A stretch of DNA of 64,000 bases from a virus, in the IMG/VR virus record IMGVR_UViG_3300045988_135203, positions 49,699 to 113,698 of that record. One strand, given 5' to 3'. The notes beneath the pieces are model-generated. The model had not been told where the DNA came from. It saw nothing but the letters and a program-made list of their open reading frames with translations, and searched no databases. A program made the translations under genes and the position numbers. This document shows positions 1 to 64,000 of the stretch, one piece after another; the first letter of the stretch is position 1; each line of letters begins with the position of its first letter.

Positions 1-49
1 TACAATGCCAGACCACCAAAAAGGTGTTAAGGTAATGCGTATTAAATAA
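1..49 (+). CDS. 3' end of an upstream ORF (frame 2, ...TMPDHQKGVKVMRIK*); possibly the scaffold or another head gene, truncated by the window edge
   Basis: Open frame running to TAA at 47-49, immediately upstream of the RBS of the capsid-like gene. No functional evidence. Confidence 0.25.
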   Translation, partial: TMPDHQKGVKVMRIK

Positions 50-67
50 TAAGGGGGGAAGAAGATA

Positions 68-1174
68 ATGTTAGATAGACAAAATCTAGTTCAGTTAATG
101 AAAACAGTTGCAAAGGCTGACCCTTCCGCTCCTACAGCTTATAGTTTTGGTGGACAGAACCTTAGCTATGATGCATTAAATGAAACTCTTCGTAGAGAGC
201 TTAATGAGTTAGCTGGTACATACGCACTGTATCGTGAAAATAAAAATACAATTTTCTCAATTATTGAGGAAACATTAGATGAAGTTCTTCCAAAGAAAGT
301 GGTAGAACAGTATAATCAGTTTGCAGAAACCCGCACATTTGCACAGGGTGATAAAATTCTTTTCAGACGTAAACTTACTTCTAATAATCGTGCTAAGCAG
401 TTTATCACAAGAGTAGGTCTTGCAGGTATTTACGAAGTATTTAAACTTGGTAAAAATGAAGAGAGCTTTGAAGTTCGTACATCTGCTATCGGTGGAGCAG
501 CTCAGATTGGATTTGAGGAGTTCCTTGATGGTCGTGTAGACTTCGCTGAGGTAACAAGAATTGTTATGGAAGGTATGGATGAATTAATCTATAAAGAGGT
601 TGGAGCTGCACTTAAAGCATCTATCAATCAGTTACCTCCAGCAAATAGAGTTGCCGCAACAGGATTTGATGAAGCAGCTTTTGATAAACTTCTTACTATT
701 GCTTCTGCTTATGGAACACCAACAATTTATTGTACATATGAATTTGCAGTAAATATGATTCCTAAAGAAGCTTGGAGATATACAGAAGCTATGAAAGATG
801 AGCTGTGGAGAACAGGACGTCTTGCTTCTTATAAAGGTCACAAAGTTATTATCCTTGAACAGGGATTTGAAGATGAGACTAATAGCCGCAAAGTAATTGA
901 TCCAGGATATGCTTGGATTATTCCTAGTGGTGCTGATGGAAAGCCTGTTAAAATTGCATTTGAAGGAAATACTATTGTTGATGAGTATACAAATGCAGAT
1001 CGTTCTAGAGAGATTCAGGTTTATAAGAAAGTTGGAGTCGTTTGTATGTTAACAAATGATATTTGTGCTTATGTAGATACTTCTCTAATGGGACAGATGG
1101 ATACTTGGAAACTTGATGGTATCACAGGTAAAGTTATTACATTAGATGGCCGCAAAGACGGTACAATCGCGTAA
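68..1174 (+). CDS. putative major capsid protein (368 aa)
   Basis: First gene of the structural array. RBS AAGGGGGGAAGAAG precedes the ATG. A very strong rho-independent terminator follows directly (1205-1247), which is typical of highly expressed MCP genes. Size and position (before the connector genes and the tail genes) fit an HK97-like MCP. No diagnostic motif was verified. Confidence 0.45.
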   Translation: MLDRQNLVQLMKTVAKADPSAPTAYSFGGQNLSYDALNETLRRELNELAGTYALYRENKNTIFSIIEETLDEVLPKKVVEQYNQFAETRTFAQGDKILFRRKLTSNNRAKQFITRVGLAGIYEVFKLGKNEESFEVRTSAIGGAAQIGFEEFLDGRVDFAEVTRIVMEGMDELIYKEVGAALKASINQLPPANRVAATGFDEAAFDKLLTIASAYGTPTIYCTYEFAVNMIPKEAWRYTEAMKDELWRTGRLASYKGHKVIILEQGFEDETNSRKVIDPGYAWIIPSGADGKPVKIAFEGNTIVDEYTNADRSREIQVYKKVGVVCMLTNDICAYVDTSLMGQMDTWKLDGITGKVITLDGRKDGTIA

Positions 1175-1204
1175 TCTATACTCGGTAATTTAATATAAAA
1201 AACT

Positions 1205-1247
1205 GGGGGAGAGGGAGAAGCTTCCCTCTCCCCTTATTTTTATTTGA
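1205..1247 (+). terminator. rho-independent terminator (GGGGAGAGGGA...TCCCTCTCCCC stem followed by a T-tract)
   Basis: Perfect GC-rich inverted repeat GGGGAGAGGGAGAAGCTTCCCTCTCCCC followed by TTATTTTTATTT. Confidence 0.8.
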
Positions 1248-1267
1248 GATAAAGGAGATAAATATAT

Positions 1268-1849
1268 ATGGAAAGTTCAAAAATTCTTAGAGTTAAAAAT
1301 AGAAGTGCAAGTTTGGCTGTATATTCAATTCCAGAGATTAATATTCGTAGAGAATTTGCTCCTGGAGAAACAAAAAATATTACCTATGGCGAATTAGAGA
1401 AACTCTCTTATCAGCCAGGTGGTAGAACTATTATGCAGAACTTCTTGCAAATTATTGACCCAGAAGCTACAGGTGATTTAGGTATCAATCGTGAACCAGA
1501 ATATGATTTAAGTGAACAGCAAATTGTTGATTTAATGACTAAAGGTTCTTTAGATGCTTTTCTTGATTGTCTTGATTTTGCACCTGTTGGAGTAATTGAT
1601 TTAATTAAGAAATTTTCAGTTTCTCTTCCTTTAAATGACATTGATAAAAGAGATGCTCTTAAAAAGAAAACAGGCTTTGATGTAACAGTAGCTCTTGCTA
1701 ATATGCAAAAAGAGAAAGAAGATATGGATGCTCCAGCTGTAGAAAGTAAAGAACGTCGTGTAAAGACCGAGTCTGCTCCAGAAGGGCGTAGAACAACACC
1801 TAAATATAATGTAGTTCAACCTACAACAACAGCAAAATTAGATAAATAA
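1268..1849 (+). CDS. hypothetical head-associated protein (193 aa; possible decoration or head-completion protein)
   Basis: RBS AAAGGAGA 8 nt upstream. Lies directly after the capsid gene. Charged C-terminal tail. Function not recognisable. Confidence 0.55.
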   Translation: MESSKILRVKNRSASLAVYSIPEINIRREFAPGETKNITYGELEKLSYQPGGRTIMQNFLQIIDPEATGDLGINREPEYDLSEQQIVDLMTKGSLDAFLDCLDFAPVGVIDLIKKFSVSLPLNDIDKRDALKKKTGFDVTVALANMQKEKEDMDAPAVESKERRVKTESAPEGRRTTPKYNVVQPTTTAKLDK

Positions 1850-1864
1850 TCAGGAGGATTATAT

Positions 1865-2482
1865 ATGGGTGAACAGAGAAAAGGTACACTTTTTTCTGCT
1901 GTTTATAATCGTTTTCTTGGTAAAATTACAGACGATATGTATATAGAATTAACACCAGAAGATACTATCAAGGATTTGCAAAATCTTTTAATTGATGCAA
2001 TTCCTGGTTTTGAATTTCCTAGACAAGATATCTCTAATTATACTACACAAGTAGTACAAATTAAAGAAGATGAAGTTCTTGATGGAGATTTTATTATTGG
2101 TGTCGTATGGGATGATTTAGAAGAAAATATCGTCGAAACTCCAGACGTATTAGTTGACCGCTCTTGCTTTGCTGCAAATCTTACTTCTGAAGAAATTAAT
2201 ATATTAGCTTTATTAATGAAACAAAGTTGGGTTCAAAGGCAAGTTAATTCAATAGAAAATACCAGAATGAAATATTATGGAAGTGATTTTAAAATGACTT
2301 CTCAAGCAAATCATTTATCTAAGTTAATGAATTTACTTGAAACCGCAAAAACGGAGTCTTTTCATATGCAACGTTTATATAAACGTAGAAGATTGGATGA
2401 TAAAGGTTATTATCATTCTAATTGGACTGTGTTGCGAGAAAGGAGTGCTTTAGATGCCAATGGGTACTATCCTCCTCGATAA
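1865..2482 (+). CDS. putative head-tail connector/adaptor protein (205 aa)
   Basis: RBS AGGAGG. Position and size are typical of gp6/gp15-like adaptor proteins between the capsid and tail genes. No motif confirmed. Confidence 0.45.
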   Translation: MGEQRKGTLFSAVYNRFLGKITDDMYIELTPEDTIKDLQNLLIDAIPGFEFPRQDISNYTTQVVQIKEDEVLDGDFIIGVVWDDLEENIVETPDVLVDRSCFAANLTSEEINILALLMKQSWVQRQVNSIENTRMKYYGSDFKMTSQANHLSKLMNLLETAKTESFHMQRLYKRRRLDDKGYYHSNWTVLRERSALDANGYYPPR

Positions 2483-2765
2483 ATATAATATTGGTTTTTC
2501 TAATGAAGATATAGCTAAAAATGTTCAACGTTTAACTAATCAATTATGGAAATTAATTCCAATGCGTGAACATAAAGAAGATTGGTCAAAACAACTTGAT
2601 ACTGTTATTATAGAAATTACTGGGCTTAATGAAATTTTCATTGGGCCTACTTTTTTACAATTACTTAGTAAATTAGAGGGCTTGCGAGTTAAAGATACTA
2701 CATTTGAGCTATACCGTAAGACTATATTTGAATGTATAAGTCTTTTACAGGAGCTAAACGGATGA
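2454..2765 (+). CDS. small neck/head-closure-like protein (103 aa)
   Basis: RBS AAAGGAG 7 nt upstream of ATG 2454. Overlaps the previous gene by 29 nt, suggesting translational coupling. Size typical of stopper or head-closure proteins. Confidence 0.45.
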   Translation: MPMGTILLDKYNIGFSNEDIAKNVQRLTNQLWKLIPMREHKEDWSKQLDTVIIEITGLNEIFIGPTFLQLLSKLEGLRVKDTTFELYRKTIFECISLLQELNG

Positions 2766-3886
2766 CACGTTATAAAGAAGATAGCAACCCCTCTTTAAAT
2801 TTAATGCTAAGACGTTTAGGAGTTTTTAATGATTCAAAGCCAACCAGCGCTCCTTTAGAACGCCCAAATCCATTAAAAATGCGGGCGCAAGATAATATTG
2901 AAGGTGTAACTAATATTGCTGGTCGAATGAAAGTAAATGGCGGTTATTATCAGCAAGAGAGAATGATTTTTGATAAACGCCGCACTTTAGAAAGGGCTTT
3001 ATTATATTCTTATCAAAGTGCGAATGTTAAAAAATTAACTCAAGATTTGTCTGATTTAAAAGAAGAAGGAATAATTGAAACTAGAGTTTTAATTAATCCT
3101 GATAAAACAAAACAAAGTTATGATGATAAAATAATATCTGGATATTATGAAGACGGATGGAAACCCGGAGATGTATTTGAATGGACAGGTACTCAGACTC
3201 ATTGGCTAATATATTTACAAGATACAACTGAATTAGCTTATTTTAGAGGAAGCATAAGACGTTGTAGTTATACAGTTAATTGGGAAGATGAGGATGGATT
3301 ACATTCTAGCTATATGGCAGTTCAAGGTCCAGTAGAAACTAGAATTGATTATGTTCAAAAACATGAAATTAGTATTGATAAACCAAATTTTTCACTTGAT
3401 ATATTAATGCCCGCAAATGAAGCTACAGTTAAGTATTTTCGTCGATACGCTAAATTCTATTTAAAGGGATTAATTAAAGGTTCACCTGACATTTGTTGGA
3501 GAACAGAAGCTGTAGATTGGATTAGCACTCCTGGAATAATAAGAATTCATGCAGTTGAATACTATATCAATAAAGAAGAAGATGATGTAGAAAAAGGATT
3601 AGTTGGAAGCTTAATAACTAAACCAGAAAATCCAAATTCAAACAATGTTGAACAAATGATTGAAGGACCATCCTTTATTAAACCAAAACTTGAATATGAA
3701 TTTACTTGGACAGGTATTTCAGGAAAGCAATGGTCTGTTGATAAAAGAAAATATCCAGTTAAATTAGTAATAGATAATGAAGACCCTAAGAAGTGTAAAA
3801 TTAAATGGATTGCTCCTGTAAGTGGTCAATTTGAACTTACTTGCGGCAATGTAACTAAAACTATTATAGTAGAGTCTTTATTTTAA
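2762..3886 (+). CDS. hypothetical virion structural protein (374 aa from ATG 2762)
   Basis: The ORF track starts at 2732. An ATG at 2762 has a better RBS (AGGAG 7 nt upstream) and forms an ATGA start/stop overlap with the previous gene. Function unknown. Confidence 0.5.
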   Translation: MTRYKEDSNPSLNLMLRRLGVFNDSKPTSAPLERPNPLKMRAQDNIEGVTNIAGRMKVNGGYYQQERMIFDKRRTLERALLYSYQSANVKKLTQDLSDLKEEGIIETRVLINPDKTKQSYDDKIISGYYEDGWKPGDVFEWTGTQTHWLIYLQDTTELAYFRGSIRRCSYTVNWEDEDGLHSSYMAVQGPVETRIDYVQKHEISIDKPNFSLDILMPANEATVKYFRRYAKFYLKGLIKGSPDICWRTEAVDWISTPGIIRIHAVEYYINKEEDDVEKGLVGSLITKPENPNSNNVEQMIEGPSFIKPKLEYEFTWTGISGKQWSVDKRKYPVKLVIDNEDPKKCKIKWIAPVSGQFELTCGNVTKTIIVESLF

Positions 3887-3904
3887 GAGTTAAAGGAGAT
3901 TTGG

Positions 3905-4489
3905 TTGATGAAAGTAGAGAATTATAAACCGACTAAATCAAGTTTTTTATCTATTGAAAAAGATATATCTATAATTATAGATAGTATTTTTTCTAATAAA
4001 ACTTTATTAAAGTTACTTTATTATGCATCTAAAGATGCTCTTGAAAGACCGGCTTTAACTGAAGAACAAAAATTGGAAATGGTAGATAAGAATATAAAAA
4101 TTAGACCAAAAGTCTATGTTGATAATGATGTAAAAACTTATATAATAATTAGAATTAGAGATTTTGTTCCTAGCTCAAATCCAGAATATCGAAGTTGTAT
4201 AATTGAATTTGATATTTGTTGTCATATGGAGCAATGGGCTATGAAAGATTTTAAATTACGTCCTTATAGAATCGCCGCAGAATTAGATTCAATGTTTACA
4301 AATAAGCATTTATCTGGAATAGGAACTTTAGATTTTGCAGGAACTAGTGATTTAAACCTAACAGATGAGTATTGTGGTTTATGTTTACAATTTTTAGCTT
4401 ATCATGGAGATGAAGATAAAAATAATGTACAACCAAAAGAAAATCCAGCTCATGTACAAGATTTTAAAGATATTATAGAGGATTATTAA
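3905..4489 (+). CDS. hypothetical neck/tail-completion-sized protein (194 aa)
   Basis: RBS AAAGGAG upstream. TTG at 3905 or ATG at 3908 could be the start. Sits within the connector gene block. Confidence 0.5.
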   Translation: MMKVENYKPTKSSFLSIEKDISIIIDSIFSNKTLLKLLYYASKDALERPALTEEQKLEMVDKNIKIRPKVYVDNDVKTYIIIRIRDFVPSSNPEYRSCIIEFDICCHMEQWAMKDFKLRPYRIAAELDSMFTNKHLSGIGTLDFAGTSDLNLTDEYCGLCLQFLAYHGDEDKNNVQPKENPAHVQDFKDIIEDY

Positions 4490-4490
4490 T

Positions 4491-5216
4491 ATGGATTTAC
4501 GTCTAGCACTTATGTCTGGAATTGACATACCGGTGCCGGAATGCCAAGTTATTTTACATCAACCGACTATAAAAGAAATTGCTTTTATAGGAAATGAAGA
4601 TTTTTTCATTGGTGTTCAAACACTTTGTCTTTATAAAAGCATGTTTGTAGAGGACAAAAAAGTTCTAGAAGAAATAAATAACTTTCAGATATTTATGACA
4701 GTAATGAATGATAAAGAGTGCGCTGATAAAAAACATGATGTTATGCAAATTTTAACATTATTATTTCCTGGGGCGCAAATATTATTCACTCCACGCTCTT
4801 TGGTAATTAATGGTTTACCTTCTGGAAGTGTTACTATAGATGCTAACAATTTTGAGTTTTTACAAGAAGCTTTAAGATTAATATTTTGTAGTAAAACTGG
4901 TCCAATGGATCAACAGGCTTTCAACCCAGCCGATGATAAAGCTAGAGAAATAGCTCAAAAGCTAATGCGTGGTCGTCAACGTGTTGCCGCACAAAAGGGA
5001 GAATCAAATTCTTGTGTATTTACGCAATATATTTCTATTTTAACTGTTGCATTAAGAATACCTCCGCAAGAATTATTAAATTGTACAATGTATCAATTAT
5101 ATGATTTAATGGAAAGATATTCTTTATATAATGCATGGGATTTAGATGTGCGGGTAAGGCTTGCCGGAGGCAAACCAGATTCTCAACCTGACAATTGGAT
5201 GAAAAATATCCATTGA
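4491..5216 (+). CDS. hypothetical structural protein (241 aa; possibly tail terminator/completion)
   Basis: Starts 1 nt after the stop of the previous gene. Sits within the connector-to-tail transition. No motif recognised. Confidence 0.5.
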   Translation: MDLRLALMSGIDIPVPECQVILHQPTIKEIAFIGNEDFFIGVQTLCLYKSMFVEDKKVLEEINNFQIFMTVMNDKECADKKHDVMQILTLLFPGAQILFTPRSLVINGLPSGSVTIDANNFEFLQEALRLIFCSKTGPMDQQAFNPADDKAREIAQKLMRGRQRVAAQKGESNSCVFTQYISILTVALRIPPQELLNCTMYQLYDLMERYSLYNAWDLDVRVRLAGGKPDSQPDNWMKNIH

Positions 5217-5291
5217 ACAAGTTATTTATTTATTTCTTTTAAATAAATAATTTATTTTATATTTATGAAATTTATAAGGAGGAAATAGCTT

Positions 5292-6293
5292 ATGCGATTC
5301 GGTGTCCGCGAAATTTGTGATGTTGTATTAAAGGCTAAATCAGCACAAAAAATCGGTAACAAAATCTTTTATGCTAACGAGCCTGTAATTTATTTTGATA
5401 CACTGAAAACTTCTAGCCTTGAAGGTGCAGCTACTACAGTATATGCACAGGGTGGTAGAGGTAATGCTCGTTTAGTAGCTTGGGAAGGTGAAAGAACAGT
5501 AACCTTCACTATGGAAGATGCTCTTATTTCTCCAGAAGGATTTATGATTCTTTCTGGTGCAGGACTTATTAATTCTTCTGAAAAGAAACCTATTTATCAG
5601 CATGTTACAGAAACTATTGATGCTACAATGGTTAAAGTTTCTGGTGAGGATGAAGAGCTAGAGTATCAGATTGAACTTAGTAAGAAACCTTATCTTCCAG
5701 CAGATAAAAATGATAACTTCGCTTATGTAATGTTTATGAAAAATGGTGAGATTGTATCTGAGCCATATATTCCAGTACATGAAGAAGTTGACAAAAATGA
5801 TGATGGTTATTATGTGCTTAGAGTAAGAGCTCATAAAGCATATAGCGGCGTAGCCCCAGGAGAAGAGAATGCTCATCAATATGCACTTGATAAAACTTCT
5901 TGGAATGCTACTACATTTGATAGTGTTTTAGTAGATTATTACGTAGAACATGCAGGTTCTGATGCACAACAGATTGAAATTACCGCAGATAAATTTGGTG
6001 GTAACTATTATCTTGAGGCTTCTACATTATTCCGTGATACTAATGGTGTAGATATGCCTGCTGAATTTATTATTCCTAACTGCAAGATTCAATCTAACTT
6101 TACATTCACAATGGCATCTTCTGGAGACCCAAGTACATTTACATTTACTATGGATGCATTCCCAGACTATACAAGATTTGACCACAGTAAGAAAGTTCTT
6201 GCTGCAATTCAAATTATTAAAGATGCAGGAAGTCAAGATTTACATCGTCATAGTACTGCTCATGAAGCAGCTCATGATTCATTATCTTGGTAA
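5292..6293 (+). CDS. putative major tail (tube) protein with a C-terminal extension (333 aa)
   Basis: Strong RBS AAGGAGG. Preceded by an AT-rich palindromic spacer and followed by a strong terminator (6310-6343). This matches the usual expression pattern of abundant tail tube proteins. Position is upstream of the chaperone and TMP. The fold itself was not verified. Confidence 0.4.
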   Translation: MRFGVREICDVVLKAKSAQKIGNKIFYANEPVIYFDTLKTSSLEGAATTVYAQGGRGNARLVAWEGERTVTFTMEDALISPEGFMILSGAGLINSSEKKPIYQHVTETIDATMVKVSGEDEELEYQIELSKKPYLPADKNDNFAYVMFMKNGEIVSEPYIPVHEEVDKNDDGYYVLRVRAHKAYSGVAPGEENAHQYALDKTSWNATTFDSVLVDYYVEHAGSDAQQIEITADKFGGNYYLEASTLFRDTNGVDMPAEFIIPNCKIQSNFTFTMASSGDPSTFTFTMDAFPDYTRFDHSKKVLAAIQIIKDAGSQDLHRHSTAHEAAHDSLSW

Positions 6294-6309
6294 TTAAATA
6301 ATGATTTTT

Positions 6310-6343
6310 AGGGGAGAGATTTTATATCTCTCCCCTAATTTTG
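6310..6343 (+). terminator. rho-independent terminator (AGGGGAGAGAT / ATCTCTCCCCT)
   Basis: 11-bp perfect stem with a 5-nt loop, followed by AATTTT. Confidence 0.75.
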
Positions 6344-6361
6344 CGTTAAAGGAGAATTTAT

Positions 6362-7837
6362 ATGGCAGAAATAAGTTTTGATGAATATTTTAACTTTCCA
6401 GATACTTATAAACAAAATTTATTAAATGCTACAACAACTGTTAAAGAAAAAATTTCATCTTTGAATAGAGTTAATCCTGATGAATATGCAAAGTTAGAAA
6501 ATTATTTAAACAGTATTTTTTATCCATCAGAAGATAATGCTGATGGAGTAGCTTATAGTAAACAATTTATGAATAGATTGCGGTCTTTGTATGAAGCAAA
6601 AACTGATAAAGTTATTACGAGCGATATTGGCGATTTAACATATAAAGCTTTAAATAAAAAGCCTACTTTAGATAGAAGTGTTAATGTACACAGAGCTTCT
6701 TTAAGAACTATGAAAAGCCAATATGATGCAATAGTTAATGTAATTAATAATTTAGCTGATACAGAAAATGCTAAAGAAATTCAGGCGGTTTTAGATGAAG
6801 TTAATAAACAATATGGTAACGTTTTAGCTACTATAGAAGATGTATTAAAAACTTATGAAGATGAAGGAGAAACTACTCAAATTGGTAAAGGTATAGTTAA
6901 AAAGCATGGTGGAAATTTTGAAAAAATAAATGAAGCACAGAATGGATTAAGAGCTTTATACAATACTTTTAATAATGCTGGATTAATTATACTTCCTATA
7001 GACTATGGAGATTTTCTTGAATATGGATTAGGTTTATTATCAAATGAAATGGCTGAAATAACAGATAATTTTGAGGATGAAGTTATTGAATATATGCAAG
7101 ATAAAATTGTATTAGGTGGTCAAAATGTTGCACGTGGTGGTGGTTTAGTAGATGTAGATATGTCTATTAAATCTGATTTCAAGAAAAAGACAAAAAAGAT
7201 TGAAAATGGTTCAACCAAAATCTTCTGGCAATATCAAAATATTACTCTTAGTTATGATCCTTCTAATATAACAGTTTTAAATACTGGTGTTAAAAAGCAA
7301 GGTAAAGTCGATGTAATGCTAACATTACCAGATGCAATGGGCGGTGAAAAATTTAGAATTTCCGCAAAGAACTGGAAAACAATAGATGAATTAAGAAATT
7401 TAGGTTCTACTTCTCTTATGGATGCAATACATAGAAATACTGGAGATTTAGAATTAGATTATTATATGTTATCTATGCAAAACCCAAAAGAAGTATATAT
7501 GCAGGCTGCAGATGAGCTAGCTAAGATTTGTATTTTTGCGGATATTGCTATGGGTTTGTCCCAGGAAGAAGGTTATGCGGATACATTGGTTATAAATGAT
7601 AGAACTGCAAAACATCTATATGTTCGTAATATTCCTCAAATGATATTAGATGCGGTTAATAAGAATTTATCTAGTTTAGCATTAAAAGGGTATGATGTAT
7701 CTTCTATTAGTGAAGAAGCCGCGAAGGCTAGACAAATAGCCATGAAATTAAAAGAAGGTCGTCTTGAGGAATATTTTAGAATTTTTAGAAGTCAATTAAG
7801 AAGTATTGAGGTTTCTGTTCAGTTTTTAGCCCCATAA
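6362..7837 (+). CDS. hypothetical tail-associated protein (491 aa)
   Basis: RBS AAAGGAGAA. Lies between the putative tube gene and the chaperone-like gene. Too large for a canonical gpG chaperone and has no tube or sheath signature that I can verify. Confidence 0.5.
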   Translation: MAEISFDEYFNFPDTYKQNLLNATTTVKEKISSLNRVNPDEYAKLENYLNSIFYPSEDNADGVAYSKQFMNRLRSLYEAKTDKVITSDIGDLTYKALNKKPTLDRSVNVHRASLRTMKSQYDAIVNVINNLADTENAKEIQAVLDEVNKQYGNVLATIEDVLKTYEDEGETTQIGKGIVKKHGGNFEKINEAQNGLRALYNTFNNAGLIILPIDYGDFLEYGLGLLSNEMAEITDNFEDEVIEYMQDKIVLGGQNVARGGGLVDVDMSIKSDFKKKTKKIENGSTKIFWQYQNITLSYDPSNITVLNTGVKKQGKVDVMLTLPDAMGGEKFRISAKNWKTIDELRNLGSTSLMDAIHRNTGDLELDYYMLSMQNPKEVYMQAADELAKICIFADIAMGLSQEEGYADTLVINDRTAKHLYVRNIPQMILDAVNKNLSSLALKGYDVSSISEEAAKARQIAMKLKEGRLEEYFRIFRSQLRSIEVSVQFLAP

Positions 7838-7913
7838 TCTAAAAATTTGACTTTGTTATTTTTTTTCGTTACAATTAACATATAAAACAAGTGAAAAAGG
7901 AGAAAAAGTTAGA

Positions 7914-8441
7914 ATGGCTAAAGTAACTTTTAACAAACTAAATTTAACTAAGAATACAGAAATAAAAAATATAGATATTAATGAAAATATTATAGAAGTT
8001 AAACAATATTTACCAGTAGAAGAAAAACTTGAATTAATTTCTTATATTGTAAATATGGCACATGATGAAGATTATAATTTTTCAAATCCTGTAAAAGTTG
8101 AAGTATTTGCGGGAATTGGTATTATTAAATATTATACTAACATAACATTTACTGAAAAACAACTTGAAAATCCTGCAAAAATTTATGATTTATTAAATTC
8201 CAATAATGTTATTAATAATGTTATTGCGGCAATACCAAGTAATGAATATGATGAAATCCGCACTGGTATTGAAGATACAATTAAATCTATTTATCAATAT
8301 CAAAATAGTGCACTTGGTATTTTAGATACCATTGGTCAGGATTATTCAGATTTAAATCTAGAAGCTGATACTATAAATGAAAAACTTAGTAACCCAGATA
8401 ATATGAAGTTACTTCGTGATGTGTTAGCCAAATTAGGTTAA
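7914..8441 (+). CDS. putative tail assembly chaperone (acidic, 175 aa)
   Basis: RBS AAAGGAG. Small, acidic and located immediately upstream of the TMP, which is the classic gpG/XkdN-like chaperone position. No -1 frameshift partner ORF is evident. Confidence 0.4.
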   Translation: MAKVTFNKLNLTKNTEIKNIDINENIIEVKQYLPVEEKLELISYIVNMAHDEDYNFSNPVKVEVFAGIGIIKYYTNITFTEKQLENPAKIYDLLNSNNVINNVIAAIPSNEYDEIRTGIEDTIKSIYQYQNSALGILDTIGQDYSDLNLEADTINEKLSNPDNMKLLRDVLAKLG

Positions 8442-8478
8442 TTATATTACTTTAGAAATTAAATTTAATAGGAGTTAA

Positions 8479-8514
8479 GGGAAGAGTTAATTATTAACTC
8501 TTCCCTCTTTTTTT
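8479..8514 (+). terminator. rho-independent terminator (GGGAAGAGTTAA / TTAACTCTTCCC)
   Basis: 12-bp perfect stem, 3-nt loop, followed by TCTTTTTTT. Confidence 0.8.
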
Positions 8515-8566
8515 ATTTTGCGCAAGATAAAGAGAGAAATAACGGAGAGAAAGGAGTAAAATAAAA

Positions 8567-11500
8567 ATGGCTAAAAAATTGAATGTTGAATTAGGTTTTT
8601 CGGTTAATAATTCATCTGCTAAAAAACAAATAGATGATTTACTTAACCAACTTCAAAAAATTCAAACAACTCCTTCTAAAGTTTTTGATGACAAAGATTT
8701 AAAAGATGCGAGTAAAGCCGCACAAGAATTACAGCAACATATCAGAAATGCTGTTAATACTAATACAGGTAAGTTAGATTTAACTAAATTTGCTACAAGT
8801 TTAAGTAAATCTAATACAAATCTTGAATATTTTAGAAAACAACTTACTAAAGCTGGTACAGATGGGAAAAATAGCTTTGCTAGTCTAACAAATGCAATAG
8901 CACAAGCTGATGCCCCAATGTTAAAATTAAATGGCCGTTTAGGCGAATTTATGACCACTTTGAAAAACTCTGCTAGATGGCAACTTTCTTCAAATATTCT
9001 ACATGGGCTTGAAGGAGCTCTCGGTTCTGCCATTGGATATGCAAAAGATTTAGATGAATCTTTAAATAACATTCGTATTGTAACAGGTAAAAGTACAGAT
9101 GATATGGCTTCTTTTGCAAAAGAAGCCAATGAGGCTGCAAAAGCTTTAAGTACAACTACTACTAATTATACAGATGCAAGTTTAATTTATTATCAACAAG
9201 GTTTATCTGATGAAGAGGTAAAAAAGAGAACTGACATTACTGTTAAGATGGGTAATGTTGCACGTGAAAGCGCAGAAGAAGTTTCACAATACATGACTGC
9301 AATTTGGGAGAACTATGCAGATGGTTCTGAATCATTGGAATCATATGCAGATAAAATTACAGCTTTAGGTGCTGCAACTGCATCAAGTTCTAAAGAAATT
9401 GCGAATGGTCTTGAAAAATTTGTTGCTGTTGGTGACCAAATTGGTTTATCATATGATTATGCAACTGCTGCATTAACTACTATTTTAGCTAAAACTCGTC
9501 AAAGTGAAGATGTAGTAGGTACTGCATTAAAAACAATTTTTGCACGTATCCAAGGCTTTAACTTAGGTGAAACCGCAGATGATGGTGTTACATTAAATAA
9601 ATATTCATCCGCTTTAAAAGCTGTTGGTGTTGATGTATTAGATGTTAATGGTGAAATGAAGGATATGGATACTATTCTTAATGAATTAGCATCTAAATGG
9701 GGAACTTTAGGCAAAGCACAACAGAACGCTTTAGCACAAACAGTTGCCGGTGTTCGTCAATATACTCAATTAGTTGCTCTTATGGATAATTGGGATTTTT
9801 TTAAAGAAAATCTTGATACAATAGAAGATTCAGAAGGTGCCTTACAAAAACAAGCTGATATTTTTGCCGATTCTTGGGAGGCAGCAAGAAAAAGAGTAAA
9901 AGCTTCTTGGGAAGGTCTTTATGATGATTTAATTGATACTGATGGAATTACTAAATTAGATAATATTTTAGCAGATACTCTTGATATATTAGATGATGTT
10001 ATTAATAATTTTGGTGGATTACAAGGCGTCTTAGGAACTATTGCAGGATTTATGATGCAGAAATTCGCCAAAGAAGTACCTGGAGCTTTAAATAATTTAT
10101 TAGCTTCATTAAATTTAATAACTAATAAATCTCAAACTCAGGCTACACAGATGCTCGAAGAAGTGGCAAAACAGCAGAGGCAAGTCGCAAATAATGAACT
10201 TGGAGCTTCTGGTTTACCAACAGCTGAAAATTTAACTTATTCTGCTGAATTACAACAATCTGCAAAATTAGCTGAATTAAAAGCTACTTTAGCCAAAGAG
10301 AGTAAAAATTTATCTACTCAGGAAAAAGAAGAAGCCCAAAGATTAATTGAAATTACTGAAGCTAGATATAAAGATATTCAAGCTATTGGTAAACAAATAG
10401 AAGAGCAAAAAAAAGCTGAAGAATCAAAGGTTAGCGGCTTAGCTTCTAGTATGGCAAATAGAACGGTTACTAGTGAAGGTAAATCTGATGTTGATTATAA
10501 TAAAGATTTAGCTAAAGCCACTAGTGAATATCAAAAACAAATTGATGCTGTTAAAAAATTATCTTTTTCTCTTGGAGAGTTAAAAGAATTAAAAACTACT
10601 ATCTCTGAGCAAAAGGATATTTGGGAAGACCCAAATACTAAGGCTCAACAATTTGAGCAGAACTTAAAATTAATTATTCAGTCAATAGAAGAAACTTCTG
10701 CAGATTTAGCCGGAACTGCGAGTTTTGAAAAGTTAACTAAACAGTTCGATGAATTGCAACAACATTTAAAAGATGGGTCTGGAAATTTTGATGAAATTAA
10801 AAATAAAATTCTAGATACTATGACAGAATTAGCAGGAGACAATGTTGCTTCTGAATTGGAAATTAGTGTTAAAGATGCTCAAAATAGAATACAAGAATTA
10901 GTTGATAACTTAAAAGCTAAAGGCTTTAATGAAGAAGCTGAAAAAATTGAGCAGTTAGGAAAAGCTTTTGAGAAATTAGGAGGTAGCGCGCAAAGAGGTG
11001 CACAAGGTCTAAGAAGTTTAAATGAAATTAATATTCCTAAGCATTTAACTAAAATTTCAGAAGGAATTTTTTCTACTATTGGAGCTTTATCTCAATTAAC
11101 TTTTAGTTTTCAATCAGTGGCTAATGGATTTACTACATTAAATGATTCATCTGCTACAACATCTGAAAGAATTACTGCAGCTACCTCTTCTTTGATGTCT
11201 TTAAGCTTTGCTGGTAAAGCTGCAATTTCTACATTTAAAGGTTTGGCCGAGGCTACTTCTGTAGGGTTTGCTGGAGCTTTGGGAATAGCTACTGTGGCCA
11301 TATCTGCTATATTAGCTGCAATTAGCTATGCTTCCCAAAAGAAAGAAGAAGAAATTAAAAAAGCTAGAGAAGAAGCTCAAAATTCTTTAAATGAAGTTGA
11401 TGAAATTCAAGAAGAAGTAGATAAATTAAACAGTTTATCTGAGAAGTATTCTGATGCTAAAAAGAATTTTGATGAAAATAAAAATGCTGATAATAATTCA

Positions 11501-14500
11501 GCTTTAATAGACAGTACACGGAATTTAGCTGAAGAACTAAATAATGAAATAGATGCTTTAAAAGATACTCATTCTGAATTGGAAAATGTTAATGAAGAGA
11601 ACATTATTGCTCAAGGCACTTATAATGATTTAGAGCAATCTATTAGGGATGTTACTAAAGCCAGAATGGAAGATAAGGCTGCAGTGGCAAAAACTGCAAT
11701 GCAAGATGCTGGAATTGCTTTTTCTAAAAGTATGACCAAAGGTAGAGGTAATACTTTATTTGGAGAATATCAAGCTGATATTAATGCTAATAATTATAAT
11801 AAATATTTAGATGAATCTTTAAGTAAAGCAGATTCTAGTAAAGTTAAATATAATACTTATAATGGGCAAATAAATTTACGTGCAAATTATGATCCAAATG
11901 ATATTGAAGCTACATATAAAAGTGAAATCGAAACTTATGAAGAAGTTTTAAATGCGGTAACTGAAGCTAAGAAAAATGCTAGTGCTGCAGGAGCTGAAGA
12001 ACTTCAAGATTTAGAAAATTCAGATGGTTATAAAAATTTAGTTAGCTGGCTAGAAAAAGCAAAAGATGATTATGATTTATTAACTCAGTCTACTAAAGAG
12101 TTTAAAGATGCTAATGGAGTCCAATATTTACAAGATACTCTTACTGCATTTGGTGATGTAAATGTAGATTCTATTAAAGAATATAGTAAAGTAGTAGATG
12201 ATTTAGCAGAAAGGCTTGCTAAACAGGAGTTAGGTTATGACCAAAATGCTACTTTAACAGATGATCAATTAGAAGCTGTTAAGAAAGAGACTGAAAACCA
12301 AAAAGAATTAGCTCAAAGTACTTTAGAAACTTCTGGAGCATATGATGAGTTTGCTAATTCTTATGGAACTGCACAAGATGCTATTACTAAGGCGACAAAA
12401 AGTAAAGACGAAGGTGGTTCTGGTTGGGATAATAGTAAAGTAGATTTAAATGATTATTATTTAAATCACTTACAAACTGATGATGAAAGAAAGTTATTTG
12501 TTCAATTAGATTTTGACCAAGATCAATCAGTAAAAAATCTTGATGCTCAATTAGATTATTTACAGGCTCAAGCAGATTCTAATAAAGTAATAAACATTAC
12601 AACTTCTATTGATGCAGCTTTAGGAGCATTAGCTTCTAGTAAATCAGATAAGATGTCTACTATTCAAAACCTTATTGATTGGGGTAAAAATGGTATTGAG
12701 TCTTTTGAGGAGTTTAGTCAAAAGACAGAAGAAGAACAATTTGCAACATTAATTGCTTTAGGTAGACAATTCGCACAATCCACTGATGAAAATACTAAAA
12801 AGTCTAAGGATGAAATGAATAAAGCCTTAGAGGAAATAAAACAAAATCGTCAGGATTTAGAAGCAGAATTAACTGCAGCACAGAATAAAGTCGAGAATGC
12901 AAAGACTGATTTAGAAAAAGGTCAAGCTCAGAAAGAGGTAGATGCATTACAAGAACAACTTAATAATATGGATGCCGATATCGAGGAAAAGAAAGAAGAA
13001 ATTAAAAATTTTACTGCGGATAAAGGCTTTAATCCAACTTATGAGACTAATGAAGATTATCTTGATAAGTTAAGTGATCTTGATAAATTAAATACTTTAC
13101 TTTCTACTGGACAAGAATTATCTGGAGGTTTAAAACAAGAACTTGCAGATATGATAGTTTCTCTTGATAATACTGATGTTGAAGAGAAATTTAAACTTCT
13201 TACAAGCACTTTAGAGTCTGGAAAAATTGATATAGATAATTTTAATGAAGCATTATTGCAATTATCTTCTTCAGGAGAAGTAACAGCTGAACATTTACAA
13301 GAAATTTTTATGAAGGATGATGGTTCTATTGATAAGGACTTCATGGAAAGTTACTCTGAAAATTTACAAGCAGTTGCTCAAAATTATGATAATTGTACTG
13401 CAGCTTTAGAAAGATACAAACAAGCTTTAGCTAGTGGAAATGAAACTCAACAACAGATTGCACAATCTGCTCTTGAATTGTCTGTTCGTGCAGGAGAAGA
13501 TGGGGAAAAATATGGAGTAGATGCTGAAAGACTTGAAATTTTAGCTTCTACATATTTAGATGAAGCTAAAAATCTTAAAGCTGTTACTGAAGAAGGAGCA
13601 AATGCTGCTGAAATAGCTGAAGATATGGCAGTTGCTGAAGTCCGTTTGAATGCAGCTATTGAAGATTTATATAGTAATTGGGAAGATTATCAAAGTATTG
13701 TTGATATATGTAATGATACTTTATCCGAAGGCACTGATGCTACTGTACGTCAAATTATGGCAGATAGTAAATTATCTAAATCATTTATTCAATTACGTAA
13801 AGATGTCGCTGGATTATTAAATACATCTGAAGATATGCTTGGTAGTGATTGGATTGTTAGCCAAATGGATAATATTCAAGCAGCTGCAGAAGGTAATGAA
13901 GAAGCAATAGAAGCTTTAAGAGAAAGTGCAGCTCAAGAAATTCTTTTAAACACTAATGTTGATAACGTTTGGAATGATATAGACGGTTTATCTGCAGCAA
14001 TAAATGAAATACCTGATGGAGAAATTGACTTAGAGAGTGATAACTTTATTCAGGGTCTTGTCTATGTAATGCAACAAGCGGGTATGGCTCGTGATGAAAT
14101 CGAAACCGCATTACAAGGAATGGGTATTAGTGTTGATCTCGATGAAGCTGACCAAAGTTTACAAGATGCTATTAATGACTTTCAATGGAATGGTGAAATA
14201 GCTGGTAAAGCATTTGCAGATGGCGTAGCTGCTAATGCAGGTGTTGATGCTGAAACTGTAACGAAACAAGATAAAGCCGAGGATGAACAAACTTATAGTG
14301 GCTTTAAGGTTAATATGCATAGAAATACTAATTATGGTAATGTACCAGTAATTAGTGGTAATAGTTTATTTGGTTTTCATGTAGAACAAGTTCCAACTCA
14401 ATATATTACTTATGATGAACAGATTGAACCTACTCCAGAAAAAACTACTGATACAAAACAACAAACCACTATGGCTTTAAAAGTTAAATCAGCTAGTAAA

Positions 14501-17500
14501 GAATCTGGTGGTCATATTACTACTACTAATAAACCAGGTGGTACTAATAGACAACCTGCGGCTACTAGAGCAAGAGCTGCAAGGACTCCTCATTCTAGTT
14601 CAGGCACTCGTTCAACTCCAAGAGCTAAAACTTTTAGACCTTCTCGTGAAGTTAATGTTTCTGATATTGTTAAAGATGATAAAAAGAAACTTAAAGATGA
14701 AAAAGAACGTTATCATGTAATTAATAATCAATTAGAAGATATTTCTCATAACTTAGCTGATATTGCTCAATTAAAAGATAGAGCATTTGGTAAAAATAAA
14801 TTAAATGCTTTAAAAGCTGAAAATAAAGAGCTTCAATCTCAAGCTAAGGCGCAGGCTAAATTAGTTAAAGAAACTGAAAAATATTTAAAGATTGATAAAG
14901 CTGCAGTTCAAGCATTGGGCGCAACTATAGGGTCTGATGGAACTATTACTAACTATGATGCATTAATGACTAATAAAGTTAAATCTTATAATAATTCTGT
15001 ATTAGCTTATGCTAAAATGCAAAAAGCTGCAGAAGATGAATATAATAGAGCAATGCAAGATGCTACCAATAGATATAATGCCAGTAGTAGAAGTGATGCA
15101 GATAGCGCTATTTATGATGCGGCAGCTGAACGAGCTAAAGAGCGCAAAGATGAAGCTGATAAACAAGCTGAACGTTATAAAAAACAAATTGATGAAGATT
15201 ATAAAGATTTTACTGATAAAATTAATCAATATGAAGAAACTTATGATAAAATGCGTGAAGAAAAATTAAAAGAGCAACAAATTCAAGATCAAATTTATGA
15301 CAATGAACTTGAAACTATCCAATATGAAGTTGAAATTAAAGTTGATGTTGATGAAGACACTCTTAAATTTTTAAATGAGCTTTTTGACCAAATGGGTGAT
15401 AGCGCAGATTATGCAGCAGACCGTATTGCTAATTTAACTAAACAAGCTAAAGCTTATAATAATGAAGCTAAAGCTTATGAAAATGGTATTTCTAGTATTC
15501 TTAAACATGCTGGCGCAGATCAAGAACTTATCAATGGATTTATTAATGGTAAATTAACTAAAGACCAGATTAAAGAAATGGGAGCACTTGGTTTTACTGA
15601 AGGTGATGCTGAAGCTTTAAGGGATTATAGTGATAAATTAATTGAACTTAATAATAATTATAGAGACCTTAGAGATACTATGGTTGACCAAGTAAGTGCG
15701 GCATTTGATGAATATATTGAAAAGCTTGAAGATGCATCGGATAAAATTGAAAAACTTCAAAAAGTTACTGAAACTTATAAGAATATTATTGATGTAGTTG
15801 GAAAACGTATTCTTGACCCTACTGGTAAAATTACAAAAGCTTTAGATGATGCGGCATTTAATTCTGCAAAAAATCTAACTAAGTCAAATAAATCTACTTT
15901 AGACTTTGCTGAGAATGCATTAAAAGAAGCTAAAAAAACTAGAGATTCATTAGCTAAACAATATGGTGAAGATAATGAAACTGTTAGAAAATGGGATGAA
16001 CAAGTTAAGGAACTTGAAGATAAACGTGATGAAGCTTATTCAGATTGGTTAGATGCTTGGGAAGCTGAATGTGAAGCCGCAAGAACAACTTTTGAAGATA
16101 CATTAGAGTCTATTATAACTAATTTTGAAACTAAAATTTCAGGATTAGCAGGTAGTCTTGACATGTTAAATGATGCTTATGAGCGTCAGTCTAAAGTTGA
16201 TGAAGTATATGTTGATGATTATGAAAAAATATATCAACTTTCAAAATTATCACGAGAGATAAGTAAATCTATTGATGATACAAGTCAAGTAAAAAATAAA
16301 GAGAAATTAAAAAAATTACAAGATGAGATTGTTAAAAAACAAGAACAAGGTGTAAAATTAAGTCAATATGATTTAGATTATCTTGAGAAAAAATATCAAT
16401 TAGAATTAGCTAGACAGCAATTAGAAGAAGCAAAAAATGCAAAAACGCAAGTTACAATGAAACGTGATTCAGAAGGTAATTATGGTTATGTATATACTGC
16501 GGACGCTAATGCGGTTGCAGATGCTGAACAAAACTATGAAGATAGACTTCATGAATTACAAGAATTAAATAGTGAGTATATTAAAACTTTACAAGGTGAT
16601 ATTATTCAAGTCCAACAAGATTTAGAAAATGACCTTAAAGATTTTGCAGAGAATTTTAAAGGTACTCAAGAAGAGTATGAGAAAGGTGTTGCTGAAATTA
16701 CAGAGAAGTATAAAACTTTAATGGAATATAAACAACAACAAATGCAAAATGTATTAAGTAATAATCGTGATTTATATATGAATGATTGGAAATCATATTC
16801 TGAAGCAACTGGATATAAATTATCTGTAGATGCTGATTATCTTGATAAATGGGAAGAAACAAATTATTCAATTATTACAGGGTATGAAACTCTTGAAGAT
16901 GCTATGAGTGCTTGGCGTGATGGTGTTGAACAAGTAACTAATGATGCTAATGAAGCTTATAGAATCTGGTATGAACAAACCAATCAAGCTTTGGAAGATG
17001 GTGGAACTTCAATGGATAATTTTGCTAATAAAGCAGAAGAAGTTGCAGGTGAAGTTACTAGCCAAACAGACAAAATTGCTGAAGGCGCAAAAGAAATGTC
17101 AGAGACTTTTAAAACAAGTTTTGATGACATCCTTGAGAATGCAAAAACATTTTCACAACAGTTTGAAGATGTTATTATGGGAATTATTGATTCCAATACA
17201 AAACTTGCAGATTCTATCAGAAAAGTATTAGCGGAAGCTTCTAAAGTTTCTAGTTCAACAAATTCTGGAACTAATGGAAATTATACTGGAGGTACTTCAG
17301 ATAATATCAATGGAAATGGTTCTTCTACTAGTGGAGGAAGTAATTCTGGCACAGATGCAAGTGGTTTAGATTTTACAGATGGCACTAAAGGTAACAGAAA
17401 AAGTCGTCGAAGTAAAGGAAAAGGCAGAACTTCTAAACTTGATGCAAAAACTAAATATGGTGTTGCTTTAGCTATTATTGAAGGTACTTATGGATGGGGC

Positions 17501-18013
17501 GATGACCCATTTCGTTCTGGAAAGCTTACTCAAAAATTTGGAAGTAATAATGGTATTCAAGCTATTGTTAATAAGCTTTGGGCTGAAGGTAAAGTATTTA
17601 GTGGAGCTTGGGAAGGAGCTTATTATGGTTTAACTTCTAAAGATATGCCTAGATATGCTTATAATAGATTTAATACTGGTGGATATACAGGTTATTGGCC
17701 TGGAGATACTGGTAAATTAGCTTTTCTTGATAGCAAAGAAATTGTCCTTAATAAAGATGATACAGCTAATTTCCTTAGCGCAGTAGATATCGTTAGAGAT
17801 ATTGCTAAGACGATTGATTTAACAGCATCTAGTGCAAGCAATAGTTTTTCTAGACTATTTGCGGCGGCAGGTATAAAAACCGCAGCTAATACACTTGAGC
17901 AAGAAGTTCATATTACTGCAGAATTTCCTAATGCAACAAATAAAAATGAAATTCTTGATGCATTTGATAATGTTATTAATCTTGCTACACAATATGCTAA
18001 TAGAAGTAAATAA
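8567..18013 (+). CDS. tail tape measure protein, 3148 aa
   Basis: Residues ~150-330 (ESLNNIRIVTGKS...GLSDEEVKKRTDITVKMGNVARESAEEV...GTALKTIFARIQG) match the conserved TP901-family/PhageMin_Tail TMP core as I recall it. The rest is very long predicted coiled coil rich in E/K/Q/L/A. There is a hydrophobic segment near aa 880-920 (FAGALGIATVAISAILAAISYA). The gene sits in the canonical position after the tube and chaperone genes. Confidence 0.85.
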   Translation: MAKKLNVELGFSVNNSSAKKQIDDLLNQLQKIQTTPSKVFDDKDLKDASKAAQELQQHIRNAVNTNTGKLDLTKFATSLSKSNTNLEYFRKQLTKAGTDGKNSFASLTNAIAQADAPMLKLNGRLGEFMTTLKNSARWQLSSNILHGLEGALGSAIGYAKDLDESLNNIRIVTGKSTDDMASFAKEANEAAKALSTTTTNYTDASLIYYQQGLSDEEVKKRTDITVKMGNVARESAEEVSQYMTAIWENYADGSESLESYADKITALGAATASSSKEIANGLEKFVAVGDQIGLSYDYATAALTTILAKTRQSEDVVGTALKTIFARIQGFNLGETADDGVTLNKYSSALKAVGVDVLDVNGEMKDMDTILNELASKWGTLGKAQQNALAQTVAGVRQYTQLVALMDNWDFFKENLDTIEDSEGALQKQADIFADSWEAARKRVKASWEGLYDDLIDTDGITKLDNILADTLDILDDVINNFGGLQGVLGTIAGFMMQKFAKEVPGALNNLLASLNLITNKSQTQATQMLEEVAKQQRQVANNELGASGLPTAENLTYSAELQQSAKLAELKATLAKESKNLSTQEKEEAQRLIEITEARYKDIQAIGKQIEEQKKAEESKVSGLASSMANRTVTSEGKSDVDYNKDLAKATSEYQKQIDAVKKLSFSLGELKELKTTISEQKDIWEDPNTKAQQFEQNLKLIIQSIEETSADLAGTASFEKLTKQFDELQQHLKDGSGNFDEIKNKILDTMTELAGDNVASELEISVKDAQNRIQELVDNLKAKGFNEEAEKIEQLGKAFEKLGGSAQRGAQGLRSLNEINIPKHLTKISEGIFSTIGALSQLTFSFQSVANGFTTLNDSSATTSERITAATSSLMSLSFAGKAAISTFKGLAEATSVGFAGALGIATVAISAILAAISYASQKKEEEIKKAREEAQNSLNEVDEIQEEVDKLNSLSEKYSDAKKNFDENKNADNNSALIDSTRNLAEELNNEIDALKDTHSELENVNEENIIAQGTYNDLEQSIRDVTKARMEDKAAVAKTAMQDAGIAFSKSMTKGRGNTLFGEYQADINANNYNKYLDESLSKADSSKVKYNTYNGQINLRANYDPNDIEATYKSEIETYEEVLNAVTEAKKNASAAGAEELQDLENSDGYKNLVSWLEKAKDDYDLLTQSTKEFKDANGVQYLQDTLTAFGDVNVDSIKEYSKVVDDLAERLAKQELGYDQNATLTDDQLEAVKKETENQKELAQSTLETSGAYDEFANSYGTAQDAITKATKSKDEGGSGWDNSKVDLNDYYLNHLQTDDERKLFVQLDFDQDQSVKNLDAQLDYLQAQADSNKVINITTSIDAALGALASSKSDKMSTIQNLIDWGKNGIESFEEFSQKTEEEQFATLIALGRQFAQSTDENTKKSKDEMNKALEEIKQNRQDLEAELTAAQNKVENAKTDLEKGQAQKEVDALQEQLNNMDADIEEKKEEIKNFTADKGFNPTYETNEDYLDKLSDLDKLNTLLSTGQELSGGLKQELADMIVSLDNTDVEEKFKLLTSTLESGKIDIDNFNEALLQLSSSGEVTAEHLQEIFMKDDGSIDKDFMESYSENLQAVAQNYDNCTAALERYKQALASGNETQQQIAQSALELSVRAGEDGEKYGVDAERLEILASTYLDEAKNLKAVTEEGANAAEIAEDMAVAEVRLNAAIEDLYSNWEDYQSIVDICNDTLSEGTDATVRQIMADSKLSKSFIQLRKDVAGLLNTSEDMLGSDWIVSQMDNIQAAAEGNEEAIEALRESAAQEILLNTNVDNVWNDIDGLSAAINEIPDGEIDLESDNFIQGLVYVMQQAGMARDEIETALQGMGISVDLDEADQSLQDAINDFQWNGEIAGKAFADGVAANAGVDAETVTKQDKAEDEQTYSGFKVNMHRNTNYGNVPVISGNSLFGFHVEQVPTQYITYDEQIEPTPEKTTDTKQQTTMALKVKSASKESGGHITTTNKPGGTNRQPAATRARAARTPHSSSGTRSTPRAKTFRPSREVNVSDIVKDDKKKLKDEKERYHVINNQLEDISHNLADIAQLKDRAFGKNKLNALKAENKELQSQAKAQAKLVKETEKYLKIDKAAVQALGATIGSDGTITNYDALMTNKVKSYNNSVLAYAKMQKAAEDEYNRAMQDATNRYNASSRSDADSAIYDAAAERAKERKDEADKQAERYKKQIDEDYKDFTDKINQYEETYDKMREEKLKEQQIQDQIYDNELETIQYEVEIKVDVDEDTLKFLNELFDQMGDSADYAADRIANLTKQAKAYNNEAKAYENGISSILKHAGADQELINGFINGKLTKDQIKEMGALGFTEGDAEALRDYSDKLIELNNNYRDLRDTMVDQVSAAFDEYIEKLEDASDKIEKLQKVTETYKNIIDVVGKRILDPTGKITKALDDAAFNSAKNLTKSNKSTLDFAENALKEAKKTRDSLAKQYGEDNETVRKWDEQVKELEDKRDEAYSDWLDAWEAECEAARTTFEDTLESIITNFETKISGLAGSLDMLNDAYERQSKVDEVYVDDYEKIYQLSKLSREISKSIDDTSQVKNKEKLKKLQDEIVKKQEQGVKLSQYDLDYLEKKYQLELARQQLEEAKNAKTQVTMKRDSEGNYGYVYTADANAVADAEQNYEDRLHELQELNSEYIKTLQGDIIQVQQDLENDLKDFAENFKGTQEEYEKGVAEITEKYKTLMEYKQQQMQNVLSNNRDLYMNDWKSYSEATGYKLSVDADYLDKWEETNYSIITGYETLEDAMSAWRDGVEQVTNDANEAYRIWYEQTNQALEDGGTSMDNFANKAEEVAGEVTSQTDKIAEGAKEMSETFKTSFDDILENAKTFSQQFEDVIMGIIDSNTKLADSIRKVLAEASKVSSSTNSGTNGNYTGGTSDNINGNGSSTSGGSNSGTDASGLDFTDGTKGNRKSRRSKGKGRTSKLDAKTKYGVALAIIEGTYGWGDDPFRSGKLTQKFGSNNGIQAIVNKLWAEGKVFSGAWEGAYYGLTSKDMPRYAYNRFNTGGYTGYWPGDTGKLAFLDSKEIVLNKDDTANFLSAVDIVRDIAKTIDLTASSASNSFSRLFAAAGIKTAANTLEQEVHITAEFPNATNKNEILDAFDNVINLATQYANRSK

Positions 18014-18020
18014 AATTTTA

Positions 18021-18053
18021 GGGAAGAGTATAATTACTCTTCCCTATTTTTTA
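18021..18053 (+). terminator. rho-independent terminator (GGGAAGAGTA / TACTCTTCCC)
   Basis: 10-bp perfect stem, 4-nt loop, followed by TATTTTTT. Lies directly after the TMP stop codon. Confidence 0.8.
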
Positions 18054-18072
18054 TTTGGGCAAATGATATGAA

Positions 18073-18101
18073 TTGACAAGTTAAAAAAATTATGATAATA
18101 T
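18073..18101 (+). promoter_or_regulatory. sigma-A-like promoter (TTGACA, 17-bp spacer, TAATAT)
   Basis: Consensus -35 TTGACA at 18073-18078, a 17-nt spacer and TAATAT at 18096-18101. Lies between the TMP terminator and the next gene's RBS. Confidence 0.5.
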
Positions 18102-18129
18102 AGAATAAGGAGTGAAAGGAGGCCATCAG

Positions 18130-21100
18130 ATGGCAGATAATGCGAAAGCTTTGGACGATATATTTAAGTCTATAGATATTATTATAGATGGTAGACTTCA
18201 AGGATTAAAATTTGATAAAACTATTACTTGTTCCATTTTAAGTAATAAGAATGCCGCTCGGGGTGAGTATACTGTTACAGATGGCGCAACTACCTTTAAG
18301 GCATATTCTGATGTTACAACTTATCAAGTTAATCAATATGTTTATGTTAAAGTGCCTAATGGTAGTTTTAATAATAAAAAAATAATTACAGGAAGATATA
18401 TAGAAGAAAATAGTGAATACTATACTTATGTTCCACCACTTGATAGTTTTATAGATATGAGTCATAATCTCATTGATAATAGCATTAAACCATTAGGCTT
18501 AGTAGCTAATGGTAAAGAAAAAGAAATTGTTGTGTGGGAAAAGCATAATCTACATTATAATGATTATGATAGAATAGGTATTCGCGCAGGTTTTAGAACT
18601 TGGCTTAATCAATATGATTTGGTCAAAGGTAATTATGGTTTAAAACTTTATGTAGTAATTAAACGTGGAAAAGAAAATGAAGCGATTAATAAGCAAGATA
18701 TTTTTTCTGTATATTTTACTTTAGATACATCTGATTTCTATGGAAGTCTATATAATTATGAAACTTATTATAATCAAGAAAAAGTATTTGATATAGGACA
18801 ATACTTAGATGATGAGCATTATATTTCTGATATAAGATTAGTATTTTTCCAAGATAATAATTTTGAAGATGCTAAAGGAAATAGAATAGCTAGCGCAATA
18901 CCAGATTCTGGGGTAGAATTACCCAAAAATATTTTTATGGCAAGCCCTTATATTGGTATTGGTTATAATAAAAATAAGTATCCATCAGATACAGCATTAT
19001 TATATACTTTTGATTCTTTAGATTATAAGGCGTTATTATCTGACGAAGATAAAGCTAATTTTATTGCGGCTTTGGATGTAAATTCTGAAACTTATAATCA
19101 AGATAGAGATAATATACTTTATGATGCGGCAACCGCAAAAAATCTTTTAAATCAGCTTAATAGACGTAAATTACAAGTTCGATGGATTCATTTTGATGAA
19201 GATATGAATCCATATGTATTTGATAAAAATTCTGATTTACCAGAAACCGCGCAAGTACATTGGTATAGATATTTTCTTGAAGAAGAACTTAGTGATAAAC
19301 TTGCTGGAGCCTTTTGGAAAGAAATTGAAACACCAGATAAAAATTACTTTGAGTATAAAGATTTTGAGCCAGATATGACTCGACAGCATGATATGCTTAA
19401 AGTGATTATTGAGTATCCTTCTCGTGAAACTATTGCTAAACAAATTTATGATTTAAGTCTTAAAACTGGTGAAAAAGAAAATCCAGAAACAGGTAAGATA
19501 GATGAAGTTGGAGATTTACTTTATTCTTTTCTTCCCTCAAATAAAAAGCCAGATGATAAGACATATTATGATTATATAGAAGAAGCTAAATTAAATTTAA
19601 TTAATGCAATTCAAAAACTTGATAATTTACTTGAAGATTATGAGTTACAAGCGAATAGAGTTAATGAATTGTATAAAGAATTGGGTGAAAGACAGCAAGA
19701 ATATAAAAAAGCTCATCCTGAAAAAACAGACGATGATTTAGCTACTGATGAAAAATATCTAGCTATTGCTACATATTTTAATGACCAAGTAGATAATTTA
19801 ACTGATAGAACTAATGAAAAGCGTGACGAATTACAAACTATTAGTAATGAAGTAAGTGCTTATGAATCAGAAATTAATTATTATTCTTCTAGTGTCGTAG
19901 AATTTAAAAATTCTACTAATGTGATTGATAGTACTTCTGTTGATTTAATTAGCGGTCTTGATATTGTATGTGATCCAGAAGGATATAATGGTGTTTATAG
20001 AATTTATGATGATAATGGTGACATTATGAGTTCTAGTGAAAGTATAAAGAAAAGAATCTTGACTGCAACATATGAATCTTTAGTTACAGGTGATAAAACT
20101 CTTGATACTGCGGAAAAAATTTATTGGTATATTCCAATTACTAATACAATGATTCAATATCCAACAGAAGAAACTGAATATTCCTATTATACAAAGGTTG
20201 ATATAACTAATAGTGAATATAATGCGGCATTATATAAAGATAAATATTTTATAAAAGATTTATCTGGTATTTACCATCCTGCTACTTCTGATTATTCTAA
20301 TACTGAAAAATATTATGAAAGAAATACAACCACAACTTCAAAAACTAAGGACGGAAATTATTTTGTTATTTGTAGGAATGGTGTAAGTATTGATTCTGAG
20401 GCTGGAACTGAAGAATCTAAGAATGATAGTCAAATTTTTAGAGTTAAATCTTATTATAGTCAAAGTGCTGTAAATAATACTATTAGATGTATTATCGAAA
20501 AAAATGGGCGTAAATTTGAAAAAGATATTACATTAGTATTTGGTCCAACAGGAACAAATGGTACTACTTATACTTTATCATTAGAGTTTGATAATAAAGT
20601 TTCTGCGGTGACTGTTGCGGCAGATGATGGGAAAAATGGAAGTGGAATTTATAATTCAGTTAAAGTAATTCCGCATTTATATGATTATCAAAATAATGAT
20701 ATAACCGCAAAATTTGCTTCTGCGGGTAAAATTTCTTACTCTTGGTACTGCAAAGGTAATGAGGGATTAGGTATTAGTGACCCAGATGAAACGGATGGTT
20801 CCATTGAATTATTTGGTAAAAGTAGTAATATTGAAGATTATAAGTATTATATACTTTTATGTACAGTAGAAGATGCTACAGAAATTGTACCAAATAGTAA
20901 AATTAATTTAACTGCATATTTACCTATTCCAGTTAGAGCAAGTGAAATATATACTGCTTTTGATGGTGCTACTAAGATTACTTATGATTCAAATGGCGGT
21001 AATCCGCAGTTTTATAAAGATGGATACAAAATATATAAATATAACAATTCTTCTGGAAATAATGAGCCTATAATTAATGCTACTTGGGAAATATCTTTAG

Positions 21101-24100
21101 GTGATGATACTGTTGGTATTGATTTAAAAGATGAATATAAAACAACATCTGTAATTACTCAGTATTATCCTACTGTTACTACAGAAGGTGTTTTAAGTGC
21201 GCCAGCTATGTATTTAAAAGAGAACGGAAAGCAAGTTGGTGTATCATGTAAAGTAGATGGAAAAGTCGTATGGTTTCAACCTTTATATATTTATCAGAAT
21301 TCTTATTCATCTTCATTACTTAACTCCTGGGATGGTAGTTTGACACAAGATGAAAAAAATGGTACTATATTATCAACAATGATAGGAGCCGGAAAAAAGG
21401 ATACCTTTAACCGATTTAATGGTGTGCTTATGGGTGATATAAGTGCAGCGAATAATCAACATGATATTGGATTATATGGATATCATGAAGGCGTTCAAAG
21501 TTATGGGCTTAATATTAATGGTACTGCTTTTATAGGTAAATCTGGTAGGGGTCAGATTAAATTTAATGGAAATTCTGGTTATATCCAGAGCGGAAATTAT
21601 GGTAAGTCTGGTGCAGGTGGAATGCAGATTGACCTTAATAATGGTATATTAAAAATCATTGGTGAAAAATTTACTCAAGCACAAATTAAAGCAAATGGTA
21701 GTATTTTTAAAGGTGTAGACAAAGCCTATCAAGCTCAAATTGATTATTATAAATCAATTAAAGAAAGATTGGATGAGCAAGTAAAAAAATGTTCTGCTAA
21801 AGTAACAAGTTTAACAACTGTGCAAAAAGAATATCAAACTAATGCTAATAATTATAATCAGGCTATAACTGATGAAAATAAAGATAAGCAAACTGCTCAA
21901 TCTAATTTAGATATATTAAATGGTACTGGAACGAGTTCCATTAAACATATACAAAACCAAATAACTAAGGTGCAAGAGCAAATTAAAATAAAGAAGCAAG
22001 AATTAACAAATGCTCAAAAGAGTTCATTAAAAGCTTCTGATAAAATGAAAAAAATTTCAGAAATCAAAACAAAAATTTCTGAATTAAATTCGCAATTAAG
22101 TGGTTATCAAGCTAATTTAAGACAGAAAAAAACTGAGCGTGATAATTTAAAAGCTACAATAACCGTATGTGAAGGTAAGATTAAAACTTATACTCAAAGA
22201 AAGAATTTTTATATAAAGCGTCTTGAAGAAATAAATAATGAAATTACAACTTTAGGTAATGATAAGACTAAATATGAAAAACAATCTGGTAATTATGAAA
22301 ATTTAATTACAAGTCTTAATGATACTATTACAAAATATAATGCGGCAACTGGTGATACAAAGATAAAATATGAAAATTCTATGGTGAATTATCTTAGGGA
22401 GAATTTACCTGATAGTTTTGAAATATCTACTAAAACTACTGGAAGTCAAATTTTAATTTCATCTTTAAGCCCTTATTTAAAAATTATTTCTAATGATAAT
22501 AAGACCTTACTAAATATAGCAGATAATAGTTATTATTTACAGACAAATGATTTTGTTCAGCATGTATTAACTAATGGGGAATTTACAACTAAAGGTCAAG
22601 GTATGAAACTTGATTTACAGAATGGAAAAATTATTTCTTATAATTTTGATTTATTAGCTTTAGATTCTTCCGATGGAAATAATGCTGGGTCTTATATTAG
22701 AATAAGTAAATTTGGAAATCCTTATTTGAGAGTTCATTTTGAAGATAAGACTAAAAATCAAAAGTTAAATATATTAGAAATAACTAAAACTAATTTTTAT
22801 TTATGCTCTCATAATTGGGAAGCTAATAAGGAAGGCATTAATATAGATTTAACTAATGGTCGTATTACTGCTTTTAACAATTTTAACTTAAAAGCCACAA
22901 TAAATACCACAAATCAAAATGATAAACGATATAATGGTTCTTATGTACAAATTAAAAGTGGTGACCCATTTTTTACCGTTCATTTTGAAGATTCATATTC
23001 TCCCAAAAAAAGTTTAGACCTTATTAAAATAGGAATTAATAATTGGTTTATGCAATCTCAAGATTGGGTGAATGGAAAATCCGGTATTCGTTTTGACATG
23101 GCGAAAGGAAAAATTACTGCTTATAGTTTTACAATTAAAGCATATAAAACTGAAAAAAAATATATTTATATAGATAGTACAGATAATACGCATCCATTAA
23201 AAATAGGTAATAAATTTAGTGTAGATTGGGAAGGTAAAGTAACTGCAAGTTATATTGATGCTAGTGGTGGAACTATTGGTCCATTTACTATAGATAGTAA
23301 AGCATTGTATTCTGAAGGAAATGCATTAGGTTCTTCTGGAGTATATTTAGGTAAAGCAGGTCTTAGCGTTAATAATGATTTAATAGTACGAACTTCTCCA
23401 GGAACAAATGAATATACTCTTACTGTTGGTGGTACTTCTTATTTTGGAGGACCAATGACAGTTGCTGGTTCTTTAGGTGTTACCAGTAATGGAAGTATTA
23501 CTGCCGCTGGTAGCATTACTGCAAATGGAACGCTTACTACGAATGGAAGTTTAGTAGTTGCTAATGGTGGTAGTTTTGGTGGAGATATAAATGTAATTGG
23601 AAATCTTAAAGTAAGTGGTAGTATTTATGATTCTAATGGCAGATGGAGTTCTACTGGACAAGATGGTGGTAGTCAGAAATTATATGGTACTTCTGGTAAT
23701 ATTGGTAATTGGGGTATTAATGATGGCCGTATTGCTAATGGTCAAACAACTTTAGGTAGCGATGGAATAATTACTGCTGGAAATATTACTATTAATGGTG
23801 GCGATGGAAGCAATGGAACTATTACATTTGGAAATAATGCAAATATTCATCAGGGCTCATCTACCCTTTATTTACAGGGTGGTACTAATGGAGTACAAAT
23901 AGGGCTTGGAAATGTATCTTCATCTTTGGATTATCCAATTATAATGGCGACAAATACAAAAGTTAATGGAACTTTTAGTGCTACAACAATAAAGCAAGGG
24001 TCTCAAGAGCTTAAAGCTTTGGCTTTTGCGGATGACATAAAAAAAAAGTTTAACATAAGTTATGTAAATTTTGATTTTTGGTATAAAGTGAGCGAAAAAA

Positions 24101-24585
24101 CTATAAATATAAATAAAAATTCTTCAAATAGTAAATCGTCTTATTATGTTAGCTCTGTTTATGGATACAAAAAGAATGGAAGCTCAACTACTTATGCTGT
24201 AAGAAAACATAGCTATGTTTATTCTGCAACTTTTAGACGACCTCAAGGAACAGGTTACTATTATTATACTAAGCTATCATTTGATGGATATCCAGGACCT
24301 GATGTTCTAGGTGATGAAACTTTTTATAGTGGTCCCGTTGCTATAATTCCTTACGATTATGAATATGTAGATAATTATGATTATGTTACACTTTCAGAAG
24401 GTTATTATTTATATACTCATCAAGATAATCCAACTGTAGATTTTAATACAGTAGAAAAATCTGGATACACTAAAAAAACAATGGCGCTATCTAAAAAAGG
24501 TACTAAAAAAGTTACATTTGGCCCTAATGACCCTACAGATTCAAGTTCAGATACAATCACATTAACTAATGTAGATTTTTCTTAA
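18130..24585 (+). CDS. giant tail/baseplate-associated protein (2152 aa from ATG 18130) with a coiled-coil region, three tandem ~90-aa repeats and beta-helix-like fibre repeats
   Basis: The ORF track's GTG 18112 is replaced by ATG 18130, which has AGGAGG 7 nt upstream. Coiled-coil stretch at ~21720-22350. Three ~90-aa tandem repeats at ~22594-23280 (GQGMKLDLQNGKIISYNF... / GINIDLTNGRITAFNNF... / GIRFDMAKGKITAYSF...). Gly-rich SLGVTSNGSITAAGSITANGTLTTNGSLVVANGG fibre-like repeats at ~23470-23630. Confidence 0.7.
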   Translation: MADNAKALDDIFKSIDIIIDGRLQGLKFDKTITCSILSNKNAARGEYTVTDGATTFKAYSDVTTYQVNQYVYVKVPNGSFNNKKIITGRYIEENSEYYTYVPPLDSFIDMSHNLIDNSIKPLGLVANGKEKEIVVWEKHNLHYNDYDRIGIRAGFRTWLNQYDLVKGNYGLKLYVVIKRGKENEAINKQDIFSVYFTLDTSDFYGSLYNYETYYNQEKVFDIGQYLDDEHYISDIRLVFFQDNNFEDAKGNRIASAIPDSGVELPKNIFMASPYIGIGYNKNKYPSDTALLYTFDSLDYKALLSDEDKANFIAALDVNSETYNQDRDNILYDAATAKNLLNQLNRRKLQVRWIHFDEDMNPYVFDKNSDLPETAQVHWYRYFLEEELSDKLAGAFWKEIETPDKNYFEYKDFEPDMTRQHDMLKVIIEYPSRETIAKQIYDLSLKTGEKENPETGKIDEVGDLLYSFLPSNKKPDDKTYYDYIEEAKLNLINAIQKLDNLLEDYELQANRVNELYKELGERQQEYKKAHPEKTDDDLATDEKYLAIATYFNDQVDNLTDRTNEKRDELQTISNEVSAYESEINYYSSSVVEFKNSTNVIDSTSVDLISGLDIVCDPEGYNGVYRIYDDNGDIMSSSESIKKRILTATYESLVTGDKTLDTAEKIYWYIPITNTMIQYPTEETEYSYYTKVDITNSEYNAALYKDKYFIKDLSGIYHPATSDYSNTEKYYERNTTTTSKTKDGNYFVICRNGVSIDSEAGTEESKNDSQIFRVKSYYSQSAVNNTIRCIIEKNGRKFEKDITLVFGPTGTNGTTYTLSLEFDNKVSAVTVAADDGKNGSGIYNSVKVIPHLYDYQNNDITAKFASAGKISYSWYCKGNEGLGISDPDETDGSIELFGKSSNIEDYKYYILLCTVEDATEIVPNSKINLTAYLPIPVRASEIYTAFDGATKITYDSNGGNPQFYKDGYKIYKYNNSSGNNEPIINATWEISLGDDTVGIDLKDEYKTTSVITQYYPTVTTEGVLSAPAMYLKENGKQVGVSCKVDGKVVWFQPLYIYQNSYSSSLLNSWDGSLTQDEKNGTILSTMIGAGKKDTFNRFNGVLMGDISAANNQHDIGLYGYHEGVQSYGLNINGTAFIGKSGRGQIKFNGNSGYIQSGNYGKSGAGGMQIDLNNGILKIIGEKFTQAQIKANGSIFKGVDKAYQAQIDYYKSIKERLDEQVKKCSAKVTSLTTVQKEYQTNANNYNQAITDENKDKQTAQSNLDILNGTGTSSIKHIQNQITKVQEQIKIKKQELTNAQKSSLKASDKMKKISEIKTKISELNSQLSGYQANLRQKKTERDNLKATITVCEGKIKTYTQRKNFYIKRLEEINNEITTLGNDKTKYEKQSGNYENLITSLNDTITKYNAATGDTKIKYENSMVNYLRENLPDSFEISTKTTGSQILISSLSPYLKIISNDNKTLLNIADNSYYLQTNDFVQHVLTNGEFTTKGQGMKLDLQNGKIISYNFDLLALDSSDGNNAGSYIRISKFGNPYLRVHFEDKTKNQKLNILEITKTNFYLCSHNWEANKEGINIDLTNGRITAFNNFNLKATINTTNQNDKRYNGSYVQIKSGDPFFTVHFEDSYSPKKSLDLIKIGINNWFMQSQDWVNGKSGIRFDMAKGKITAYSFTIKAYKTEKKYIYIDSTDNTHPLKIGNKFSVDWEGKVTASYIDASGGTIGPFTIDSKALYSEGNALGSSGVYLGKAGLSVNNDLIVRTSPGTNEYTLTVGGTSYFGGPMTVAGSLGVTSNGSITAAGSITANGTLTTNGSLVVANGGSFGGDINVIGNLKVSGSIYDSNGRWSSTGQDGGSQKLYGTSGNIGNWGINDGRIANGQTTLGSDGIITAGNITINGGDGSNGTITFGNNANIHQGSSTLYLQGGTNGVQIGLGNVSSSLDYPIIMATNTKVNGTFSATTIKQGSQELKALAFADDIKKKFNISYVNFDFWYKVSEKTININKNSSNSKSSYYVSSVYGYKKNGSSTTYAVRKHSYVYSATFRRPQGTGYYYYTKLSFDGYPGPDVLGDETFYSGPVAIIPYDYEYVDNYDYVTLSEGYYLYTHQDNPTVDFNTVEKSGYTKKTMALSKKGTKKVTFGPNDPTDSSSDTITLTNVDFS

Positions 24586-24625
24586 TTTAATATAGATATT
24601 TTATATATAAAGGAGATAAAGGATT

Positions 24626-25024
24626 ATGCAAACAACAAAGACTTTAAAAAATGGTGAAATTTTTGAAATGGCAACAAATTTAATTGAGGCTTTTCAGAAA
24701 GATACAGAATCTGGAGAAAAGACTTATCCAATTAAAGTTTTGTTTTATCTTAGAAAAAATATGAAAACTCTTACAGAGCTTGCTCAGGATATTGAGAAAG
24801 CAAGAGTTGAAATTATTCAAAGATATGGAACTCCATCAGAGGAGAATCCAGAGCAATATCAATTTGAGACACAAGAAAAAATTGATGCGGCAAATAAAGA
24901 ATTTGAAGAGCTGTTCGGTTTAGAGCAGGAAGTTACTATTTATACAATTCCATTAGAGGCTTTCAATGACATGGAACTCACTGAAAAACAGATGGATGCA
25001 GTAATGGAAATGATTGAGGAGTAA
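24626..25024 (+). CDS. small acidic hypothetical protein (132 aa), possibly an assembly chaperone
   Basis: RBS AAAGGAGATAAAGGA. Very acidic. Sits between two large tail genes. Confidence 0.55.
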   Translation: MQTTKTLKNGEIFEMATNLIEAFQKDTESGEKTYPIKVLFYLRKNMKTLTELAQDIEKARVEIIQRYGTPSEENPEQYQFETQEKIDAANKEFEELFGLEQEVTIYTIPLEAFNDMELTEKQMDAVMEMIEE

Positions 25025-25030
25025 AAAGAT

Positions 25031-27769
25031 ATGGCTAAATTGTATCCTCCAAATATAGGGGGAACAATTCCAGCCTTCTGTCGAAATTCTAGTGGGACTG
25101 TTATTTTAACAGTCCCTTTTTCTATGAATAGAGCAGTTGCAAGGGCGGAAGTTGCTGGATTTGTTCTAAAATTAAAAACTGTTAATGGTACTTATCTAGC
25201 AACTATTAATGCCGTTATTAATAATACAACTGGAACTCCTTATGATATTATTGATAGAATGGAAGTTGATTTTGATGTTACCAAAGTAACAGGATTAAAT
25301 GTTGGACAATACTATAAAGTCCAAATGGCATATATAAATCAAAATAATGAAGTGGGTTATTTTTCTACAGTTGGTGTAGCAAAATATACTGCGCAACCGC
25401 GAGTATCTATAAAGAATCTTTCTTTTGGAAGAATTAATTCACATGAATATCAGTATACTGGTGTTTATAGTCAGCTTAATGGTGACCCATCAGAAAAGAT
25501 GTATTCTTGTCGATTTAAGTTGTTAGATGAAGATGAAAATATAATTGAAGATAGCGGTGATATAATTCATAATACTATGAATGATGATTTACGTTATGAA
25601 TCACATGAAGTATTTACAATTTCTAGGGATTTATCTTCAGAGAAATCATATTATATCATTTTTACAGTTACAACTAATAATGAATTAACTATATCTACTC
25701 CTAGATATAGAATAATGCAAAGACGTTCAATTAATCCAGAGATAATTGTTGATTTAAAGGCTGAATTAAATTATGATAATGGTTATATTAAATTAACTAT
25801 GAATAATGAAGAAGATTCAATTATTTCTGGTACATTTTTAATTGCACGAGCTTGTAGTAAAGACGGTTATGCATGGGAAGAATTTAAACGTTTTGACATG
25901 CAATCTATGGTTCCTAGTATGTGGAGTTTAATGGATTGTACTCTCGAACAAGGAGTTACATATAAGTATTCTTTACAACAATACAATAATAATGGTGTAT
26001 ATTCTGACCGTATAGTTTCAAATGAGTGTTATGCAGACTTTGAAGATGCTTTTTTATATGATGGCGAAAAACAACTTAGAATTAGATTTGACCCAAAGGT
26101 ATCTAGTTTTAAGAATGATTTACTTGAATCTAAGGTAGAAACAATAGGAAGCACACACCCATATATTCTTCGCAATGGAAATGTAAATTATAAAGAATTT
26201 CCAATAGCAGGATTAATTTCTTATCAAATGGATGAAGATGGATTATTTTGTTCTAAAAAAATATTAGGTATATCCGCAAACATTACAGATTTAACTAGTG
26301 AAAATATAAAAGCTGAAAGAATATTTAAACTTAAAGCATTAGAATGGCTAACTGATGGAAAAGCAAAGTTGTTTCGTTCTCCAACAGAAGGCAATTACAT
26401 TGTACGTTTACTTAATGTTTCTCTTTCTCCTAATGATACTCTTGGACGCATGCTGCATAGTTTTTCTGCAACTGCATATGAAGTTGCAAAATTTAATACT
26501 CAGAGTCTTGGCGACTATGGACTAATCGACCCCGCAGAAAACCTAACAACGCAAACGAGATGGGCTTCTGTAGATTTACGAGAATTTTATATTAAACTTA
26601 AAACTGAAGCTGATGCTAATAAAAAACCTTTAGGTAATAAACTTGGACCAATCAATACTAGACAAATATATTCAGTTACTTTTACCGATATGATGCCTGG
26701 TTCAATAGTCTATATTGGAGATACTTCTATTGAGATTGGTGCTACTGGTGCCTATATAATAGAGAGTAGTAGTCCAATTACTTATTTAGGCGTAGATAAT
26801 TTTTCTGCGCAGCAAGGTGGAATTTGTACTTATAGCTATCAAACTAAAACAGTTAATGTATTTAGTACAATTACAGAAGTTGAAGTAGAAGATATTCCTT
26901 GTGAGCAAATTATTGGTCAAGATTATTTATATAAAGCAAGTGATTTAATTTCTTCACTAATAGACACAAGAACTCATATATTACAAGTTCCTTTTGGTAG
27001 ATTTATAAAAAGAACTGTTAAAGATATTTATATTGATATAGATAATCCCAAAGATGTATATATAGGAATTAAAGATTGTAATTATTATTGGGATATGGAT
27101 TGTAAAGACATGATAGATGAATTTGACCCATTAACTTTATATCATGTTAGATGTCATCGTACTGCGGGAAGTAGACAAAATTTTTTAAATGAGGGGTATT
27201 ATGTTGATGCAAATAAAGATGTATTTGCTCCTTATACAGATTTTATTATAGATGGGAACCATCCAAAAGAATTAATTAAAATAACAGATGATATATTTTA
27301 TCTGGAAATTGGAGAAGAAATTATTGATTTGGATGAAACTGAAAAATATATTCTTAAAGATGTAGATAACTATAGTTTAAAAATTAAACCTCATTTAGGT
27401 GTAATTTCTGAGATTAGTTATTCAAGACAATTAGCTAAATATTCTTTTGAAGAAGAACAAGCAACAAATGAAATTTATGATGCAGTTTATAAGGCTAAAC
27501 AAGATTATGATAAAAAGGCTAATGATTATGAGCGAAATGTATTGGGTGGCGTAAATGCGGATTCTAGTTATTCAGTAGAAGGAGTTTCTTACGATTTTAG
27601 AATTATTATAGGAAACAAAACTCCAGAAACTTTATTAGCCGAAGCAAAGGTTAGAGATATAGGGCTTAAAGGCTTAAAGAAAATGGTTGATGCTAAATAT
27701 AATTATTATATCAAATGTTTAGAAGCCGCAATTAAATATTATAAAAAAATAAATGGATTGGTGGAATGA
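25031..27769 (+). CDS. baseplate protein, possibly an extended distal-tail (Dit)-like protein (912 aa)
   Basis: Large protein in the post-TMP block, in the order expected for baseplate components. This is a weak positional call with no verified motif. Confidence 0.35.
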   Translation: MAKLYPPNIGGTIPAFCRNSSGTVILTVPFSMNRAVARAEVAGFVLKLKTVNGTYLATINAVINNTTGTPYDIIDRMEVDFDVTKVTGLNVGQYYKVQMAYINQNNEVGYFSTVGVAKYTAQPRVSIKNLSFGRINSHEYQYTGVYSQLNGDPSEKMYSCRFKLLDEDENIIEDSGDIIHNTMNDDLRYESHEVFTISRDLSSEKSYYIIFTVTTNNELTISTPRYRIMQRRSINPEIIVDLKAELNYDNGYIKLTMNNEEDSIISGTFLIARACSKDGYAWEEFKRFDMQSMVPSMWSLMDCTLEQGVTYKYSLQQYNNNGVYSDRIVSNECYADFEDAFLYDGEKQLRIRFDPKVSSFKNDLLESKVETIGSTHPYILRNGNVNYKEFPIAGLISYQMDEDGLFCSKKILGISANITDLTSENIKAERIFKLKALEWLTDGKAKLFRSPTEGNYIVRLLNVSLSPNDTLGRMLHSFSATAYEVAKFNTQSLGDYGLIDPAENLTTQTRWASVDLREFYIKLKTEADANKKPLGNKLGPINTRQIYSVTFTDMMPGSIVYIGDTSIEIGATGAYIIESSSPITYLGVDNFSAQQGGICTYSYQTKTVNVFSTITEVEVEDIPCEQIIGQDYLYKASDLISSLIDTRTHILQVPFGRFIKRTVKDIYIDIDNPKDVYIGIKDCNYYWDMDCKDMIDEFDPLTLYHVRCHRTAGSRQNFLNEGYYVDANKDVFAPYTDFIIDGNHPKELIKITDDIFYLEIGEEIIDLDETEKYILKDVDNYSLKIKPHLGVISEISYSRQLAKYSFEEEQATNEIYDAVYKAKQDYDKKANDYERNVLGGVNADSSYSVEGVSYDFRIIIGNKTPETLLAEAKVRDIGLKGLKKMVDAKYNYYIKCLEAAIKYYKKINGLVE

Positions 27770-27773
27770 TAAT

Positions 27774-30341
27774 ATGAATCCATTAGCAGATAAAGATTTT
27801 TTAAGAGAATTAGACCAAAATAGAGAACGAGAAGTTTTCGCTAAAATTGTGTCATTAGATTATAATGAAAATCCAATAGAAGAAATAACTGGACGCGTAA
27901 GTTCAGGAACGGTTAGCATAGATGGTTCTTCATCTGTGCGCCGTTCTTGCTCTTTGAGCTTAATTGCGCAAGAACTTAATATTCATGACTTCTATTGGGG
28001 ATTAACTACAAAGTTTAAATTATATTCTGGTTTAAAAAATAATATTAATTCTAAGTATCCTGATATTATTTGGTTTCCTCTGGGCATGTTTGTAATTTCA
28101 TCTTTTAATACTTCACAAAATATAAATTCTTATACAGTTTCAATTCAGGGTAAAGATAAAATGTGTTTACTTAATGGAACTCTTGGTGGAACTGTAATGT
28201 CATTAACTGCAGATTTTGGTACTGAAACGATAGAAGATGAAAGTGGAGAATCTTATAAACAAGATTTACCTATTAAAAATATTATCCGAGAAGTAGTTCA
28301 TGAATATGCAAGAGAGCCTTATCATAATATTATTATTAATGATTTAGATACTTATGGATTGGAATTAATGGAATATCGCGGTTCTTCCCCTATGTACATT
28401 CTTATTAACCAATCTGATGAAGCAGTTAATATCCGAATGGATTTATCAATGGATAATATGTATTTGGGTAAATATAAAGATGGTCGATATGTATGGAGTA
28501 TAAAACCAGGTGTATTTTTGGACAAACCAAAAATAATGATAGATGGATATAGTTTAGTAACTGTATATGATACTAGACTTGAATCTTTAGATGTAGAACA
28601 ACATCCAGATAGAATATCTATTTTTTATGGTGGAAAAGATAATGGCGGTAATGATAGTTATTATACTGTAATGAAAGCTGAATATGGTTCTTCTGTTGGA
28701 TATAAAGTAACCGAACTTACTTATTCAGGTGATTTAATTGCACAAGTTGGTAGCCCAGTAACAACTGCAGTATTAGATAAAATAGTTTCTATGCTTGGTG
28801 ATTTTGAATATTTTTATGATTTACAAGGTAGATTTATTTTTCAACGTAAGAAAACTTATATTAATACTTCTTGGAATAATATTCGTTCTGATTCAGAAAA
28901 TAAACAAGTTTATGTAGAATCTGCAGCTTATACTTCTGAGGTTACTTATTCATTTGAGAATTCTAGTTTAATTACTTCGTTTCAAAATAGTCCAGATTTT
29001 GATAATTTAAGAAATGATTATTCAATTTGGGGAACTAAAACAACAGTCAGTGGAAATGAAACTCCTGTACATCTTCGATATGCTTTAGATAAAAAACCTA
29101 TTAGATATATTAATTATGAAGGAGATATTTATTCTACAAATGAAGATAATGAGTTATTTATAGGACAAATACAATGCGATTGGCGTGAATTAATATATCA
29201 AATGGCTTCAGATTATATGAAGCATAATAGAGATGATGATTTTACGATTCAGGTAGGAAAAAATAATCCAGACTATTATCCTGATGGATATACAGGCTAT
29301 GAAGTTTATTATACTGATATATATAGTTTTTGGAGAGAATTATATAATCCAGATTATGAGAGTACTTATTCTATTTGTTATGTTACTAAAAGTAATTATG
29401 AACAAGCCATGAAAGATAAAAAAATTGAATATTATTGGTATGACCAATGCACTGATAAAACTGCATATATACCAGAGAATGATTATTTTTATAAAGATGC
29501 TTATGGAATATTCCAGAAGGTTCATTCAATGACCGCAGAGAAATTAAAAAATAATTCTTCATATTATTATACATTAATTAAATGTGATGAAACAATGCCA
29601 TATGTTAGTAATAGAGATTATTATATAAAATCTGAAGGGGACTATGTAACTTTAAAGAATTATAAAGATTTAGGAACTTCAATTAATAATATTGGTTGGA
29701 ATATTAATGTAATTAAACTTCCTCAACAACTAAATTTTTGGTTTGACTTTTTAGATACTGAAGGTGAATTAGACCAATATTCTGTACGTAATATTGGTAC
29801 TAGGCCGAAAGCTGAAAATGATTCTGATGTAAAAGCTATTTATTTTAGAGATATTCCTACAATCTTATTTCTTGGAATTGAAGATACAAAAGCGCAATTA
29901 AAAAGAGATTTAAAAATTAATTATGTAAATTATGGATTAACAAAACCGCAAGTAGAAGCAATGTCAGATAAACAATTAGAAGATTATATTATTGAAAATA
30001 ATTTAATTTCTAAATTAATAGCAAAGCAAAAAGATGAAATGCCTGGTTATGCTTTTATTCAATTACCAGATTATTTAGAAAATCTTTTTACAATAAGTAC
30101 ACAAGGTAAATGTGCTAAAGATTCACTTGATTCTTGGCTATATAAATATACTTATTGTACTGAAACTGTTTCTTTAACTTCAATTCCTATTTATTATTTA
30201 GAACCTAATACTAGAGTTTATATACATGATAATAATAGTGGAATAGATGGAGAGTATATAGTTGATAGAATTTCTTTACCACTTCAATATAGTGGTACAA
30301 TGAATATTTCAGCAACTAAAGCCGCTGAGAGAATTTATTAA
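27774..30341 (+). CDS. baseplate hub / tail-associated (Tal-like) protein (856 aa from ATG 27774)
   Basis: The track ORF starts at 27753, overlapping the upstream gene. ATG 27774 lies 4 nt after the upstream stop with GGTGGAA upstream. Position after the putative Dit is consistent with Tal/gp27-like hub proteins. No motif verified. Confidence 0.35.
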   Translation: MNPLADKDFLRELDQNREREVFAKIVSLDYNENPIEEITGRVSSGTVSIDGSSSVRRSCSLSLIAQELNIHDFYWGLTTKFKLYSGLKNNINSKYPDIIWFPLGMFVISSFNTSQNINSYTVSIQGKDKMCLLNGTLGGTVMSLTADFGTETIEDESGESYKQDLPIKNIIREVVHEYAREPYHNIIINDLDTYGLELMEYRGSSPMYILINQSDEAVNIRMDLSMDNMYLGKYKDGRYVWSIKPGVFLDKPKIMIDGYSLVTVYDTRLESLDVEQHPDRISIFYGGKDNGGNDSYYTVMKAEYGSSVGYKVTELTYSGDLIAQVGSPVTTAVLDKIVSMLGDFEYFYDLQGRFIFQRKKTYINTSWNNIRSDSENKQVYVESAAYTSEVTYSFENSSLITSFQNSPDFDNLRNDYSIWGTKTTVSGNETPVHLRYALDKKPIRYINYEGDIYSTNEDNELFIGQIQCDWRELIYQMASDYMKHNRDDDFTIQVGKNNPDYYPDGYTGYEVYYTDIYSFWRELYNPDYESTYSICYVTKSNYEQAMKDKKIEYYWYDQCTDKTAYIPENDYFYKDAYGIFQKVHSMTAEKLKNNSSYYYTLIKCDETMPYVSNRDYYIKSEGDYVTLKNYKDLGTSINNIGWNINVIKLPQQLNFWFDFLDTEGELDQYSVRNIGTRPKAENDSDVKAIYFRDIPTILFLGIEDTKAQLKRDLKINYVNYGLTKPQVEAMSDKQLEDYIIENNLISKLIAKQKDEMPGYAFIQLPDYLENLFTISTQGKCAKDSLDSWLYKYTYCTETVSLTSIPIYYLEPNTRVYIHDNNSGIDGEYIVDRISLPLQYSGTMNISATKAAERIY

Positions 30342-30357
30342 GGAGGTTAAGGAGAGA

Positions 30358-30726
30358 ATGGCTAATAGAATTAGACAATATCGTTTTTATAATAATAAAA
30401 ACGGAGCTAATAAAAATTACCCATCAAGCATTTCTATAAATAATGCTATTACAGACGTTACGTATGATTACTATACTAATGGTACTGTATTTGAAAATAA
30501 TTTTCCTATTCTACAGCTTGGTATTCAGGCTCCTCCTGGTACAAAGTTTAGAATAAACAATGGAGATTATATTATTATTGGCACTACTGGAATTTTTGAA
30601 TTAGACTTAGAGGGTAAAACAGAAATTACAAGTCTTGCTTTTGATTCTGTTTCTATGGCATTTATTAATGCTAATGATAATTTAAGTTTAATTGTTGATA
30701 CAATATATGATGATGGAAAGGAGTAA
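30358..30726 (+). CDS. small hypothetical tail protein (122 aa)
   Basis: RBS AAGGAGAGA. Sits between the hub-like gene and the 1794-aa fibre gene. Confidence 0.5.
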   Translation: MANRIRQYRFYNNKNGANKNYPSSISINNAITDVTYDYYTNGTVFENNFPILQLGIQAPPGTKFRINNGDYIIIGTTGIFELDLEGKTEITSLAFDSVSMAFINANDNLSLIVDTIYDDGKE

Positions 30727-30731
30727 AATAA

Positions 30732-33700
30732 ATGGGTTTTTATGGAAATATAACGAATACATCTAGAACTTCTTTCCAATTCGATAAAACATATTCAAGT
30801 CGATATGTTATGGACCAAGCTGTTGCAAGCGATGGTGTTTTTATTGGACGTTTTGTATTAATAGAATATGATAAGAACATTAACAAGCTTGACTATATTA
30901 CAGCTTACAAAAGAGTTGAAGGAAAGAGACCTATTTTTGGTGTTGGTTTTGACAAAAACAATGCTTTAAATAGATTTATTATTGGAACTACTAGACATGA
31001 TAATGTAATTCCAGATGGTACTGTTATTAGAGTACCTGGTAAAGAAAAAGATGGTACAAATTATTTTAATCATACCTATAAAGAAGTTAGTTTAACTAAA
31101 GAAAGTTATAAAATAAATACTTATTATATCTATGATGGCGGTGAATTTGTTTTATCTAAAGGGGCTTTTGATAGTTCAAAAATTTACTTTCAATTAACAT
31201 ACGGCGAAAGTGATGAATATTACATTGGACATGGAACTCTTAATGAAGAAGCACAATTTACTAGAATTAAAACCACAATTTCTGATACTAATAGTTCAAC
31301 TTATACAAATTATGTTTTTAATTTTGACTTAGATAATGGAATATATGGAGCTAGTAGAGGATATGATTCTACTGTATGGCAAAAAGTATATACAGATAAT
31401 GTTCAAAAATATGTAATGGTTGCGGAATTAAATTCTGTAGTTCCTACTTTCGATGTATCTGCGGATGCACCTACTCAAATACCAATGGTTCCTCATTTTG
31501 ATACGGATAGTACCAATGTATATTATAAATTACATTGGCAACCTGCTTGGGGATTAAGAGTTAAATCTTCTCTTAATAATTTACGTTCAACACAATTAAA
31601 TCCAGATGGAACGGCTATTAATGGAACAAGTATTCTTATGTCAGATAATTTAAAAGAATATCCATCAGATGTAACAACTACTTGGGTTAAACAGGAATAT
31701 GATCCTCAAACTGGTGATATGGTTTCTAGCTATCTAAGTTATGAAGAACCAAATAATGACTACGATAATAATGGTATATGGAAGCAACAACTCCAGGACG
31801 AAGAAATTACACCTATACCTGCCGCAATTTATTTCAATAAAGCCGGATTTAATTCAGAAACAATTAGCTATAGTGGTGATAAAAACTATGAAGGTTGGGG
31901 AGAAAATAAAAAAGTTACTGATGAAATTAATGTTCTTCCTACCGGTAAAAGTGGTCACCAATACAACCCGCATGATGGTACTGTAGATAAACAATCTAAA
32001 GTAGATACTCAAGAATTAGAAGTAATGCTTCCTTCTCTTGGCGATAGTGTTGCTAAAATGTGGGATTTAGTTTATGGCGGAAGAGATACTTCTGAAGGTA
32101 TTAAAAAAACTGGTCGTCGCAATACTGATATAAATTGGGAAGATGGCTATGCAGTTTTAAATCGTCAAGGACTTCGTATGGTAAAAGATACAAATGAATC
32201 TACTCCATATGTTAAAGATAAAGGTGATAATAAATATAATAAAGCTGCAATTAATACATTAGCAGGATGTATAAATTCAGTTCATGACCTTATGGGTATG
32301 ATTATTATGCCTAAGAATGGTGCAGAAATAGATTCTGAAATAGAAAGCTATGATATTGATAAAATTTATTATAGTACCAATACTCATCAGTATTATAGAA
32401 AGCATCAAACTTATACTTATGATAATATTCCTTTTACTAGTGATAATTATATTATGAAAGTTGTAGATATAGATGCAGAAAACTATTTACCTGGTTTATA
32501 TTATATTAGTACAGCAACAGGAAATAATGTAAGACCAGAAAATTGCTCTATTTCTAATGATAATTATGATTCTACAAAAATTTATTACTTGAAGCAATTA
32601 AAGAAAGAAATTTCTGATGAAAAGGTAGTAGTAGATAATCGTTTACTAGATTTTTCTAAAGGTGATTATTGGTTTGGTGAAAATCCTACTGGTAGTTATA
32701 TTAAAGGAGATATACCATTTCAGAATTATATTAAAGATTCTACATATCATAAAGGAAAAGTTTATTATACAATTAAAAATCCAACTAAAGAAGATTTAAT
32801 GGATGATTACAAAAAAGGAACTTTATACTGCTCATATGGTACTAGAAAATTCTTTAATGCTACTCTTAACAAAGAAGAAGTTTGGACTAATGGTTATGAA
32901 TTATGTTTAGATGAAAAATACGACGATAGTAAAGAATACTATAAAATTAAAAAGGTATATTCTTTAAAAGAAGCTAATTTTGATGGTATTTATTTACCAG
33001 GAGTTTTTTATTATAAAGCTTTAGCTAGTAGTCCAACTCGTGAACCTTGGGACCCAGTAGAAAATAAAAATGATGAATTTGTATATGCTCTTGATACAAC
33101 TTTAAGAGGAACTGGTACTGAAACAAATACTACTGAAAGAACTCATTATGCAATTACTACTGAATCTGCTTCTGGCGGAAATAATAATACTTATATTTTA
33201 GTTACAGAATATCGTAAAATAACATTGACAGAAAAGAATTATGTTAAAAATAAATATTATTATTATGTTAATGGTAATGCAACTTCAATTAGTTATAATT
33301 TATTTAAAGATGTACCTGAAAATATTAGAAATAATGCTTATGAAAAGATTCTAGTTTATAAACGAGCAGATACAGAAACAGTTATTATTAATGAAAATAA
33401 TCCTCTTCAATTAAGACCATATGATGAATCTGAACAGTGGTACAAAAGAAAAATAGATAATAAAACTGGTGAAATTACTTATGGTTTATTAGATATTAGT
33501 AATGTTGATAGGTCTTGTACAGAGGATTATTATACTTTTGTAAATCCTATTGATAAATCACAAGTAGGAATTGAAAAAGTTAATAGATTCTATACTCCAA
33601 GTAAATATTATTATAAGATTACAGATAAAAATAGCGAGTTTAAAGATAGTTATTTAATTGATAATCAAGAGCATATTGAACGTGATGAAAACGTTACTGA

Positions 33701-36116
33701 TTTTTATTATACCATTAATCCAAATTCTATTACTAAGATTGGCGGAGCAGATAAATTTTTTGACCCAACAACTTATTATGATGAAAATGGTAACTTGGTA
33801 ACAACAAAACCTGCAAATGGAACTACTATATATAAAAAACGTAATGTATATGTAGTAGAAGACTCATTAGGACAATATCCAAAAGGAACGCCTTGGAGCA
33901 AAGATATTTTATCTGTTCCTGCTTCAATTACTTTAGGTATTCGTGATGATGCATATGATGCTAAACCACTGGAAGGATTTGCTGATACATTAAATACAAT
34001 ACATGGTCTAATTCTTCGTATTAATAATGTTTTAGAATCAGGAGATGAGCTTACAAGAAATACTGATACTGTACAAGGTTGCATTAATAGTATTAAAGAT
34101 ATTCTTGTTAAAATTGATGCTCTTAAACCATCAGAAATGGTTGTTGTTGATGCTTATGGTAGAATACATAGTGCTAAATGTGATACAAGACAGATGGCAA
34201 CTGCGGATATATTTAAAGAAACCAACAGAGATGATGGAGTCAAGGGAGATAAATTTGCTAAAACCGCAAGTTTAGAATCCATGAAAAATCAATGGTTGAC
34301 CTTATACATTAATGACAATCCTTCAGAACCTAAATTAATTTTAAGACATAATTTCCAACCAGTAGAAGATACAAGCAATGCTTCTAATTTAAATGATGCC
34401 AATACTAATACTATTAATTTATATACTCCAATAGTAGATAAAATGGGACATGTAGTTGGTAAAAATACTAAAACTGTTACATTGCCTTATGGATTTAAAA
34501 AAGTAATTAGTAATGGAAGAGGAAATTCTGTTGCGATAAATACTGGTGCTGTAAGTAGCTCTACTTTAACCGCAAAAAATACTCAAGACAGTTTAACAAT
34601 TAATTCTGGAAATAAATGGGTTAGAATTGATGGAGATGCTAATACAAATAGTTTATCAATTTCACATGATGTTCATAGCTTTTCTAATGGCAAAGCTAAT
34701 ACTAATTATGGACTAACCAGTAGTAAATCTATTCAGGAATTAGATTCTAATAATACTTTTACTATTCCATATTTTCAATTTGACGAAGCTGGTCATATTA
34801 TTAGTGCGGGAAATAATACTGTAACTGTTCCAGAAGTATTTGCTACAATTAAAGTTTCAACTAGTACAGATATAGGAAATTCAACTGCGGGTATAGCTGG
34901 TTCTTGTGTTGCAGATAGTCTACAAGATACTTTAACTTTAGCCGAGGGAAACAAATGGATTAATCTAGTAGCAGACGAAGTTAATGATAAGATTACATTT
35001 TATCATTATGCTCAAGCTTTTACGCAATCTACTCAAACAACTAATTTTAATGATGCAAGTGTAGGGAATACATTTGCTATTCAGGTTATTGAATGGGATG
35101 AAGCTGGTCATTTAACAAGTAGTATTAAAAATACTTTTACTTTGCCAAACGCATTTTCAAGTGTAAAAATCGGAAGCTCCTCTTCAACTGAGGTTACGGA
35201 GATAGCAGCCGCCAATGGCGCAGTGAATGCAAGCGCAATAAAAGATGAAATTACTTTCAACGTTGGAAATAGATGGTTAAAAGCAAAAGTTGATGGCAAA
35301 ACTATTACTTTCGCGCATGCAGCTCCAGATACTAGAAGTAGTTCTACATCTTCTTCAATGGCTAATACGCAAACACCAAGCTTTGGAAATACTTTTAATA
35401 TTCCAGTAATAAAATATGACCAGATGGGACATATTTTCTCGGTTGGAACTACTACTGTTAAAATTCCAAATATTACTTTTACTGGTGGTATAGGTAATGT
35501 TGTTACTGAGTTAACTTATAATAATGGTGCTTTTACTTTATCTAAAGCTAATATTGGAACTTTAGCTATTACAGGATATACTGCTGTTACTAACGGTCAT
35601 ATTAGTGCGACAGATAGTTTAAATAGCGCTTTAAATAAATTAGATTCTGCTATTACAAGTGAGATTTCTAATAGACAAAATGCAATTAATAGTTTAGGCA
35701 TGAATGAAATTAGTGCTGATACGGGAGAAATTATTAGTTCGATTAAACAAACTAATGGCTTAGTTAGTGCAACCTCTCGTAAATTAACGAAAGATGATAT
35801 TACTCCTTTACTTACTGATTATAGTACATCTAATCAAATTGCAAATGTGTATGTTACCAAAGACTCTCTTGGAACTATGTCTAGTAAGAATGCGGATTCT
35901 TATTATACAAAAACAGAAATTGATAATAAAGGTTATTTTACTTCTGCTGATACTTATACAAAAGCAGAAATTGATGACAAAGGTTATTTAACTAAAGATT
36001 CTACTTTAGAATATAGTCAGAATGATATTACTTCTACTACAATTACTATTCAAGCTTTAGCTAAAAAAGTAGCAGAATTAGAAGCTAAAATTGCACAATT
36101 AACTCCAACTATTTAA
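30732..36116 (+). CDS. tail fibre protein, 1794 aa, with four tandem ~75-aa repeats and C-terminal YTKxEID fibre repeats
   Basis: Four repeats at ~34390-35470 share GN(K/R)W(I/V/L)..(D/V)........H..........GNTF.IP....D..GH...(S/A/V)......T(V/L/I)..P. C-terminal YYTKTEIDNKGYFTSADTYTKAEIDDKGYLTKD resembles Phage_fiber_2-type repeats. The last residues (ITIQALAKKVAELEAKIAQL) are coiled-coil-like. Confidence 0.75.
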   Translation: MGFYGNITNTSRTSFQFDKTYSSRYVMDQAVASDGVFIGRFVLIEYDKNINKLDYITAYKRVEGKRPIFGVGFDKNNALNRFIIGTTRHDNVIPDGTVIRVPGKEKDGTNYFNHTYKEVSLTKESYKINTYYIYDGGEFVLSKGAFDSSKIYFQLTYGESDEYYIGHGTLNEEAQFTRIKTTISDTNSSTYTNYVFNFDLDNGIYGASRGYDSTVWQKVYTDNVQKYVMVAELNSVVPTFDVSADAPTQIPMVPHFDTDSTNVYYKLHWQPAWGLRVKSSLNNLRSTQLNPDGTAINGTSILMSDNLKEYPSDVTTTWVKQEYDPQTGDMVSSYLSYEEPNNDYDNNGIWKQQLQDEEITPIPAAIYFNKAGFNSETISYSGDKNYEGWGENKKVTDEINVLPTGKSGHQYNPHDGTVDKQSKVDTQELEVMLPSLGDSVAKMWDLVYGGRDTSEGIKKTGRRNTDINWEDGYAVLNRQGLRMVKDTNESTPYVKDKGDNKYNKAAINTLAGCINSVHDLMGMIIMPKNGAEIDSEIESYDIDKIYYSTNTHQYYRKHQTYTYDNIPFTSDNYIMKVVDIDAENYLPGLYYISTATGNNVRPENCSISNDNYDSTKIYYLKQLKKEISDEKVVVDNRLLDFSKGDYWFGENPTGSYIKGDIPFQNYIKDSTYHKGKVYYTIKNPTKEDLMDDYKKGTLYCSYGTRKFFNATLNKEEVWTNGYELCLDEKYDDSKEYYKIKKVYSLKEANFDGIYLPGVFYYKALASSPTREPWDPVENKNDEFVYALDTTLRGTGTETNTTERTHYAITTESASGGNNNTYILVTEYRKITLTEKNYVKNKYYYYVNGNATSISYNLFKDVPENIRNNAYEKILVYKRADTETVIINENNPLQLRPYDESEQWYKRKIDNKTGEITYGLLDISNVDRSCTEDYYTFVNPIDKSQVGIEKVNRFYTPSKYYYKITDKNSEFKDSYLIDNQEHIERDENVTDFYYTINPNSITKIGGADKFFDPTTYYDENGNLVTTKPANGTTIYKKRNVYVVEDSLGQYPKGTPWSKDILSVPASITLGIRDDAYDAKPLEGFADTLNTIHGLILRINNVLESGDELTRNTDTVQGCINSIKDILVKIDALKPSEMVVVDAYGRIHSAKCDTRQMATADIFKETNRDDGVKGDKFAKTASLESMKNQWLTLYINDNPSEPKLILRHNFQPVEDTSNASNLNDANTNTINLYTPIVDKMGHVVGKNTKTVTLPYGFKKVISNGRGNSVAINTGAVSSSTLTAKNTQDSLTINSGNKWVRIDGDANTNSLSISHDVHSFSNGKANTNYGLTSSKSIQELDSNNTFTIPYFQFDEAGHIISAGNNTVTVPEVFATIKVSTSTDIGNSTAGIAGSCVADSLQDTLTLAEGNKWINLVADEVNDKITFYHYAQAFTQSTQTTNFNDASVGNTFAIQVIEWDEAGHLTSSIKNTFTLPNAFSSVKIGSSSSTEVTEIAAANGAVNASAIKDEITFNVGNRWLKAKVDGKTITFAHAAPDTRSSSTSSSMANTQTPSFGNTFNIPVIKYDQMGHIFSVGTTTVKIPNITFTGGIGNVVTELTYNNGAFTLSKANIGTLAITGYTAVTNGHISATDSLNSALNKLDSAITSEISNRQNAINSLGMNEISADTGEIISSIKQTNGLVSATSRKLTKDDITPLLTDYSTSNQIANVYVTKDSLGTMSSKNADSYYTKTEIDNKGYFTSADTYTKAEIDDKGYLTKDSTLEYSQNDITSTTITIQALAKKVAELEAKIAQLTPTI

Positions 36117-36120
36117 AAAT

Positions 36121-36152
36121 AAGTCTGGCCGCAAGGTCAGACTTATTTAATT
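36121..36152 (+). terminator. rho-independent terminator (AAGTCTGGCC / GGTCAGACTT)
   Basis: 10-bp stem with one G-U pair, GCAA loop, followed by ATTTAATT. Confidence 0.6.
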
Positions 36153-36203
36153 ATACTTTTTTAAAACTAAAAATAAATAGAGAGAACAAAGGAGGTAATC
36201 ATT

Positions 36204-37115
36204 TTGGCTTACACAACAAAATTAGGCAACTATGTTAAGTTTATGCGTGGCACGCCAAAAGACTGGGCTGCTTTAACTAAAGCAGAAAAAGATTTAGATA
36301 CTCTTTATTTTATCTCTGAACCTGAAGGGGAAGAAGGAAAACTTTATTTAGGTCCTAAATTAATTGCGGGCGGAGGTAGTGGCACTTCTGTTGGCTCTTT
36401 AAAGGATTTACAAGATATTTTACTTTCTGAAAGTATTGAAGCTAATTCATTTTTAGTATATGATTCTGAAAGTAAAAAATGGGTAAATAAAGCCGCTTCT
36501 CAGGTTTTAGCATCTATTGCTACTTTAATGAAAGGTGCTACAGCTGATAAAGATGGAGAAGCTGGATTGGTGCCAGTTCCGGCTCAAGGACAGCAAAATC
36601 TTTTTTTAAGAGGTGATGCTACGTGGGCTGACCCAACTACTGAATTAAAAGCTACTGTTACAACTTTAATTGGCGAAGATACTGATAAATCAATTAGACA
36701 GATAGCTAGAAGTGAAATTCAGACAGTTATTGGTACAGCTTCAGATGCATTTGATACTTTAGGTGAAATCGAGACATGGATTAAGAATCACGAATCCGCA
36801 GTTAACTTACTTGATTTAAACAATAAAGTAACAAACTTAAATAATGTCGTTATTAATGGTATCACAGGCGACGATGGGGAAATTAAAGCCCCAAGTTTAG
36901 TAAAACAAGTTTCTGACTTAAATACTGAATTTAAGACTTTAAATGAAACTGTGAATGGTACAGAAAGTAATCCAACTTCTGGACTAGTTTATGTTACTAA
37001 TAATTTAAAAGATACCGTATCAATTCTCACTAAAACTACTACTACACATACAAAAGAAATTAGTGAGATTCAAGAGAAACTTCGTTGGCAAGATTTAGTA
37101 CTTGCAAACGAATAA
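36204..37115 (+). CDS. tail fibre protein (303 aa; TTG start)
   Basis: RBS AAAGGAGG upstream of TTG. Contains the GLVPVPAQGQQNLFLRGDATWADP motif that I recall as characteristic of phage tail-fibre or collar-fibre N-terminal domains. Confidence 0.55.
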   Translation: MAYTTKLGNYVKFMRGTPKDWAALTKAEKDLDTLYFISEPEGEEGKLYLGPKLIAGGGSGTSVGSLKDLQDILLSESIEANSFLVYDSESKKWVNKAASQVLASIATLMKGATADKDGEAGLVPVPAQGQQNLFLRGDATWADPTTELKATVTTLIGEDTDKSIRQIARSEIQTVIGTASDAFDTLGEIETWIKNHESAVNLLDLNNKVTNLNNVVINGITGDDGEIKAPSLVKQVSDLNTEFKTLNETVNGTESNPTSGLVYVTNNLKDTVSILTKTTTTHTKEISEIQEKLRWQDLVLANE

Positions 37116-37134
37116 TTAAAAGGGGGAATAATTC

Positions 37135-38727
37135 ATGGCTAATGTTGGTTTTAAACTTGGTACCCAAGCCAAAGTTGATGCCTTACTAAAAACTCCTGGT
37201 ACCTCAGTCGTAGAAGGTAGTTTTTATTTAACCAGTGACACTCATAGACTATATATCGGACAGAAAGCAACCGCTGAAGATACGAACGCGCAGTTGTTCC
37301 CAGTAAATGAAGGTGTTATTACAGTTGCTAATGTAGCTGACCTTCCTACTGTTTCTGAAGCTGATAAACCAGTATATGCAGGACGTTTTTATTACGTAAC
37401 AAACGGTAACATTCTTTGTGTATATAGTGGTAAATCATGGGTTCAAATTAATACTAATACTGATACAGTTATTAGTACTCATAGCTATTCAGTAGATGGT
37501 GGAACAATTACAAATAAAATTCATCTTTCCAATGGAAAAGATACAGATGCTAAATTTACGGTAGCAGGAACTAATGGTATTCAGATTACTGGTACAGGCA
37601 CAACATTAACAATTACTGGAGATAAATATTCTTTATCTAGTACAGTAGCCGGCAATAAAGCAACAGTAAAATTAGATTCTGCAAATACAACTAATGATAC
37701 TTCAGTAGTATTAGCTGGTGGAGATAATGTAACTATTACTCAAGATGCTGATACAAAAGAAGTTACAATTAAATCTAATAATACAAAACTTAGTAGCTTA
37801 ACAGGTGCGGCAGCTGCAGAAGGATTTACTATTACAGGTAATAACTCTGATGGTAGTAAAACTATCGCCGCAACCATTAATCCACAAATTAAAGTAGGTA
37901 AAACTACACAGCCAGTAGCAAAATTTGTTAATGGTACTGCTACATTAGATGTATATAGTACAAAAGACATTGATGATAAGATGAAAGCTCTTAACGCAAT
38001 GGTTTATAAGGGTACTCTTGGAAAAAAAGGTACTGTAGCAGCATTGCCAACAGCTAACGTTTGTATCGGTGACACTTATCTTGCCGCAGAGGATGTTACA
38101 ATTAATGAACATACTGTACATACTGGTTCTCTTATAATTGCTAGAGGTACTGAAGATGCTTCTGGTTTTATTACAACTGAGACTTTAGTATGGGATATTG
38201 TTGAAAGCACTAAAGATTCTGATACACAATACAAATTCCAAACTATTGCAGGTGGTATTAAATTACATGCTAGCACAGGACCAGATGCTGGTCAATTAGT
38301 AATTAATGGAGGCACTGATGTAGCTGTGGCTTCAGCTAGCGCTGATGCATCACTTAATCAGACATTAACTGTAAATCATAAAGCTGTTACAAGAGCTGAT
38401 AGTGCTGATACAGCTTTAACTCAGACTAAAAATGCAAGTACAGATGTAACAGTAATAACTGGTGTAACAACTAGTGCAACAGGACATGTTACTGGAGTTA
38501 AAACTAAAAAAATAACACTTGTAGATAGTAATACAAAACTTACATCTGTTAGTAATTCAGTTACAGCTACAGGCAATATTGCAACTGTTACTTCTACAGT
38601 GAAAGGTACTTTAGGCGCTGGTGCTGAAACTAAAGCCACAGGCGCTTTTACTGTAGCTAGTACTTCTATGACTGTAACTGGTTCAAATAACCAAGTAAAT
38701 ATTGATTTAACTTGGGGCACTTTCTAA
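37135..38727 (+). CDS. tail fibre protein (530 aa), Thr/Ala/Gly/Val-rich beta-rich shaft
   Basis: RBS AAAGGGGGAATAA. Composition and repetitive T/V/G/A-rich segments are typical of fibre shafts. Adjacent to other fibre genes. Confidence 0.55.
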   Translation: MANVGFKLGTQAKVDALLKTPGTSVVEGSFYLTSDTHRLYIGQKATAEDTNAQLFPVNEGVITVANVADLPTVSEADKPVYAGRFYYVTNGNILCVYSGKSWVQINTNTDTVISTHSYSVDGGTITNKIHLSNGKDTDAKFTVAGTNGIQITGTGTTLTITGDKYSLSSTVAGNKATVKLDSANTTNDTSVVLAGGDNVTITQDADTKEVTIKSNNTKLSSLTGAAAAEGFTITGNNSDGSKTIAATINPQIKVGKTTQPVAKFVNGTATLDVYSTKDIDDKMKALNAMVYKGTLGKKGTVAALPTANVCIGDTYLAAEDVTINEHTVHTGSLIIARGTEDASGFITTETLVWDIVESTKDSDTQYKFQTIAGGIKLHASTGPDAGQLVINGGTDVAVASASADASLNQTLTVNHKAVTRADSADTALTQTKNASTDVTVITGVTTSATGHVTGVKTKKITLVDSNTKLTSVSNSVTATGNIATVTSTVKGTLGAGAETKATGAFTVASTSMTVTGSNNQVNIDLTWGTF

Positions 38728-38771
38728 TAATTGATTAAAAATAACTTTTAATTCTATTAGAGAGATTGGAA

Positions 38772-38816
38772 CGGAAGAGAAATGTTTGTTTCATTTCTCT
38801 TCCGTTTTTTTACTTT
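38772..38816 (+). terminator. rho-independent terminator (ACGGAAGAGAAATG / CATTTCTCTTCCGT followed by a T-tract)
   Basis: 14-bp perfect stem with a 7-nt loop, followed by TTTTTT. Confidence 0.8.
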
Positions 38817-38844
38817 ATATAAAAAGATAGAAAGGAGATACCGC

Positions 38845-41800
38845 ATGAATCCAAGTTTTAGACCTATACGTGGTACAGAAGAAAAACTTCTAAGTACACC
38901 ATATCAAGAAGGTTATATATATTTCGCTGTTGACACCGGTAATATCTACATGGATGCCAACGGTCAAGCTAAAATACCGCTTGGAGGCAGAGGAGCCGCA
39001 GTACTATATTCTAAAGTTAAAGGCGCTCAAAATGCTGGTGATGATAATTATACTCTTTATCAGGATGGTTTAGAAGACCCAAATCAAACTGTTAGAGAAG
39101 GCGATTTAATTATTAATACTGCTGATGGAGCTTTCTATAAAGTTCTTGAACTTAATCCGGCAGAAGAAGCAATTATTTGTGCGAGAATTGCTGTAAGTGG
39201 CTCTGGTGGTGGTGGCGGAACCGGTGGAGACTCTGGTCCGACGATTCGAAGAGGTCGTTTAACAGTAACTAATGATGGTGAATCAGATATTCTTAATGGT
39301 TCGCCTTGTACTTTTACTATTACAACAACTTCTGCTACAGAAACTATTGAAGGACAAGCTAAACCTATTGATGATGAATTACAATTAGCTATTAAATTTA
39401 TGCTAACTGAATCAAATCAAGTTTTTTATACAGAAACTTTAACTGTTGAGCATGGTCAGACTTTCACTTATAATGTAGGTGAACATTTAAGAAGTTCTTC
39501 AGACATTACTATTGACTTTAAATTATCAGGTAGTTTAACAAACTCCTTTTATAATAGTGGACAATTACAAAGACGAATCAAAACCCATGATTTAAACATT
39601 GAATGGGTAGCTAGTCAGTTTAGTAATATGAAATACTTTACTGATTCTATTAATACATCAATTCGTTTTTCTACTGGTGCTAGACGTATTCTTGATGTTT
39701 ATTTTGATGATGCATTAATTTATACAAAAATTTATTCAGCAGAAGCATCAGATGCAAATGCTTCCCCTATTATTACTAAAAATTCTACTATATACAATTT
39801 AAATGGAACCTCTACAGGCAATACTCTTAGTGCAGCTTATTCTCATGGTAGACATACTATTAGTGCTAGATTAAGTTTAGCTAAAGCTGATGGTAGTCGT
39901 GGTAGTAGCACTAATTTAATCAAAAAAGAGGTAGCTCTTTACCTTGATGAAGGATATCCTCTTATTTGGTTTGGTGATATGGAATCTATTTATTATGAAT
40001 ATGATACTCCATTAGTACCAATTCGTGTATATGATCCACACGCTGGAGCAGCTGGCGCAGAAGTATATTTATATATTGATGGTTCAGATGCTTTAGATGG
40101 TTCTTGTTATACAATTTCTAATGATGCTTCTAATTATTTATATTGGACTCTTACAAAACTTGCGGCAGGTCAAACAACCGTTTATCAAGTTCGTGTAGGA
40201 GAAGATAAATATGAAACTTGGGAAACTGTTCCAGAATTTGAAGTATTAGAAGACCCAAGAAAAATGGATATTGCTAGAAGTTCTTTAATTGTTGATTTCG
40301 ACTCAAGAGGACGTTCTAATTCGGAAGTTGCTCAAAGACGTTCTCAATTAAAGATTGGTGATTCTTATGCTACTTTATCAGGATTTAACTGGTATAATAA
40401 TGGTTGGGTTATGGATAGTAATAATGTAACCTGTTTAAGAATCAGCAATGGCGCAAGTGTATCATTACCAATAGGTTCTATGTCATTTGCGGGAAATATA
40501 GCTTCTCATACCATTGAAATGAGATTGAAAATTCGTAATGTTCAATCTTATGATAAACTTATTACTAATTATACTCGTTATCAAGTAATTAGTGACCCAG
40601 ATAAGTTATCTAGTCCTGATATTGATAGAAGCTGGACTGATGATACTGTTTTTGCAGAATTCTTAGCTCAAAAAGCTACAGGGCTTGCAAGTTATGACGC
40701 TTATCTGACAAAGAGATTACCAGAATTAAGAGAGCAAAATCCAACAATTCCTACTTATGAAGATTTGGAATTTAGTCGTTTACATCGTACATATGACCTT
40801 GCTTCTGCAATGGTTAAATATATCGAAAATGAATCTAGCCCTCAGACTGAAGCTGCAATTTGTCTTGGACCGCAAGATGGTTACTTTTCTAATGGAACAA
40901 ATGCTGTAACAGTAGATTATGTAGAAGATAAGGTTATTAACTTAACTATCGTTTATGATAATGGTACTGGTACAAGTAATTTAGGAAATAATAAATTAAT
41001 GAAATTCTATCTGAATGGTATGTTAACTAGCGTTGCTCGTTCTCAATCCGCAGGTAGTTGGTCAATTGGAGCAAACAATCTTATTATCAGTTCTGGTGGA
41101 TGTGATGTTGACCTTTATAAATTTAGAGTTTATAATCGTGCATTAGGACTTAATGAAGTTCTTAAAAATATTGCATATGATGATACAGATACAACAGCTT
41201 GGGATTTAGCTGAACTTTATGTAGCTAATGAATCTATTGGTGAGGATTACCAATTTTCTTATAATAAGATGATTGAGTATAATAAGAACCATCCAGATGG
41301 TTATATTATGCCTTATATTATCTTTACTACTGATGATACAGATAACTCTACTGGTGGTAAGTTGCCTTGGAGAAAAGATACTCCTGTAACTGCGGGAATT
41401 GAATTTGTTAATACTGGACTTGAAAGAGCTTATGATAACGGTGATTTGGCCGCAGAAGCAAAAGCCGCAGGAGTAGAAATTGAAGATTACTATTTACATC
41501 ATTGTCCTTCTTGGATTGCTGAAGGCGCAAAATTAAGTGTTCAGGGTACTTCTTCTGAGTTTTATCCACGTCGTAATTATAAAGGTAAGACAAAAGTTGA
41601 TGTGCCACATGTAGATGAAAATGGTGGTACTTCTACTGATGAGTTCGGTGATGTAAGAACAGATACTGTTTATACTATGAAATGCCATAAAGGACCTTTC
41701 AAGAAGAAATATGATGCTGGTGAAGCAAAACCTCAAAAATTCTTCTATTATGATAATAATACAGTAGGTACTAATAAATTTACTTTAAAAGTAGATTATA

Positions 41801-44800
41801 TGGAATCTTCTGGTACTTATAATATGGGTCTTGCGAATTTAGTTAATACAGCTTATTCACATCATCCATTAAGAGATTATAATAGTGCAGAAGCTTTTGT
41901 TACTGGAACTGCAGGAAAAGAAACTCTTATTTCAGCATATCCTGCTAATGGATTATGTTGGTACAGAAATCATAAAGGTAATTGGAAATGTGCATCAACT
42001 GGCGATGCTAGTAAAGATGAACAATTAATTACTACTCCTTATGGCGATGTATTGGGAGATATCTCTTGTAAGAATGCCGCAGATTTTGCTAAAGGACCAT
42101 GGCAATTAGCTAAAGAGCAAGGACAAACTAAAGTTCTTGGTGGAACTAAGAAAACTTTACCAGATTCATTAGATGATATTGATATTATTACCAATAACAT
42201 TAATCAAAACAGTGAAAATGGTACTTATGACGACCTTAAAGGTTATATTAATAAATGGTATTCATATGTTCCAGGTACATTATCTCCTATAACTGTAGGT
42301 AATTTAAGTGATTATAGAACTTCTGTTCAAGGATTCCCTACTTTAGCATTCTGGCAAACAAAAACTGGAAAAGAAAATAAACAAGAACCATTATTTATTG
42401 GACGTTATAATATGCTACTTGATAAAGGTTCTGCTGAAGCATATGGATTTAAACTTGGTGGAAGTTATAAACAAGCTTTTATTGAAGGCAATCCATCAGT
42501 AGCTGATGTCGCTGAATGTTGGGAATTTGAAAACAACTCTCGTGGTTATTGTTCATTTAGAGACCCGTGGAGTCGTAAGGAACTTTCCTTTAAAGCTCCA
42601 GTAGGAGAAAGTAATGAATTTACTGCAAAAGGCGCACCTATTATTGCCGACTATTTTGAATATAGATATAATGCTAATGATGATTATATTGACATGCTTT
42701 ATAGTATGAATGCTTCTTTTGAAAATACTAATACTATAAAGAAATTACAAAAACAGTTTGGTGCAGACCAAATTACTGATATTGCTTCTGGTCGTAAAAA
42801 ATTACTTGATTTATATAGTAATTGGGAAAAAGCAGTAGCATGGGTATGGTCAACTGCAACAGATGCTGTAATTGATGGAAAAACTATTCCTACTCTTGGT
42901 TCTTATAATAAAATTGAATTAGCAGAATATATTTTTGCCCCAAATAAATTTTATATTGAAGATGAACAAGGTGGATATAAATTTGCTACTGAATATAAAA
43001 CTGGTATTTCTTATTACTTAATTAATAATGATAAACAATACTATGGTGTTACAGTAACAAATGAAGCTAATAAAGTATATGTAGCTAATAAATATTATAC
43101 CTTAGAGAATGATAGTTATGTTCTTGCTGAAGGAGCATATGATTCTAGTGAAGTATACTATGAATTAGTACAAGATACAAGTAAAATTGATGAGTTCTGG
43201 AAGCTTCCAGCGCCAGTAACTTATGGAACAACAACTTATGAATATGATACACAAGAATATCGTTTAGCTAAATTCAAAAATGAGATTGAAGACCATTTTA
43301 ATCTTGAATATTTAGTAACATATTTCGTAATTACTGAAGTTCTTGAATGTTATGATTCTCGTGGAAAGAATGCAATGTTTGCTTCTTGGGGTCCTCAAAA
43401 GGCTAAAGGAGATTATATCTGGTATCCAATTTTCTACGATATGGATACACAGTTAGGTATTAACAATACTGGTATTCCTTCTTTTGAATATAACATTGAT
43501 GCTACTGAAGATGGAACATTCTCTACTAATGATAGTGTTCTGTGGAACAACTTATATGCACTATTTAAAAACTTGATTACAGATAAATATGAGCAATTAA
43601 CAGGTGTTCCTAGTGATTACTTTGGTGGAAAACTTGAAAATCCTCCATTCGTTAATGTAGAAACTATTCAAAGTTGGTATACATGTGACCCTAAATATAT
43701 TAAGAGTTATTCTGTAAAAGGAATTAGACCTTTACTTGCTCTTAACCTTGATGAGCAATATAAATACATTTCTATTACTAATGGTAAAGTTGGTTATCAA
43801 TATCAAAATGGTGAAATAACCCAAGATACAAGCAACACTTATTTCTATGCTTTACAAGGTGATAGAAAATTATCCAATAATCAATTCTTAACAAACCGTT
43901 TGAATTATATTGATTCATGGTTGGCTGTAGGAAACTACAAACGTGGCGGCGCAAATAGAATTCGTTCTCGTGTATCTGCGAACAACGCTCAGAATACATC
44001 AGATAAATGGATTGAGGGTACTTCTACTAATGGTGCTAGTGGTCTTATCATTAATACACCTTACTATAAAGAAGACGGAAAAACTAAAACTCATTTATTC
44101 GATGGTGAATATTGGATTACAATGACACCTGTTCGTAATATGTATGTAACTGTTGGTACTGATGCGGCAAACTTCCCATCTCTGAAATATTCTGGTACTC
44201 CTGTACGTTTTGAGACTTCAGACTTGGAAAAAGGTGTACGTGAAAGTGGTAACTATCGTGAGCAGTTATATTATATTTATGGACTTGACCAAATGAAATC
44301 ACTTGGAGATTTAAGTAGACTATATTTCCAAGAGTTTGAACTTTCTGGTAAAGCTTCTAAGATGGTAGATTTACTTCTTGGATATGATGGAACTGATGAA
44401 GAAGGAAGTCAATATAAAAATAGTGGTGTAAATGATTGGACAATTCCAGCTGCTGCAGGTACTATTACTGGTGGTATGCCATTATTAAGAGAGGTTAATT
44501 TAAGTAATATTACTTTCAAAAACCAAACTCCTACATTTGATTTTTCAAGTTGTGAAAAACTTGAAAATTTCCGTGATATTGGTTCAAACATCACTCAAGT
44601 TACTTTTGCTGATGGTGTTGCTTTAAATACTTTGTATTTATCTGATTCTACAGTAAATTTAAAACTTGTTGAAGCTAGATTACTTACTGACTTAGTAACT
44701 GATGAAAAAGCCCCAATTACTAGAAAGAAAGATAATACACTTACAGCTAAACCTGGTTTGTTTATTGATGGTTTAACAAATAATAAGCAACAAACTAAAC

Positions 44801-46725
44801 TCATTACTTTTGATATTCAAGGTGGTAATTTAGGTTATAATAGCTATAAATTATTAAAGCTTTATATTGATGCTGCAAGTCATACAGATGCAAATGCAAC
44901 TCGTAATATTAATCTTACTGATGTTCAGTGGAGTCCATATGTTAAAGTTACTGATTCAGATTTAGGATTTAGTAATACTGCTAAATATTTTAAAGATGAT
45001 GGACACTTTGGATTAGTAGCATTTACTAGAGATAATTATAATGAAGTAGGTTTCTCTGGTTGGTCTCAATTAATCAAAAATGAAATGATTTATGAATATA
45101 CACCAACTGCAATAAATGGTATTACATTAGATGAAGCTAATGGTGTAACAAATATTACAGATACAGCTCTTCTTGAAGAACTTGTAAGTAATGTTCATTA
45201 CCTTAGTACTGCAGAATCTAATAATGAAGTTCCAAATATTACAGGTTATGTATATATTAATAATGAAACTGCTATTGATGAAGGAACAATTCAAACTAAG
45301 TTGGCAAGTAAATTCCCTGGTTTAACTTTCTTCTTTAATAAAGTTGATAAAGGATATGCAGCTAGATTTGTTATTCTTGAAAATGGTGTAGAAACATTAA
45401 TTGGAACCGATAAGATTAGTAAACAAAACTTTAATACTTTCTTTACTAATCCATTAGAAAGAACAGAAACTGCATTTAGCCCAAGTAGAATTAATGCTTT
45501 AAGACCTACTAAAGACTTCTTAGGTTGGGGTACAACTAATAATAGAGGCGGTTTAATTGAAACATATGATGAAGTTGCTACTGGTCTTGGACTATCCGCA
45601 ACTCATTTATGGAAAGACCAAAAATTAGAAAAAGATAAATATGATTATACTTTTTATGCAGTGTTTGAAGATCATTATTGGAATATTTCTTTCTATATAG
45701 TTGAAGCTGATGGAAGTTATACTCCAATCACAAAAGATACCTACTCTTCTTCTGGCGGAGAAGATGTAGTAACTAAAGTTCCAGTCTCTTATAAAGCAGT
45801 TCATGGTAGTATTTTACATGACCCTGGGGTTAATGTAGCCCGCAGTGATGAAGTTAATTTGGCTAAAGATCAACGTTATAGATTCATTGGCTTTACAAGA
45901 AAAGTAAATGGTAAAAATGTTTATTCTGCGGAAAATGCAGTCAATGTAGTAGATTTTTCTAAAATAGCTGCAACTGCAAATACAAGTTTTTATGCAGCAT
46001 TTGTAGAAGAAAGTGTTTATGATAAAACTACTGATGATAAATATTTTGATTACGTAAATATCCAAATGGATGGAGCTTCTGGATATAGGCTTGAACTTAA
46101 ATCTAAATATTGTAACTCTGGATTCGGAGGTAAGATTACCTTACCAGTAGAATATAATGAAAAACCTATTCTTCAGATTAGTGGATTTGGTGGCGAAACT
46201 AACCATACAAATATTACTCACGTATTCTTTAAAGGAACACCAAAAGTTAAATCTATTGCGGCAGATTGTTTCCGAAATTGCGATAGATTAAAATATTTCC
46301 AATATCCAGATACTATAACTGAATTAGAGGCATATTGTTTCCAACTTACAAAATCACTTGAAGCTTTTAGACTTAATAAAGGTTTAAAAATTATTGGTGA
46401 TAGTGCTTTAAACCAAGCATTTGAGGAATCATCAGATCCTTACGAACTATATATTCCAGGTACAGTTAGTCAACTTGACCAATATGGTGTTTCTTACTTA
46501 TTTAGTAATATTACATCTATTACTATTGGTGGTCCTGGAGATGGAACTAATCTGAGAACTCTTAGTCCTAACGCTTTATCTCAGAATCATAAAGCAAGTA
46601 GTATGACTGTTTACTCTAACGGTCCACTTGAATCTTCATTTAAGACATTATTGGAAGCAACTTCTACAGATTCTCAAGTAGGATTTATTAAACCTAATGT
46701 AACTATTAACTATGTAAATGCATGA
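38845..46725 (+). CDS. giant receptor-binding/tail protein (2627 aa) containing a LamG-like (concanavalin-like) domain and BspA-type leucine-rich repeats
   Basis: The track start 38782 would place the first 21 codons inside the terminator hairpin. ATG 38845 has AAAGGAGA 6 nt upstream. LamG signature ...GGCDVDLYKFRVYNRALGLNEVLKNI at ~40440-41190. BspA/LRR_5-like repeats (VKSIAADCFRNCDRLKYFQYPDTITELEAYCFQLTKSLEAFRLNKGLKIIGDSALNQAF) at ~46220-46425. Gly-rich linker SGSGGGGGTGGDSG near the N-terminus. Confidence 0.7.
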   Translation: MNPSFRPIRGTEEKLLSTPYQEGYIYFAVDTGNIYMDANGQAKIPLGGRGAAVLYSKVKGAQNAGDDNYTLYQDGLEDPNQTVREGDLIINTADGAFYKVLELNPAEEAIICARIAVSGSGGGGGTGGDSGPTIRRGRLTVTNDGESDILNGSPCTFTITTTSATETIEGQAKPIDDELQLAIKFMLTESNQVFYTETLTVEHGQTFTYNVGEHLRSSSDITIDFKLSGSLTNSFYNSGQLQRRIKTHDLNIEWVASQFSNMKYFTDSINTSIRFSTGARRILDVYFDDALIYTKIYSAEASDANASPIITKNSTIYNLNGTSTGNTLSAAYSHGRHTISARLSLAKADGSRGSSTNLIKKEVALYLDEGYPLIWFGDMESIYYEYDTPLVPIRVYDPHAGAAGAEVYLYIDGSDALDGSCYTISNDASNYLYWTLTKLAAGQTTVYQVRVGEDKYETWETVPEFEVLEDPRKMDIARSSLIVDFDSRGRSNSEVAQRRSQLKIGDSYATLSGFNWYNNGWVMDSNNVTCLRISNGASVSLPIGSMSFAGNIASHTIEMRLKIRNVQSYDKLITNYTRYQVISDPDKLSSPDIDRSWTDDTVFAEFLAQKATGLASYDAYLTKRLPELREQNPTIPTYEDLEFSRLHRTYDLASAMVKYIENESSPQTEAAICLGPQDGYFSNGTNAVTVDYVEDKVINLTIVYDNGTGTSNLGNNKLMKFYLNGMLTSVARSQSAGSWSIGANNLIISSGGCDVDLYKFRVYNRALGLNEVLKNIAYDDTDTTAWDLAELYVANESIGEDYQFSYNKMIEYNKNHPDGYIMPYIIFTTDDTDNSTGGKLPWRKDTPVTAGIEFVNTGLERAYDNGDLAAEAKAAGVEIEDYYLHHCPSWIAEGAKLSVQGTSSEFYPRRNYKGKTKVDVPHVDENGGTSTDEFGDVRTDTVYTMKCHKGPFKKKYDAGEAKPQKFFYYDNNTVGTNKFTLKVDYMESSGTYNMGLANLVNTAYSHHPLRDYNSAEAFVTGTAGKETLISAYPANGLCWYRNHKGNWKCASTGDASKDEQLITTPYGDVLGDISCKNAADFAKGPWQLAKEQGQTKVLGGTKKTLPDSLDDIDIITNNINQNSENGTYDDLKGYINKWYSYVPGTLSPITVGNLSDYRTSVQGFPTLAFWQTKTGKENKQEPLFIGRYNMLLDKGSAEAYGFKLGGSYKQAFIEGNPSVADVAECWEFENNSRGYCSFRDPWSRKELSFKAPVGESNEFTAKGAPIIADYFEYRYNANDDYIDMLYSMNASFENTNTIKKLQKQFGADQITDIASGRKKLLDLYSNWEKAVAWVWSTATDAVIDGKTIPTLGSYNKIELAEYIFAPNKFYIEDEQGGYKFATEYKTGISYYLINNDKQYYGVTVTNEANKVYVANKYYTLENDSYVLAEGAYDSSEVYYELVQDTSKIDEFWKLPAPVTYGTTTYEYDTQEYRLAKFKNEIEDHFNLEYLVTYFVITEVLECYDSRGKNAMFASWGPQKAKGDYIWYPIFYDMDTQLGINNTGIPSFEYNIDATEDGTFSTNDSVLWNNLYALFKNLITDKYEQLTGVPSDYFGGKLENPPFVNVETIQSWYTCDPKYIKSYSVKGIRPLLALNLDEQYKYISITNGKVGYQYQNGEITQDTSNTYFYALQGDRKLSNNQFLTNRLNYIDSWLAVGNYKRGGANRIRSRVSANNAQNTSDKWIEGTSTNGASGLIINTPYYKEDGKTKTHLFDGEYWITMTPVRNMYVTVGTDAANFPSLKYSGTPVRFETSDLEKGVRESGNYREQLYYIYGLDQMKSLGDLSRLYFQEFELSGKASKMVDLLLGYDGTDEEGSQYKNSGVNDWTIPAAAGTITGGMPLLREVNLSNITFKNQTPTFDFSSCEKLENFRDIGSNITQVTFADGVALNTLYLSDSTVNLKLVEARLLTDLVTDEKAPITRKKDNTLTAKPGLFIDGLTNNKQQTKLITFDIQGGNLGYNSYKLLKLYIDAASHTDANATRNINLTDVQWSPYVKVTDSDLGFSNTAKYFKDDGHFGLVAFTRDNYNEVGFSGWSQLIKNEMIYEYTPTAINGITLDEANGVTNITDTALLEELVSNVHYLSTAESNNEVPNITGYVYINNETAIDEGTIQTKLASKFPGLTFFFNKVDKGYAARFVILENGVETLIGTDKISKQNFNTFFTNPLERTETAFSPSRINALRPTKDFLGWGTTNNRGGLIETYDEVATGLGLSATHLWKDQKLEKDKYDYTFYAVFEDHYWNISFYIVEADGSYTPITKDTYSSSGGEDVVTKVPVSYKAVHGSILHDPGVNVARSDEVNLAKDQRYRFIGFTRKVNGKNVYSAENAVNVVDFSKIAATANTSFYAAFVEESVYDKTTDDKYFDYVNIQMDGASGYRLELKSKYCNSGFGGKITLPVEYNEKPILQISGFGGETNHTNITHVFFKGTPKVKSIAADCFRNCDRLKYFQYPDTITELEAYCFQLTKSLEAFRLNKGLKIIGDSALNQAFEESSDPYELYIPGTVSQLDQYGVSYLFSNITSITIGGPGDGTNLRTLSPNALSQNHKASSMTVYSNGPLESSFKTLLEATSTDSQVGFIKPNVTINYVNA

Positions 46726-46740
46726 TAACGGAGGCTTAAC

Positions 46741-46953
46741 ATGACAAAGGTTAAATTATATGTCTATCTGGGGACCAATGGAACCATTGAGTCTCCGGTC
46801 CATTTGGAAGATATATTTTACACTACTCGTTATCGTCTTGTAGCAGACAACGACATGGCTCTTACTAAAGATGGTAAGAACCTTGTCGGTTCTACAACTG
46901 TTCCAGAAGATGAAGTTGATGAGTGGAAAGAAGTTCCAGCTGGACAAAAATAA
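46741..46953 (+). CDS. small hypothetical protein (70 aa)
   Basis: RBS GGAGG 6 nt upstream. Lies immediately after the giant gene. No homology recognisable. Confidence 0.45.
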   Translation: MTKVKLYVYLGTNGTIESPVHLEDIFYTTRYRLVADNDMALTKDGKNLVGSTTVPEDEVDEWKEVPAGQK

Positions 46954-47018
46954 TTATAAATAATAGTTTATCTTTCAGAATATTGTGAAAGAAAATACAA
47001 GCGGTTTCTGATTGTGCT

Positions 47019-47046
47019 TTGCGCCAATCGGGAGCCGCAATAATAT
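47019..47046 (+). promoter_or_regulatory. candidate promoter (TTGCGC, 16-bp spacer, TAATAT) in an unusually GC-rich intergenic patch
   Basis: Weak -35 but a good -10. Upstream of gene 47067 and not preceded by a terminator. Confidence 0.25.
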
Positions 47047-47066
47047 AGAAAGGATTGGGCATTTAG

Positions 47067-49232
47067 ATGATTACAAAACAGACTAAAGAGTATGGTGACC
47101 TTTTTAGACAAGCATCAGAAGACCTTAAAAAGTATAATACTAGTTATCAGCTAATTTCTGACCCAAAAACTCAAGACAAAACACCAATTTTAAAAACAAA
47201 TTATGTTGTAATTGAGTTAACTGCGGATGATTATGTTCCAAAGACATATTATATTCAAAAGAGTGAAGGTGTCTATGAAATTGATAATAGCCTTACTTTT
47301 ACTCCTGGTCAGACTTATTATTATGATGCAGCTGAACAGATTACCAGTTTGGATGAGTATTTTTCATACATTGAAGATTTAAATCATATTAATCGTAAAT
47401 ATACAATTCTTCCATTAGATGAAGAGCCTTTTGTAATTGATGCTAATACAAGAACTATTACAGTTCCTAAGTCTTTTAAGACTAATGGTATTAGTGTTCA
47501 AGGTGATGAAGCTGCAGAAACTATTTATTTTAAAATTGATAGATTCTTTGATGCTACAGACCTTGATATGATGGACATTTATGTTCAGTGGCGTTCTTCT
47601 GAAGTTGATGAGGAAGGTAATCCAGTAGAAAAGGTATCCCCTATTTGGGTTAAAGATATTGAAAGTCAGCCAGGTTATATTATTTTTGGTTGGCCTATTA
47701 GTTCAAAAGCTACTGTTGCGGATGGCAAAATTCAGTTATCTGTTCGTTTTTATAAATATGATAGAGAAACAGAAAAACTTACTTATAGTTTATCTACATT
47801 AACTTGTACTGCTGAAATTAAACCTTCTCTTAATTTTGACCTTCCAGGAATTATTAAAGATGGAAAAGAAAGAATTGATGATGCAACTAATCTGATTAAT
47901 AACAGATTTGTTAACTCTACTGGAACTACGGGCGGAACACCTGCCGCAGAACCTTTATTCGTTAAAGACCTTGATGGTAAACCATTTGTTGATGAAAAAG
48001 GAAAAAATGTTAAGGAAGCATTTCTTGATAAGAGAACTGGAATCCTTAAAGACCATGTTGAGGCTGTTTCTACAGATGGTGGCGCAATTACTTATACATG
48101 GAAGAAATATAATATTGATACTAATGAAAGAATGCAAGGATTGGATTCTAATGGTCAGGATGTAATGCCTTATGAAACAGTTCATATTGAATCTACTGAT
48201 AAAGAACGTAATCCTAATAAACTTTATTACATTTCTTCTACTATTTCTGATGGTTTAACTCCTGTATATACTTTATATAAAGGTGCTATTCCTCCAGAGG
48301 ATGAAGAAACAATTATTTATGAGAAAGTTTCTCAAGGAACTATGAACTCTGTTGGTAAATATATTGTTACTTCTACAAATCGTGTTAAACAAAGTAGAAA
48401 AACTGCAGATAGTACAATGGTTTATATTAAGAAACCATCTGAAGTTGTTGTTGAGGAAAGCTTTAAAGATAGTCTTAGTGCAATTATTCCTCCGCAAGCA
48501 AAAGATTCAGATGTACCAGGAAGTGTTACTTTAAATGTTAAAGCAACTACTCAGGATACTGTTGATAAGAAACCTAATGATGTTACTTACCAGTGGTATA
48601 AAAAACCTATTACTGCAAAGCCAGATGATAAGACCGAATGGGAAAAACTTACACCTGGCGGAACTGGAAGCAGCTATATGGTAACAGGTTATGATGCTGT
48701 TGTTGGCGGAGTGCATGAAGGCGATGGTTATTATAAAGCTATTGTAACAAATACTCTTAATAAAGAAGCTACTTCTACAGAATCTAAAGTATGTCGTGTT
48801 ACTCATAAAGCTTCAGTTCCTGCTATCAAAGAAACTACTGACCTTTCTAAACCAGTAAGTTTAGCTAAGAGAATTGGTTTCTCTATTGAGGGAAGTATTC
48901 CAGCAGATGCCGGTGAAGCTGGTAGAACTGATCAAGATACTTTTGAATATCAATGGTTTATTTATAGATATAGTAATATCAATAAACTTCAAGAGGATAG
49001 AGAAAAAGCAGAGAAACAAGAATATCTATTTGATAAAGACCTTGAGATTGTTGGAGCTACTAAAGCTAAAATTAAGCTTGAAGATTATACAATTCCTGCG
49101 GCTGCAGATTCTGATACCTGGGCTGGTTTAACAATCTTCTGTCAGGTGACAAATGTTTATAATGGAACTAAAGCAGTTCGTTGTTCTAGATTCTTTGATA
49201 TCCTTCGTGATGCTGCGGCAGATGGTGAATGA
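47067..49232 (+). CDS. tail/baseplate-attached protein (721 aa) whose N-terminal domain is shared with the next ORF
   Basis: N-terminal ~230 aa are paralogous to ORF 49260-49850. Compare DANTRTITVPKSF...AAETIYFKIDRFFDATDLDMMDIYVQW with DLNTRKIDAPKYL...KAETIYFKIARYYDNIDLANMTCIVQY. Confidence 0.65.
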   Translation: MITKQTKEYGDLFRQASEDLKKYNTSYQLISDPKTQDKTPILKTNYVVIELTADDYVPKTYYIQKSEGVYEIDNSLTFTPGQTYYYDAAEQITSLDEYFSYIEDLNHINRKYTILPLDEEPFVIDANTRTITVPKSFKTNGISVQGDEAAETIYFKIDRFFDATDLDMMDIYVQWRSSEVDEEGNPVEKVSPIWVKDIESQPGYIIFGWPISSKATVADGKIQLSVRFYKYDRETEKLTYSLSTLTCTAEIKPSLNFDLPGIIKDGKERIDDATNLINNRFVNSTGTTGGTPAAEPLFVKDLDGKPFVDEKGKNVKEAFLDKRTGILKDHVEAVSTDGGAITYTWKKYNIDTNERMQGLDSNGQDVMPYETVHIESTDKERNPNKLYYISSTISDGLTPVYTLYKGAIPPEDEETIIYEKVSQGTMNSVGKYIVTSTNRVKQSRKTADSTMVYIKKPSEVVVEESFKDSLSAIIPPQAKDSDVPGSVTLNVKATTQDTVDKKPNDVTYQWYKKPITAKPDDKTEWEKLTPGGTGSSYMVTGYDAVVGGVHEGDGYYKAIVTNTLNKEATSTESKVCRVTHKASVPAIKETTDLSKPVSLAKRIGFSIEGSIPADAGEAGRTDQDTFEYQWFIYRYSNINKLQEDREKAEKQEYLFDKDLEIVGATKAKIKLEDYTIPAAADSDTWAGLTIFCQVTNVYNGTKAVRCSRFFDILRDAAADGE

Positions 49233-49259
49233 TTAATTAAGTAAAGGAGGTCATTAAAA

Positions 49260-49850
49260 GTGATTACAACTCCACAAGAATACTATGACTTACTTTACAG
49301 AATTCAGGATGAAAATAAACCAACTCTTGCGCTATTACTTCCTAGCGATGAAAAAATCTTTGAAATAGATTTGAATACGCGTAAGATTGATGCTCCTAAA
49401 TATTTAAGCGTAGAATTAGACCATAAAGCTGAAACAATTTATTTTAAAATTGCAAGATATTATGATAATATTGATTTAGCTAATATGACTTGTATAGTTC
49501 AATATATTAATGCTAAGGGTGAGGGCCGCGTTTATGCGGTCCCTTACTATGATGTTGATACTTATTCCGACGAGAATATGATGCTTTTCCCTTGGTGTAT
49601 AGATGGAGAAGCAACAAAAGCCGCAGGTGATGTATCATATTCAGTGCGTTTTTATGACATAGATGAGTCTGGTACTTATTTGCGTTATAATATTAGTACT
49701 CTTCCTTCAAAAAGTGAAGTATTACATGGTATTGCACCAAAGACTGATATAGATAATTCCAATGATTATTTAGCTAGTTTTAAAGACCAGTTATTTGCAG
49801 AAATTAAGAAAATTTCTGAATACGATTTACATTGGGAAGACCACTTTTAA
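49260..49850 (+). CDS. short paralogue (196 aa) of the N-terminal domain of the preceding gene
   Basis: GTG start with AAAGGAGG upstream. Clear protein-level similarity to residues ~30-230 of ORF 47067-49232. Followed by a strong terminator. Confidence 0.6.
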   Translation: MITTPQEYYDLLYRIQDENKPTLALLLPSDEKIFEIDLNTRKIDAPKYLSVELDHKAETIYFKIARYYDNIDLANMTCIVQYINAKGEGRVYAVPYYDVDTYSDENMMLFPWCIDGEATKAAGDVSYSVRFYDIDESGTYLRYNISTLPSKSEVLHGIAPKTDIDNSNDYLASFKDQLFAEIKKISEYDLHWEDHF

Positions 49851-49857
49851 CTCATAT

Positions 49858-49896
49858 AGAGAGGGTAACCTGCGGGTTGCCCTCTCTTTTTTTTTG
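49858..49896 (+). terminator. rho-independent terminator (AGAGAGGGTAACC / GGTTGCCCTCTCT followed by T9)
   Basis: 13-bp stem with one G-U pair, 4-nt loop, followed by nine T residues. Confidence 0.85.
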
Positions 49897-49985
49897 GACA
49901 AAAATAATTAAAATAAAATTAGATATTTTTATAAATTCATAGAGATATAAAAAACTTAAATGAAATGAGAAAAAGGAGGTTAAAC

Positions 49986-52900
49986 ATGGCAGACAATACA
50001 ATAGCTAATGCTATTAAATTTTTAAAAGGCGAAGAAAAAAGTTTGCCCGCAACCAAAACTGAAGGTCAAGTATATTTTGCCTATAAGAATGTCGGCACCG
50101 CAGAGAAACCTTCATATACAGGTGCTATTTATATAGATACTCCTATTGGAGGAACTCAGAATAGAATAAAAATGACCGCAAATGCGGATATAGCAGAATA
50201 TGCTAAAAAAGCTAATACAGATTCTCAAGGTAATCTTATTACAGGATATTTAAGAAATGCTTCTTTGACTGGAAATGCTGATAGTCAAACTTTTACATTT
50301 ACTGCACCTAGTGGTGCAAAATTTAATTTAAAATTAAACGGAGTAAATGATTCACAAGCTGGATTAGTTACTTCTGGTGATCAAATATTTCCTGGATATA
50401 AAACATTAAAATTAAGAGCTAAACCTAGTTCTATAGTTGGCTCAAATGCTGAAAATTCAGATGGATGGTATAAAGTTGCTACAAGTACAATGAGGGATTA
50501 TGATAATACTAATATTTTATACTATGTTAAAAATGGATATAGTTCAGAAGCAGTCGGTATTTTAGATTTTGAAATGAGAAGTAATGATACTAGTATTCAA
50601 TGTTGGGCTTGTAAATGGCTTGTAAGAGGTGCTGGATTTACATCAGGTATGTTTCGTGTTGTTATTGATGGAATGACATGGACCTTATATGCTTATCAGC
50701 CAGTAAAAAGATGGGGTCGTATTTCAATAACTGAAATTTCCAATACAAATATGAGTGGTAATAATCCCAATTATAAAATTACTTATTATAATTCAACCAC
50801 TAAAGAAACTACTGAGCCTGATAAAACGATTAGTTCATCAGATGGCGGACAAGTATATTTAGCAAGCAAAACCACAAGCGATGGAAATGGTCAAAATATT
50901 GCTAATACTTATATTAAATCTTTATCATATTCTAATGATGGAAAGCAATTAATAGCAACGAGAGGCTCAGGGGATACCTCTTTAAAACTTTCATTACCAG
51001 TAGCTAGTTTAACTAAATCTGGTATTGTCACCACTGATGCTCAAAGTTTTGGTGGAACAAAGACTTTTACTACTATTAATTCTACCAATTTAACTGTAAC
51101 TGGTTCTAGTGGTTTTAATTATAGTGGTATTGAAACTGCCACTGGTAATAAAGCAAGACCAGTTTGGTTTGCATATGATGGCATAAATGGTAAGCCTGTA
51201 GTTAATGCTAATTTTACTTATAATCCTGCTACCCAGACACTTAGTGTTGCAAATTTATCTGGAACTGCACAAAAAGCTAGTAATGATGATGGTGGACAGA
51301 ATATTAGAAGTACTTATGTAAAATATAAAACTATAAAATTCAGTGCTGCAGCTGATAAAATCTATCTTTTAGAAGGTAATGGTGCAGGTAGTTCAACTAA
51401 TACTACTATAGGTGATTCAAACATTTCTACAGCCATCATTCCTGCAGCAACAGACAAAGCCGCAGGAGTTATTACAACTGGAACACAAACCTTTAGTGGT
51501 GAGAAAAAATTCAATAATACCATATTCGTAAATGACTGTTTAGCTAGTAAGTCTATAACAGGAACAAATATTACTAAATTAGTATTACTTAGTACACCTA
51601 ATGCAAATATAGGAGATGCTTCTCATACTACTTCAGTTTATTTTAAAGCTTTATTAAAATGGATTTGTTCTAATTATCCTAATAAAATTGAGTGTACTTT
51701 TTTGGGAAAAGTAACTCCTAGCTCAATAGCAAATACATCTATTTTTATTTATAATACTAGTCAAATAGATGCTACTTCTGGTTTACCTCAATATTCATCT
51801 GGTAGTTATACTCACCTTGGTGGTAATATTTATACTTTTGGTACTTATAATTATGCTTTTTACTTTAGAGAAAGCTTAATGTCGGATGACCATTATGCGG
51901 GTTCTGCTTCTTCAGGTGGTGCAGCCACAAGTGCTAATAAATTAAATACCAATGCAGGCTCAGCAACCCTACCAGTATATTTTTCTAATGGTATACCAGT
52001 AGCTTGTAGTACAAATTTAGGAGTTAGTATAACAGGAAATGCAGCTTCTGCTACTAAGTTAACTTCAAGTGCAGGTTCTACTACTCAGCCTATATATTTT
52101 AAAGATGGGAAACCTGTTGCTACTACCTATTCTTTAAATGCCACTATAAAAGCAGGAGTATCTAATAGGATAGCTTTTTATTCTGGTAATAATGAAATTT
52201 CAAGTACTAATTATTTAAAATATTATACTGCTACAAATAGTAAAAAAGCAAATCAAACTATTTTACGTATTTGGGGTACTACTTATGGTAATGATGCAAC
52301 TACTACAATTAGCGGTAAAGCAAGTTCTTTAAATTGGAACGATGGTGGCCCGCAAATACAATTTAGTACTTCTGAAGCAGGATCTCAAGATGGAGCTTTA
52401 ATTTTTACAGACCATGATTCAGCAGGAATTGGAGCAAGTTTTCATTTTGTATCAAATCAAAGTGAATGGAGTGTTGTTTCTAAAAGATTTGTTGCAAAAA
52501 CAAGTATAATCATCGGTCAAGAAGCTCATACCTCTGACAATCAAGGTTATAATTTATATGTTAATGGAACTGAATATATTAATGGAATTTTAACAGCTGT
52601 TGGTGATTGTAAGTTTATTGCTCATGGTAATGAATTCAATTTTGTTCCAACTTTAAAAGCCTCAACTTCTGTATGGCTTAATTATAGACAGACAGGTGGA
52701 CAACCTACAGATGGTGACTTTATTATTAATGAATATATTTTTGGTAATGGTGCAAATAAAGCTTTAGCAAGCATTAAAGATGGTTTATTTTCCGGAGCTG
52801 CTACTTATGTTCGTGATTCTAATAATAAAACAAATAATATTTCAATAACTTATTCTAAAGTTGGACAAACATCAACTTCTTGGCTTGCTTCTTGGAATGG

Positions 52901-54074
52901 GTATGAATTAGGTTGTATTTCTCCTGCTAATATTACTGCGGGTAAAGCTACTAAATTAGCTACAGTACGTACTATAACTTTATCTGGAGCTGTAACTGGC
53001 TCAGTTAGTTTTGATGGTAGCGCAAATGTAACTCTTACTACAAATGTTAATCATACGCATAGTCAATATTATGATTCAAATATATCGAGAACTAAAAATA
53101 CAGTACTTGCTGCACCAAATGGAGCAGATGGTAAAGCTGTATTTAGAAGTTTAGTTGCTGCAGATATTCCTTCTTTAACCAAGAGTAAAATATCTGATTT
53201 TCCAAGCTCTATGCCTGCGAGTGACGTTTATGCATGGGCTAAAGCAAGCAGTAAACCAAGTTATAGTTGGGGTGAGATTACTGGTAAACCGAGTACATTT
53301 ACACCAAGTAGTCATACTCATAATTATTTACCTCTTTCAGGTGGAACAATGTCTGGAGATATAGGTATACCTAATACACCTTCTACTATTGATGGTTCCG
53401 TCCCATATGCAGGTTCTGTTGTAGTTACTGATAATATTACTAAATTTTCATCTTATAAAACATATTTAGGCACATATTGTGATAGTACGGGTACCTGGCG
53501 CAATATGATTTCTATAAGACATAGAAATGGTGCCAATGATGGAATTGATTATGGCATGATGATTTATACACAGCTTACTAGTAAAAGTGATCTTAACTGG
53601 AATAAACAGATAGGAAAAGACAACTGGCAGGGAAGCCGTACAATCCTCGATTCTTCAAATTTCGTTACATATGTACCAACAAAAACTGGTGGTGGAGCTT
53701 CAGGAACTTGGGGAATCAGTGTAACTGGCTCTTCTACATCTTGTACAGGTAACGCTGCTACTGCAACTAAACTTCAAACAGCATGCACTATCAATGGAAC
53801 TTCTTTTAATGGAACAAGTAATATTACAACCTCATATTGGGGAACCGCTAGAAATATTTATATTAGAGATTGTACTAATTCTAATACAGGAACTGCTGTT
53901 TCAGTAAATGGTTCTACCAATGCTTATCTTTCAATGCCATCAACAGCGAGGTTTACTGGTTCTGTTGGAATTGGAAACGGTTCTGGAGCAACTCTTAATT
54001 TCTATACTGCTGCAGACACTATTGGCGCAAAAATTGTTGCATATAACGATAGAATAGAATTCGTATTTGCTTAA
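49986..54074 (+). CDS. tail fibre / receptor-binding protein (1362 aa from ATG 49986)
   Basis: The track start 49965 has no RBS. ATG 49986 has AAAGGAGG 7 nt upstream. Contains two copies of the fibre motif common in phages of Gram-positive bacteria: AGKATKLATVRTITLSGAVTGSVSFDGSANVTL..NHTHSQY (~52940-53060) and AATATKLQTACTINGTSFNGTSNITT (~53757-53830). Also contains GTWGISVTGS, which is shared with the downstream fibres. Confidence 0.75.
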   Translation: MADNTIANAIKFLKGEEKSLPATKTEGQVYFAYKNVGTAEKPSYTGAIYIDTPIGGTQNRIKMTANADIAEYAKKANTDSQGNLITGYLRNASLTGNADSQTFTFTAPSGAKFNLKLNGVNDSQAGLVTSGDQIFPGYKTLKLRAKPSSIVGSNAENSDGWYKVATSTMRDYDNTNILYYVKNGYSSEAVGILDFEMRSNDTSIQCWACKWLVRGAGFTSGMFRVVIDGMTWTLYAYQPVKRWGRISITEISNTNMSGNNPNYKITYYNSTTKETTEPDKTISSSDGGQVYLASKTTSDGNGQNIANTYIKSLSYSNDGKQLIATRGSGDTSLKLSLPVASLTKSGIVTTDAQSFGGTKTFTTINSTNLTVTGSSGFNYSGIETATGNKARPVWFAYDGINGKPVVNANFTYNPATQTLSVANLSGTAQKASNDDGGQNIRSTYVKYKTIKFSAAADKIYLLEGNGAGSSTNTTIGDSNISTAIIPAATDKAAGVITTGTQTFSGEKKFNNTIFVNDCLASKSITGTNITKLVLLSTPNANIGDASHTTSVYFKALLKWICSNYPNKIECTFLGKVTPSSIANTSIFIYNTSQIDATSGLPQYSSGSYTHLGGNIYTFGTYNYAFYFRESLMSDDHYAGSASSGGAATSANKLNTNAGSATLPVYFSNGIPVACSTNLGVSITGNAASATKLTSSAGSTTQPIYFKDGKPVATTYSLNATIKAGVSNRIAFYSGNNEISSTNYLKYYTATNSKKANQTILRIWGTTYGNDATTTISGKASSLNWNDGGPQIQFSTSEAGSQDGALIFTDHDSAGIGASFHFVSNQSEWSVVSKRFVAKTSIIIGQEAHTSDNQGYNLYVNGTEYINGILTAVGDCKFIAHGNEFNFVPTLKASTSVWLNYRQTGGQPTDGDFIINEYIFGNGANKALASIKDGLFSGAATYVRDSNNKTNNISITYSKVGQTSTSWLASWNGYELGCISPANITAGKATKLATVRTITLSGAVTGSVSFDGSANVTLTTNVNHTHSQYYDSNISRTKNTVLAAPNGADGKAVFRSLVAADIPSLTKSKISDFPSSMPASDVYAWAKASSKPSYSWGEITGKPSTFTPSSHTHNYLPLSGGTMSGDIGIPNTPSTIDGSVPYAGSVVVTDNITKFSSYKTYLGTYCDSTGTWRNMISIRHRNGANDGIDYGMMIYTQLTSKSDLNWNKQIGKDNWQGSRTILDSSNFVTYVPTKTGGGASGTWGISVTGSSTSCTGNAATATKLQTACTINGTSFNGTSNITTSYWGTARNIYIRDCTNSNTGTAVSVNGSTNAYLSMPSTARFTGSVGIGNGSGATLNFYTAADTIGAKIVAYNDRIEFVFA

Positions 54075-54088
54075 TATAAAAATCTAAT

Positions 54089-54125
54089 AGGTTAAGGTCA
54101 AATTGACTTTAACCTATTTTTTTTA
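54089..54125 (+). terminator. rho-independent terminator (AGGTTAAGGTCA / TGACTTTAACCT followed by T9)
   Basis: 12-bp stem with one mismatch, followed by ATTTTTTTTT. Confidence 0.75.
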
Positions 54126-54155
54126 TACTATTATTTAGATATAAAGGAGTTAATT

Positions 54156-54959
54156 ATGCTAGACAATTTAAAAAATAATTTATTTTTGGAAGCCTATACT
54201 GTCGCGAATTTTGATAAACCGCACCTACTTTTTACTGATAATCAAACTTTTAGTTCTACAAATTCTTATACAAAACTTACTACTAGTGTTGGTGTACCTT
54301 ATGCTTATTACAGTGGGGGTACTACAATAAAAATAAGACAAAATTATGGTAGTTCTTTTGGATATTGCGGGTTTATGAGATTTCCTTATTCTCCCAGAAG
54401 TATTATAAATTTGGGGGCTTACAATGAAACGGGAGAAAAAGTTGTTCAAGATGTGCAAAATTATACAAATAATCAGTCTGAAGATTATTTTTTTTTAGTT
54501 GATATAATATATAATTCTGGTTCTAATGTTTATACGATAACATTAAATATTTACTCTACTTTACAAAATAAATGGGTTTATACTAATAACCTAAATATGC
54601 ATATGCCTAGTGGATATAATACAGATTCAATATCAGATTATTGTCCTGGATTTATATTTGAAACTACTGGTCCTGTATGGATATATAATTTTAGAGGATA
54701 TGGCTATAGTATTGGTAAAATTAATGCAGAAGATTTAGCTTGTGGGAAAGTATATTATATAAAAGCTACTAAAACTTTAATGGCACCTTGCTTTAATGAA
54801 TACAAAAATACTGATTATGCTAATGGTGGACATAATTATACTAATACTTGCTTTTCTAGGAAGGGCGGAGTTTGCTGTAAAGGTACTATCGAACAATCTA
54901 ACTTAAATAGAATTACTAGAACAGGTGATGTAAAATATAATGATATTATTGAATATTAA
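54156..54959 (+). CDS. hypothetical Cys-containing protein (267 aa) embedded in the fibre cluster
   Basis: RBS AAAGGAG. Has its own terminator upstream. No signal peptide. C-terminal CFSRKGGVCCKGT. Confidence 0.55.
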   Translation: MLDNLKNNLFLEAYTVANFDKPHLLFTDNQTFSSTNSYTKLTTSVGVPYAYYSGGTTIKIRQNYGSSFGYCGFMRFPYSPRSIINLGAYNETGEKVVQDVQNYTNNQSEDYFFLVDIIYNSGSNVYTITLNIYSTLQNKWVYTNNLNMHMPSGYNTDSISDYCPGFIFETTGPVWIYNFRGYGYSIGKINAEDLACGKVYYIKATKTLMAPCFNEYKNTDYANGGHNYTNTCFSRKGGVCCKGTIEQSNLNRITRTGDVKYNDIIEY

Positions 54960-54970
54960 GGAGGGATAAA

Positions 54971-56071
54971 ATGGCAATTTTAAAAGATACGACAATTAAT
55001 GGGACTTTAACCTTGACGGGAAATGGCTATATAACTCTTCCTAAAAAATCTCTTTCTTGGTTACAAGGTTTTCAGCAATCTCCAATTCAAATATCAGATG
55101 CTACTGATAATGGCGGTTATCATCCTTGGATAATCCAGAAGAATACAAGTTCTGCAAAAATGTTTACGATGGGTGTTTATCAAAGTTATTTTGTAATGGC
55201 GGGAAGTGCAACTTCAAGAACAAGTAATGGTTATGATAATGCATTATTTTTTAATGTTACTAATGGAGAATTGAAATTAAATAATTCTTATCTTTATTTA
55301 CATTCTAATAATTATAATAATTATGCTCCTACTAAATCTGGCGGTGGCGCACATGGTACTTGGGGTATTAATATTTCAGGTAACGCCGCAAGCCTATCCT
55401 CAACATTACCTATTAGTAAAGGTGGTACTGGAAGTACAAGCTTTACTTCTAATAGAATGATATATTATAATGGTTCTAGATTAGTATCAGCAAGCAATGT
55501 TAGAGTTTATAGTTCAGAAATTTTTGTTGAAGTTAATAATACTGATACAGTACGTTTTTATGTTCAAAATAATAATAATACTGTAGATTTAAGAACATCA
55601 ACTAGTGCAGGTGTTTATCATAGTAATAGTAAAGGAAGTAAATCAGCTAAATGGCTTATTTATATCAATACTTCTGGAACAGTTGTTGCTAATACATCCG
55701 ATAGAAGAAAGAAAAAATATATTGAAGATACTACAGAATATGAAACAACTTCGATATTAAAAAATATTAAAATTCGTAATTTTATATATAAAGAAGATAT
55801 AGGACATAATAATTTAGTTCAAAATGGTATTTTTGCTCAGGATTTAAGGGATATTATGAAACATTATAATATAAGTAATCGTCCTTGGTTGCAATGGCAT
55901 TATAATAATGATGATAATGTTTATTATGATATAAATGAACCAGAAACAGATAATATGACTTATGAAATTAATTATTCTAGTTTAATTCCATTACTTATAA
56001 AAGGTTGGCAAATTAATGAAAATAAAATTTCTCAATTAAAAGATAAAATTAAAGAATTGGAAGAGATGTAA
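54971..56071 (+). CDS. tail fibre protein with a C-terminal S74-type intramolecular chaperone (autoproteolytic) domain (366 aa)
   Basis: C-terminal ~140 aa (TSDRRKKKYIED...GIFAQDLRD...INYSSLIPLLIKGWQ...LKDKIKELEE) fit the Peptidase_S74 chaperone domain of endosialidase and L-shaped fibres: the Ser-Lys dyad context, the GxxAQ(D/E) motif and YxSLIPLL. The shared motif PTKSGGGAHGTWGINISGNAASLS links it to the neighbouring fibres. Confidence 0.7.
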   Translation: MAILKDTTINGTLTLTGNGYITLPKKSLSWLQGFQQSPIQISDATDNGGYHPWIIQKNTSSAKMFTMGVYQSYFVMAGSATSRTSNGYDNALFFNVTNGELKLNNSYLYLHSNNYNNYAPTKSGGGAHGTWGINISGNAASLSSTLPISKGGTGSTSFTSNRMIYYNGSRLVSASNVRVYSSEIFVEVNNTDTVRFYVQNNNNTVDLRTSTSAGVYHSNSKGSKSAKWLIYINTSGTVVANTSDRRKKKYIEDTTEYETTSILKNIKIRNFIYKEDIGHNNLVQNGIFAQDLRDIMKHYNISNRPWLQWHYNNDDNVYYDINEPETDNMTYEINYSSLIPLLIKGWQINENKISQLKDKIKELEEM

Positions 56072-56074
56072 ATT

Positions 56075-57331
56075 ATGTCTAGATTACGTTCTACTTTAAT
56101 AAATGGAGATTTAACTACTACTAATACTATTACAATTCCACAGAGAAATGTTTCATGGATAGATGGATTTAAAAATTCACCAATTAAAATAATTGATAGT
56201 ACTGATTCATCTAATTATACCCCTTGGTTAATACAATATAATATAGCAGATACTTATACTAGTTATGTTAGTTTTGGGACTTTTATAAATGATATAACTT
56301 TAGTTGGAATACATAAAACTAAATATGATGATGCTATTGAAATTGAACCAGAAAGTAATAATTCTAATATTGCAGTAGCTTCTGACCCTGATGTAACTTT
56401 TGAAGAAGATTTAGATGAAAATTGTATGGTTAGATGGTGGTTTAATGTTGATAATGGCGGATTTGGTATAAGAGGTAGTAAAAAAAGATTAAATGATAAA
56501 AATTGTTATTATATTAATTCTAATAATTATACTAATTATATGCCATCTAAAGCAGGTTCTGGAGCTTCTGGCACTTGGGGAATTAATATTTCGGGTAATG
56601 CCGCAAGTTTATCAAAAGTATTATCAATAGATAAAGGTGGAACTGGTCATAGTTCAATGCAATCTGGTTGTATACTTGTCAAAGGTAGTGGCATCGGAAC
56701 TTTTCCTTGTCTTAAAGCTAATAATTCTACCTATGGAATAGAAACTACAACTGCACAAGCTAAAATAGGAGTATGGAATAATTATAATACAGTAGAATTA
56801 GCTACAAATCAAAATGCTGGTATTTATTGTGATGCTAAAACTTTTACTGATGGAGAAACGAATCCTCCAGATTCAATATATGGAAAGGAAAGTAGATGGC
56901 TCATTTATATTAATACTTCTGGTACTGTTACAAAAAATACCTCAGATAAAAGAAGAAAATTATATATAGAAGATATGCCAGAAAACGAAACTAAAGTATT
57001 ATTAAATGTTCCAATTCGCAACTTTGTATTTAAAGAAGACATTGGACATAATGACCTTGAACAAAATGGTGTATTTGCTCAAGATTTGCGGGAGTTATTA
57101 AAAAAGAATAATATAGGTAATCGTCCTTATTTACAATGGGAATATAACGATAATGACAGAGATGATGTATATTATGATATTAATGCTCCAGAAAAAGATG
57201 ATATGACTTATTCTGTATCTTATAATCATATGATACCTGCGCTTATCAAAGGCTGGCAAATGCAGAATAAAGAAATTGAAGAATTAGAAAAGAAACTCGC
57301 AATACTTAGAATAAAGAAATTAGGTAAATAA
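56075..57331 (+). CDS. paralogous tail fibre protein with a C-terminal S74-type intramolecular chaperone domain (418 aa)
   Basis: Tandem paralogue of the previous gene with a 3-nt gap. Contains SKAGSGASGTWGINISGNAASLS and a C-terminal TSDKRRKLYIED...GVFAQDLRE...VSYNHMIPALIKGWQ. Confidence 0.7.
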   Translation: MSRLRSTLINGDLTTTNTITIPQRNVSWIDGFKNSPIKIIDSTDSSNYTPWLIQYNIADTYTSYVSFGTFINDITLVGIHKTKYDDAIEIEPESNNSNIAVASDPDVTFEEDLDENCMVRWWFNVDNGGFGIRGSKKRLNDKNCYYINSNNYTNYMPSKAGSGASGTWGINISGNAASLSKVLSIDKGGTGHSSMQSGCILVKGSGIGTFPCLKANNSTYGIETTTAQAKIGVWNNYNTVELATNQNAGIYCDAKTFTDGETNPPDSIYGKESRWLIYINTSGTVTKNTSDKRRKLYIEDMPENETKVLLNVPIRNFVFKEDIGHNDLEQNGVFAQDLRELLKKNNIGNRPYLQWEYNDNDRDDVYYDINAPEKDDMTYSVSYNHMIPALIKGWQMQNKEIEELEKKLAILRIKKLGK

Positions 57332-57333
57332 TT

Positions 57334-58428
57334 ATGGCTATTATTGGAAAATGGATGTTTTATAGATCTGGAAGTTTGGGCAGTAAAAAATTTGCTACTA
57401 ACAATGAAATGATTCAAGAAGGCGATGAATTTTTTTGGAAAATAGATTATAAGGGCAATTTTACTGGAACTGCCCATCAAGCCAATCAATTAGGAAGCTC
57501 AACTATTGGTAGCTTAACAAAACCAATATACTTAGTAAACGGAAAACCTACAGCTTGTAGTGATTTAATGCCTAAATCTGGAGGAACTTTTTCTGGTGCT
57601 GTAACATTTAATAGTACAGTTACATGCAGCTCTACTTTAAAGTGCGGAGAATACATAAAAAGTAGTAAATCAGCTTATGCTGGTATAACCAGTTACATAG
57701 ATATGGCAGCTACATCTACAGCTGCTGGAGTAAAAGGTGCAATTTGTATTAGAAATAGTAGTGGAATACATATACAAGGTAATATTGTTGTAATTGAAGG
57801 CGACACAAGTACACCTGCTGCATATGAAGCAGGATATCATATGACAGAAACTGGAAATATGTGTGTTAGAGGAAAATTTCTATGTAAAAATGTTATAGGC
57901 TCATCATATATGTACAATCATGACACAGTATCTGGTGGTGCTAATGTTTATGTTACTTCTAATGGTTGGTTAAGAAGAGCTACTTCTTCAGCAAAATATA
58001 AATTAGATATTAAAGAAATAGAAGAAGACGAAAAATATCCTTATAAAATTTTAAATTTAAAACCAAAACAATGGTTTGATAAAAATAGCATTGAAAAATA
58101 CTCTCAATGGTTAGAAGGTAAAATTAAAAAAGATGAATTAGATGATTGTTCGATAGATTCTTATTATGGCTTAATAGCCGAAGATGTAGAAAAAGTTGGT
58201 TTAAATAAATTTTGTTTTTATGGATATGATAATGCTCGTAATTTAAAAACTATAGAAGGTATTCAATATGATAGATTGCCTATTTTATTTATACCAATAT
58301 TAAATGATTGTATTGATTGTTTTAAAGCTATTTTACCAACAGTGAAAGAGAATATTAAAGATAAAGAAACGTTAGATAAAATTGCTTCGTTAGAAGATAA
58401 ATTTAATTCTATTGGACTTTCTTCTTAA
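57334..58428 (+). CDS. third fibre-like protein with a divergent C-terminal S74-like chaperone domain (364 aa)
   Basis: Starts 2 nt after the previous stop. The C-terminus (ATSSAKYKLDIKEIE...YGLIAEDVEKV...IQYDRLPILFIPILND) matches the same chaperone-domain pattern. Confidence 0.6.
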   Translation: MAIIGKWMFYRSGSLGSKKFATNNEMIQEGDEFFWKIDYKGNFTGTAHQANQLGSSTIGSLTKPIYLVNGKPTACSDLMPKSGGTFSGAVTFNSTVTCSSTLKCGEYIKSSKSAYAGITSYIDMAATSTAAGVKGAICIRNSSGIHIQGNIVVIEGDTSTPAAYEAGYHMTETGNMCVRGKFLCKNVIGSSYMYNHDTVSGGANVYVTSNGWLRRATSSAKYKLDIKEIEEDEKYPYKILNLKPKQWFDKNSIEKYSQWLEGKIKKDELDDCSIDSYYGLIAEDVEKVGLNKFCFYGYDNARNLKTIEGIQYDRLPILFIPILNDCIDCFKAILPTVKENIKDKETLDKIASLEDKFNSIGLSS

Positions 58429-58466
58429 AATATTATAATATATAAATAAAAAAGGAGATACTAAAA

Positions 58467-58745
58467 GTGAGATTACACGCGGGAGATGTAGTTAAACATT
58501 TTAAACGAGAGACCCTTTCACAAGAAGAACAGGAAAACACTAAAAAATATTTATATATAATTTATGATATAGCAGAGCATACTGAAACTGGTGAAAAATT
58601 AGTAATATATCATAGCTTATATGAGCCATTTAAATTATATGCTCGTCCAATAGATATGTTTATGAGTGAAGTGGATAAAGAAAAATATCCAAACATAAAA
58701 CAAGAATATAGATTTGAACTTTGGGAGGATAAAAAGGATGAATAG
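58467..58745 (+). CDS. DUF1653-like small protein (92 aa; GTG start)
   Basis: The pattern HFKRE...YIIYDIAEHTETGEKLVIYHSLYEP...ARPIDMF...YRFE resembles the DUF1653 family as I remember it. RBS AAAGGAG. Confidence 0.45.
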   Translation: MRLHAGDVVKHFKRETLSQEEQENTKKYLYIIYDIAEHTETGEKLVIYHSLYEPFKLYARPIDMFMSEVDKEKYPNIKQEYRFELWEDKKDE

Positions 58746-59136
58746 TTTAGATATTTTAAAACAAATTTTTGATGTATGTATTGTGCCTTTAATTGCAATT
58801 TTAACTTCTTATTTAATTAGTTATATTCAAGTCCAAAAAGAGCAATTAAAGAAAAAAACAGATAATGAGTTACTAAATAAGTATATTGACATGGCGGCTA
58901 ATACTATTGCGGATTGTGTTACTACAACTAATCAAACGTATGTAGAAGCCTTGAAAAAAGAAGGTAAATTTGATGAGGAAGCGCAAAAGGTTGCCTTTCA
59001 AAAAACTTTAAATGCGGTTTTAGCTTTACTCACTAAAGAAGCTAAAGATTATTTAACTGAAGCTTATGGAGATTTGAATTTATATTTAACTAATAAAATT
59101 GAGTCTACAGTTAATGAGAAAAAAACTTCTAAATAA
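58738..59136 (+). CDS. putative holin (Holin_LLH / superfamily-6-like; 132 aa from ATG 58738)
   Basis: Single N-terminal TM helix (IVPLIAILTSYLISYI). The hydrophilic remainder shows an A.N..ADCV...NQTYVEALKKEGKFDEEAQK...IESTVNE pattern resembling LL-H-type holins. RBS GGAGGATAAAAAGG precedes ATG 58738. The track start 58714 lacks an RBS. A terminator follows. Confidence 0.5.
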   Translation: MNSLDILKQIFDVCIVPLIAILTSYLISYIQVQKEQLKKKTDNELLNKYIDMAANTIADCVTTTNQTYVEALKKEGKFDEEAQKVAFQKTLNAVLALLTKEAKDYLTEAYGDLNLYLTNKIESTVNEKKTSK

Positions 59137-59146
59137 TATATTGCCA

Positions 59147-59186
59147 AAGGGGTAGGTTCTTAGAAAAGGAACCTACCCCTTATTTT
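59147..59186 (+). terminator. rho-independent terminator (AAGGGGTAGGTTC / GAACCTACCCCTT)
   Basis: 13-bp perfect stem, 9-nt loop, followed by ATTTTG. Confidence 0.65.
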
Positions 59187-59326
59187 GCATTATACCAAAA
59201 ATTTTTTAGAAAAATATTTTGGAGTGTAGGAGAAAACTGGGCGAAGGAAGTAAAAGATTACCAAAAAATTCGCATATACTTATGAAAGGGAGAGGAGAAA
59301 AAGTTAATAGAAAGAAGGTAAGTAAA

Positions 59327-59749
59327 ATGTATCCTAATTACAATTATTACCCACCTCGCCAACAGCAACAAATGCAGCCGCAACAATCACAACCTCAAAT
59401 TCCTCCTTTTCTTAAAGGTAGACCAGTATCTTCATTAGAAGAGGTTAGAGCTATTCCAATAGACTTTGATGGTTCTGTTTTTTACTTCCCAGATATAGCC
59501 AATAGAAGAATATATACAAAACAAATTAATTTAGATGGGACAGCATTAATAAACATGTATGAATTCAAGCCTATTCCAGTAGCACAAGAATCTACTTCTA
59601 ATACAAATACAGATGCCTTTGTAACTAGAGAAGAATTTGAAGAAACAATGTCAAAAATTAAAGGAATGTTTGCGGCGATACCAGTGCAGAGTCCGCAACC
59701 GGCGCAAAAAGAAGTAACTAAGAAACCCGCAGAAATGCCAAAATTTTAA
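59327..59749 (+). CDS. Pro/Gln/Tyr-rich hypothetical protein (140 aa from ATG 59327)
   Basis: The track ORF begins at 59219 with no RBS. ATG 59327 has AGAAGG 8 nt upstream. N-terminus MYPNYNYYPPRQQQQMQPQQSQPQIPP is low-complexity. Confidence 0.4.
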   Translation: MYPNYNYYPPRQQQQMQPQQSQPQIPPFLKGRPVSSLEEVRAIPIDFDGSVFYFPDIANRRIYTKQINLDGTALINMYEFKPIPVAQESTSNTNTDAFVTREEFEETMSKIKGMFAAIPVQSPQPAQKEVTKKPAEMPKF

Positions 59750-59761
59750 GGAGGAAACCGC

Positions 59762-60007
59762 ATGAATAATATAAATCCTATGCAATTAATTCAGATGATT
59801 AAAGGCGGTCAAAATCCGCAACAACTTATGATGAGTATACTTGAACAACAAATGCAAAATACTCCAATGGGAGCTAATCTATTGTCTTTAGCAAAGCAAA
59901 ATAGAAGTGCAGATATTGAACAAATCGCCCGCAATATATGTAAACAAAGCGGAAAAGATTTTGATAAAGAATTTAATGCTTTCAAGCAAATGCTTGGGCT
60001 TAAATAA
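59762..60007 (+). CDS. small Gln-rich hypothetical protein (81 aa)
   Basis: RBS AAGGAGGAAACC. No recognisable domain. Confidence 0.45.
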   Translation: MNNINPMQLIQMIKGGQNPQQLMMSILEQQMQNTPMGANLLSLAKQNRSADIEQIARNICKQSGKDFDKEFNAFKQMLGLK

Positions 60008-60031
60008 TAAATTTTAAAGGAGGACATTAAT

Positions 60032-60802
60032 ATGTTCAATAATGCAGCTAGTGGCTATAGTTTAGCCGATATCGCAGCCGCTACAGGTTCTACCCGTAAT
60101 GATAATGGATGGGGCTTTGGTGGCGATGGAGGAGCTTGGTGGATTATCATACTTTTCCTTTTCTGTTTCGCAGGATGGGGAGGAAATGGAAATGGTCTAT
60201 TTGGAGGCGGTTCCACAGGTTCCGGAATTACTGATGGTTATATTTTAACATCAGATTTTGCCAACATTGAAAGAAAAATTGATAACGTAAATAATGGTAT
60301 TTGTGATGGATTTTATGCCATGAATACAGGCATGTTGAATGGATTTGCTGGTATTAATAATAATATTACACAGCAAACTATTGCAGATATGCAGAATACT
60401 AACGCTATTAATTCAGGTATTACCAATTTGGGTACTCAATTACAGCAATGTTGCTGCCAGACAAGATATGAAGACGCTCAAAACTTTGCTCAATTAAATT
60501 ATAATTTAGCAGACCAAGAATGTTCAACTCGTAGAGCTGTTTCTGATGCGACAAGAGATTTAATGGAAAATCAAAATGCTAATACTAGAAGTGTATTAAG
60601 CGCAATTCAAGAAATGCAAACACAGGCACTGCATGATAAGATTACTGAACTTACAGCTGTTAATTCTGACCTTAAATTCCAAGCTAGTCAGGCAGCTCAG
60701 AACAGTTATCTCATCAATGCACTTAATCCTTCACCTGTACCTGCATACACAGTTCCTAACCCTTATTCAAGTTATAGAAGCTGTGGATGTTCAACTTTAT
60801 GA
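60032..60802 (+). CDS. membrane protein with a Gly-zipper TM segment and a Q/N-rich, Cys-containing extracytoplasmic or cytoplasmic domain (256 aa)
   Basis: RBS AAAGGAGG. Has GAWWIIILFLFCFAGWGGNGNGLFGGG as a single TM helix plus Gly-rich flanks, a CCCQ triplet, and C-terminal SCGCSTL. Confidence 0.55.
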   Translation: MFNNAASGYSLADIAAATGSTRNDNGWGFGGDGGAWWIIILFLFCFAGWGGNGNGLFGGGSTGSGITDGYILTSDFANIERKIDNVNNGICDGFYAMNTGMLNGFAGINNNITQQTIADMQNTNAINSGITNLGTQLQQCCCQTRYEDAQNFAQLNYNLADQECSTRRAVSDATRDLMENQNANTRSVLSAIQEMQTQALHDKITELTAVNSDLKFQASQAAQNSYLINALNPSPVPAYTVPNPYSSYRSCGCSTL

Positions 60803-60871
60803 TTAATTAGCTTGACTACTAGGGAGCTGGCAGGCTCCCTAGATAGTTAAATTCCTGAAAGGAGACTATTT

Positions 60872-61294
60872 ATGGAACTAACTAGTAATGTAGTACAAAC
60901 TGTAAATGCAAATGATAATGTTGTATTTATTACAACAAGAATCCCTGGTAATTGTTCAGTTCTTCATACCGAGGGAAGTGGAAATATTAAAATGAGAGGC
61001 TTGTCTAATAACCAATGCCGCTCAAGATTCAAGGTAACTTTTACTGGTAATATTGCGGTTCCAACTGGAGGTACCGCAGGAGCTATTTCACTAACTATTA
61101 CTATAGATGGTGAAGCAGTCCGTACCGCACAAATGATTGTAACACCTGCCGCAGTAGAGCAATACTTTAATGTAGCTTCATGTGTATACATTGATGTACC
61201 TACTGGATGCTGCTCAACTGCAGGAGTAACCAATACTTCAACACAAGCGATTAACGTTCAAAACGCTAATCTTATAGTAGAAAGGGTGGCGTAA
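60872..61294 (+). CDS. small beta-rich protein (140 aa) with C1q/TNF-like (BclA-CTD/BxpB-like) character
   Basis: RBS AAAGGAGA. The sequence pattern (FKVTFTGNIAVP, ISLTITIDGEAV, YFNVASCVYIDVPTG, ANLIVERV) is reminiscent of the jelly-roll C-terminal domains of Bacillus exosporium proteins. Judged by eye only. Confidence 0.4.
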   Translation: MELTSNVVQTVNANDNVVFITTRIPGNCSVLHTEGSGNIKMRGLSNNQCRSRFKVTFTGNIAVPTGGTAGAISLTITIDGEAVRTAQMIVTPAAVEQYFNVASCVYIDVPTGCCSTAGVTNTSTQAINVQNANLIVERVA

Positions 61295-61295
61295 T

Positions 61296-61832
61296 ATGCA
61301 TAGACTATATGATATGAAAAATTGTTTAATTAGTGCTGCCCAATCTCAAATGGGAAATCTTCAAGATTGTAATGCTGAAGAGCTTGGTGAAGTAATTGAT
61401 ATGATAAAAGACCTTGAAGAAGCAATTTATTATTGTACAATTACAAAAGCTATGAACGAAAAAGAAGAAAATAATTCTTCTCAATATCGTATGTATTACA
61501 AGGAAAGAGGAGGACAAGATTATGATAATTCCTCTTCATATATTAACTATCCTAGAATTGATAAGTATAATGATAAAAGCAATGAACATTATCGAGAAAG
61601 AGAATTTCCTTTAGAGATGCGGGATGCACGCGAGGGTCGCAGTCCAGTGCGTCGTCGCATGTATATGGAATCTAAAGAACTTCATAAGGATAAAGTAACT
61701 GCAATGAAAGAACTTGAAGAGTATATGCAAGAATTAAGTTCTGACATTTGTGAAATGATTGAAGATGCTTCTCCAGAAGAGAAACAACTACTTCAAAAGA
61801 AAATTATTGCTTTATCAAATAAAATACAATGA
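61296..61832 (+). CDS. highly charged hypothetical protein (178 aa)
   Basis: Starts 1 nt after the previous stop (TAAT ATG). K/E/R/D-rich and coiled-coil-like. Confidence 0.5.
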   Translation: MHRLYDMKNCLISAAQSQMGNLQDCNAEELGEVIDMIKDLEEAIYYCTITKAMNEKEENNSSQYRMYYKERGGQDYDNSSSYINYPRIDKYNDKSNEHYREREFPLEMRDAREGRSPVRRRMYMESKELHKDKVTAMKELEEYMQELSSDICEMIEDASPEEKQLLQKKIIALSNKIQ

Positions 61833-62146
61833 TTAAAATAAATGGAGAAACCTGGAGAATATTCTTGGTTTCTCCTAATCATCCAATTCTATATACTAAT
61901 GGTTCTTATACACTTGGGGCTTGTGATAATGTTACTCATTCAATTTATATTAATGAAAACCTTAGTTCTCATAAAATGAAAAAAGTATTATGTCATGAGT
62001 TAACACATGCCGCAATGTTTAGTTATGAGGTAGAATTAACGTTAAAACAAGAAGAACTACTAGCAGATTTACTTGCTACTTATGGGCAAGAAATTATTAA
62101 TATGACAAATGAAATTTTTATTAAATTAAAGAGGAATATTTATTAG
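61829..62146 (+). CDS. small HExxH zinc-metallopeptidase-like protein (105 aa; SprT/ImmA-like motif)
   Basis: ATGA overlap with the upstream gene. The VLCHELTHAAMFSYE motif matches the HExxH plus downstream Glu arrangement of small SprT/ImmA-like Zn proteases. Confidence 0.5.
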   Translation: MIKINGETWRIFLVSPNHPILYTNGSYTLGACDNVTHSIYINENLSSHKMKKVLCHELTHAAMFSYEVELTLKQEELLADLLATYGQEIINMTNEIFIKLKRNIY

Positions 62147-62174
62147 CATGATTAATAAATATTCCTCTTTTTTC
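62128..62174. terminator. bidirectional terminator between convergent transcription units
   Basis: AAAGAGGAATATTTATTA / TAATAAATATTCCTCTTT, an 18-bp perfect inverted repeat, flanked by an A-run on one side and a T-run on the other. Lies between the plus-strand gene ending at 62146 and the minus-strand gene ending at 62177. Confidence 0.75.
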
Positions 62175-62176
62175 AT

Positions 62177-62605
62177 TTAATCGGTAATATGTTTTGCCTT
62201 TTGTACAACTAAAGCAAATAAACTATCACCATTATGATTGCCTTTTAAACCATTATAAGCATCATGGTCTTCAATACACTGTTGGTATTCTTCCAACGTT
62301 ATTTCGTGGTCTTCAGCTAATAATGCTTGGCATTCAGCTATAAATTCTTTCTTTTGCATTGAAAGAATTCCTTTTCTAAGAGCATCTAATTGCTTTTGCA
62401 ATTCTTGGTCGCCATCTCTTGATTCTTTTTCTATTACATCATATCGAGAAAACATATCTTTTTTGAGATTTTCATAAAATTTAGTACGTTCAATATTTTG
62501 TTCGTCTTCTCTCATCTTCATATATTTTTTGAAAAAGTACCCACCGCCTGCAATTATTAAGCCAAAACCAAATTCAACCCAATATTTAATTATAAAGTCT
62601 AACAT
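62177..62605 (-). CDS. hypothetical membrane-anchored protein (142 aa)
   Basis: N-terminal TM helix (VEFGFGLIIAGGGYFF) followed by a charged helical domain. RBS GGAGGAACACC upstream on the minus strand. Confidence 0.5.
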   Translation of the reverse strand: MLDFIIKYWVEFGFGLIIAGGGYFFKKYMKMREDEQNIERTKFYENLKKDMFSRYDVIEKESRDGDQELQKQLDALRKGILSMQKKEFIAECQALLAEDHEITLEEYQQCIEDHDAYNGLKGNHNGDSLFALVVQKAKHITD

Positions 62606-62666
62606 GGTGTTCCTCCTACCTTAATTCTCATATAAAATTAAAAAATAGGAGAGTCAAATTTATTTA

Positions 62667-63158
62667 TTAAGACCAATCAAACATTTCTGTTTCTTCTTCT
62701 TTTACAAAATAATGAGTTCCAATACATATTGCATCAGCTTCATCTTCTGTACATTTTAATCCATAAGTAGATTGAACATATGCTTGCGCGTTTTTCTTTT
62801 GCTCTGCTCTAACTTTACCTTTAATCTGTAAAGTAGAACGCCATTGTACAGCTAGAACTGAACTATTAGGTATTTTAATTTCTGTAAAATATTCACATAA
62901 AACTCCAATAACTTCTGCGAGTTTTTTAAATGTTAATACATTATTCCCGGCACCATTTTTTAATTGTATATCTTCAAAAATGACTTCGTCTACTTCATAT
63001 TTTTCAATTAATTCCTTAACCTTATTTTTAATATTCATTAATCTTTCACCAAAATCTTTATCAGTAAAAGTAAAATGTCCATAATCAAGAAGTTTGCCGT
63101 CTTCAAAAACGGCAAATCCTGATATTCGACTACTTTGGTCTAAAGCTAAAAGTTTCAT
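62667..63158 (-). CDS. RuvC-like Holliday junction resolvase (163 aa)
   Basis: N-terminal LALDQSSRISGFAV (catalytic Asp in the DxS context). Internal EVDEVIFEDIQ. C-terminal EDEADAICIGTHY acidic/His residues. All typical of the phage/Firmicute RuvC-family resolvase fold. Start overlaps the dUTPase stop (TAATG). Confidence 0.75.
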   Translation of the reverse strand: MKLLALDQSSRISGFAVFEDGKLLDYGHFTFTDKDFGERLMNIKNKVKELIEKYEVDEVIFEDIQLKNGAGNNVLTFKKLAEVIGVLCEYFTEIKIPNSSVLAVQWRSTLQIKGKVRAEQKKNAQAYVQSTYGLKCTEDEADAICIGTHYFVKEEETEMFDWS

Positions 63159-63727
63159 TATGTAGCAGGAATAAGAATTGGGGAAACGGCTACATCACTA
63201 GAACCAAAGCCGCCCTCTCTTAATCTATTGGTTTGAGTATCATCCGAAGTTTTATAATACTTTTTAACAATACCCTGTCCAATAATATCTCCTTTTTTAA
63301 TTTGAATAGGATAAGGACTTAAATTAATTAATTGAAAGAAAATTTCACCTTCATTAGCTTCACAGTTATAATAATCCGCATCAATAATACCAACACCATT
63401 AGCTAAAATAAGCCAATATTTAAGCGGAGTAGATGAACGAACTGAAAGCTCAAGGTATTTATCTGTTGGGAGTTTACATTTAACTCCAGTAGATACCAAA
63501 ATTGGTCTTGCTCCTGGTTTATCAGTCATTTTTTTCATTGCATTTAATGTAAGAATTGAATTTTCTGGATAACTATTTTTGCACATTTCTGTTATTGATT
63601 GATAATATGGTGGAATTACTACATCTTCTGCGGCAGCCATATCATAACCTGCGGCATTCATTGTTGCGCGTTCAGGCATCTTAATATCTTTATCTTTAAA
63701 TTTAGATACTTTTTCAAATTTAATCAT
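63158..63727 (-). CDS. dut: dUTP diphosphatase (trimeric dUTPase, 189 aa)
   Basis: The five dUTPase motifs are recognisable: AAGYDM, PILVSTGVK, RSS, GVGIIDADYY and REGGFGSSD. Confidence 0.85.
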   Translation of the reverse strand: MIKFEKVSKFKDKDIKMPERATMNAAGYDMAAAEDVVIPPYYQSITEMCKNSYPENSILTLNAMKKMTDKPGARPILVSTGVKCKLPTDKYLELSVRSSTPLKYWLILANGVGIIDADYYNCEANEGEIFFQLINLSPYPIQIKKGDIIGQGIVKKYYKTSDDTQTNRLREGGFGSSDVAVSPILIPAT

Positions 63728-63964
63728 TTATTCTACCTCGTAACTAATCAAAACTGACTGGTCAGGTTCTTTTTCATCTGTAAAAGTTTTTGTTAAAGTT
63801 ACTCTATACCATTCATCAATAACTTCACCCTTAGACTTTCTTTCTTTATGAACACAGCTATATTTTGATAAATTACCTTCCTGCTTTGCCTCTTCTAGTA
63901 GAGTATTTGCTTCACTTTCTGAGTCCAATCTATAAACTTCTGTTGTTCCAAGTAAATATTTCAT
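63728..63964 (-). CDS. small hypothetical protein (78 aa)
   Basis: RBS AAGGAGAAAATAA upstream on the minus strand. Starts right after the dUTPase gene in the same operon. No recognised domain. Confidence 0.5.
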   Translation of the reverse strand: MKYLLGTTEVYRLDSESEANTLLEEAKQEGNLSKYSCVHKERKSKGEVIDEWYRVTLTKTFTDEKEPDQSVLISYEVE

Positions 63965-64000
63965 TTATTTTCTCCTTTACTCATTAACTTTTATTTCTAC

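Follow-up and report, generated by a model that had tools for sequence, protein, structure and literature searches.

The open reading frame (ORF) at 8567..18013 (+) of the window, the whole 64,000-nucleotide stretch of viral DNA analysed here, is the genuine tape measure protein (TMP) gene of a gut phage of about 180 kb, and its 3148-aa product, though large, is unremarkable among known TMPs of this type. With a probability of about 90%, the best explanation is that the protein belongs to a standard-code, low-GC siphophage of the SPbeta/Tsamsa/phAss-1/Enterococcus EF1 lineage from the animal and human gut. Our analysis established the identity of the TMP, the integrity of its ORF, the conservation of its length, its domain map and the homology of one C-terminal repeat to CW_7. 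The ORF is single and uninterrupted, has an ATG start, a TAA stop and an AAAGGAG ribosome-binding site, and encodes a protein of 348.5 kDa with a pI of 4.6.

The Pfam search identified a PhageMin_Tail/TP901-type core (PF10145) in residues 188–395 (9128..9751, +), with an E-value of 1.5e-27 and 97.2 bits against a gathering cut-off of 33.2 bits, and the match covers the full-length model (positions 1–201). Eleven PHROG families also match the protein, ten of them annotated as tape measure protein. Residues 21–521 align with the N-terminal stretch of phrog_4211 (2625 positions), and the C-terminus aligns with positions 2423–2616 of the same family and with positions 2555–2672 of phrog_34405 (2675 positions). 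Residues 1–484 are the best conserved part, with 53–98% identity across the family versus 15–34% in the next segment. The sequence-only reading had recognised a TP901/PhageMin_Tail-type TMP, and this is confirmed by the PF10145 match well above cut-off in the N-terminal region, by the TMP PHROGs at both termini and by the position of the gene in the tail module. A PDB sequence search with the whole TMP returned spurious matches only; the hits obtained with it or with the C-terminal profile were centromere protein K and de novo TIM barrels reached through one short motif, and they were discarded.

The identical 3148-aa TMP recurs in 19 clusters with 99–100% identity, drawn from ENA, Logan and JGI assemblies with contigs of up to 180.5 kb, and among the best 120 homologues 118 have 3098–3264 aa; colinear homologues in this size range extend down to about 31% identity. 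A near-identity DNA search against 50,697 GenBank phages gave no match. The tandem repeats in the gene are trivial (two copies of 9–21 nt), and thus its length is not the product of a recent tandem duplication. The earlier concern that the ORF might be a fusion artefact is answered by its presence in independent assemblies and by colinear homologues that keep the length. An assembly or annotation error that joined a TMP of some 2000 aa, on the N-terminal side, to a second protein beginning near residue 2040 would agree with the clear internal break at residues 1902–2030, where a beta-hairpin is followed by a 50-residue disordered basic linker, with the strongly conserved block (KDEIERYHxIN...) that restarts beyond the linker, and with the TMP of Bacillus phage Tsamsa, which migrates as a 280 kDa and a 100 kDa band (PMC3903500). 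These two bands are also compatible with post-translational cleavage, which is distinct from a gene fusion; all 28 aligned homologues are colinear over the junction, with the linker region conserved too, and the data are explained without invoking an internal start codon or ribosome-binding-site context. Since both termini are colinear with opposite ends of single known TMP families, sequence comparison indicates one protein and no fusion, and we consider the artefact extremely improbable.

The genomic context agrees with this identification, since the TMP gene lies between tail-tube/chaperone and distal-tail/baseplate genes in a virion module of the SPbeta type. The genes upstream carry the Pfam domains YonD_N, YonB, YomW, YomV_2nd and YomU_Tube (assigned from an identical contig), the last of them in a YomU-type tube protein gene at 5292..6293. 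Enterococcus phage VRE9_2, with a TMP of 2673 aa, has a syntenic TMP region, and PHROGs 4088, 30998, 3853, 29637, 31155, 6123, 4051, 2729 and 30570 appear in the same order in both. The capsid, connector and tube families shared in conserved order constitute a giant siphophage module of the SPbeta/phAss-1/EF1 type. The 175-aa ORF directly upstream of the TMP (7914..8441, +) matches phrog_30570 (E 4.6e-18), a family to which the gene preceding the VRE9_2 TMP region also belongs, and the position of the ORF suggests that it encodes the tail assembly chaperone. No + strand ORF of at least 20 aa that could serve as a frameshift extension is present between 8441 and 8567, and this interval holds no candidate for a programmed-frameshift chaperone product. 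Downstream of the TMP, several very large ORFs of tail/baseplate size follow one another, one with tail-protein phrog_1887; the Pfam search of these giant ORFs matched only a BspA-type LRR, in a 2647-aa protein.

Comparison with named phages places the window among several known systems. Tsamsa (Bacillus anthracis phage vB_BanS-Tsamsa, genome 168.9 kb) is likewise a giant siphophage that infects a low-GC Gram-positive bacterium, and its TMP differs in length from the present one by no more than 25 residues, with a TP901-type N-terminal core in both. However, detectable similarity is limited to the N-terminal 400 aa or so (its relatives PBC2 and Kirov match residues ~92–502 at 25–27% identity), the genome is different, as the host probably is too, and Tsamsa is cultured and temperate whereas the present phage is known from metagenomes only. 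The gut-derived phAss-1, ctckW2 and ct6IQ4 ('Phassvirus'), EF1 and VRE9-type phages belong to the same structural lineage, with a TMP N-terminus 28–31% identical and with the upstream gene order and PHROG families shared; their genomes, however, have 133–142 kb versus about 180 kb here, identity is low outside the TMP ends, and phAss-1 and many of its relatives read TAG as an amino acid while the window uses the standard code. The TMP family connects phages that use the standard code with many relatives in which TAG or TGA is recoded, which makes it a good system for studying the origin of recoding. The Bacillus subtilis prophage SPbeta shares the neighbouring Pfam families listed above, and the N-terminal region of its YomI matches the TMP at 24% identity. 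YomI, which we take to be 2285 aa long, is annotated as a TMP bearing a lytic transglycosylase, whereas the present TMP is longer and has no lytic domain match. The label Schiekvirus for the VRE9/EF1 phages was dropped, as the literature places Schiekvirus among the Herelleviridae myophages. Each of the 11 GTDB genome matches is a metagenome bin, and their taxonomic labels contradict one another (Tenericutes, Bacteroidales, Clostridia, Erysipelotrichaceae and Gastranaerophilaceae); a host assignment from them was rejected. The host is probably a low-GC Bacillota gut bacterium.

The length of the protein had been read as lying at the extreme end of what is known, with a tail of about 0.45 micrometres predicted at ~0.15 nm per residue. 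The arithmetic holds (3148 aa x 0.15 nm = 472 nm), and the measured tail of Tsamsa, 440 nm for a TMP of 3123 aa (PMC3903500), provides the nearest calibration and gives 444 nm, which makes the predicted tail length of about 0.45 micrometres reasonable. The nm-per-residue relationship is approximate, since the bundle at residues 1500–1860, the beta-hairpin, the two disordered linkers and the CW_7 module, about 400–500 residues together, are not simple long helix. The extreme ranking was not sustained: the TMPs of the phAss-1 group have 3149, 3150 and 3209 aa (PMC10607447), that of P23-45 has 5002 aa (PMC10770324), and the wider TMP family ranges from about 2560 to about 4510 aa, so that 3148 aa is long yet not exceptional. 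The TMP of Thermus phages P23-45/P74-26 is similarly a very long protein, and the siphophage tail that it sets measures nearly 1 micrometre, but it exceeds the present TMP 1.6-fold in length and has a virion RNA polymerase at its N-terminus, for which the present TMP has no counterpart. Homologues with as little as 31% identity still agree in length to ±3%, and the sequences compared indicate that length is conserved inside clades and not across the whole family. The long TMP mainly confirms that, in giant siphophages of the gut and of the Bacillus type, TMPs have about 3100–3200 residues and tails measure about 0.44 micrometres.

The secondary structure is less uniform than the almost continuous coiled coil described earlier. 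The 3.5-residue hydrophobic periodicity of the whole TMP is 0.395, versus 0.174 in shuffled sequences and 0.466 in the tropomyosin control, and in this part the description stood, above all at residues 2040–2890 where the heptad signal is strong. The signal is weak at residues 1000–1900 and absent at residues 1900–2040 and 2890–3148. The composition (0.7% Pro, high helix propensity) and the AlphaFold2 model of 700 aa (residues 1500–2199) point to a predominantly alpha-helical protein broken by predicted non-helical islands, and not to an essentially uninterrupted rod. Residues 1500–1860 (13064..14146, +) are modelled as about 20 short helices with an alpha-solenoid-like arrangement (pLDDT ~70–88), and residues 1902–1978 (14270..14500, +) as a long beta-hairpin with strands of about 30 residues (DSSP E403-433/E437-467/E472-479 of the model, pLDDT ~40–73), which is kept in relatives with the consensus '...ALKVKSAxKxSGG'. 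A Pro/Ser/Thr/Arg-rich basic linker predicted to be disordered (residues 1980–2030; 14504..14656, +; pLDDT < 50), with a net charge of +8 to +10 and 14% Gly+Pro, follows the hairpin and may be a processing site. Long helices run from about residue 2042 to the end of the model at residue 2199. Additionally, the hydrophobicity profile (Kyte-Doolittle) has one transmembrane-like segment, FAGALGIATVAISAILAAI, at residues 901–919 (11267..11323, +), with a 19-residue mean of 2.26 and no other such peak in the TMP; all 12 relatives checked, allele B included (see below), have a comparable peak at residues 858–956.

The short-helix region is moderately conserved and was not modelled as a long coiled coil, which raises the question of whether the TMP also delivers an enzyme, a cell-wall hydrolase or a polymerase, inside the poorly annotated residues 1500–1980. 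Such cargo would fit the modelling of residues 1500–1860 as a compact helical domain (pLDDT ~80) and not a rod, and their better conservation than residues 500–1500, and it has precedents in the RNA polymerase fused to the P23-45 TMP (PMC10770324) and in lytic transglycosylases within TMPs (PMC10194240), as in SPbeta YomI and enterococcal TMPs. However, no enzymatic Pfam or PHROG family was detected in any segment, and the search of the whole TMP and of five separate segments found no lytic domain (lytic transglycosylase, M23 or Rpf-like). The region has no PDB sequence match, Foldseek with the model of residues 1500–2199 gave weak HEAT/ARM-like (alpha-solenoid) matches in the PDB (E >= 0.095, TM <= 0.22) and, in BFVD, nothing but nameless pieces of large phage proteins (TMPs) from metagenomes, and no conserved catalytic-looking motif was seen beyond structural residues. 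We therefore regard an enzyme in this region as quite improbable.

The C-terminal region is separated from the coiled coil by a Gly/Ser/Asn-rich linker, as noted before, and it proved to be composite and not one domain of unknown function: it contains a CW_7-type repeat and a conserved TMP C-terminal core. The low-complexity linker (residues 2895–2957; 17249..17437, +) has a Gly/Ser/Asn-rich part at residues ~2895–2936 and a Lys/Arg-rich basic stretch at residues 2942–2957, and in all relatives its composition is kept while its sequence is not. A single diverged peptidoglycan-binding repeat of the CW_7 type follows at residues 2966–3004 (17462..17578, +). It matches PF08230 at model positions 3–39 of 40 with 18.9 bits and E 0.0012, under the Pfam gathering threshold of 25 bits. 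CW_7 was matched in 5 of the 13 family TMPs (best E 6.7e-6), and related TMPs, in modules equally far from the C-terminus, score above the threshold (27.1–33.3 bits). A profile built from 13 TMP modules and searched against 1.84 billion proteins retrieves CW_7 lysins with 3–5 tandem matches (E 2.8e-17 to 1e-10); in a test of ten retrieved proteins, nine carry Amidase_2, Amidase_3 or GH25 together with CW_7 and one carries CW_7 only. The best PDB match of the profile is 4CVD (labelled LYSOZYME; E 0.087), which we take to be the CW_7 repeat of Cpl-7. The alignment and the conserved GWG..ER...L motif common to both link the module to Cpl-7, a three-helix model is predicted for it, and the profile evidence indicates that the module is homologous to genuine CW_7 repeats of cell-wall hydrolases. 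The TMP differs in having one embedded, below-threshold copy where lysins have 3–5 tandem copies after a catalytic domain, and in an aromatic/Gly-rich extension of about 30 residues (GKVFSGAWEGAYYG...).

The C-terminal core occupies residues 3037–3146 (17675..18004, +; TGGYTG...KEIVLNKDDT...VHITAEFPN...). It has 37 invariant columns over 15 diverse relatives, aligns with the final ~200 positions of phrog_4211 (E 4.5e-17) and also with phrog_34405, and is presumed to be the anchor in the tail-tip hub. In the AlphaFold2 model of the C-terminal 239 aa (mean pLDDT 53) the CW_7-like part alone is confident, with three helices at residues 2960–2972, 2981–2991 and 2997–3006 (pLDDT 78–86); the core is low-confidence as a monomer, and Foldseek with this model against the PDB returned ferritin and ribosomal noise only.

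The suggestion that the C-terminus acts on the cell wall is thus supported in part: the homology argues for a peptidoglycan-binding repeat, and no catalytic domain was found. CW_7 repeats of Cpl-7 bind the GlcNAc-MurNAc-dipeptide unit of peptidoglycan (GMDP, GlcNAc-MurNAc-L-Ala-D-isoGln; PMC5705596). Alternatively, the module could be a structural adaptor to the phage's own hub protein, its resemblance to CW_7 being functionally irrelevant, as its sub-threshold score, its single copy and its place beside the hub-docking core would allow. In relatives P0102, P0103 and P0108, however, LysM, an unrelated peptidoglycan-binding fold, fills the same slot, which argues for selection on wall binding over fit to the hub. 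The module also stays about 110–140 aa from the C-terminus over TMPs of 1000–4356 aa, a trimer of the TMP would present three copies, like three tandem Cpl-7 repeats, and the single repeat alternates with LysM at fixed C-terminal distance in hundreds of TMP clusters. We find the adaptor explanation unlikely and prefer wall binding, since the fixed C-terminal place of CW_7 or LysM suggests that the first-exiting part of the TMP grips peptidoglycan. A TMP tip gripping peptidoglycan through a single CW_7 that alternates with LysM was not found in the searchable literature.

From established TMP biology we infer how these parts may work together as a ruler that sets tail length, in what order they leave the tail, and how they may anchor to peptidoglycan and insert into the membrane. 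The chaperone would keep a small number of the 348 kDa chains, which are mostly helical, in an extended state, the C-terminal core would dock in the distal-tail/hub complex, and the YomU-type tube protein would polymerise around the TMP up to the N-terminal TP901 core, which would stop the tail at about 440–470 nm. At infection the C-terminal end would exit first, the CW_7 repeat may keep the tail tip on the peptidoglycan, and the hydrophobic segment may aid a membrane conduit for the DNA.

Analysis of sister genomes revealed that the central part of the protein is a replaceable cassette (residues ~524–1966; 10137..14464, +). The window carries allele A, and in sister genomes allele B replaces it at about 35% amino acid identity and nearly equal length. 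In a blastn comparison of the window with one such locus (L005) the flanks are 97–98% identical, while inside the cassette, 4328 versus 4343 nt, there is no match or 66% identity. Allele A (1443 aa) occurs in 26 clusters and allele B (1442–1454 aa) in 47; they differ in length by -1 to +11 residues, mostly 3–5, with flanks 92–100% identical, and both sit in one phage lineage with a genome identity of about 97%. The best 120 homologues include no donor of either allele above 45% identity. The retention of length in the allele swap points to selection on TMP length independent of sequence; if the TMP is the ruler that sets tail length in this phage, as the comparison suggests, every cassette replacement would have to keep it. 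The swap is therefore a natural experiment on TMP length and gives comparative support for the ruler model in uncultured phages. It is tempting to go further and regard the alleles as a balanced, length-constrained polymorphism under host pressure, which could be a defence or superinfection-exclusion system recognising the TMP on cell entry, but this is a tentative idea that probably does not hold. If true, the allele swap, the CW_7/LysM slot and the terminator-bracketed gene would make the TMP an infection protein that is modular, regulated on its own and exposed to host immunity, and not a passive ruler.

The terminator-like hairpins that bracket the gene are a 13-bp stem followed by a T-run, 61 nt upstream of the start codon (8478..8506, +), and a 12-bp stem followed by a T-run, 5 nt past the stop codon (18019..18046, +). 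They have a 9-bp stem in common (GGGAAGAGT/ACTCTTCCC), which is present in two copies only in the 64 kb, where none is expected by chance. In a survey of 20 sequences (the window and 19 related loci), the upstream hairpin with its T-run was found in 17, with differing stem sequences, and the downstream hairpin in all 20, with a clear T-run in 19 (one locus, L045, is T-rich only).

The tape measure protein (TMP) encoded at 8567..18013 (+) is real, intact and very long, and it is unexceptional within its lineage. Its ORF runs uninterrupted for 3148 codons, from an ATG preceded by AAAGGAG to a TAA stop, in a left part of the window made up entirely of same-strand ORFs with a GC content of about 30%. 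The product is an acidic protein of 348.5 kDa (pI 4.6; Pro 0.7%, Ala 10.6%). The sequence-only reading had considered that the ORF might be a fusion artefact of assembly; however, 3148-aa proteins of 99-100% identity form 19 clusters in a large protein database, originating from independent assemblies (ENA, Logan and JGI; contigs up to about 180 kb), and an alignment of 28 TMP sequences is colinear from the first residue to the last. More than 100 further clusters were found in the same database. The ORF is intact and not an artefact.

A TP901-type core had been proposed near the N-terminus, and Pfam confirmed it: PhageMin_Tail (PF10145) is matched over the full model at aa 188-395 with 97.2 bits (cut-off 33.2). 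The N-terminal 500-1000 aa or so match 11 PHROG families, 10 of them annotated as tape measure protein. Scanned alone, the last 508 aa match positions 2423-2616 of the 2625 of phrog_4211, that is, its very end, and also reach the end of phrog_34405 (2555-2672 of 2675). Since the C-terminus aligns with the ends of TMP profiles, both ends belong to one TMP. The upstream genes on an identical ENA contig (180,528 bp) carry precomputed Pfam matches to YonD_N, YonB, YomW, YomV_2nd and YomU_Tube, families named after SPbeta virion proteins, and the upstream PHROG families and their order are those found upstream of the TMP of Enterococcus phage VRE9_2, which is shorter (2673 versus 3148 aa). No sheath-like family was seen among the family matches. 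These data identify the ORF as a siphophage TMP and place the phage in the SPbeta/Tsamsa/phAss-1/EF1 structural lineage.

The size of this TMP has precedent in its own lineage, because Tsamsa (genome 168.9 kb) has a TMP of 3123 aa and a tail of 440 nm (PMC3903500), the TMPs of phAss-1, ctckW2 and ct6IQ4, which may form a new family with Enterococcus phage EF1, measure 3149, 3150 and 3209 aa (PMC10607447), and relatives of the window protein reach 3965-4510 aa. Longer still is the P23-45 TMP, whose 5002 aa include an RNA polymerase at the N-terminus; the tail of that phage is close to 1 micrometre long (PMC10770324, PMC10034513). Contrary to what had been suggested, the protein therefore does not lie at the extreme end of known lengths. 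The tail length predicted along with it, about 0.45 micrometre, is reasonable: the Tsamsa ratio gives 444 nm and 0.15 nm per residue gives 472 nm, with an uncertainty that we would put at about 10% owing to the parts that are not rod-like.

TMP length is 3098-3264 aa in 118 of the 120 best homologues, at identities down to about 31%; across the wider family it is not fixed, with values between about 2560 and 4510 aa. Cutting the alignment at invariant anchors gave conserved segments of nearly constant length (483-488, 333-355, 225-232 and 106-109 residues); within aa 484-1604, which are poorly conserved, individual segments varied more, with variations that offset one another. The related locus L005 is 97-98% identical to the window DNA across 1..10136 and 14465..23788, whereas 10137..14464, within the TMP gene, is replaced in L005 by a barely alignable stretch of 4343 nt (11571-15913). 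Residues 524-1966 thus exist as two alleles in one lineage: allele A, that of the window (26 clusters, 1443 aa), and allele B (47 clusters, 1442-1454 aa). The two share about 35% amino acid identity between flanks that are 92-100% identical, and differ in length by -1 to +11 residues, mostly 3-5. No close donor for either allele was found among the sampled relatives. Such length-preserving replacement is good comparative evidence that length itself is under selection and, together with the C-terminal CW_7/LysM slot, deserves follow-up.

Conservation is highest in the N-terminal 484 aa of the TMP, the stretch that contains the TP901 core. Residues from about 500 to 1500 are very variable, of helical composition and with a moderate 3.5-residue periodicity; they contain the sole segment of transmembrane-like character (aa 901-919, mean Kyte-Doolittle value 2.26), and all relatives checked, allele B included, have one in the corresponding position (aa 858-956). 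AlphaFold2 modelling of aa 1500-2199 with a 10-sequence alignment (mean pLDDT 70.5) predicted that aa 1500-1860 form about 20 short helices (pLDDT about 70-88), followed by a long beta-hairpin at 1902-1978, a disordered basic linker at 1980-2030, and long helices from about aa 2042 to the end of the model. The heptad signal, analysed with tropomyosin as positive control, peaks at aa 2040-2890 and is absent at 1900-2040 and 2890-3148. Because of the short helices, hairpin, linker and heptad gaps, the earlier description of an almost continuous coiled coil is an overstatement, and holds for only part of the protein. No enzymatic domain was detected in any TMP segment searched.

The C-terminal 250 aa or so are, as previously noted, a distinct region after a Gly/Ser/Asn-rich linker (aa 2895-2936), but the single domain proposed there resolves into two units, located after a Lys/Arg-rich stretch (aa 2942-2957). 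The first is a small variable module, modelled by AlphaFold2 as three helices (pLDDT 78-86). The window copy matches positions 3-39 of the 40 of the peptidoglycan-binding repeat CW_7 (PF08230) at 18.9 bits, below the 25-bit threshold, and five of 13 modules from relatives match Pfam CW_7 (best E 6.7e-6). A profile of 13 modules retrieved from the PDB, as top match, 4CVD (E 0.087), a chain labelled only LYSOZYME, which we take to be the Cpl-7 CW_7 repeat. Against 1.84 billion representative proteins it gave 461 matches (E <= 0.001) of two kinds: proteins of 1000-4356 aa with a single copy about 110-140 residues before the C-terminus, and proteins of 130-800 aa with 3-5 tandem copies. All ten short proteins tested carry 3-5 CW_7 repeats, nine of them also an Amidase_2, Amidase_3 or GH25 catalytic domain; the three long proteins tested all have CW_7 above the Pfam threshold, and two of these (P0124 and P0148) also have PhageMin_Tail. 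Judged from these profile matches, the TMP module is homologous to CW_7. In the related TMPs P0102, P0103 and P0108 the slot holds LysM. Wall-acting domains embedded in TMPs are well known in general; no description of CW_7 repeats within TMPs was found in the searchable literature. The second unit (aa 3037-3146; TGGYTG...KEIVLNKDDT...VHITAEFPN...) is a conserved core with 37 invariant columns across 15 diverse sequences, and corresponds to the terminal part of the TMP PHROG profiles. Its AlphaFold2 monomer model was poor; a core that becomes folded only when oligomerised within the hub would behave in this way.

Established TMP biology (lambda gpH, TP901-1, T5 pb2, 80alpha) suggests how these parts may work. 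In the tail-tip complex the C-terminal core would find its docking site; tube protein would polymerise along the TMP, whose length would set that of the tail. During infection the C-terminus would be the first part to leave, the CW_7 repeat may bind peptidoglycan, and the hydrophobic segment may take part in a membrane channel; a trimeric TMP would display three CW_7 copies. In Cpl-7, the part of peptidoglycan that CW_7 repeats recognise is the GlcNAc-MurNAc-dipeptide unit (PMC5705596).

The TMP gene is flanked by terminator-like hairpins at 8478-8506 and 18019-18046 with a common 9-bp stem (GGGAAGAGT/ACTCTTCCC), present in only two copies within the 64-kb window. Both are kept in close relatives, and distant relatives have other hairpins and T-runs at the same two positions, with different stem sequences. 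An upstream attenuator would fit a low TMP:tube stoichiometry.

The window phage uses the standard code, and many relatives have in-frame stop codons in their TMP genes: 6-137 TAG per gene at loci L010-L018, L028, L032, L038, L047, L051-L053, L061, L065, L072 and L084, and 15-20 TGA at L062 and L077. These codons point to a recoding of stops as sense (genetic code 15 or 4), which has been published for phAss-1.

Tail chaperones usually have a frameshifted long form; for the 175-aa ORF in the chaperone position (7914..8441, phrog_30570), no overlapping or downstream frame for such a form was found in 7914-8566. A 491-aa ORF (6362..7837) without family match separates it from the YomU-type tube gene (5292..6293). 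Downstream of the TMP gene lie unusually large ORFs of 2157, 1794, 2647 and 1369 aa (18112-24585, 30732-36116, 38782-46725 and 49965-54074). Only the 2647-aa protein gave a family match, to a BspA-type leucine-rich repeat at aa 2476-2583; a baseplate or adhesion structure of very large size is presumably built from these products. The first of these ORFs, directly downstream, has 2135-2151 aa in relatives, and its 3' end contains a second patch divergent from L005 (23789-24583) amid about 97% identity, possibly a host-range or receptor-binding segment. Among the extended relatives, PhageMin_Tail begins at aa 1377 of P0148 (4143 aa), after an N-terminal extension of about 1200 residues before the TP901 core that recalls the polymerase-bearing TMP of P23-45, and in P0116 (4452 aa) the central-region matches lie some 700-900 residues away from their positions in the window TMP.

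Follow-up and report, generated by a model that had tools for sequence, protein, structure and literature searches.

The locus raises the question of what kind of tail protein is encoded directly downstream of a phage tape measure protein (TMP) gene when the gene in this position is exceptionally long. The gene after the TMP usually encodes a small ring protein (Dit). In the viral sequence analyzed here, a stretch of 64,000 nucleotides (the window, to which all positions refer), the TMP gene is followed by a reading frame four to eight times the typical Dit size.

Reading frame and gene neighbourhood

The frame on the plus strand opens with ATG at 18130, closes with TAA at 24583–24585, and specifies a product of 2151 aa. 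The first-pass annotation had delimited the same frame, its figure of 2152 aa including the stop codon. As a stop is expected once per ~12 codons by base composition, the probability of 2151 stop-free codons amounts to about 6e-84, and the ORF is thus considered real. Moreover, metagenomes yielded an identical protein (P0001) together with 137 homologues. The gene and its flanking features are as follows:

8567–18013, plus strand: gene of the TMP (3148 aa), the upstream partner (Pfam PhageMin_Tail, PHROG)
18019–18046, plus strand: terminator-like hairpin with T-run, just 3' of the TMP stop (sequence)
18073–18101, plus strand: promoter-like site TTGACA-17 nt-TAATAT with TG extension (consensus match only)
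18116–18123, plus strand: ribosome-binding site AAAGGAGG, read in the sequence and ending 6 nt 5' of ATG 18130 (6–13 nt upstream)
18130–24585, plus strand: coding sequence of the 2151-aa protein, stop included (metagenome homologues)
24626–25024, plus strand: conserved downstream gene of 132 aa (matches phrog_1401, unknown function)

ATG 18130 is the likely start, since AAAGGAGG lies upstream of it and the N-termini of homologues read MA(D/N/E). The assignment of the upstream gene to the TMP was obtained from Pfam PhageMin_Tail (1.5e-27) and from PHROG TMP families (down to 1.2e-66), and the position immediately after the TMP, as originally annotated, was thereby verified, with a gap of 116 nt holding the hairpin and the promoter-like site. 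The hairpin has a stem of 12 bp, including five GC pairs, followed by TTTTTTATTT; its stem sequence recurs at 8478–8506, ahead of the TMP gene, and an equivalent hairpin of another stem sequence is present in five of six related loci. At the position equivalent to the promoter-like site, two of these loci (L002 and L007) carry TTGAC(C/T)-17-TATAAT. Judged from these motifs, the 2151-aa gene seems to be the first of a separate transcription unit, preceded by the terminator and the promoter-like site.

In seven out of seven loci (the window, L002, L005, L006, L007, L008, and the phage phAss-1), the gene immediately 5' of the family member encodes the TMP. The window and the five metagenomic loci share the order TMP, family member, and genes of ~130 aa, ~900 aa, and ~830–1070 aa, followed by genes of ~120 aa and 1400–1900 aa wherever the contig extended that far. 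The small gene 3' of the family member encodes 126–137 aa in all six of them, and its product (132 aa in the window) might, as guessed from its position, assist in the assembly or attachment of a fibre. In phAss-1, the family member stays beside the TMP, and the genes homologous to those of 912 aa and 862 aa are located elsewhere. The gene is enclosed by a tail module of ~50 kb, other proteins of which match tail and tail-fibre PHROGs; the phage also encodes giant tail proteins of 1794, 2647, and 1369 aa as well as two small fibres that carry S74 chaperone domains. The 862-aa neighbour, with 3460 homologues and at least 95% identity in most close relatives, represents an alternative candidate for the hub. 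No sequence match to Dit or hub families was obtained among the neighbouring proteins scanned, so a Dit could be an unannotated neighbour, e.g., the conserved ~130-aa or ~900-aa protein. Regarding the previously proposed atypical baseplate organisation, the gene order is indeed atypical and conserved across loci; this support does not extend to the baseplate itself, nor to a replacement of the Dit.

Distribution of the protein family

Among the tail proteins of gut phages, the 2151-aa protein is a member of a large family that has no name. A profile of residues 1–450 retrieved 3312 cluster representatives (50% identity clusters), and in 150 of the 150 matches listed, these residues matched at the N-terminus of proteins mostly 1100–3077 aa long. 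The conserved part comprises ~1100 aa and makes up nearly all of the shortest members. Searches of Pfam, PHROG, NCBIfam, and PDB sequences yielded no identifying match for the 2151-aa protein. Sipho_tail (PF05709) and Prophage_tail (PF06605) were unmatched in 53 out of 53 family members (Pfam thresholds of E≤0.1 for the 2151-aa protein, E≤0.05 for 25 further members, and E≤0.001 for 27 more distant ones), no Dit or hub/Tal profile of PHROG or NCBIfam was matched, and neither the protein nor 52 other members gave a match to an enzymatic domain. Comparisons by hhalign gave probabilities of <1% for the Dits SPP1 gp19.1 and T5 pb9, and nothing for the hubs T5 pb3 and SPP1 gp21. When 185,579 species genomes of bacteria and archaea were scanned by pattern, the family was matched once, on a MAG contig.

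By its sequence, ORF14 of phAss-1 (OQ749652, 14730–21197) is a true family member. This ORF contains 27 in-frame TAG codons and matches the family HMM with E=6e-50 when TAG is read as Gln; its product of 2155 aa is encoded directly 3' of a 3149-aa TMP. Identity to the 2151-aa protein reaches 41% in the N-terminal 95 aa and 35% in the motif at residues 1057–1185, the latter being the only part that retrieved phAss-1 in tblastn, whereas the coiled-coil stretch described below has no alignment. phAss-1 has a different genome organisation, in which the terminase and portal genes come next. In the published annotation, ORF14 is listed as 'hypothetical protein', without a function.

Domain layout of the 2151-aa protein

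The following regions were distinguished along the protein:

18130–18414, plus strand: residues 1–95, conserved amphipathic helix (4–24) and small five-stranded beta-barrel (30–90), assigned as OB-like
18427–19479, plus strand: residues 100–450, beta-sandwich domains and short helices, the remainder of the conserved N-terminal module (model)
19564–19866, plus strand: residues 479–579, four-helix hairpin region, the family's variable insertion site (model, heptad signal)
19876–21297, plus strand: residues 583–1056, array of Ig-like beta-sandwich domains
21298–21684, plus strand: residues 1057–1185, the family's most conserved motif and repeat copy R0, proposed hinge (alignment)
21715–22404, plus strand: residues 1196–1425, antiparallel two-helix coiled-coil hairpin with ~100 residues per arm, between R0 and R1 (heptads, AlphaFold, Foldseek)
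22429–23409, plus strand: residues 1434–1760, beta-structured repeats R1–R3 and degenerate R4, motif G(M/I)x(I/L)DLxNGxI (pairwise comparison, model)
23437–23829, plus strand: residues 1770–1900, Gly/Ser/Thr/Asn-rich segment (composition)
23830–24582, plus strand: residues 1901–2151, aromatic-rich variable C-terminal region, proposed receptor-binding tip (identity profile)

The AlphaFold model of the N-terminal half covers residues 1–1190 (pLDDT 80; mostly 80–93 for residues 100–450). Fold searches with this all-beta multi-domain model, for which the top 50–60 matches were listed without query coordinates, returned generic Ig-like, pilin, adhesin, MG, cadherin, CBM, and OB matches, the best being tandem Ig-like arrays (pilins, cadherins, and MG domains). 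Among the matches listed, the Dit fold was absent and no gp27/Tal hub fold was convincing, these being the two folds envisaged for the N-terminus by the first-pass annotation; the sole hub-containing entry was the lambda tail-tip chain 8k35_A, a weak match (Foldseek E=1.1e-4, probability 0.21, TM-scores 0.06–0.09). Residues 479–579 are unaligned in distant homologues, and some relatives carry far longer helix-rich inserts in their N-terminal part (about 800 aa in P0066). The motif within residues 1057–1185 (NSWDGSLT.DEKNGTILSTM.GAGKKD..NRFNGVLMGD ... GKSG.GQI.F(D/N)GN) has many invariant columns and is 98% identical among close relatives. With residues 1061–1083 at pLDDT <50 in the monomer model, this region would represent a hinge and the start of trimerisation.

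The coiled coil, previously placed at 21720–22350 with ~200 aa, was recovered slightly longer (~230 aa, 21715–22404). Residues 1196–1425 feature a strong heptad signal, and the helices (pLDDT 82–93) fold back as an antiparallel hairpin, the tip of which is polar (LNSQLSGYQANLRQ). It is restricted to a clade of at least about 43% identity; R0 leads straight into the repeats in the remaining homologues. The designation 'SMC-like' holds for the antiparallel intramolecular coiled coil and the Foldseek matches to SMC arm fragments. However, the NCBIfam SMC and Rad50 matches are far below cut-off (SMC_prok_B with 36 bits versus 567, confined to residues 1185–1415), and SMC/Rad50 identity was dismissed because the ABC ATPase head and hinge are missing and antiparallel coiled-coil geometry alone is shared. 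The hairpin also matched the AhlB and MakA toxins in Foldseek (E 0.013–0.05) and, faintly, MakE in NCBIfam (E=0.093). These toxin matches are regarded as generic, because SMC arms and chemoreceptors match equally well. Read directly, residues 1196–1425 are polar and Lys/Asn/Thr-rich, with neither a hydrophobic stretch nor a head or beta-tongue, and assignment to the ClyA family of pore-forming toxins (AhlB, MakA), which requires a hydrophobic head or beta-tongue, was likewise dismissed.

Three tandem repeats of ~90 aa had been annotated at 22594–23280, and pairwise comparison confirmed them in another register: R1 (1441–1530), R2 (1531–1615), and R3 (1616–1690), of ~75–90 aa each, with E=5e-7 for R1/R2 and E=6e-12 for R2/R3. 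Degenerate copies precede the coiled coil (R0, about 1140–1180) and follow R3 (R4). Recurring strand patterns were modelled for the repeat region (pLDDT about 70–87), and at the DNA level there is no tandem repeat. The Gly-richness noted at 23470–23630 extends more widely, over residues 1770–1900 (24% Gly), which probably form a trimeric beta-helix. The beta-helix part of the earlier description is more tentative, the Pfam match to Bactofilin (beta-helix) being weak (E=0.099; 7e-4 in a relative) and the monomer model being extended with zero strands assigned.

The C-terminal region was modelled with low confidence and contains a hypervariable stretch at 24130–24429. Across 34 close relatives, identity per window amounts to 86–98% for residues 1–1200 and falls to 26–62% for residues 1900–2150, with only 26–29% for residues 2001–2100. 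In several relatives that are 88–94% identical, the alignment spans just 92% of the query, the last 8% being lost. A conserved N-terminal and a variable C-terminal part are the generic pattern of receptor-binding fibres, and the drop from N- to C-terminus fits this expectation; the C-terminal tip is predicted to bind the receptor.

Proposed position of the protein in the tail tip

The appraisal of the product as closer to a central spike or fibre than to a Dit is borne out by the lack of Dit/Tal family matches, the Ig/adhesin-type folds, and the conservation gradient. Dits, including 'evolved' ones with carbohydrate-binding modules, share with it a gene directly after the TMP; Sipho_tail, the Dit folds among those listed, and hhalign similarity to Dits are lacking, and the C-terminal 1000 aa resemble a trimeric fibre and thus fit poorly to a hexameric ring protein.

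The T5 central fibre consists of three FNIII-domain strings, a hinge, and then a trimeric beta-helix spike (PMC10038345). By analogy, the 2151-aa protein would resemble this pb3/pb4 fibre in architecture, not in sequence: T5 pb4 and the C-terminal FNIII of pb3 feature Ig/FNIII strings, a hinge, a merged beta-structured trimeric shaft or spike bearing small decorations, and a receptor-binding end, which are modelled or proposed here, and the Ig-like strings precede the shaft in our model as in pb4. In both phages, the gene in question lies 3' of the TMP gene, which is separated from the next gene by a terminator and a promoter (terminator-like and promoter-like elements in the window). The very C-terminus of pb4 has a motif of 9–13 residues, GM(K/Q)IDLxNG, in common with our protein; only this motif aligns (single-comparison E=0.027–0.15), and homology is not significant. 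Unlike pb4, the 2151-aa protein is three times as long and carries an N-terminal helix, an OB-like barrel, shaft repeats of ~80 aa, and the coiled-coil insertion. Its variable tip apparently lies within the same protein, whereas T5 has a separate receptor-binding protein, pb5. Furthermore, Dit (T5.139, the pb9 position) and the hub pb3 lie between TMP and pb4 in T5, whereas the giant gene comes first here.

On balance, we slightly favour the view that the gene encodes a virion tail-tip fibre, probably axial (central), where the TMP ends. Its trimeric state is probable by analogy and from the low-confidence, extended monomer model in the shaft. In the proposed layout, residues 1–1056, modelled as a conserved helix, an OB-like barrel, and a chain of Ig-like/CBM-like beta-sandwich domains, would dock on the tail tip as one independent string per subunit and may weakly bind surface glycans. 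The three chains would merge at the conserved hinge (1057–1185) and continue as a beta-structured, putatively trimeric shaft of the observed ~80-aa repeats. At one repeat junction, model and alignment place in this clade an inserted antiparallel coiled-coil arm of ~15 nm, which may act as a spacer or lateral strut. The shaft would be followed by the Gly-rich probable beta-helix and the hypervariable aromatic-rich tip, which would bind the host receptor and set the host range. Counting against the fibre are its ~1100-aa conserved part, which would be more usual for a core component of the baseplate than for the anchor of a fibre, and the lack of significant sequence similarity to T5 pb4, T5 pb3, and SPP1 gp21.

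Lambda gpJ, T5 pb3, and SPP1 gp21 are hubs bearing a fibre as C-terminal extension. Correspondingly, the protein could be the core of the tail tip, i.e., a Dit and/or Tal/hub equivalent of unrecognised fold with the fibre as its C-terminal extension, which we consider unlikely but worth keeping in view. Hubs of the lambda gpJ, SPP1 gp21, and TP901-1 ORF47 type are likewise large (about 900–1100+ aa), encoded downstream of the TMP, and divided into a conserved N-terminal and a variable host-interacting C-terminal part. The conserved core is close in length to T5 pb3 (949 aa) and SPP1 gp21 (1111 aa), with the shortest members consisting of little else; the slot after the TMP is kept in all seven loci, even in phAss-1 with its other tail genes elsewhere, and the scanned neighbours show no Dit or hub match. 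However, the match to the lambda tip complex stands among many Ig-array matches, with the low probability and TM-scores given above; a gp27-like fold, the Sipho_tail and Prophage_tail domains (0 of 53 members), and hhalign similarity to Dits and hubs were all undetected, the conserved 862-aa neighbour is a competing hub candidate, and in phages with such Tal/hub proteins, their gene follows a Dit gene (as seen in SPP1, 19.1 and then 21). A lateral fibre or adhesin on the baseplate periphery or collar, off the tail axis and boosting adsorption like T5 pb1, is rather improbable. The fibre-like conservation gradient and adhesin-like folds would suit it, and the 1794-, 2647-, and 1369-aa proteins or the S74 fibres could provide the axial fibre instead, but the strict TMP linkage is easier explained by an axial tip component, the family member is the only tail-tip gene kept by the TMP in phAss-1, and a very large part of the protein would serve as anchor.

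As the best fold matches were to surface adhesins and pilins of bacteria, a function outside the virion was also weighed, namely a secreted or cell-surface Ig-domain adhesin or a defence/exclusion protein located in the late region by chance, or, given the AhlB/MakA and MakE matches, a pore-forming coiled coil of the ClyA/AhlB type. We regard this as highly improbable: the gene sits within a conserved tail gene block, the family was matched once in the species genomes scanned, the sequence has no signal peptide, LPXTG motif, or hydrophobic head or tongue, and the helical matches are generic.

Beyond the axial fibre favoured here, a more speculative and quite doubtful proposal is that in long-tailed gut phages (about 135–200 kb) this family, and not a Dit–Tal pair, assembles as a single giant protein directly on the TMP/tube end, where the N-terminal helix and OB-like barrel would dock, with the coiled coils inserted at two hot spots serving as length-adjustable arms. 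If true, the tail-tip core of a large group of phages would lack both the Dit fold and the gp27 hub fold.

The post-tape-measure gene and its tail module

Nearly all long ORFs of the window, which is AT-rich (approximately 30% GC), are carried on the + strand, and the giant multi-module ORF that the first-pass annotation had placed directly after the gene for the tape measure protein (TMP) proved to be real, encoding 2151 aa. At the window's base composition, one stop is expected per approximately 12 codons and an open frame of this length has a probability of about 6e-84, so that ORF 18130-24585 cannot be a product of chance. The putative start at ATG 18130 is supported by AAAGGAGG, located 6 nt upstream, and by the N-terminus MA(D/N/E), which is common to the homologues of the 2151-aa protein (in the following, the family).

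Genes of the tail module
8567-18013, + strand: TMP gene (Pfam and PHROG matches)
18130-24585, + strand: gene of the 2151-aa protein
25031-27769 and 27753-30341: conserved gene pair, 912 aa and 862 aa
54971-56071 and 56075-57331: two adjacent fibre-like genes, 366 aa and 418 aa, with shared PHROG families

The TMP comprises 3148 aa (Pfam PhageMin_Tail, 1.5e-27; PHROG TMP, 1.2e-66), which, by the usual rule of approximately 1.5 Å of tail length per TMP residue, implies a tail of approximately 450-500 nm. TMP sizes seen in related loci range between 2358 and 3944 aa, both extremes being cut by contig ends. Two terminator-like hairpins (8478-8506 and 18019-18046) with an identical stem (AGGGAAGAGT...ACTCTTCCCT, followed by a T-run) bracket the TMP gene, the chance expectation for such same-stem pairs being zero. 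A hairpin with a T-run was also found just after the TMP stop in five of six related loci (including the metagenomic loci L002, L005, L007, and L008), its stem sequence differing from locus to locus, and in three loci a promoter-like TTGAC-17-TA(T/A)A(A/T)T follows the hairpin. In T5, too, a terminator and a promoter precede the gene that follows pb2.

The gene order was found to be rigid in the window and in L002, L005, L006, L007, and L008, as far as the contigs reach: proteins of approximately 490-550 aa and 175 aa, the TMP, the family member, and proteins of approximately 130, 900, 830-1070, 120, and 1400-1900 aa. Among these genes, only the TMP obtained a Pfam match, and the two small downstream proteins of the window (132 aa and 122 aa) are not paralogues. 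Distant homologues of the 912/862-aa pair occur in the Enterococcus phages VRE9_1 to VRE9_4, EF1, EF5, and H1 (134-142 kb), in phage phAss-1, and in an unannotated 176-kb gut phage record (MT835469). The pair is separated from the TMP in both VRE9_2 and the 176-kb record, neither of which yielded a homologue of the 2151-aa protein; a literature search on the VRE9 phages returned nothing relevant. The 862-aa protein, a candidate for the baseplate hub, has 3460 homologues, all unnamed and without a functional clue, and the hhalign comparison of its N-terminus with residues 117-160 of T5 pb3 gave a faint, non-significant match (E=0.11).

The tail module runs on for approximately 28 kb (30732-58428) and encodes a protein of 1794 aa, one of 2647 aa with leucine-rich repeats of the BspA type (Pfam 2.8e-11), and one of 1369 aa that matches tail-fibre PHROGs. 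A Peptidase_S74 intramolecular chaperone domain is present in both the 366-aa and the 418-aa fibre-like protein, and PHROG scans of other module genes gave weak tail and tail-fibre matches. At the other end, the first ORF (68-1174, 368 aa) showed a faint match to the HK97-fold major capsid protein (NCBIfam E=1.4e-4, below the cut-off) and to phrog_4088; the remaining head/tail genes ahead of the TMP (1268-8441) have no annotation. No tRNA genes were found in the window, and no sheath-like protein was detected, which is consistent with, but does not prove, a non-contractile tail.

In the re-coded annotation of phAss-1, ORF13 represents the TMP (3149 aa), and ORF14 (14730-21197) was published as a 'hypothetical protein' (PMC10607447). 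Translated with its 27 in-frame TAG codons as Gln, ORF14 proved to be a family member over its full length (HMM E=6e-50), with 41% identity over the N-terminal 95 aa and 35% over the hinge motif, the best-conserved motif in the family (within residues 1057-1185). The TMPs of the window and of the distantly related phAss-1 are almost equal in length. ORF14 is followed by terminase and portal genes, and the phAss-1 homologues of the 912/862-aa pair sit elsewhere; therefore, the family is linked more tightly to the TMP than to other tail-tip genes, which points to a role where the TMP ends, at the tail tip.

Domain layout and predicted structure

Residues 1-1190 were modelled from an alignment of 74 sequences with a good mean pLDDT of 80, the model ending in the first strands of the shaft.

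Features of the N-terminal model
Residues 4-24: N-terminal helix
Residues 30-90: small five-stranded barrel
To approximately residue 450: beta-sandwich domains
Residues 479-579: four-helix hairpin region
Residues 583-1056: long all-beta region
Residues 1061-1083: low-confidence stretch, coinciding with the family's most conserved motif

The coiled coil claimed previously is present, its borders being shifted by the heptad signal and the model to residues 1196-1425. It is followed by three repeats of approximately 75-90 aa, also recognized before with different borders (R1, 1441-1530; R2, 1531-1615; R3, 1616-1690; R1/R2 5e-7, R2/R3 6e-12), and by degenerate copies, one (R0, ~1140-1180) ahead of the coiled coil and another after R3; no tandem repeat was found beneath them at the DNA level. 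In the model of residues 1151-2151 (pLDDT 69), the beta repeats and an antiparallel helical hairpin, whose arms measure approximately 100 residues (roughly 15 nm) each, are confident, and the last domain is of low confidence. The Gly-rich segment reported earlier was recovered at residues 1770-1900 (24% Gly); it is a probable beta-helix and is extended in the monomer model, without assigned strands.

Foldseek searches with the C-terminal model were swamped by coiled-coil matches, making them uninformative on repeats and tip, and returned generic helical hairpins only (SMC arms, chemoreceptors, and AhlB). Accordingly, the label 'SMC-like' holds for the antiparallel geometry; SMC membership was rejected, since head and hinge are missing. 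The idea of an AhlB/MakA pore-former was likewise rejected, the hairpin being polar throughout.

Searches against Pfam, PHROG, and NCBIfam assigned the 2151-aa protein to no family and gave only coiled-coil noise far below the cut-offs, and 25 further plus 27 more distant family members, scanned individually against Pfam and PHROGs, yielded nothing informative. PDB sequence searches with profiles of the family and with the neighbours, as well as megablast of 22 kb against a phage collection, were without a match, and the sole tblastn match of the 2151-aa protein was phAss-1, at the hinge motif.

Distribution and conservation of the family

An initial search retrieved 137 homologues of 1275-2440 aa, many of them on 130-205 kb contigs from gut metagenomes. 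Alignment mapping defined a conserved core (residues 1-440 and 540-1180), after which the repeats come. Only a clade at ≥ ~43% identity has the coiled coil; outside this clade, R0 passes straight into the repeats, so that, judged from the alignment, the coiled coil is an insertion at a repeat junction, the antiparallel hairpin being the geometry that permits insertion without breaking the shaft. Further helix-rich insertions occur in the N-terminal part (approximately 70-100 aa in the metagenomic proteins P0044, P0045, and P0063, and approximately 800 aa in P0066); the family therefore has two or more hot spots at which helical arms are inserted.

Searching exhaustively with a profile of residues 1-450 yielded 3312 representatives of 50%-identity clusters (973 at E<=1e-30). 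This module is N-terminal in all 150 matches listed, most of which are 1100-3077 aa long; the shortest members (~1100-1250 aa) consist essentially of the core and a short Gly-rich tail. When 185,579 species genomes of bacteria and archaea were scanned by pattern, one match, a MAG contig, was obtained, which is why phages of this family seem not to be common as prophages; another search for prophage copies in bacterial genomes found none. The single match, L005 (JAGBVS010000114.1), is a 50-kb contig of a yak caecum MAG labelled Bacteroidales. Because its TMP, family member, and small genes are arranged as elsewhere, this contig is probably phage DNA that was binned into the MAG, and it should not serve as evidence of the host. 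The hinge-motif profile (window 21265-21645) also retrieves more than 200 unnamed 'proteins' (e.g., P0372-P0491), which are very short (70-225 aa) and come for the most part from JGI metagenomes. These are probably fragments of family members, resulting from in-frame TAG codons in stop-codon-recoded phages or from short contigs; in the GenBank entry of phAss-1, the motif lies within a 227-aa fragment CDS.

Identity to the 2151-aa protein by region, across 34 close relatives
Residues 1-1200: 86-98%
Coiled coil: 70-86%
Repeats: 75-91%
Residues 1750-1900: 63-73%
Residues 2001-2100: 26-29%

Several relatives that are 88-94% identical lose the alignment over the final 8% of the protein. Together with the gradient, this is the pattern that classically marks receptor-binding fibres whose tip is exchangeable. 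A conserved junction, LAFADDIKKKF (nt 24019-24051), lies ahead of the C-terminal region. The neighbouring 862-aa protein is much more conserved, since most of its close relatives are at least 95% identical.

A putative tail-tip fibre and its alternatives

In architecture, the protein comes closest to the central fibre of T5, in which three independent FNIII strings are followed by a hinge, after which the chains merge into a beta-helix spike with a receptor-binding end (PMC10038345). The 2151-aa protein has the same logic within one chain: Ig-like strings, well predicted as a monomer, lead to the highly conserved proposed hinge, poorly predicted as a monomer, and beyond it to a repeat-built shaft, a probable beta-helix, and a hypervariable tip. 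Based on this layout, the protein is read as a tail-tip fibre that is trimeric, most likely axial, and responsible for host recognition. The model, the repeats, the insertion, and the gradient of conservation are shown; trimerisation, axial position, and receptor binding are the elements that we infer. The likeness to T5 is an analogy and not family membership, because a short, non-significant motif, GM(K/Q)IDLxNG, is the sole stretch in common with the C-terminal end of pb4.

The first-pass view of a fibre or spike rather than a distal tail protein (Dit) is supported by the conservation gradient. With hhalign, the family gave nothing against the Dit and hub proteins of T5 (pb9, pb3) and SPP1 (gp19.1, gp21), against T5 pb4, or against the tail proteins of VRE9_2. 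The further step of the first-pass view, that the protein stands in place of Dit and the baseplate is thus atypical, is not demonstrated. The protein could itself form the core of the tail tip, in a fold that is not recognised, given that its conserved core of approximately 1100 aa is large for a fibre anchor and that sequence scans of the neighbours found no Dit or hub family; we regard this as unlikely, yet as deserving some weight. The many other giant proteins in the module would suit a lateral fibre, which we consider slightly more doubtful still, and a non-virion adhesin or pore-forming protein is highly improbable.

On the reading preferred here, the protein would be a tail-tip fibre or receptor-binding protein with an unusual gene position and an unusual coiled-coil insertion, from a large family that is wholly unannotated. 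The Dit-Tal core is held to be near-universal in long-tailed phages, and the post-TMP position is routinely used to annotate it. For the family of the 2151-aa protein, such position-based Dit annotation would be wrong: a widespread group (approximately 3300 clusters at 50% identity) without Pfam, PHROG, or PDB coverage fills this slot in gut phages with tape measures of approximately 3000 aa and resembles a modular adhesin-fibre whose tip is exchangeable. If the family were the tail-tip core, it would represent a new solution to tail-tip assembly. As it stands, the 2151-aa protein is a prime candidate for the host-range determinant of an abundant, uncultured phage group.

What the first reader, a model, noticed from the sequence alone, without database searches (positions are those of the whole stretch)
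18130..58428. Hyper-expanded host-recognition apparatus: about 40 kb and at least 12 tail, fibre and RBP genes
After the TMP there are proteins of 2152, 912, 856, 1794, 303, 530, 2627, 721, 196, 1362, 267, 366, 418 and 364 aa, almost all with fibre or adhesin character. Most siphophages devote 5-10 kb to this function. An apparatus this large suggests a very elaborate baseplate carrying multiple distinct RBPs. It is worth checking whether this is a jumbo-like phage lineage with an unusual adsorption device.
Basis: inference. Interest (0 to 1): 0.65.

Follow-up and report, generated by a model that had tools for sequence, protein, structure and literature searches.

The report
Giant three-layer phage tail-tip module
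This 40-kb stretch is the complete tail-end (adsorption) gene module of a large uncultured gut phage; it is four to eight times the usual size, but most of it is a conserved scaffold of giant adhesin-like proteins, and only the last ~8 kb behaves like swappable receptor-binding genes.

Summary
It lies exactly between a 3148-aa tape measure protein and a holin. It is not an assembly chimera.

- A 19.5-kb module (122, 1794, 303, 530, 2647, 70, 721, 196 aa), conserved in order in about 66 uncultured 110-200 kb phage contigs. It is absent from the cultured and published relatives (Enterococcus VRE9/EF1, phAss-1). It includes a 2647-aa protein ending in a BspA-type LRR domain.
- An 8.2-kb exchange cassette (50197-58425) of five fibre genes, three with chaperone-type C-termini. 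At least three alleles sit between identical breakpoints.

So true receptor-binding variability occupies about 8.7 kb. The rest is a conserved giant scaffold or adhesin set of untested function. The genome is about 180 kb, just under jumbo size. Many relatives are TAG- or TGA-recoded. I rate it a new variant of a known kind, of moderate interest.

The parts
8567..18013 (+). Tape measure protein, 3148 aa (upstream boundary; implies a tail of roughly 470-500 nm)
   Evidence: PF10145 PhageMin_Tail E 1.5e-27 and 11 TMP PHROGs. phAss-1 has a 3150-aa homologue. The middle part, 10093-14450, diverges between close relatives.
18112..24585 (+). 2157-aa (2151 from ATG 18130) central tail-fibre candidate: N-terminal helix plus small OB-fold, an array of beta-sandwich (pilin/CBM-like) domains, a Gly-rich beta region, a variable coiled coil (about res 1200-1450) and a strain-variable C-terminal tip
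24626..25024 (+). 132-aa protein, function unknown
   Evidence: phrog_1401, E 2.4e-5, unknown function. Called as a gene on an independent contig.
25031..27769 (+). 912-aa protein directly upstream of the hub; distal-tail-protein candidate by position only
   Evidence: phrog_30026. Homologous to the VRE9_2 617-aa protein that also precedes the hub, and to part of a phAss-1 1880-aa protein. The hhalign test against Dit references was inconclusive.
27753..30341 (+). Baseplate hub / Tal-type protein, 862 aa (855 from ATG 27774): N-terminal ~270-290 aa has the gp27/Mu gp44 fold; the C-terminal half is unassigned
30358..30726 (+). 122-aa protein, conserved partner just after the hub, function unknown
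   Evidence: Present at the same position in L004, L005 and L006 and on the ENA contig. No family hit.
30732..36116 (+). 1794-aa conserved giant: highly conserved N-terminal ~560 aa, Tyr-rich middle, about 4 tandem 'D.AGHVT..TLP.GFK..ADN.QDTLT..GNKWI' repeats (about res 1236-1600), C-terminal coiled coil
   Evidence: Alignment A4. Hits in 56 loci. A 51-nt tandem repeat at 35903-36004. No PHROG, Pfam or PDB match.
36204..37115 (+). 303-aa conserved protein, function unknown
   Evidence: Hits in 67 loci. Only unknown-function PHROGs.
37135..38727 (+). 530-aa conserved fibre-like protein (N-terminal G.FYLT.DT.RLY.G motif, then a Thr/Ser/Gly/Val-rich beta sequence)
   Evidence: Alignment A2. 62 of 67 loci have at least 50% coverage. 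No Pfam or PDB match.
38782..46725 (+). 2647-aa conserved giant adhesin-type protein: near-invariant globular core (about res 900-1030 and 1490-1720) and a C-terminal BspA-type leucine-rich-repeat domain (about res 2330-2600)
   Evidence: LRR_5 43.8 bits, cutoff 27.7, found in 7 of 8 diverse members. Profile against PDB: 4fs7 E 2e-27, PcpA 8e-15. The core is shared with the Hankyphage DGR-target ORF and with a Heliusvirales fibre-position protein. 71 IMG/VR loci. 939 cluster representatives, nearly all 2100-2960 aa.
46741..46953 (+). 70-aa ORF, possible small gene
   Evidence: ORF listing only. Conservation was not checked.
47067..49232 (+). 721-aa conserved protein: N-terminal domain (res ~90-250) paralogous to the 196-aa protein, then at least 3 Ig-like domains
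   Evidence: BLASTP 36% identity to the 196-aa protein. Y.W...G.Y.C.V.N motif in A3. Weak PDB Ig-like hits, E 0.0026. Weak Pfam Ig_3/I-set hits in a few members.
49260..49850 (+). 196-aa conserved protein, last gene of the conserved module
   Evidence: 66 of 66 loci with at least 50% coverage. Paralogue of the 721-aa N-terminal domain.
49965..54074 (+). 1369-aa (1362) tail fibre: conserved N-terminal ~77 aa, then mosaic; first gene of the exchange cassette
   Evidence: Tail-fibre PHROGs. Dec-stalk and tail-collar-fibre beta-helix motifs. DNA identity to close relatives breaks at 50197.
54156..54959 (+). 267-aa cassette protein, unknown (possible fibre assembly or adaptor protein)
   Evidence: No family hit. 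Found in only 1 related locus.
54971..57331 (+). Tandem paralogous short fibres of 366 and 418 aa with C-terminal intramolecular-chaperone (Peptidase_S74) domains
   Evidence: 43% identity to each other. PF13884 at 25.6 and 24.8 bits, cutoff 22. Tail-fibre PHROGs. They share a 'GGGASGTWGI' junction motif with the 1369-aa protein.
57334..58428 (+). 364-aa third short fibre or spike; last gene of the cassette
   Evidence: phrog_1330 tail protein E 6e-24. PF13884 at 19 bits, below cutoff. Identity to relatives resumes at 58425-58449.
58714..59136 (+). Holin (downstream boundary of the structural block)
   Evidence: phrog_13712 holin, E 7.5e-35.

Best explanation
The region is the complete distal-tail (tail-tip complex, baseplate and fibre) gene module of a ~180-kb uncultured gut phage. 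The phage very probably has a long non-contractile tail and is related to the phAss-1 / Enterococcus EF1-VRE9 group. The module has three layers. Layer 1 is a family-wide tail-tip core. The 862-aa protein forms the trimeric hub that closes the tube (fold shown). The 2157-aa protein is the central fibre: its N-terminal OB-fold docks under the hub, and its beta-sandwich array, coiled coil and swappable tip project towards the cell (inferred). The 912-aa protein probably supplies the distal-tail ring (position only). Layer 2 is a clade-specific, strongly conserved 19.5-kb set of proteins (122, 1794, 303, 530, 2647, 70, 721, 196 aa). These build a very large peripheral baseplate or appendage structure carrying constant adhesin domains (BspA-type LRR, Ig-like arrays, repeat fibres). 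They presumably give reversible binding to an invariant surface polymer (inferred). Layer 3 is an 8.2-kb recombination cassette of five fibre genes, three with self-cleaving chaperone-type C-termini. It sets strain specificity and is exchanged between otherwise ~95%-identical genomes (exchange shown; role inferred).
Against: No virion proteomics or microscopy exists for this clade, so incorporation of the giant proteins into virions rests on gene position. Five large or mid-size proteins (912, 1794, 303, 196, 267 aa) have no fold or domain assignment. The near-invariant core of the 2647-aa protein looks globular, possibly enzymatic, rather than fibre-like, and has no solved relative. No Dit was identified. 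In the Enterococcus relatives the hub and its 912-like partner lie after the lysis genes, so gene position is not a rigid guide in this family. The best hub matches are to contractile systems. Foldseek TM-scores for the 2157-aa model are low, 0.06-0.18.
Confidence: 0.7

Rival explanations
1. The conserved giants (especially 2647 and 1794 aa) are virion-associated but are not host-recognition proteins. They would be cell-envelope-degrading enzymes, ejection or channel-forming proteins, or scaffolds, so the real recognition apparatus is of ordinary size (central fibre tip plus the 8-kb cassette).
For: High conservation of sequence and order across about 66 loci. Long near-invariant blocks rich in Asp/His/Cys/Trp in the 2647 family and in the 1794 N-terminus. 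No fibre-type PHROG, Pfam or PDB hit for these cores.
Against: The 2647-aa protein ends in a BspA-type LRR adhesin domain in 7 of 8 diverse members. Its core is shared with the Hankyphage protein whose C-terminus is diversified by a DGR, a hallmark of ligand binding. The 721-aa protein carries Ig-like arrays. The 1794-aa protein has fibre-type repeats and a coiled coil.
Confidence: 0.2
2. The phage has a contractile (myovirus or CIS-like) tail, and the module is a complex wedge-type baseplate like that of large myoviruses, for which 30-40 kb would be unremarkable.
Confidence: 0.08
3. The block is an assembly artefact or a chimera of two phages or prophages, inflating the apparent module.
For: The region is mosaic relative to the closest IMG/VR contig at 50.2-58.4 kb.
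Against: The identical order 721-196-1362-267-366-418-364-DUF1653-holin...RuvC occurs on at least 6 contigs from at least 4 samples. The upstream half is collinear at 95% on an independent ENA contig. GC content and skew are uniform. The mosaic boundaries coincide with gene-module boundaries and recur in a third allele.
Confidence: 0.02

Closest known systems
phAss-1 / Enterococcus phage EF1-VRE9 group (candidate family; PMC10607447)
   Same: Same PHROG order from capsid to TMP. TMP of about 3150 aa in phAss-1. A ~2156-aa first post-TMP protein in phAss-1. Homologues of the 912-like domain and of the hub.
   Different: They lack the 1794-303-530-2647-721-196 module entirely. Their post-TMP structural genes total about 21 kb. 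In VRE9_2 the hub pair lies after the holin and endolysin. phAss-1 is TAG-recoded, whereas the window reads in the standard code.
Siphophage T5 tail tip (pb2 TMP, pb9 Dit, pb3 hub, pb4 central fibre, pb1 side fibres)
   Different: From general knowledge, the T5 tip proteins are about 200-1400 aa and the module is far smaller. There is no counterpart of the 2647/1794/530/721 set. Dit was not identified here.
Hankyphage (Bacteroides phage p00) 2245-aa DGR-target tail protein
   Same: Shares the conserved central core of the 2647-aa protein (28% identity over 246 aa, E 1e-12). Both are giant proteins placed after the minor tail proteins.
   Different: No reverse transcriptase and no template/variable repeats here or in 70+ related loci. 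The C-terminus is a BspA-type LRR rather than a DGR-diversified domain.
Multi-RBP baseplates of Gram-positive siphophages (lactococcal TP901-1/p2, staphylococcal 80alpha)
   Different: Those baseplates are encoded by roughly 5-10 kb (general knowledge; SPP1 about 5 kb). Here the equivalent block is 40 kb, with single proteins above 2000 aa.
Endosialidase-type fibres and spikes with a C-terminal intramolecular chaperone (Peptidase_S74, e.g. K1F)
   Same: The 366- and 418-aa proteins pass the Pfam cutoff for PF13884 near their C-termini, and the 364-aa protein is just below it.
   Different: They are short proteins with no recognisable enzymatic head. Autocleavage is untested.
Enterocloster phage PMBT24 (PMC11035940)
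   Same: Named as a possible member of the same broad family. It is a siphovirus with globular distal-tail appendages and thin tip fibres, the kind of structure expected here.
   Different: 100-kb genome, 1508-aa TMP, 238-nm tail. It was not among the tblastn matches listed for the window's 2157-, 912-, 862- and 2647-aa proteins.

Membership tests
Siphophage tail-tip module (TMP - Dit - Tal/hub - fibres - lysis) | Tape measure protein gene immediately upstream | tested here: met
   PF10145 E 1.5e-27; 11 TMP PHROGs.
Siphophage tail-tip module (TMP - Dit - Tal/hub - fibres - lysis) | Hub/Tal protein with the gp27-like fold | tested here: met
Siphophage tail-tip module (TMP - Dit - Tal/hub - fibres - lysis) | Distal tail protein (Dit) with a tube-like N-terminal domain | tested here: inconclusive
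   hhalign of the 912, 303, 196, 132 and 122 families against SPP1 and Heliusvirales Dit found nothing, but the positive control (862 against SPP1 Tal) also failed. The 912-aa protein is a candidate by position only.
Siphophage tail-tip module (TMP - Dit - Tal/hub - fibres - lysis) | No tail sheath; non-contractile tail | tested here: inconclusive
   No sheath Pfam or PHROG hit for any upstream ORF. The 491-aa ORF at 6362-7837 is unassigned. Microscopy exists only for the distant relative PMBT24.
Siphophage tail-tip module (TMP - Dit - Tal/hub - fibres - lysis) | Module ends at the lysis cassette | tested here: met
   Holin phrog_13712 at 58714-59136.
Contractile-tail / CIS wedge baseplate | Sheath plus gp25/GPW and gp6/Baseplate_J-type wedge proteins | tested here: not met
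   None of these families was hit in Pfam or PHROG scans of all ORFs. Divergent versions cannot be excluded.
Peptidase_S74 intramolecular-chaperone fibres | C-terminal PF13884 domain above the gathering score | tested here: met
   366 aa: 25.6 bits; 418 aa: 24.8 bits; cutoff 22. The 364-aa protein scores 19.0, below cutoff.
Peptidase_S74 intramolecular-chaperone fibres | Autoproteolytic release of the chaperone after trimerisation | not testable with these tools
   Requires biochemistry.
BspA-type LRR surface adhesins | LRR_5 repeats above the gathering score | tested here: met
   2647-aa protein: 43.8 bits against 27.7. Found in 7 of 8 diverse family members. Profile against PDB: 4fs7 E 2e-27.
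DGR-diversified phage receptor-binding protein (Hankyphage type) | Nearby reverse transcriptase and a template/variable repeat pair | tested here: not met
   No TR/VR-like direct repeat in the window. No RT homologue in the window or in any fetched locus.
Jumbo phage | Genome of at least 200 kb | tested here: not met
   Near-identical proteins lie on contigs of at most 178-183 kb. Relatives are 110-201 kb, with one 402-kb contig of unknown status.
phAss-1 / EF1 candidate family | Shared capsid-to-TMP synteny and homologous tail-tip core proteins | tested here: met
   The same PHROG series as VRE9_2. BLASTP matches to phAss-1 capsid-to-tail genes, TMP, the 2156-aa protein, the 912-like domain and the hub.
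phAss-1 / EF1 candidate family | TAG-to-Gln recoding (defines the 'code 15 clade', not the whole family) | tested here: not met
   All window ORFs are intact in table 11. TAG is simply unused as a stop, 0 of 27.

The most novel reading that the evidence does not exclude
The clade-specific 19.5-kb module (30358-49850) would encode a previously undescribed, very large baseplate organelle on a siphophage. It would be built around the 2647-aa LRR protein, which belongs to a family of about 900 clusters of 2100-2960-aa proteins whose conserved core also underlies the Hankyphage DGR target. On this reading it is a new class of giant gut-phage adhesin, whose constant domains bind an invariant ligand (a cell-wall polymer, or possibly host mucus via the LRR and Ig arrays), while a separate small cassette tunes strain specificity.
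Probability: 0.3. Interest if true: 0.7.

Novelty: new variant of a known kind. Interest (0 to 1): 0.5.

Why it matters
Host recognition is the main unknown for the abundant uncultured phages of the gut. This clade is widespread: the hub family alone has at least 3460 members, the 2647-aa core has about 940 cluster representatives, and there are 71 IMG/VR contigs. It separates a conserved set of giant adhesin-like proteins from a compact, recombining specificity cassette with sharply defined breakpoints. That gives concrete targets: the cassette and the tip of the 2157-aa protein for host-range prediction or engineering, and the 2647-aa LRR protein and 721-aa Ig protein for ligand discovery. 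It also links the Hankyphage DGR-target protein to a much larger protein family. If the module is all in the virion, it would be among the largest adsorption devices encoded by a non-contractile-tailed phage.

Tried and rejected
1. Read-through or recoding as an explanation for the gaps between big ORFs. Rejected: each gap holds its own small ORF in another frame, and every ORF ends in TAA or TGA.
2. Internal paralogy as the source of the expansion. Only 366/418 and the 721/196 N-terminal domains are paralogous.
3. A DGR acting on the 2647-aa protein. No repeats and no reverse transcriptase.
4. Chimeric assembly. Rejected.
5. Sequence searches of the PDB with single proteins and family profiles for 2157, 862, 1794, 530 and 364 aa found nothing useful.
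6. Dit identification by hhalign was uninformative because the control failed.
7. hhalign of the 2157 family against the VRE9_2 2533-aa protein: no relationship.
8. A shared N-terminal anchor motif between the 530 and 2647 families, and a shared GHV repeat between the 530 and 1794 families: hhalign probabilities of only 8% and 13%, so not established.
9. CotH-like identity for the 2647 core. This was my own recollection of a motif resemblance; neither Pfam nor the PDB profile search supported it.
10. A literature search for morphology of the VRE9/EF1 phages found nothing.
11. Megablast against deposited phages: no match.
12. Exact look-up of the 2647-aa protein: not on record.
13. The GTDB scan gave only six MAG contigs of mixed taxonomy, so the host remains unknown.
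Full report
OBSERVATION. The window is a single + strand late operon with low G+C (27-35%) and uniformly positive GC skew up to about 62 kb. After a 3148-aa tape measure protein (8567-18013; PF10145 and eleven TMP PHROGs), ORF listing gives proteins of 2157, 912, 862, 1794, 303, 530, 2647, 721, 196, 1369, 267, 366, 418 and 364 aa. The three apparent gaps each hold a small ORF in another frame, of 132, 122 and 70 aa. The first two are called on independent contigs. The block (18112-58428; 40.3 kb, 17 ORFs, about 13,200 aa, about 98% coding by arithmetic on those coordinates) ends at DUF1653 and a holin (phrog_13712, 58714-59136). A minus-strand RuvC follows at about 62.7 kb.

NOT AN ARTEFACT. 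The upstream half is collinear at 95% identity with an independent ENA contig. The exact downstream order 721-196-1362-267-366-418-364-DUF1653-holin...RuvC occurs on at least six contigs from at least four samples. Near-identical copies of the 2157- and 862-aa proteins lie on contigs of 178-183 kb, so the genome is about 180 kb and the block is about 22% of it. No deposited phage matches at the DNA level.

LINEAGE. The TMP N-terminus, the 912-aa protein and the 862-aa protein have distant homologues in phAss-1 (136 kb, 'code 15 clade') and in the cultured Enterococcus phages VRE9_1-4, H1, EF1 and EF5 (134-142 kb). VRE9_2 shows the same PHROG series from capsid to TMP as the window. The phAss-1 paper groups phAss-1, EF1 and the Enterocloster phage OQ326496 into a candidate family (PMC10607447). 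OQ326496 is PMBT24, a siphovirus with an 84-nm head, a 238-nm flexible non-contractile tail for a 1508-aa TMP, 'globular appendages' at the distal tail end and thin tip fibres (PMC11035940). At that ratio the window's TMP implies a tail of roughly 0.5 µm (inference).

THREE LAYERS. (a) Family-wide core. Under code 15, phAss-1 reads TMP 3150 aa, then 2156 aa, several mid-size proteins, an 1880-aa protein containing the 912-like domain, and a 741-aa homologue of the 862-aa protein. VRE9_2 has the 912-like (617 aa) and 862-like (921 aa) pair, placed after its holin and endolysin. (b) Clade-specific conserved module. Using the 2647-aa protein as a probe, 71 IMG/VR loci on contigs of 110-201 kb (one of 402 kb) were recovered. 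In these, the order 862 - ~120 aa - 1794 - 303 - 530 - 2647 - 721 - 196 is conserved, with 56-71 loci hit per protein. None of 1794, 530, 2647, 721 or 196 has a homologue in VRE9_2 or phAss-1. (c) Strain-variable parts. Against the closest relative (IMG/VR contig 3300045988_131786), DNA identity is 93-94% over 14450-24052 and 24582-50197. It collapses to islands over 50197-58425 and resumes at 95% exactly at the stop codon of the 364-aa gene. A second contig (L077) carries a third, different cassette between the same breakpoints. The last ~180 codons of the 2157-aa gene (24052-24582) are likewise replaced in two relatives but not in a third. Across 28 relatives where it can be measured, the distance from the 196-aa homologue to the first conserved post-structural gene is 1.5-6.6 kb (median 3.2 kb), against 9.4 kb in the window, the largest seen.

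WHAT THE PROTEINS ARE.
- 2647 aa. It has a BspA-type LRR at the C-terminus (Pfam 43.8 bits; 7 of 8 diverse members; PDB profile E 2e-27 to 4fs7 and 8e-15 to the pneumococcal adhesin PcpA). Its near-invariant core is shared with the 2245-aa Hankyphage ORF that carries the DGR variable repeat, and with a 1673-aa protein in the fibre position of a Heliusvirales phage. The core family has 939 cluster representatives, nearly all 2100-2960 aa. No DGR is present here.
- 721 aa. An N-terminal domain paralogous to the 196-aa protein is followed by Ig-like domains; the evidence for these is weak but consistent.
- 1794 aa. A very conserved N-terminal ~560 aa, about four tandem repeats and a C-terminal coiled coil. 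No database match.
- 530 aa. Fibre-like composition with a conserved N-terminal motif. No match.
- Cassette. The 1369-aa protein has tail-fibre PHROGs and beta-helix motifs matching the phage L Dec stalk and a tail-collar fibre. The 366- and 418-aa proteins are 43%-identical tandem paralogues with Peptidase_S74 chaperone domains above cutoff. The 364-aa protein matches tail-protein PHROGs, with S74 just below cutoff.
- Unassigned: 912, 303, 196, 267, 132, 122 and 70 aa. The Dit test was uninformative.

MECHANISM (most likely; confidence 0.7). A long non-contractile tail ends in a hub trimer (shown by fold) with a giant central fibre (inferred). Around it, the conserved giants form a large appendage structure with constant LRR, Ig and repeat-fibre adhesin domains, for reversible binding to an invariant surface polymer (inferred from domains, conservation and position). 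The exchange cassette of one long and three short chaperone-assisted fibres, plus the swappable tip of the central fibre, sets strain specificity. The exchange is shown; the function is inferred.

RIVALS.
- The giants are enzymes or ejection/scaffold proteins rather than adhesins (0.2).
- The tail is contractile with a wedge baseplate (0.08). No sheath, gp25 or gp6 families were found, but the hub's best matches are contractile systems.
- The block is a chimera (0.02).

COMPARISON AND SIZE. Equivalent blocks measure about 5 kb in SPP1, about 9 kb in a Heliusvirales gut phage, about 21.5 kb in VRE9_2 and about 20.7 kb in phAss-1. The window's 40.3 kb is therefore exceptional for a sipho-type phage but normal for its own clade. 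Only the cassette is enlarged relative to clade members.

VERDICT. 'Hyper-expanded host-recognition apparatus with 12+ RBPs' is partly supported: about 8.7 kb behaves as receptor-binding cassettes, and about 31 kb is a conserved tail-tip core plus a clade-specific giant-protein module of untested function. Known kind (phage distal-tail module), unusual variant. Interest 0.5.

Noticed in passing
Related loci L004-L074 (homologues of window 27753-49850); window stop codons throughout: Among 61 full-length homologues of the 2647-aa gene, 38 are interrupted only by in-frame TAG, 2 only by in-frame TGA (L018, L061), and 21 are intact in the standard code. The window is standard-code, but none of its 27 large ORFs ends in TAG (TAA 21, TGA 6). 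This matches the published pattern for standard-code relatives of recoded phages (Borges et al. preprint 10.1101/2021.08.26.457843). phAss-1's TMP alone has 110 in-frame TAGs.
   Followed up: partly
window 8567-18013 (especially 10093-14450): The tape measure protein is 3148 aa, implying a tail of about 0.5 µm. Its middle third (10093-14450) is the only part of the first 50 kb, apart from the 2157-aa tip, that has diverged strongly from the two closest relatives (no alignment or about 67% identity, against about 90% on either side).
   Followed up: no
window 6362-7837: A 491-aa ORF lies between the putative major tail protein (333 aa, phrog_2729) and the chaperone-like 175-aa protein, and has no PHROG or Pfam hit. 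In phAss-1 the ORFs at the equivalent position (538 and 489 aa) were interpreted by its authors as a tail-fibre base plus a pectate-lyase receptor-binding protein. An additional fibre gene may therefore lie upstream of the TMP, outside the finding's coordinates.
   Followed up: no
L083 (Enterococcus phage VRE9_2, PP680568.1) 36120-47916: In the cultured Enterococcus relatives, the hub homologue (921 aa) and its 912-like partner (617 aa), with three more unknown proteins, lie downstream of the holin and endolysin, detached from the TMP-proximal tail genes. That is an unusual split of a tail-tip module.
   Followed up: no
L087/L001 (phAss-1, OQ749652.1) 4667-45950: In phAss-1 the chaperone-TMP-tail-tip block precedes the capsid genes, and the putative tail-tube gene lies about 38 kb from the TMP in the deposited linear record. 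This is a rearrangement relative to the window's contiguous head-tail order. The deposited annotation is fragmented because standard-code gene calls were used.
   Followed up: partly
L047 (IMGVR_UViG_3300032167_000002): One relative carrying the conserved module sits on a 402-kb contig, about twice the size of all the others. It could be a true jumbo member, a concatemer or a misassembly.
   Followed up: no
window 53650-53716, 55302-55368, 56517-56583: A shared ~67-nt segment encoding '...(K/S)(T/A)GGGASGTWGI' occurs near the end of the 1369-aa gene and in both short paralogous fibre genes. It is a plausible homologous-recombination junction for swapping fibre tips.
   Followed up: no
window 35903-36004: Two tandem 51-nt copies (80% identical) encode 'YTK(T/A)EID(N/D)KGY(F/L)T...' near the C-terminus of the 1794-aa protein, just after its coiled coil.
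   Followed up: no
window 58467-63727: The genes after the block are DUF1653, holin, several unknowns and an M78/SprT-like metallopeptidase motif protein (61829-62146). Then, on the minus strand, come RuvC (62667-63158) and a 189-aa ORF (63158-63727) whose counterpart on contig L095 carries dUTPase. No recognisable endolysin was found between the holin and the strand switch.
   Followed up: partly
L089-L094 (GTDB MAG contigs): Hub homologues occur on contigs binned into MAGs of Soleaferrea, Erysipelotrichaceae, 'Tenericutes', Clostridia (two) and one Bacteroidales. The taxonomy is mixed and binning-based, so it gives only a weak hint of Bacillota hosts.
   Followed up: no

Follow-up and report, generated by a model that had tools for sequence, protein, structure and literature searches.

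Intramolecular chaperone (IMC) domains are common at the C termini of receptor-binding proteins in phages of Gram-positive bacteria (PMC9128512, PMC11406892). In the Bacillus cereus-group phages Deep-Purple, Deep-Blue, and Vp4 (Tal/RBP), the tail module ends with a protein in which a variable receptor-binding region precedes a C-terminal IMC, and a similar arrangement is predicted for the locus described here (PMC9128512, PMC11406892). At each locus described in those studies, one receptor-binding protein alone has an IMC, whereas three consecutive genes, F1, F2, and F3, carry IMC domains of two subtypes here. The solved CIMCD/ICA domains of endosialidase NF (3GW6), the GA-1 neck appendage (3GUD), and MyRF (7DC3) share with F1 to F3 their C-terminal position, a lysine five residues after the serine, a GxxA(Q/E)D motif, a (here predicted) terminal helix, and a matching fold. 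However, sequence identity to these solved domains is just 11 to 17%, and F3 further differs from them by an extra helical insertion and a score below the Pfam cutoff. The remainder of the proteins differs as well, since the bodies of F1 to F3 are short fibers rather than sialidase beta-propellers or DNA-binding domains. By analogy, T5 pb1 and T-even/S16 gp37 (6F45) would resemble F1 to F3 in having a fiber tip with a self-releasing chaperone directly behind it; those are single long fibers of Gram-negative phages, in contrast to the three short tandem fibers of a relative of Firmicutes phages. Tandem receptor-binding protein genes are represented by TSP1-4 of the Ackermannviridae and by the Klebsiella KP32 RBP1/RBP2 branched systems. 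In these systems, adjacent genes combine conserved N-terminal anchors with swapped distal modules, as the F1-F3 locus appears to do; unlike F1 to F3, the proteins are enzymatic tailspikes of large size whose docking domains have been defined.

In the window, the whole 64-kb stretch of DNA that was analyzed, F1 to F3 close the tail module, past the gene for a 3148-aa tape measure protein and ahead of a holin gene. The boundaries of the three open reading frames (ORFs) are exact, and the genes and hairpins of the region are as follows.

49986 to 54074, plus strand: large fiber gene (1362 aa), upstream of F1
54086 to 54118: terminator-like hairpin, just upstream of orf267
54156 to 54959, plus strand: orf267 (267 aa), first gene of the putative transcription unit that holds F1 to F3
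54971 to 56071, plus strand: F1 fiber gene (366 aa)
56075 to 57331, plus strand: F2 fiber gene (418 aa), paralogue of F1 by sequence
57334 to 58428, plus strand: F3 fiber gene (364 aa)
58467 to 58745: DUF1653 gene (Pfam)
58714 to 59136: holin gene (PHROG match)
59147 to 59181, plus strand: terminator-like hairpin, a 15-bp stem followed by a T-rich tail, end of the putative transcription unit

The close packing described in the sequence-only reading of this DNA is borne out by the ORF ends, with F2 starting 3 nt (ATT) past the F1 stop codon and 2 nt (TT) separating F2 from F3. An AGGAGG sequence is present upstream of F1. The genes orf267, F1, F2, F3, DUF1653, and holin probably form a single transcription unit; a scan for promoter-like sequences found 60, compared with 61 expected from shuffled sequence, which is no excess. 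Searches of Pfam and PHROGs with orf267 gave zero matches, and the gene is conserved, at 265 to 268 aa, immediately before F1 in every close relative. The 1362-aa fiber is highly variable in length among close relatives (1284 to 2138 aa, or several split genes), and searches of it with PF13884 and a custom IMC HMM revealed no IMC domain. When all six frames of the window were searched with two custom HMMs, no IMC domains were found beyond those of F1, F2, and F3.

We consider it probable, at about 0.85, that F1, F2, and F3 serve a large long-tailed phage (~180 kb) as separate receptor-binding fiber proteins, each with an S74-type IMC. The IMC domains map as follows.

55697 to 56068, plus strand: F1 IMC, residues 243 to 366 (Pfam match, 243 to 297); Ser243 codon at 55697 to 55699 and Lys248 codon at 55712 to 55714
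56942 to 57328, plus strand: F2 IMC, residues 290 to 418 (Pfam match, 290 to 344; custom IMC HMM, 242 bits); Ser290 codon at 56942 to 56944 and Lys295 codon at 56957 to 56959
57985 to 58425, plus strand: F3 IMC, divergent subtype, residues 218 to 364; Ser218 codon at 57985 to 57987 and Lys223 codon at 58000 to 58002

An S74-type chaperone had been proposed for all three C termini. In a HMMER search against Peptidase_S74 (PF13884; gathering score, 22 bits), F1 and F2 scored 25.6 and 24.8 bits, respectively, whereas F3 remained below the cutoff at 19.0 bits (E value, 0.0018), with its residues 218 to 288 aligned to profile positions 1 to 52; the proposal thus stands by Pfam for F1 and F2 and by other evidence for F3. 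The motifs quoted earlier were all found in the translations. The Ser...Lys motif starts at residue 242 in F1 (TSDRRKK), 289 in F2 (TSDKRRK), and 217 in F3 (TSSAKYK), and the second motif starts at residues 286 (GIFAQDL), 332 (GVFAQDL), and 279 (GLIAEDV), respectively. The spacing from serine to lysine is exactly 5 residues in each protein (S243/K248, S290/K295, and S218/K223), identical to that in endoNF (S911/K916) and MyRF (S587/K592) (PMC8326128). Across 34 homologues in the F1/F2 family alignment (A1), residues S243, D244, R246, K248, G286, A289, Q290, L292, and Y335 are invariant.

It might be argued that at least one of these domains, above all the F3 IMC, has degenerated into a noncleaving remnant that stays attached to the fiber and serves only as a trimerization or structural module. 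Besides falling below the Pfam cutoff, the F3 IMC carries an insertion of ~19 residues relative to the profile, located between the Ser-Lys strand and GLIAEDV. Nevertheless, we regard a remnant as unlikely, because Ser218 and Lys223 are invariant in 34 diverse F3 homologues (alignment A2), as are G279 and I281 to D284; nine of the 34 F3-family members match PF13884 with E values of ≤0.01 (best, 3.4e-9); and the model of the F3 domain is confident and matches only IMC structures. An hhalign comparison of the F3-family IMC with the F1/F2-family IMC gave a probability of 94.5% (E value, 8e-8). F3 is a divergent member of the IMC group on hhalign, family, and fold evidence, not on the curated threshold.

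The AF2 monomer models were of low to moderate confidence overall (mean pLDDT, 65 for F1 and 55 for F3), with pLDDT values mostly between 80 and 90 over approximately residues 230 to 350 of the F3 IMC and below 50 throughout the F3 body. In a Foldseek search of the PDB with F3, the top 11 matches were all IMC domains (3gw6, 7dc3, and 3gud), with target-normalized TM scores of 0.46 to 0.56 for domain-sized entries and weak E values of 0.016 to 0.65; the match to 7dc3 had a probability of 0.99 and a target-normalized TM score of 0.56. F1 matched 3gud_A at rank 31 (target-normalized TM score, 0.53), and 38 of its BFVD matches had E values of ≤1e-3, down to 3e-6, most of them to "intramolecular chaperone auto-processing domain" proteins and tail fibers, gp37-type and T5-like fibers included. 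C-terminal helices were predicted at residues 335 to 365 of F1 and at residues 316 to 340 and 344 to 359 of F3 (pLDDT, ~80 to 89), and the sequences have Ile and Leu at a spacing of 3 to 4 residues. The trimeric beta-helical form proposed in the sequence-only reading is hypothetical: the beta strands in the AF2 monomer models were of moderate confidence at best, and fiber-shaft matches of F1 in the PDB were only weak (T4 gp34; TM score, 0.14). A phmmer search of the PDB with F1 found nothing. A phmmer match of F3 to FimH in the PDB (E value, 0.027) was rejected as spurious, being due to low complexity. Whole-alignment profiles gave only marginal PDB matches, in which the F1/F2 family matched S16 gp37 (E value, 0.079), with SDrRkK...GifAQd aligned to the fiber (6f45), and some F3-family bodies matched T4 gp34 and Mu fiber S.

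MyRF is cleaved at P586|S587, and S911 of endoNF is the equivalent of S587 (PMC8326128). Since cleavage in the S74 family falls N-terminal to the catalytic serine, the bond expected to be cut in F1 to F3 is Thr|Ser, and the Ser-Asp bond named in the sequence-only reading has to be replaced. The cuts predicted by this analogy are T242|S243 in F1, T289|S290 in F2, and T217|S218 in F3. For F1, the computed masses are 26.2 kDa for the predicted mature fiber (residues 1 to 242) and 15.1 kDa for the chaperone (243 to 366); the corresponding values are 31.6 kDa (1 to 289) and 15.4 kDa (290 to 418) for F2 and 23.1 kDa (1 to 217) and 17.1 kDa (218 to 364) for F3. Each protein would be translated as a precursor whose C-terminal 124 to 147 residues form the chaperone. 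If they behave like endosialidase NF, T5 pb1, the GA-1 neck appendage, and MyRF, the chaperone domains would associate in threes via their terminal helices, and the assembled chaperones would template trimeric folding of the fiber tip that precedes them. Cleavage of the Thr|Ser bond by the Ser/Lys pair would follow and release the chaperone, leaving mature virion fibers of 242 (F1), 289 (F2), and 217 (F3) residues. The analyses show the gene structure, the domain homology, the conservation of the catalytic residues, the similarity of fold, and the mosaicism among relatives; from these we infer that the three proteins form trimers, are cleaved, sit on the virion, and bind receptors.

The origin of the array was then considered with the help of the following features.

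51918 to 52127: two F3-type repeat copies in the 1362-aa fiber
53682 to 53747: partial neck motif in the 1362-aa fiber, with GTWGISVTG at residue 1240
55325 to 55426, plus strand: F1 neck APTKSGGGAHGTWGINISGNAASLSSTLPISKGG, with the exact 15-mer GTWGINISGNAASLS at 55355 to 55399
55427 to 55666, plus strand: F1 variable distal region, residues 153 to 232, directly upstream of the IMC
56570 to 56614, plus strand: F2 neck motif GTWGINISGNAASLS, in direct repeat D2
57460 to 57561, plus strand: F3 fiber repeat FTGTAHQANQLGSSTIGSLTKPIYLVNGKPTACS, DNA repeat family D5

The array had been explained as a triplication, in which one ancestral fiber gene was copied twice and the middle regions diverged. 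In agreement with this, F1 and F2 are 43% identical over their full length (E value, 9e-105) and are, as judged from sequence, true paralogues; the IMC fold and the Ser/Lys motif are common to all three proteins, and the genes are tightly packed on one strand. F3, however, shows no similarity to F1 or F2 by BLAST (E values, 0.36 and 0.012, over short segments) and is therefore not a third copy of that duplication. The neck motif, thought to be common to all of the fibers, is exact in F1 (residues 129 to 143) and F2 (166 to 180) and nowhere else among the four fibers, being absent from F3 and partial in the 1362-aa fiber. In addition, the F3 IMC is 50 to 54% identical to proteins on unrelated metagenomic contigs of 250 to 290 kb and 30 to 43% identical to fibers of Staphylococcus, Bacillus, and Lactobacillus phages, whereas its recognizable homology to F1 and F2 is confined to the IMC and is at the profile level only. 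Among close relatives, F3 is a clean cassette that is either present or absent. A triplication is accordingly improbable. F1 and F2 are paralogues that resemble each other in the N-terminal anchor, have the conserved neck in common, and diverge in their tips, and F3 is more probably an independently acquired cassette with another body and another IMC subtype.

The F1 neck is conserved across the F1/F2 family, and direct repeat D2 (151 nt) is 73% identical between the F2 and F1 necks. Short stretches of F1 (6 to 28% of its length, the neck motif included) match fiber-like proteins that are otherwise unrelated and in which Gp53-like_C, Gp10_C, Phage_fiber_rpt, or Mtd_N domains are present. The FTGTAHQANQLGSSTIGSLTKPIYLVNGKPTACS unit of F3 recurs in residues 652 to 721 of the 1362-aa fiber (BLASTP E values, 8e-5 and 1e-4). 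As claimed earlier, the middle regions differ, with F1 and F2 only 27% identical over residues 153 to 232. This distal region is usually the least conserved part of F1 among orthologues (49 to 70% identity, compared with 79 to 96% for the IMC) and is beta-rich in the AF2 model, with hairpins at residues 163 to 232 (pLDDT, ~60 to 70). It is probably the receptor-binding tip; receptor-binding proteins would be expected to show just such a variable tip beside a conserved IMC.

Placement of F1 to F3 on the neck or head, as appendages of the GA-1 and phi29 type, which also use IMC domains, rather than at the tail tip, is very unlikely. The GA-1 neck appendage IMC (3gud) is among the fold matches of F1 and F3, and F3 matches several PHROG families named "minor head protein," but the IMC itself does not indicate an attachment site. 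F1 and F2 match only tail fiber and minor tail families, tail fiber families being the best matches of both (E values, 4e-14 and 1.5e-8); the tail fiber families matched are 5668, 1980, 6921, and 1330, names that are annotations. F3 also matches tail and tail fiber families (phrog_1330; E value, 5.7e-24), its best match being phrog_33754 (E value, 1.5e-26), a family with no assigned function. Moreover, the gene order runs from the tape measure through distal tail genes, the large fiber, and F1 to F3 to the lysis genes, and the neck motif is common to proteins with Gp10_C and Gp53-like_C, which are baseplate or tail fiber C-terminal domains. That F1 to F3 are enzymatic tailspikes (depolymerases or endosialidases) rather than simple binding fibers is extremely unlikely: endosialidases were the first proteins in which the S74 domain was described, but the predicted mature parts are just 217 to 289 residues long, the Pfam and PHROG searches revealed no catalytic domain, and PDB sequence and fold searches matched no solved enzyme.

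The related metagenomic phages are ~180 kb, siphovirus-like relatives of Firmicutes phages, and the structural protein encoded at 5292 to 6293 points to large siphoviruses of Enterococcus, Lactococcus, and Bacillus. An initial guess of a crAss-like phage was dropped, as the 491-aa candidate capsid protein (6362 to 7837) had no PDB match. Neither megablast of 49965 to 58428 nor tblastn of F1 found a match in 50,697 GenBank phage records, and no cultured close relative appears among those records. The fiber genes of the relatives are mosaic. Fusions of an F1 N-terminal part to an F2 C-terminal part stand in for the F1-F2 pair in L011 and L012, with junctions at the neck, which in L011 fall inside the neck sequence, and both paralogues of L014 contain an identical 84-nt neck tract. 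In the more divergent L013, an upstream gene has an S74 domain at its end, and it is accompanied by an unrelated gene of 299 aa and a single gene of the F1/F2 type. A search of 54000 to 59300 for an invertible switch or shufflon found no meaningful inverted repeats. Tentatively, and at somewhat less than even odds, the three genes may form a self-shuffling locus for host range, in which the neck serves as a site of crossover or gene conversion, cassettes are swapped cleanly, and tips travel with a matched chaperone subtype. The role of the neck is suggested because of the identical tract in L014 and the neck-junction fusions in L011 and L012. Whichever gene comes last in the array, its 3' end is constant, consisting of GLSS-stop and the intergenic sequence, and whole fiber-plus-chaperone cassettes such as F3 could therefore be inserted or deleted cleanly.

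F1 to F3 are probably an ordinary host-recognition module with a well-known type of self-cleaving folding helper, and the mechanism is not new: it is well established both that fibers carry S74-type chaperones and that a phage may have several receptor-binding proteins. What the locus yields are exact predicted cleavage sites and fragment masses. Its relatives provide a compact natural example of how fiber genes are rebuilt, with anchor, neck, and tip plus chaperone as separate exchangeable units, and each tip retains its own chaperone type, which is useful for the engineering of receptor-binding proteins. The locus likely holds the genes that determine host range in a clade of uncultured ~180-kb phages found in many metagenomes.

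Three consecutive open reading frames on the plus strand, the tail fibre genes F1, F2 and F3, were found at exactly the positions assigned to a fibre array by the sequence-only reading. All three products are fibre-type proteins; an S74-type domain, a terminal helix and conserved catalytic residues are present in each. The array and its surroundings are arranged as follows:

49858-49887: terminator-like hairpin
49986-54074, plus strand: large fibre, 1362 aa
54086-54118: terminator-like hairpin
54156-54959, plus strand: 267-aa protein without a Pfam or PHROG match
54971-56071, plus strand: F1, ORF of 366 aa
56075-57331, plus strand: F2, ORF of 418 aa
57334-58428, plus strand: F3, ORF of 364 aa
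58467-58745, plus strand: DUF1653 protein (63 bits), immediately 5' of the holin
58714-59136, plus strand: holin (phrog_13712, E 7.5e-35)
59147-59181: terminator-like hairpin

A strong AGGAGG ribosome-binding site precedes F1, and the spacers between the fibre genes are ATT (F1 to F2) and TT (F2 to F3). The starts of F2 and F3 thus lie 3 and 2 nt past the stop codon of the gene before, suggesting that their translation is coupled to that of the preceding gene. The hairpins bracket a likely transcription unit consisting of the 267-aa gene, F1, F2, F3, the DUF1653 gene and the holin gene; a scan for promoter-like sequences gave no excess over shuffled sequence, and hence no promoter is claimed. 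The 267-aa gene, which has a terminator-like hairpin upstream of it, adjoins F1 on the upstream side in all close relatives, and its product could help the fibres to dock or assemble; the large fibre is a second candidate for a docking partner. The DUF1653 and holin ORFs overlap as listed; in relatives, the holin start lies later, and the protein has 131-132 aa.

The C-terminal chaperone domains were searched with the Pfam profile PF13884 (Peptidase_S74, 'chaperone of endosialidase'; curated cut-off, 22 bits), the check proposed by the sequence-only reading. F1 (residues 243-297, 25.6 bits) and F2 (290-344, 24.8 bits) scored above the cut-off, but F3 (218-288) remained below it at 19.0 bits (E 0.0018). 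Residues S243, D244, R246, K248, G286, A289, Q290, L292 and Y335 are invariant in 34 F1/F2 homologues, as are S218, Y222, K223, G279 and I281-D284 in 34 F3 homologues. The Lys always follows the Ser at a distance of five residues, a spacing identical to that of the solved chaperones of endoNF (S911/K916) and MyRF (S587/K592) (PMC8326128). Profile-profile comparison aligned the F1/F2 family with the F3 family over 131 columns (probability, 94.5%; E 8e-8), pairing TSDRRKK with TSSAKYK, GIFAQDL with GLIAEDV, and YSSLIPLL with YDRLPILFIPIL. The AF2 model of F3 is confident in the C-terminal domain only (pLDDT mostly 80-90 over about residues 230-350), and the 11 solved structures that it matches best, although with weak E-values (0.016-0.65), are all intramolecular chaperones, those of endoNF (3GW6), MyRF (7DC3; probability, 0.99; target-normalised TM, 0.56) and GA-1 (3GUD). 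The F1 model (mean pLDDT, 65) matched 3GUD at rank 31 with a target-normalised TM of 0.53; against predicted viral structures it gave 38 matches with E <= 1e-3, mostly tail fibres, gp37-type and T5-like ones among them, and proteins annotated 'intramolecular chaperone auto-processing domain'. Custom HMMs of both chaperone types, run on all six-frame ORFs of the window, found no such domain beyond F1-F3. Collectively, the Pfam matches of F1 and F2, the invariant Ser and Lys, the profile-profile alignment and the F3 fold matches bear out the proposal of an S74-type chaperone at the C-terminus of each fibre, and all three domains are real.

S74-type chaperones cut N-terminal to the catalytic Ser, in MyRF at P586|S587 (PMC8326128). 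Cleavage had been placed at the Ser-Asp bond; following the family, Thr|Ser cuts are expected instead, at T242|S243 (F1), T289|S290 (F2) and T217|S218 (F3). Full-length proteins of 41.2, 47.0 and 40.2 kDa would thereby be split into a mature fibre (26.2, 31.6 and 23.1 kDa, respectively) and a chaperone fragment (15.1, 15.4 and 17.1 kDa) with the new N-terminus SDRRK, SDKRR or SSAKY. As in other family members, the chaperones would trimerise, the trimer would template folding of the adjoining tip, and the chaperones would then cut the Thr|Ser bond and depart. The mature fibres would be attached by their N-termini, in which F3 differs from the mutually similar F1 and F2, and the variable tips would bind host surface structures. 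The terms 'beta-helical' and 'trimeric' rest on analogy for F1-F3; the fibre models are monomers with bodies of low or moderate confidence.

The three genes had been ascribed to duplication, and a neck motif, located between the N-terminal part and the variable tip, had been described as common to them and the large fibre. F1 and F2 share 43% identity along their whole length (E 9e-105), in agreement with duplication, but no BLAST-level similarity of F3 to either was found. Likewise, the literal motif GTWGINISGNAASLS is present in F1 and F2 only; the large fibre has GTWGISVTG instead, and a search of F3 found neither form. The F3 repeat unit ...TGTAHQANQLGSSTIGSLTKPIYLVNGKPTACS differs from the neck motif and is similar to two units that follow each other at residues 652-721 in the large fibre. 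The neck is a general fibre motif: short stretches of F1 that include it also match fibre-like proteins that are otherwise unrelated and carry Gp53-like_C, Gp10_C, Phage_fiber_rpt or Mtd_N domains.

The same locus was compared across 14 related metagenomic contigs (L001-L014). All three genes are present in eight arrays (the window and L001-L007), and L008-L010 and L014 have F1 and F2 without F3. In L008 and L013, both lacking F3, the F2-type gene ends ...KKINGLSS; the last ~15-17 nt of that gene, with the intergenic sequence after them, match the 3' end of F3 (...NSIGLSS) exactly or almost exactly. In L014, also without F3, the F2-type gene ends ...KKINGLSF; in arrays with F3, the F2 C-terminus reads KKLGK or ESGV. 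The shared 3' end of the array, comprising GGACTTTCTTCTTAA, encoding GLSS-stop, and the intergenic sequence after it, is located at:

58411-58466 of the window
9150-9204 of L008
3030-3085 of L013

Since this end is common to the F3-less arrays of L008 and L013 and to F3 itself, it marks a clean insertion or deletion junction, and F3 is gained and lost as a clean cassette whose right junction lies within its last five codons. L013 is more distantly related: its gene preceding the array (17-784) ends in an S74-type domain with 33% identity to the F1 C-terminus, and an unrelated 299-aa gene (967-1866) occupies the place of the 267-aa gene.

In two further relatives, a single fusion gene (L011, 6001-7146; L012, 6001-7155) replaces F1 and F2, joining an F1-type N-terminal part to an F2-type tip and chaperone; both contigs are Logan assemblies, from samples ERR12109070 and SRR28417527, and both fusions are thus candidates pending read-level confirmation. 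One fusion protein, P0015, has identities to F1 and F2 of 97 and 27% in the N-terminal part, 27 and 100% in the tip, and 58 and 98% in the chaperone. The L011 junction lies at nt ~396-407, within the neck codons, where a k-mer assembly artefact is unlikely because F1 and F2 of the window have no exact match longer than 15 nt. In L014, the strongly diverged F1 and F2 genes contain a perfectly identical 84-nt tract (5358-5441 and 6495-6578) encoding the neck PTKTGSGASGTWGINISGTSKTITDILP, indicating that gene conversion between the two paralogues took place recently. The L012 break falls just past the end of this tract; a repeat of 84 nt exceeds the assembler's k and could mislead assembly, and the putative L012 fusion therefore needs read-level confirmation.

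Among F1 orthologues, the tip (residues 153-232) usually varies most, with 49-70% identity, and the chaperone least, with 79-96%, and chaperone type tracks tip type, not anchor type. The large fibre varies greatly in length in otherwise collinear relatives (L001-L004, L008, L011 and L012), with 1284, 1362, 1431, 1776, 1801 or 2138 aa, or is split into 784+596+207+1292 aa with a Laminin_G_3 domain; its flanking genes are constant (721, 196 and 265-268 aa).

The window matches a 180,528-bp metagenomic contig, and no close relative was found among 50,697 deposited phage genomes. Features beyond the array include:

8567-18013, plus strand: likely tape measure protein, 3148-aa ORF with a PhageMin_Tail domain (PF10145, 97 bits)
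62667-63158, minus strand: RuvC-like gene
63158-63727, minus strand: dUTPase gene

The size of the tape measure protein implies an unusually long tail. Further giant tail proteins are encoded upstream of the array, including a 2647-aa protein (38782-46725, plus strand) with BspA-type leucine-rich repeats (LRR_5, residues 2476-2583) that may be a giant adhesin. A virion protein (5292-6293) has about 40% identity to proteins of ~140-kb Enterococcus siphoviruses and, at greater distance, matches proteins of Lactococcus, Bacillus, Brevibacillus and Clostridium phages. The F3 chaperone has 30-43% identity to C-termini of Staphylococcus, Bacillus and Lactobacillus phage tail fibres and 50-54% to proteins on 250-290 kb contigs. 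Judging by these matches and the tail genes, the phage probably has a long tail and a low-GC Gram-positive host; receptor-binding proteins with such chaperones have already been described in phages of these hosts (PMC9128512, PMC11406892). The coding strand switches and GC skew reverses at ~62150-64000 (minus strand), and in relatives, genes for a radical-SAM activase and the anaerobic ribonucleotide reductase NrdD come after the RuvC-like and dUTPase genes.

The sequence-only reading is right in its core observation; its claims of a single-duplication origin, a neck motif in F3, cleavage at the Ser-Asp bond and a beta-helical shaft are each wrong or unproven. F1-F3 are well supported as additions to the family of S74-chaperone fibres, here encoded by a phage that has several receptor-binding proteins, and the locus is ordinary in kind. 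Of most interest is the evidence for the neck as a joint for recombination and gene conversion and for F3 as an insertable cassette, which, while introducing no new principle, agree with the long-known modular evolution of phage fibres.
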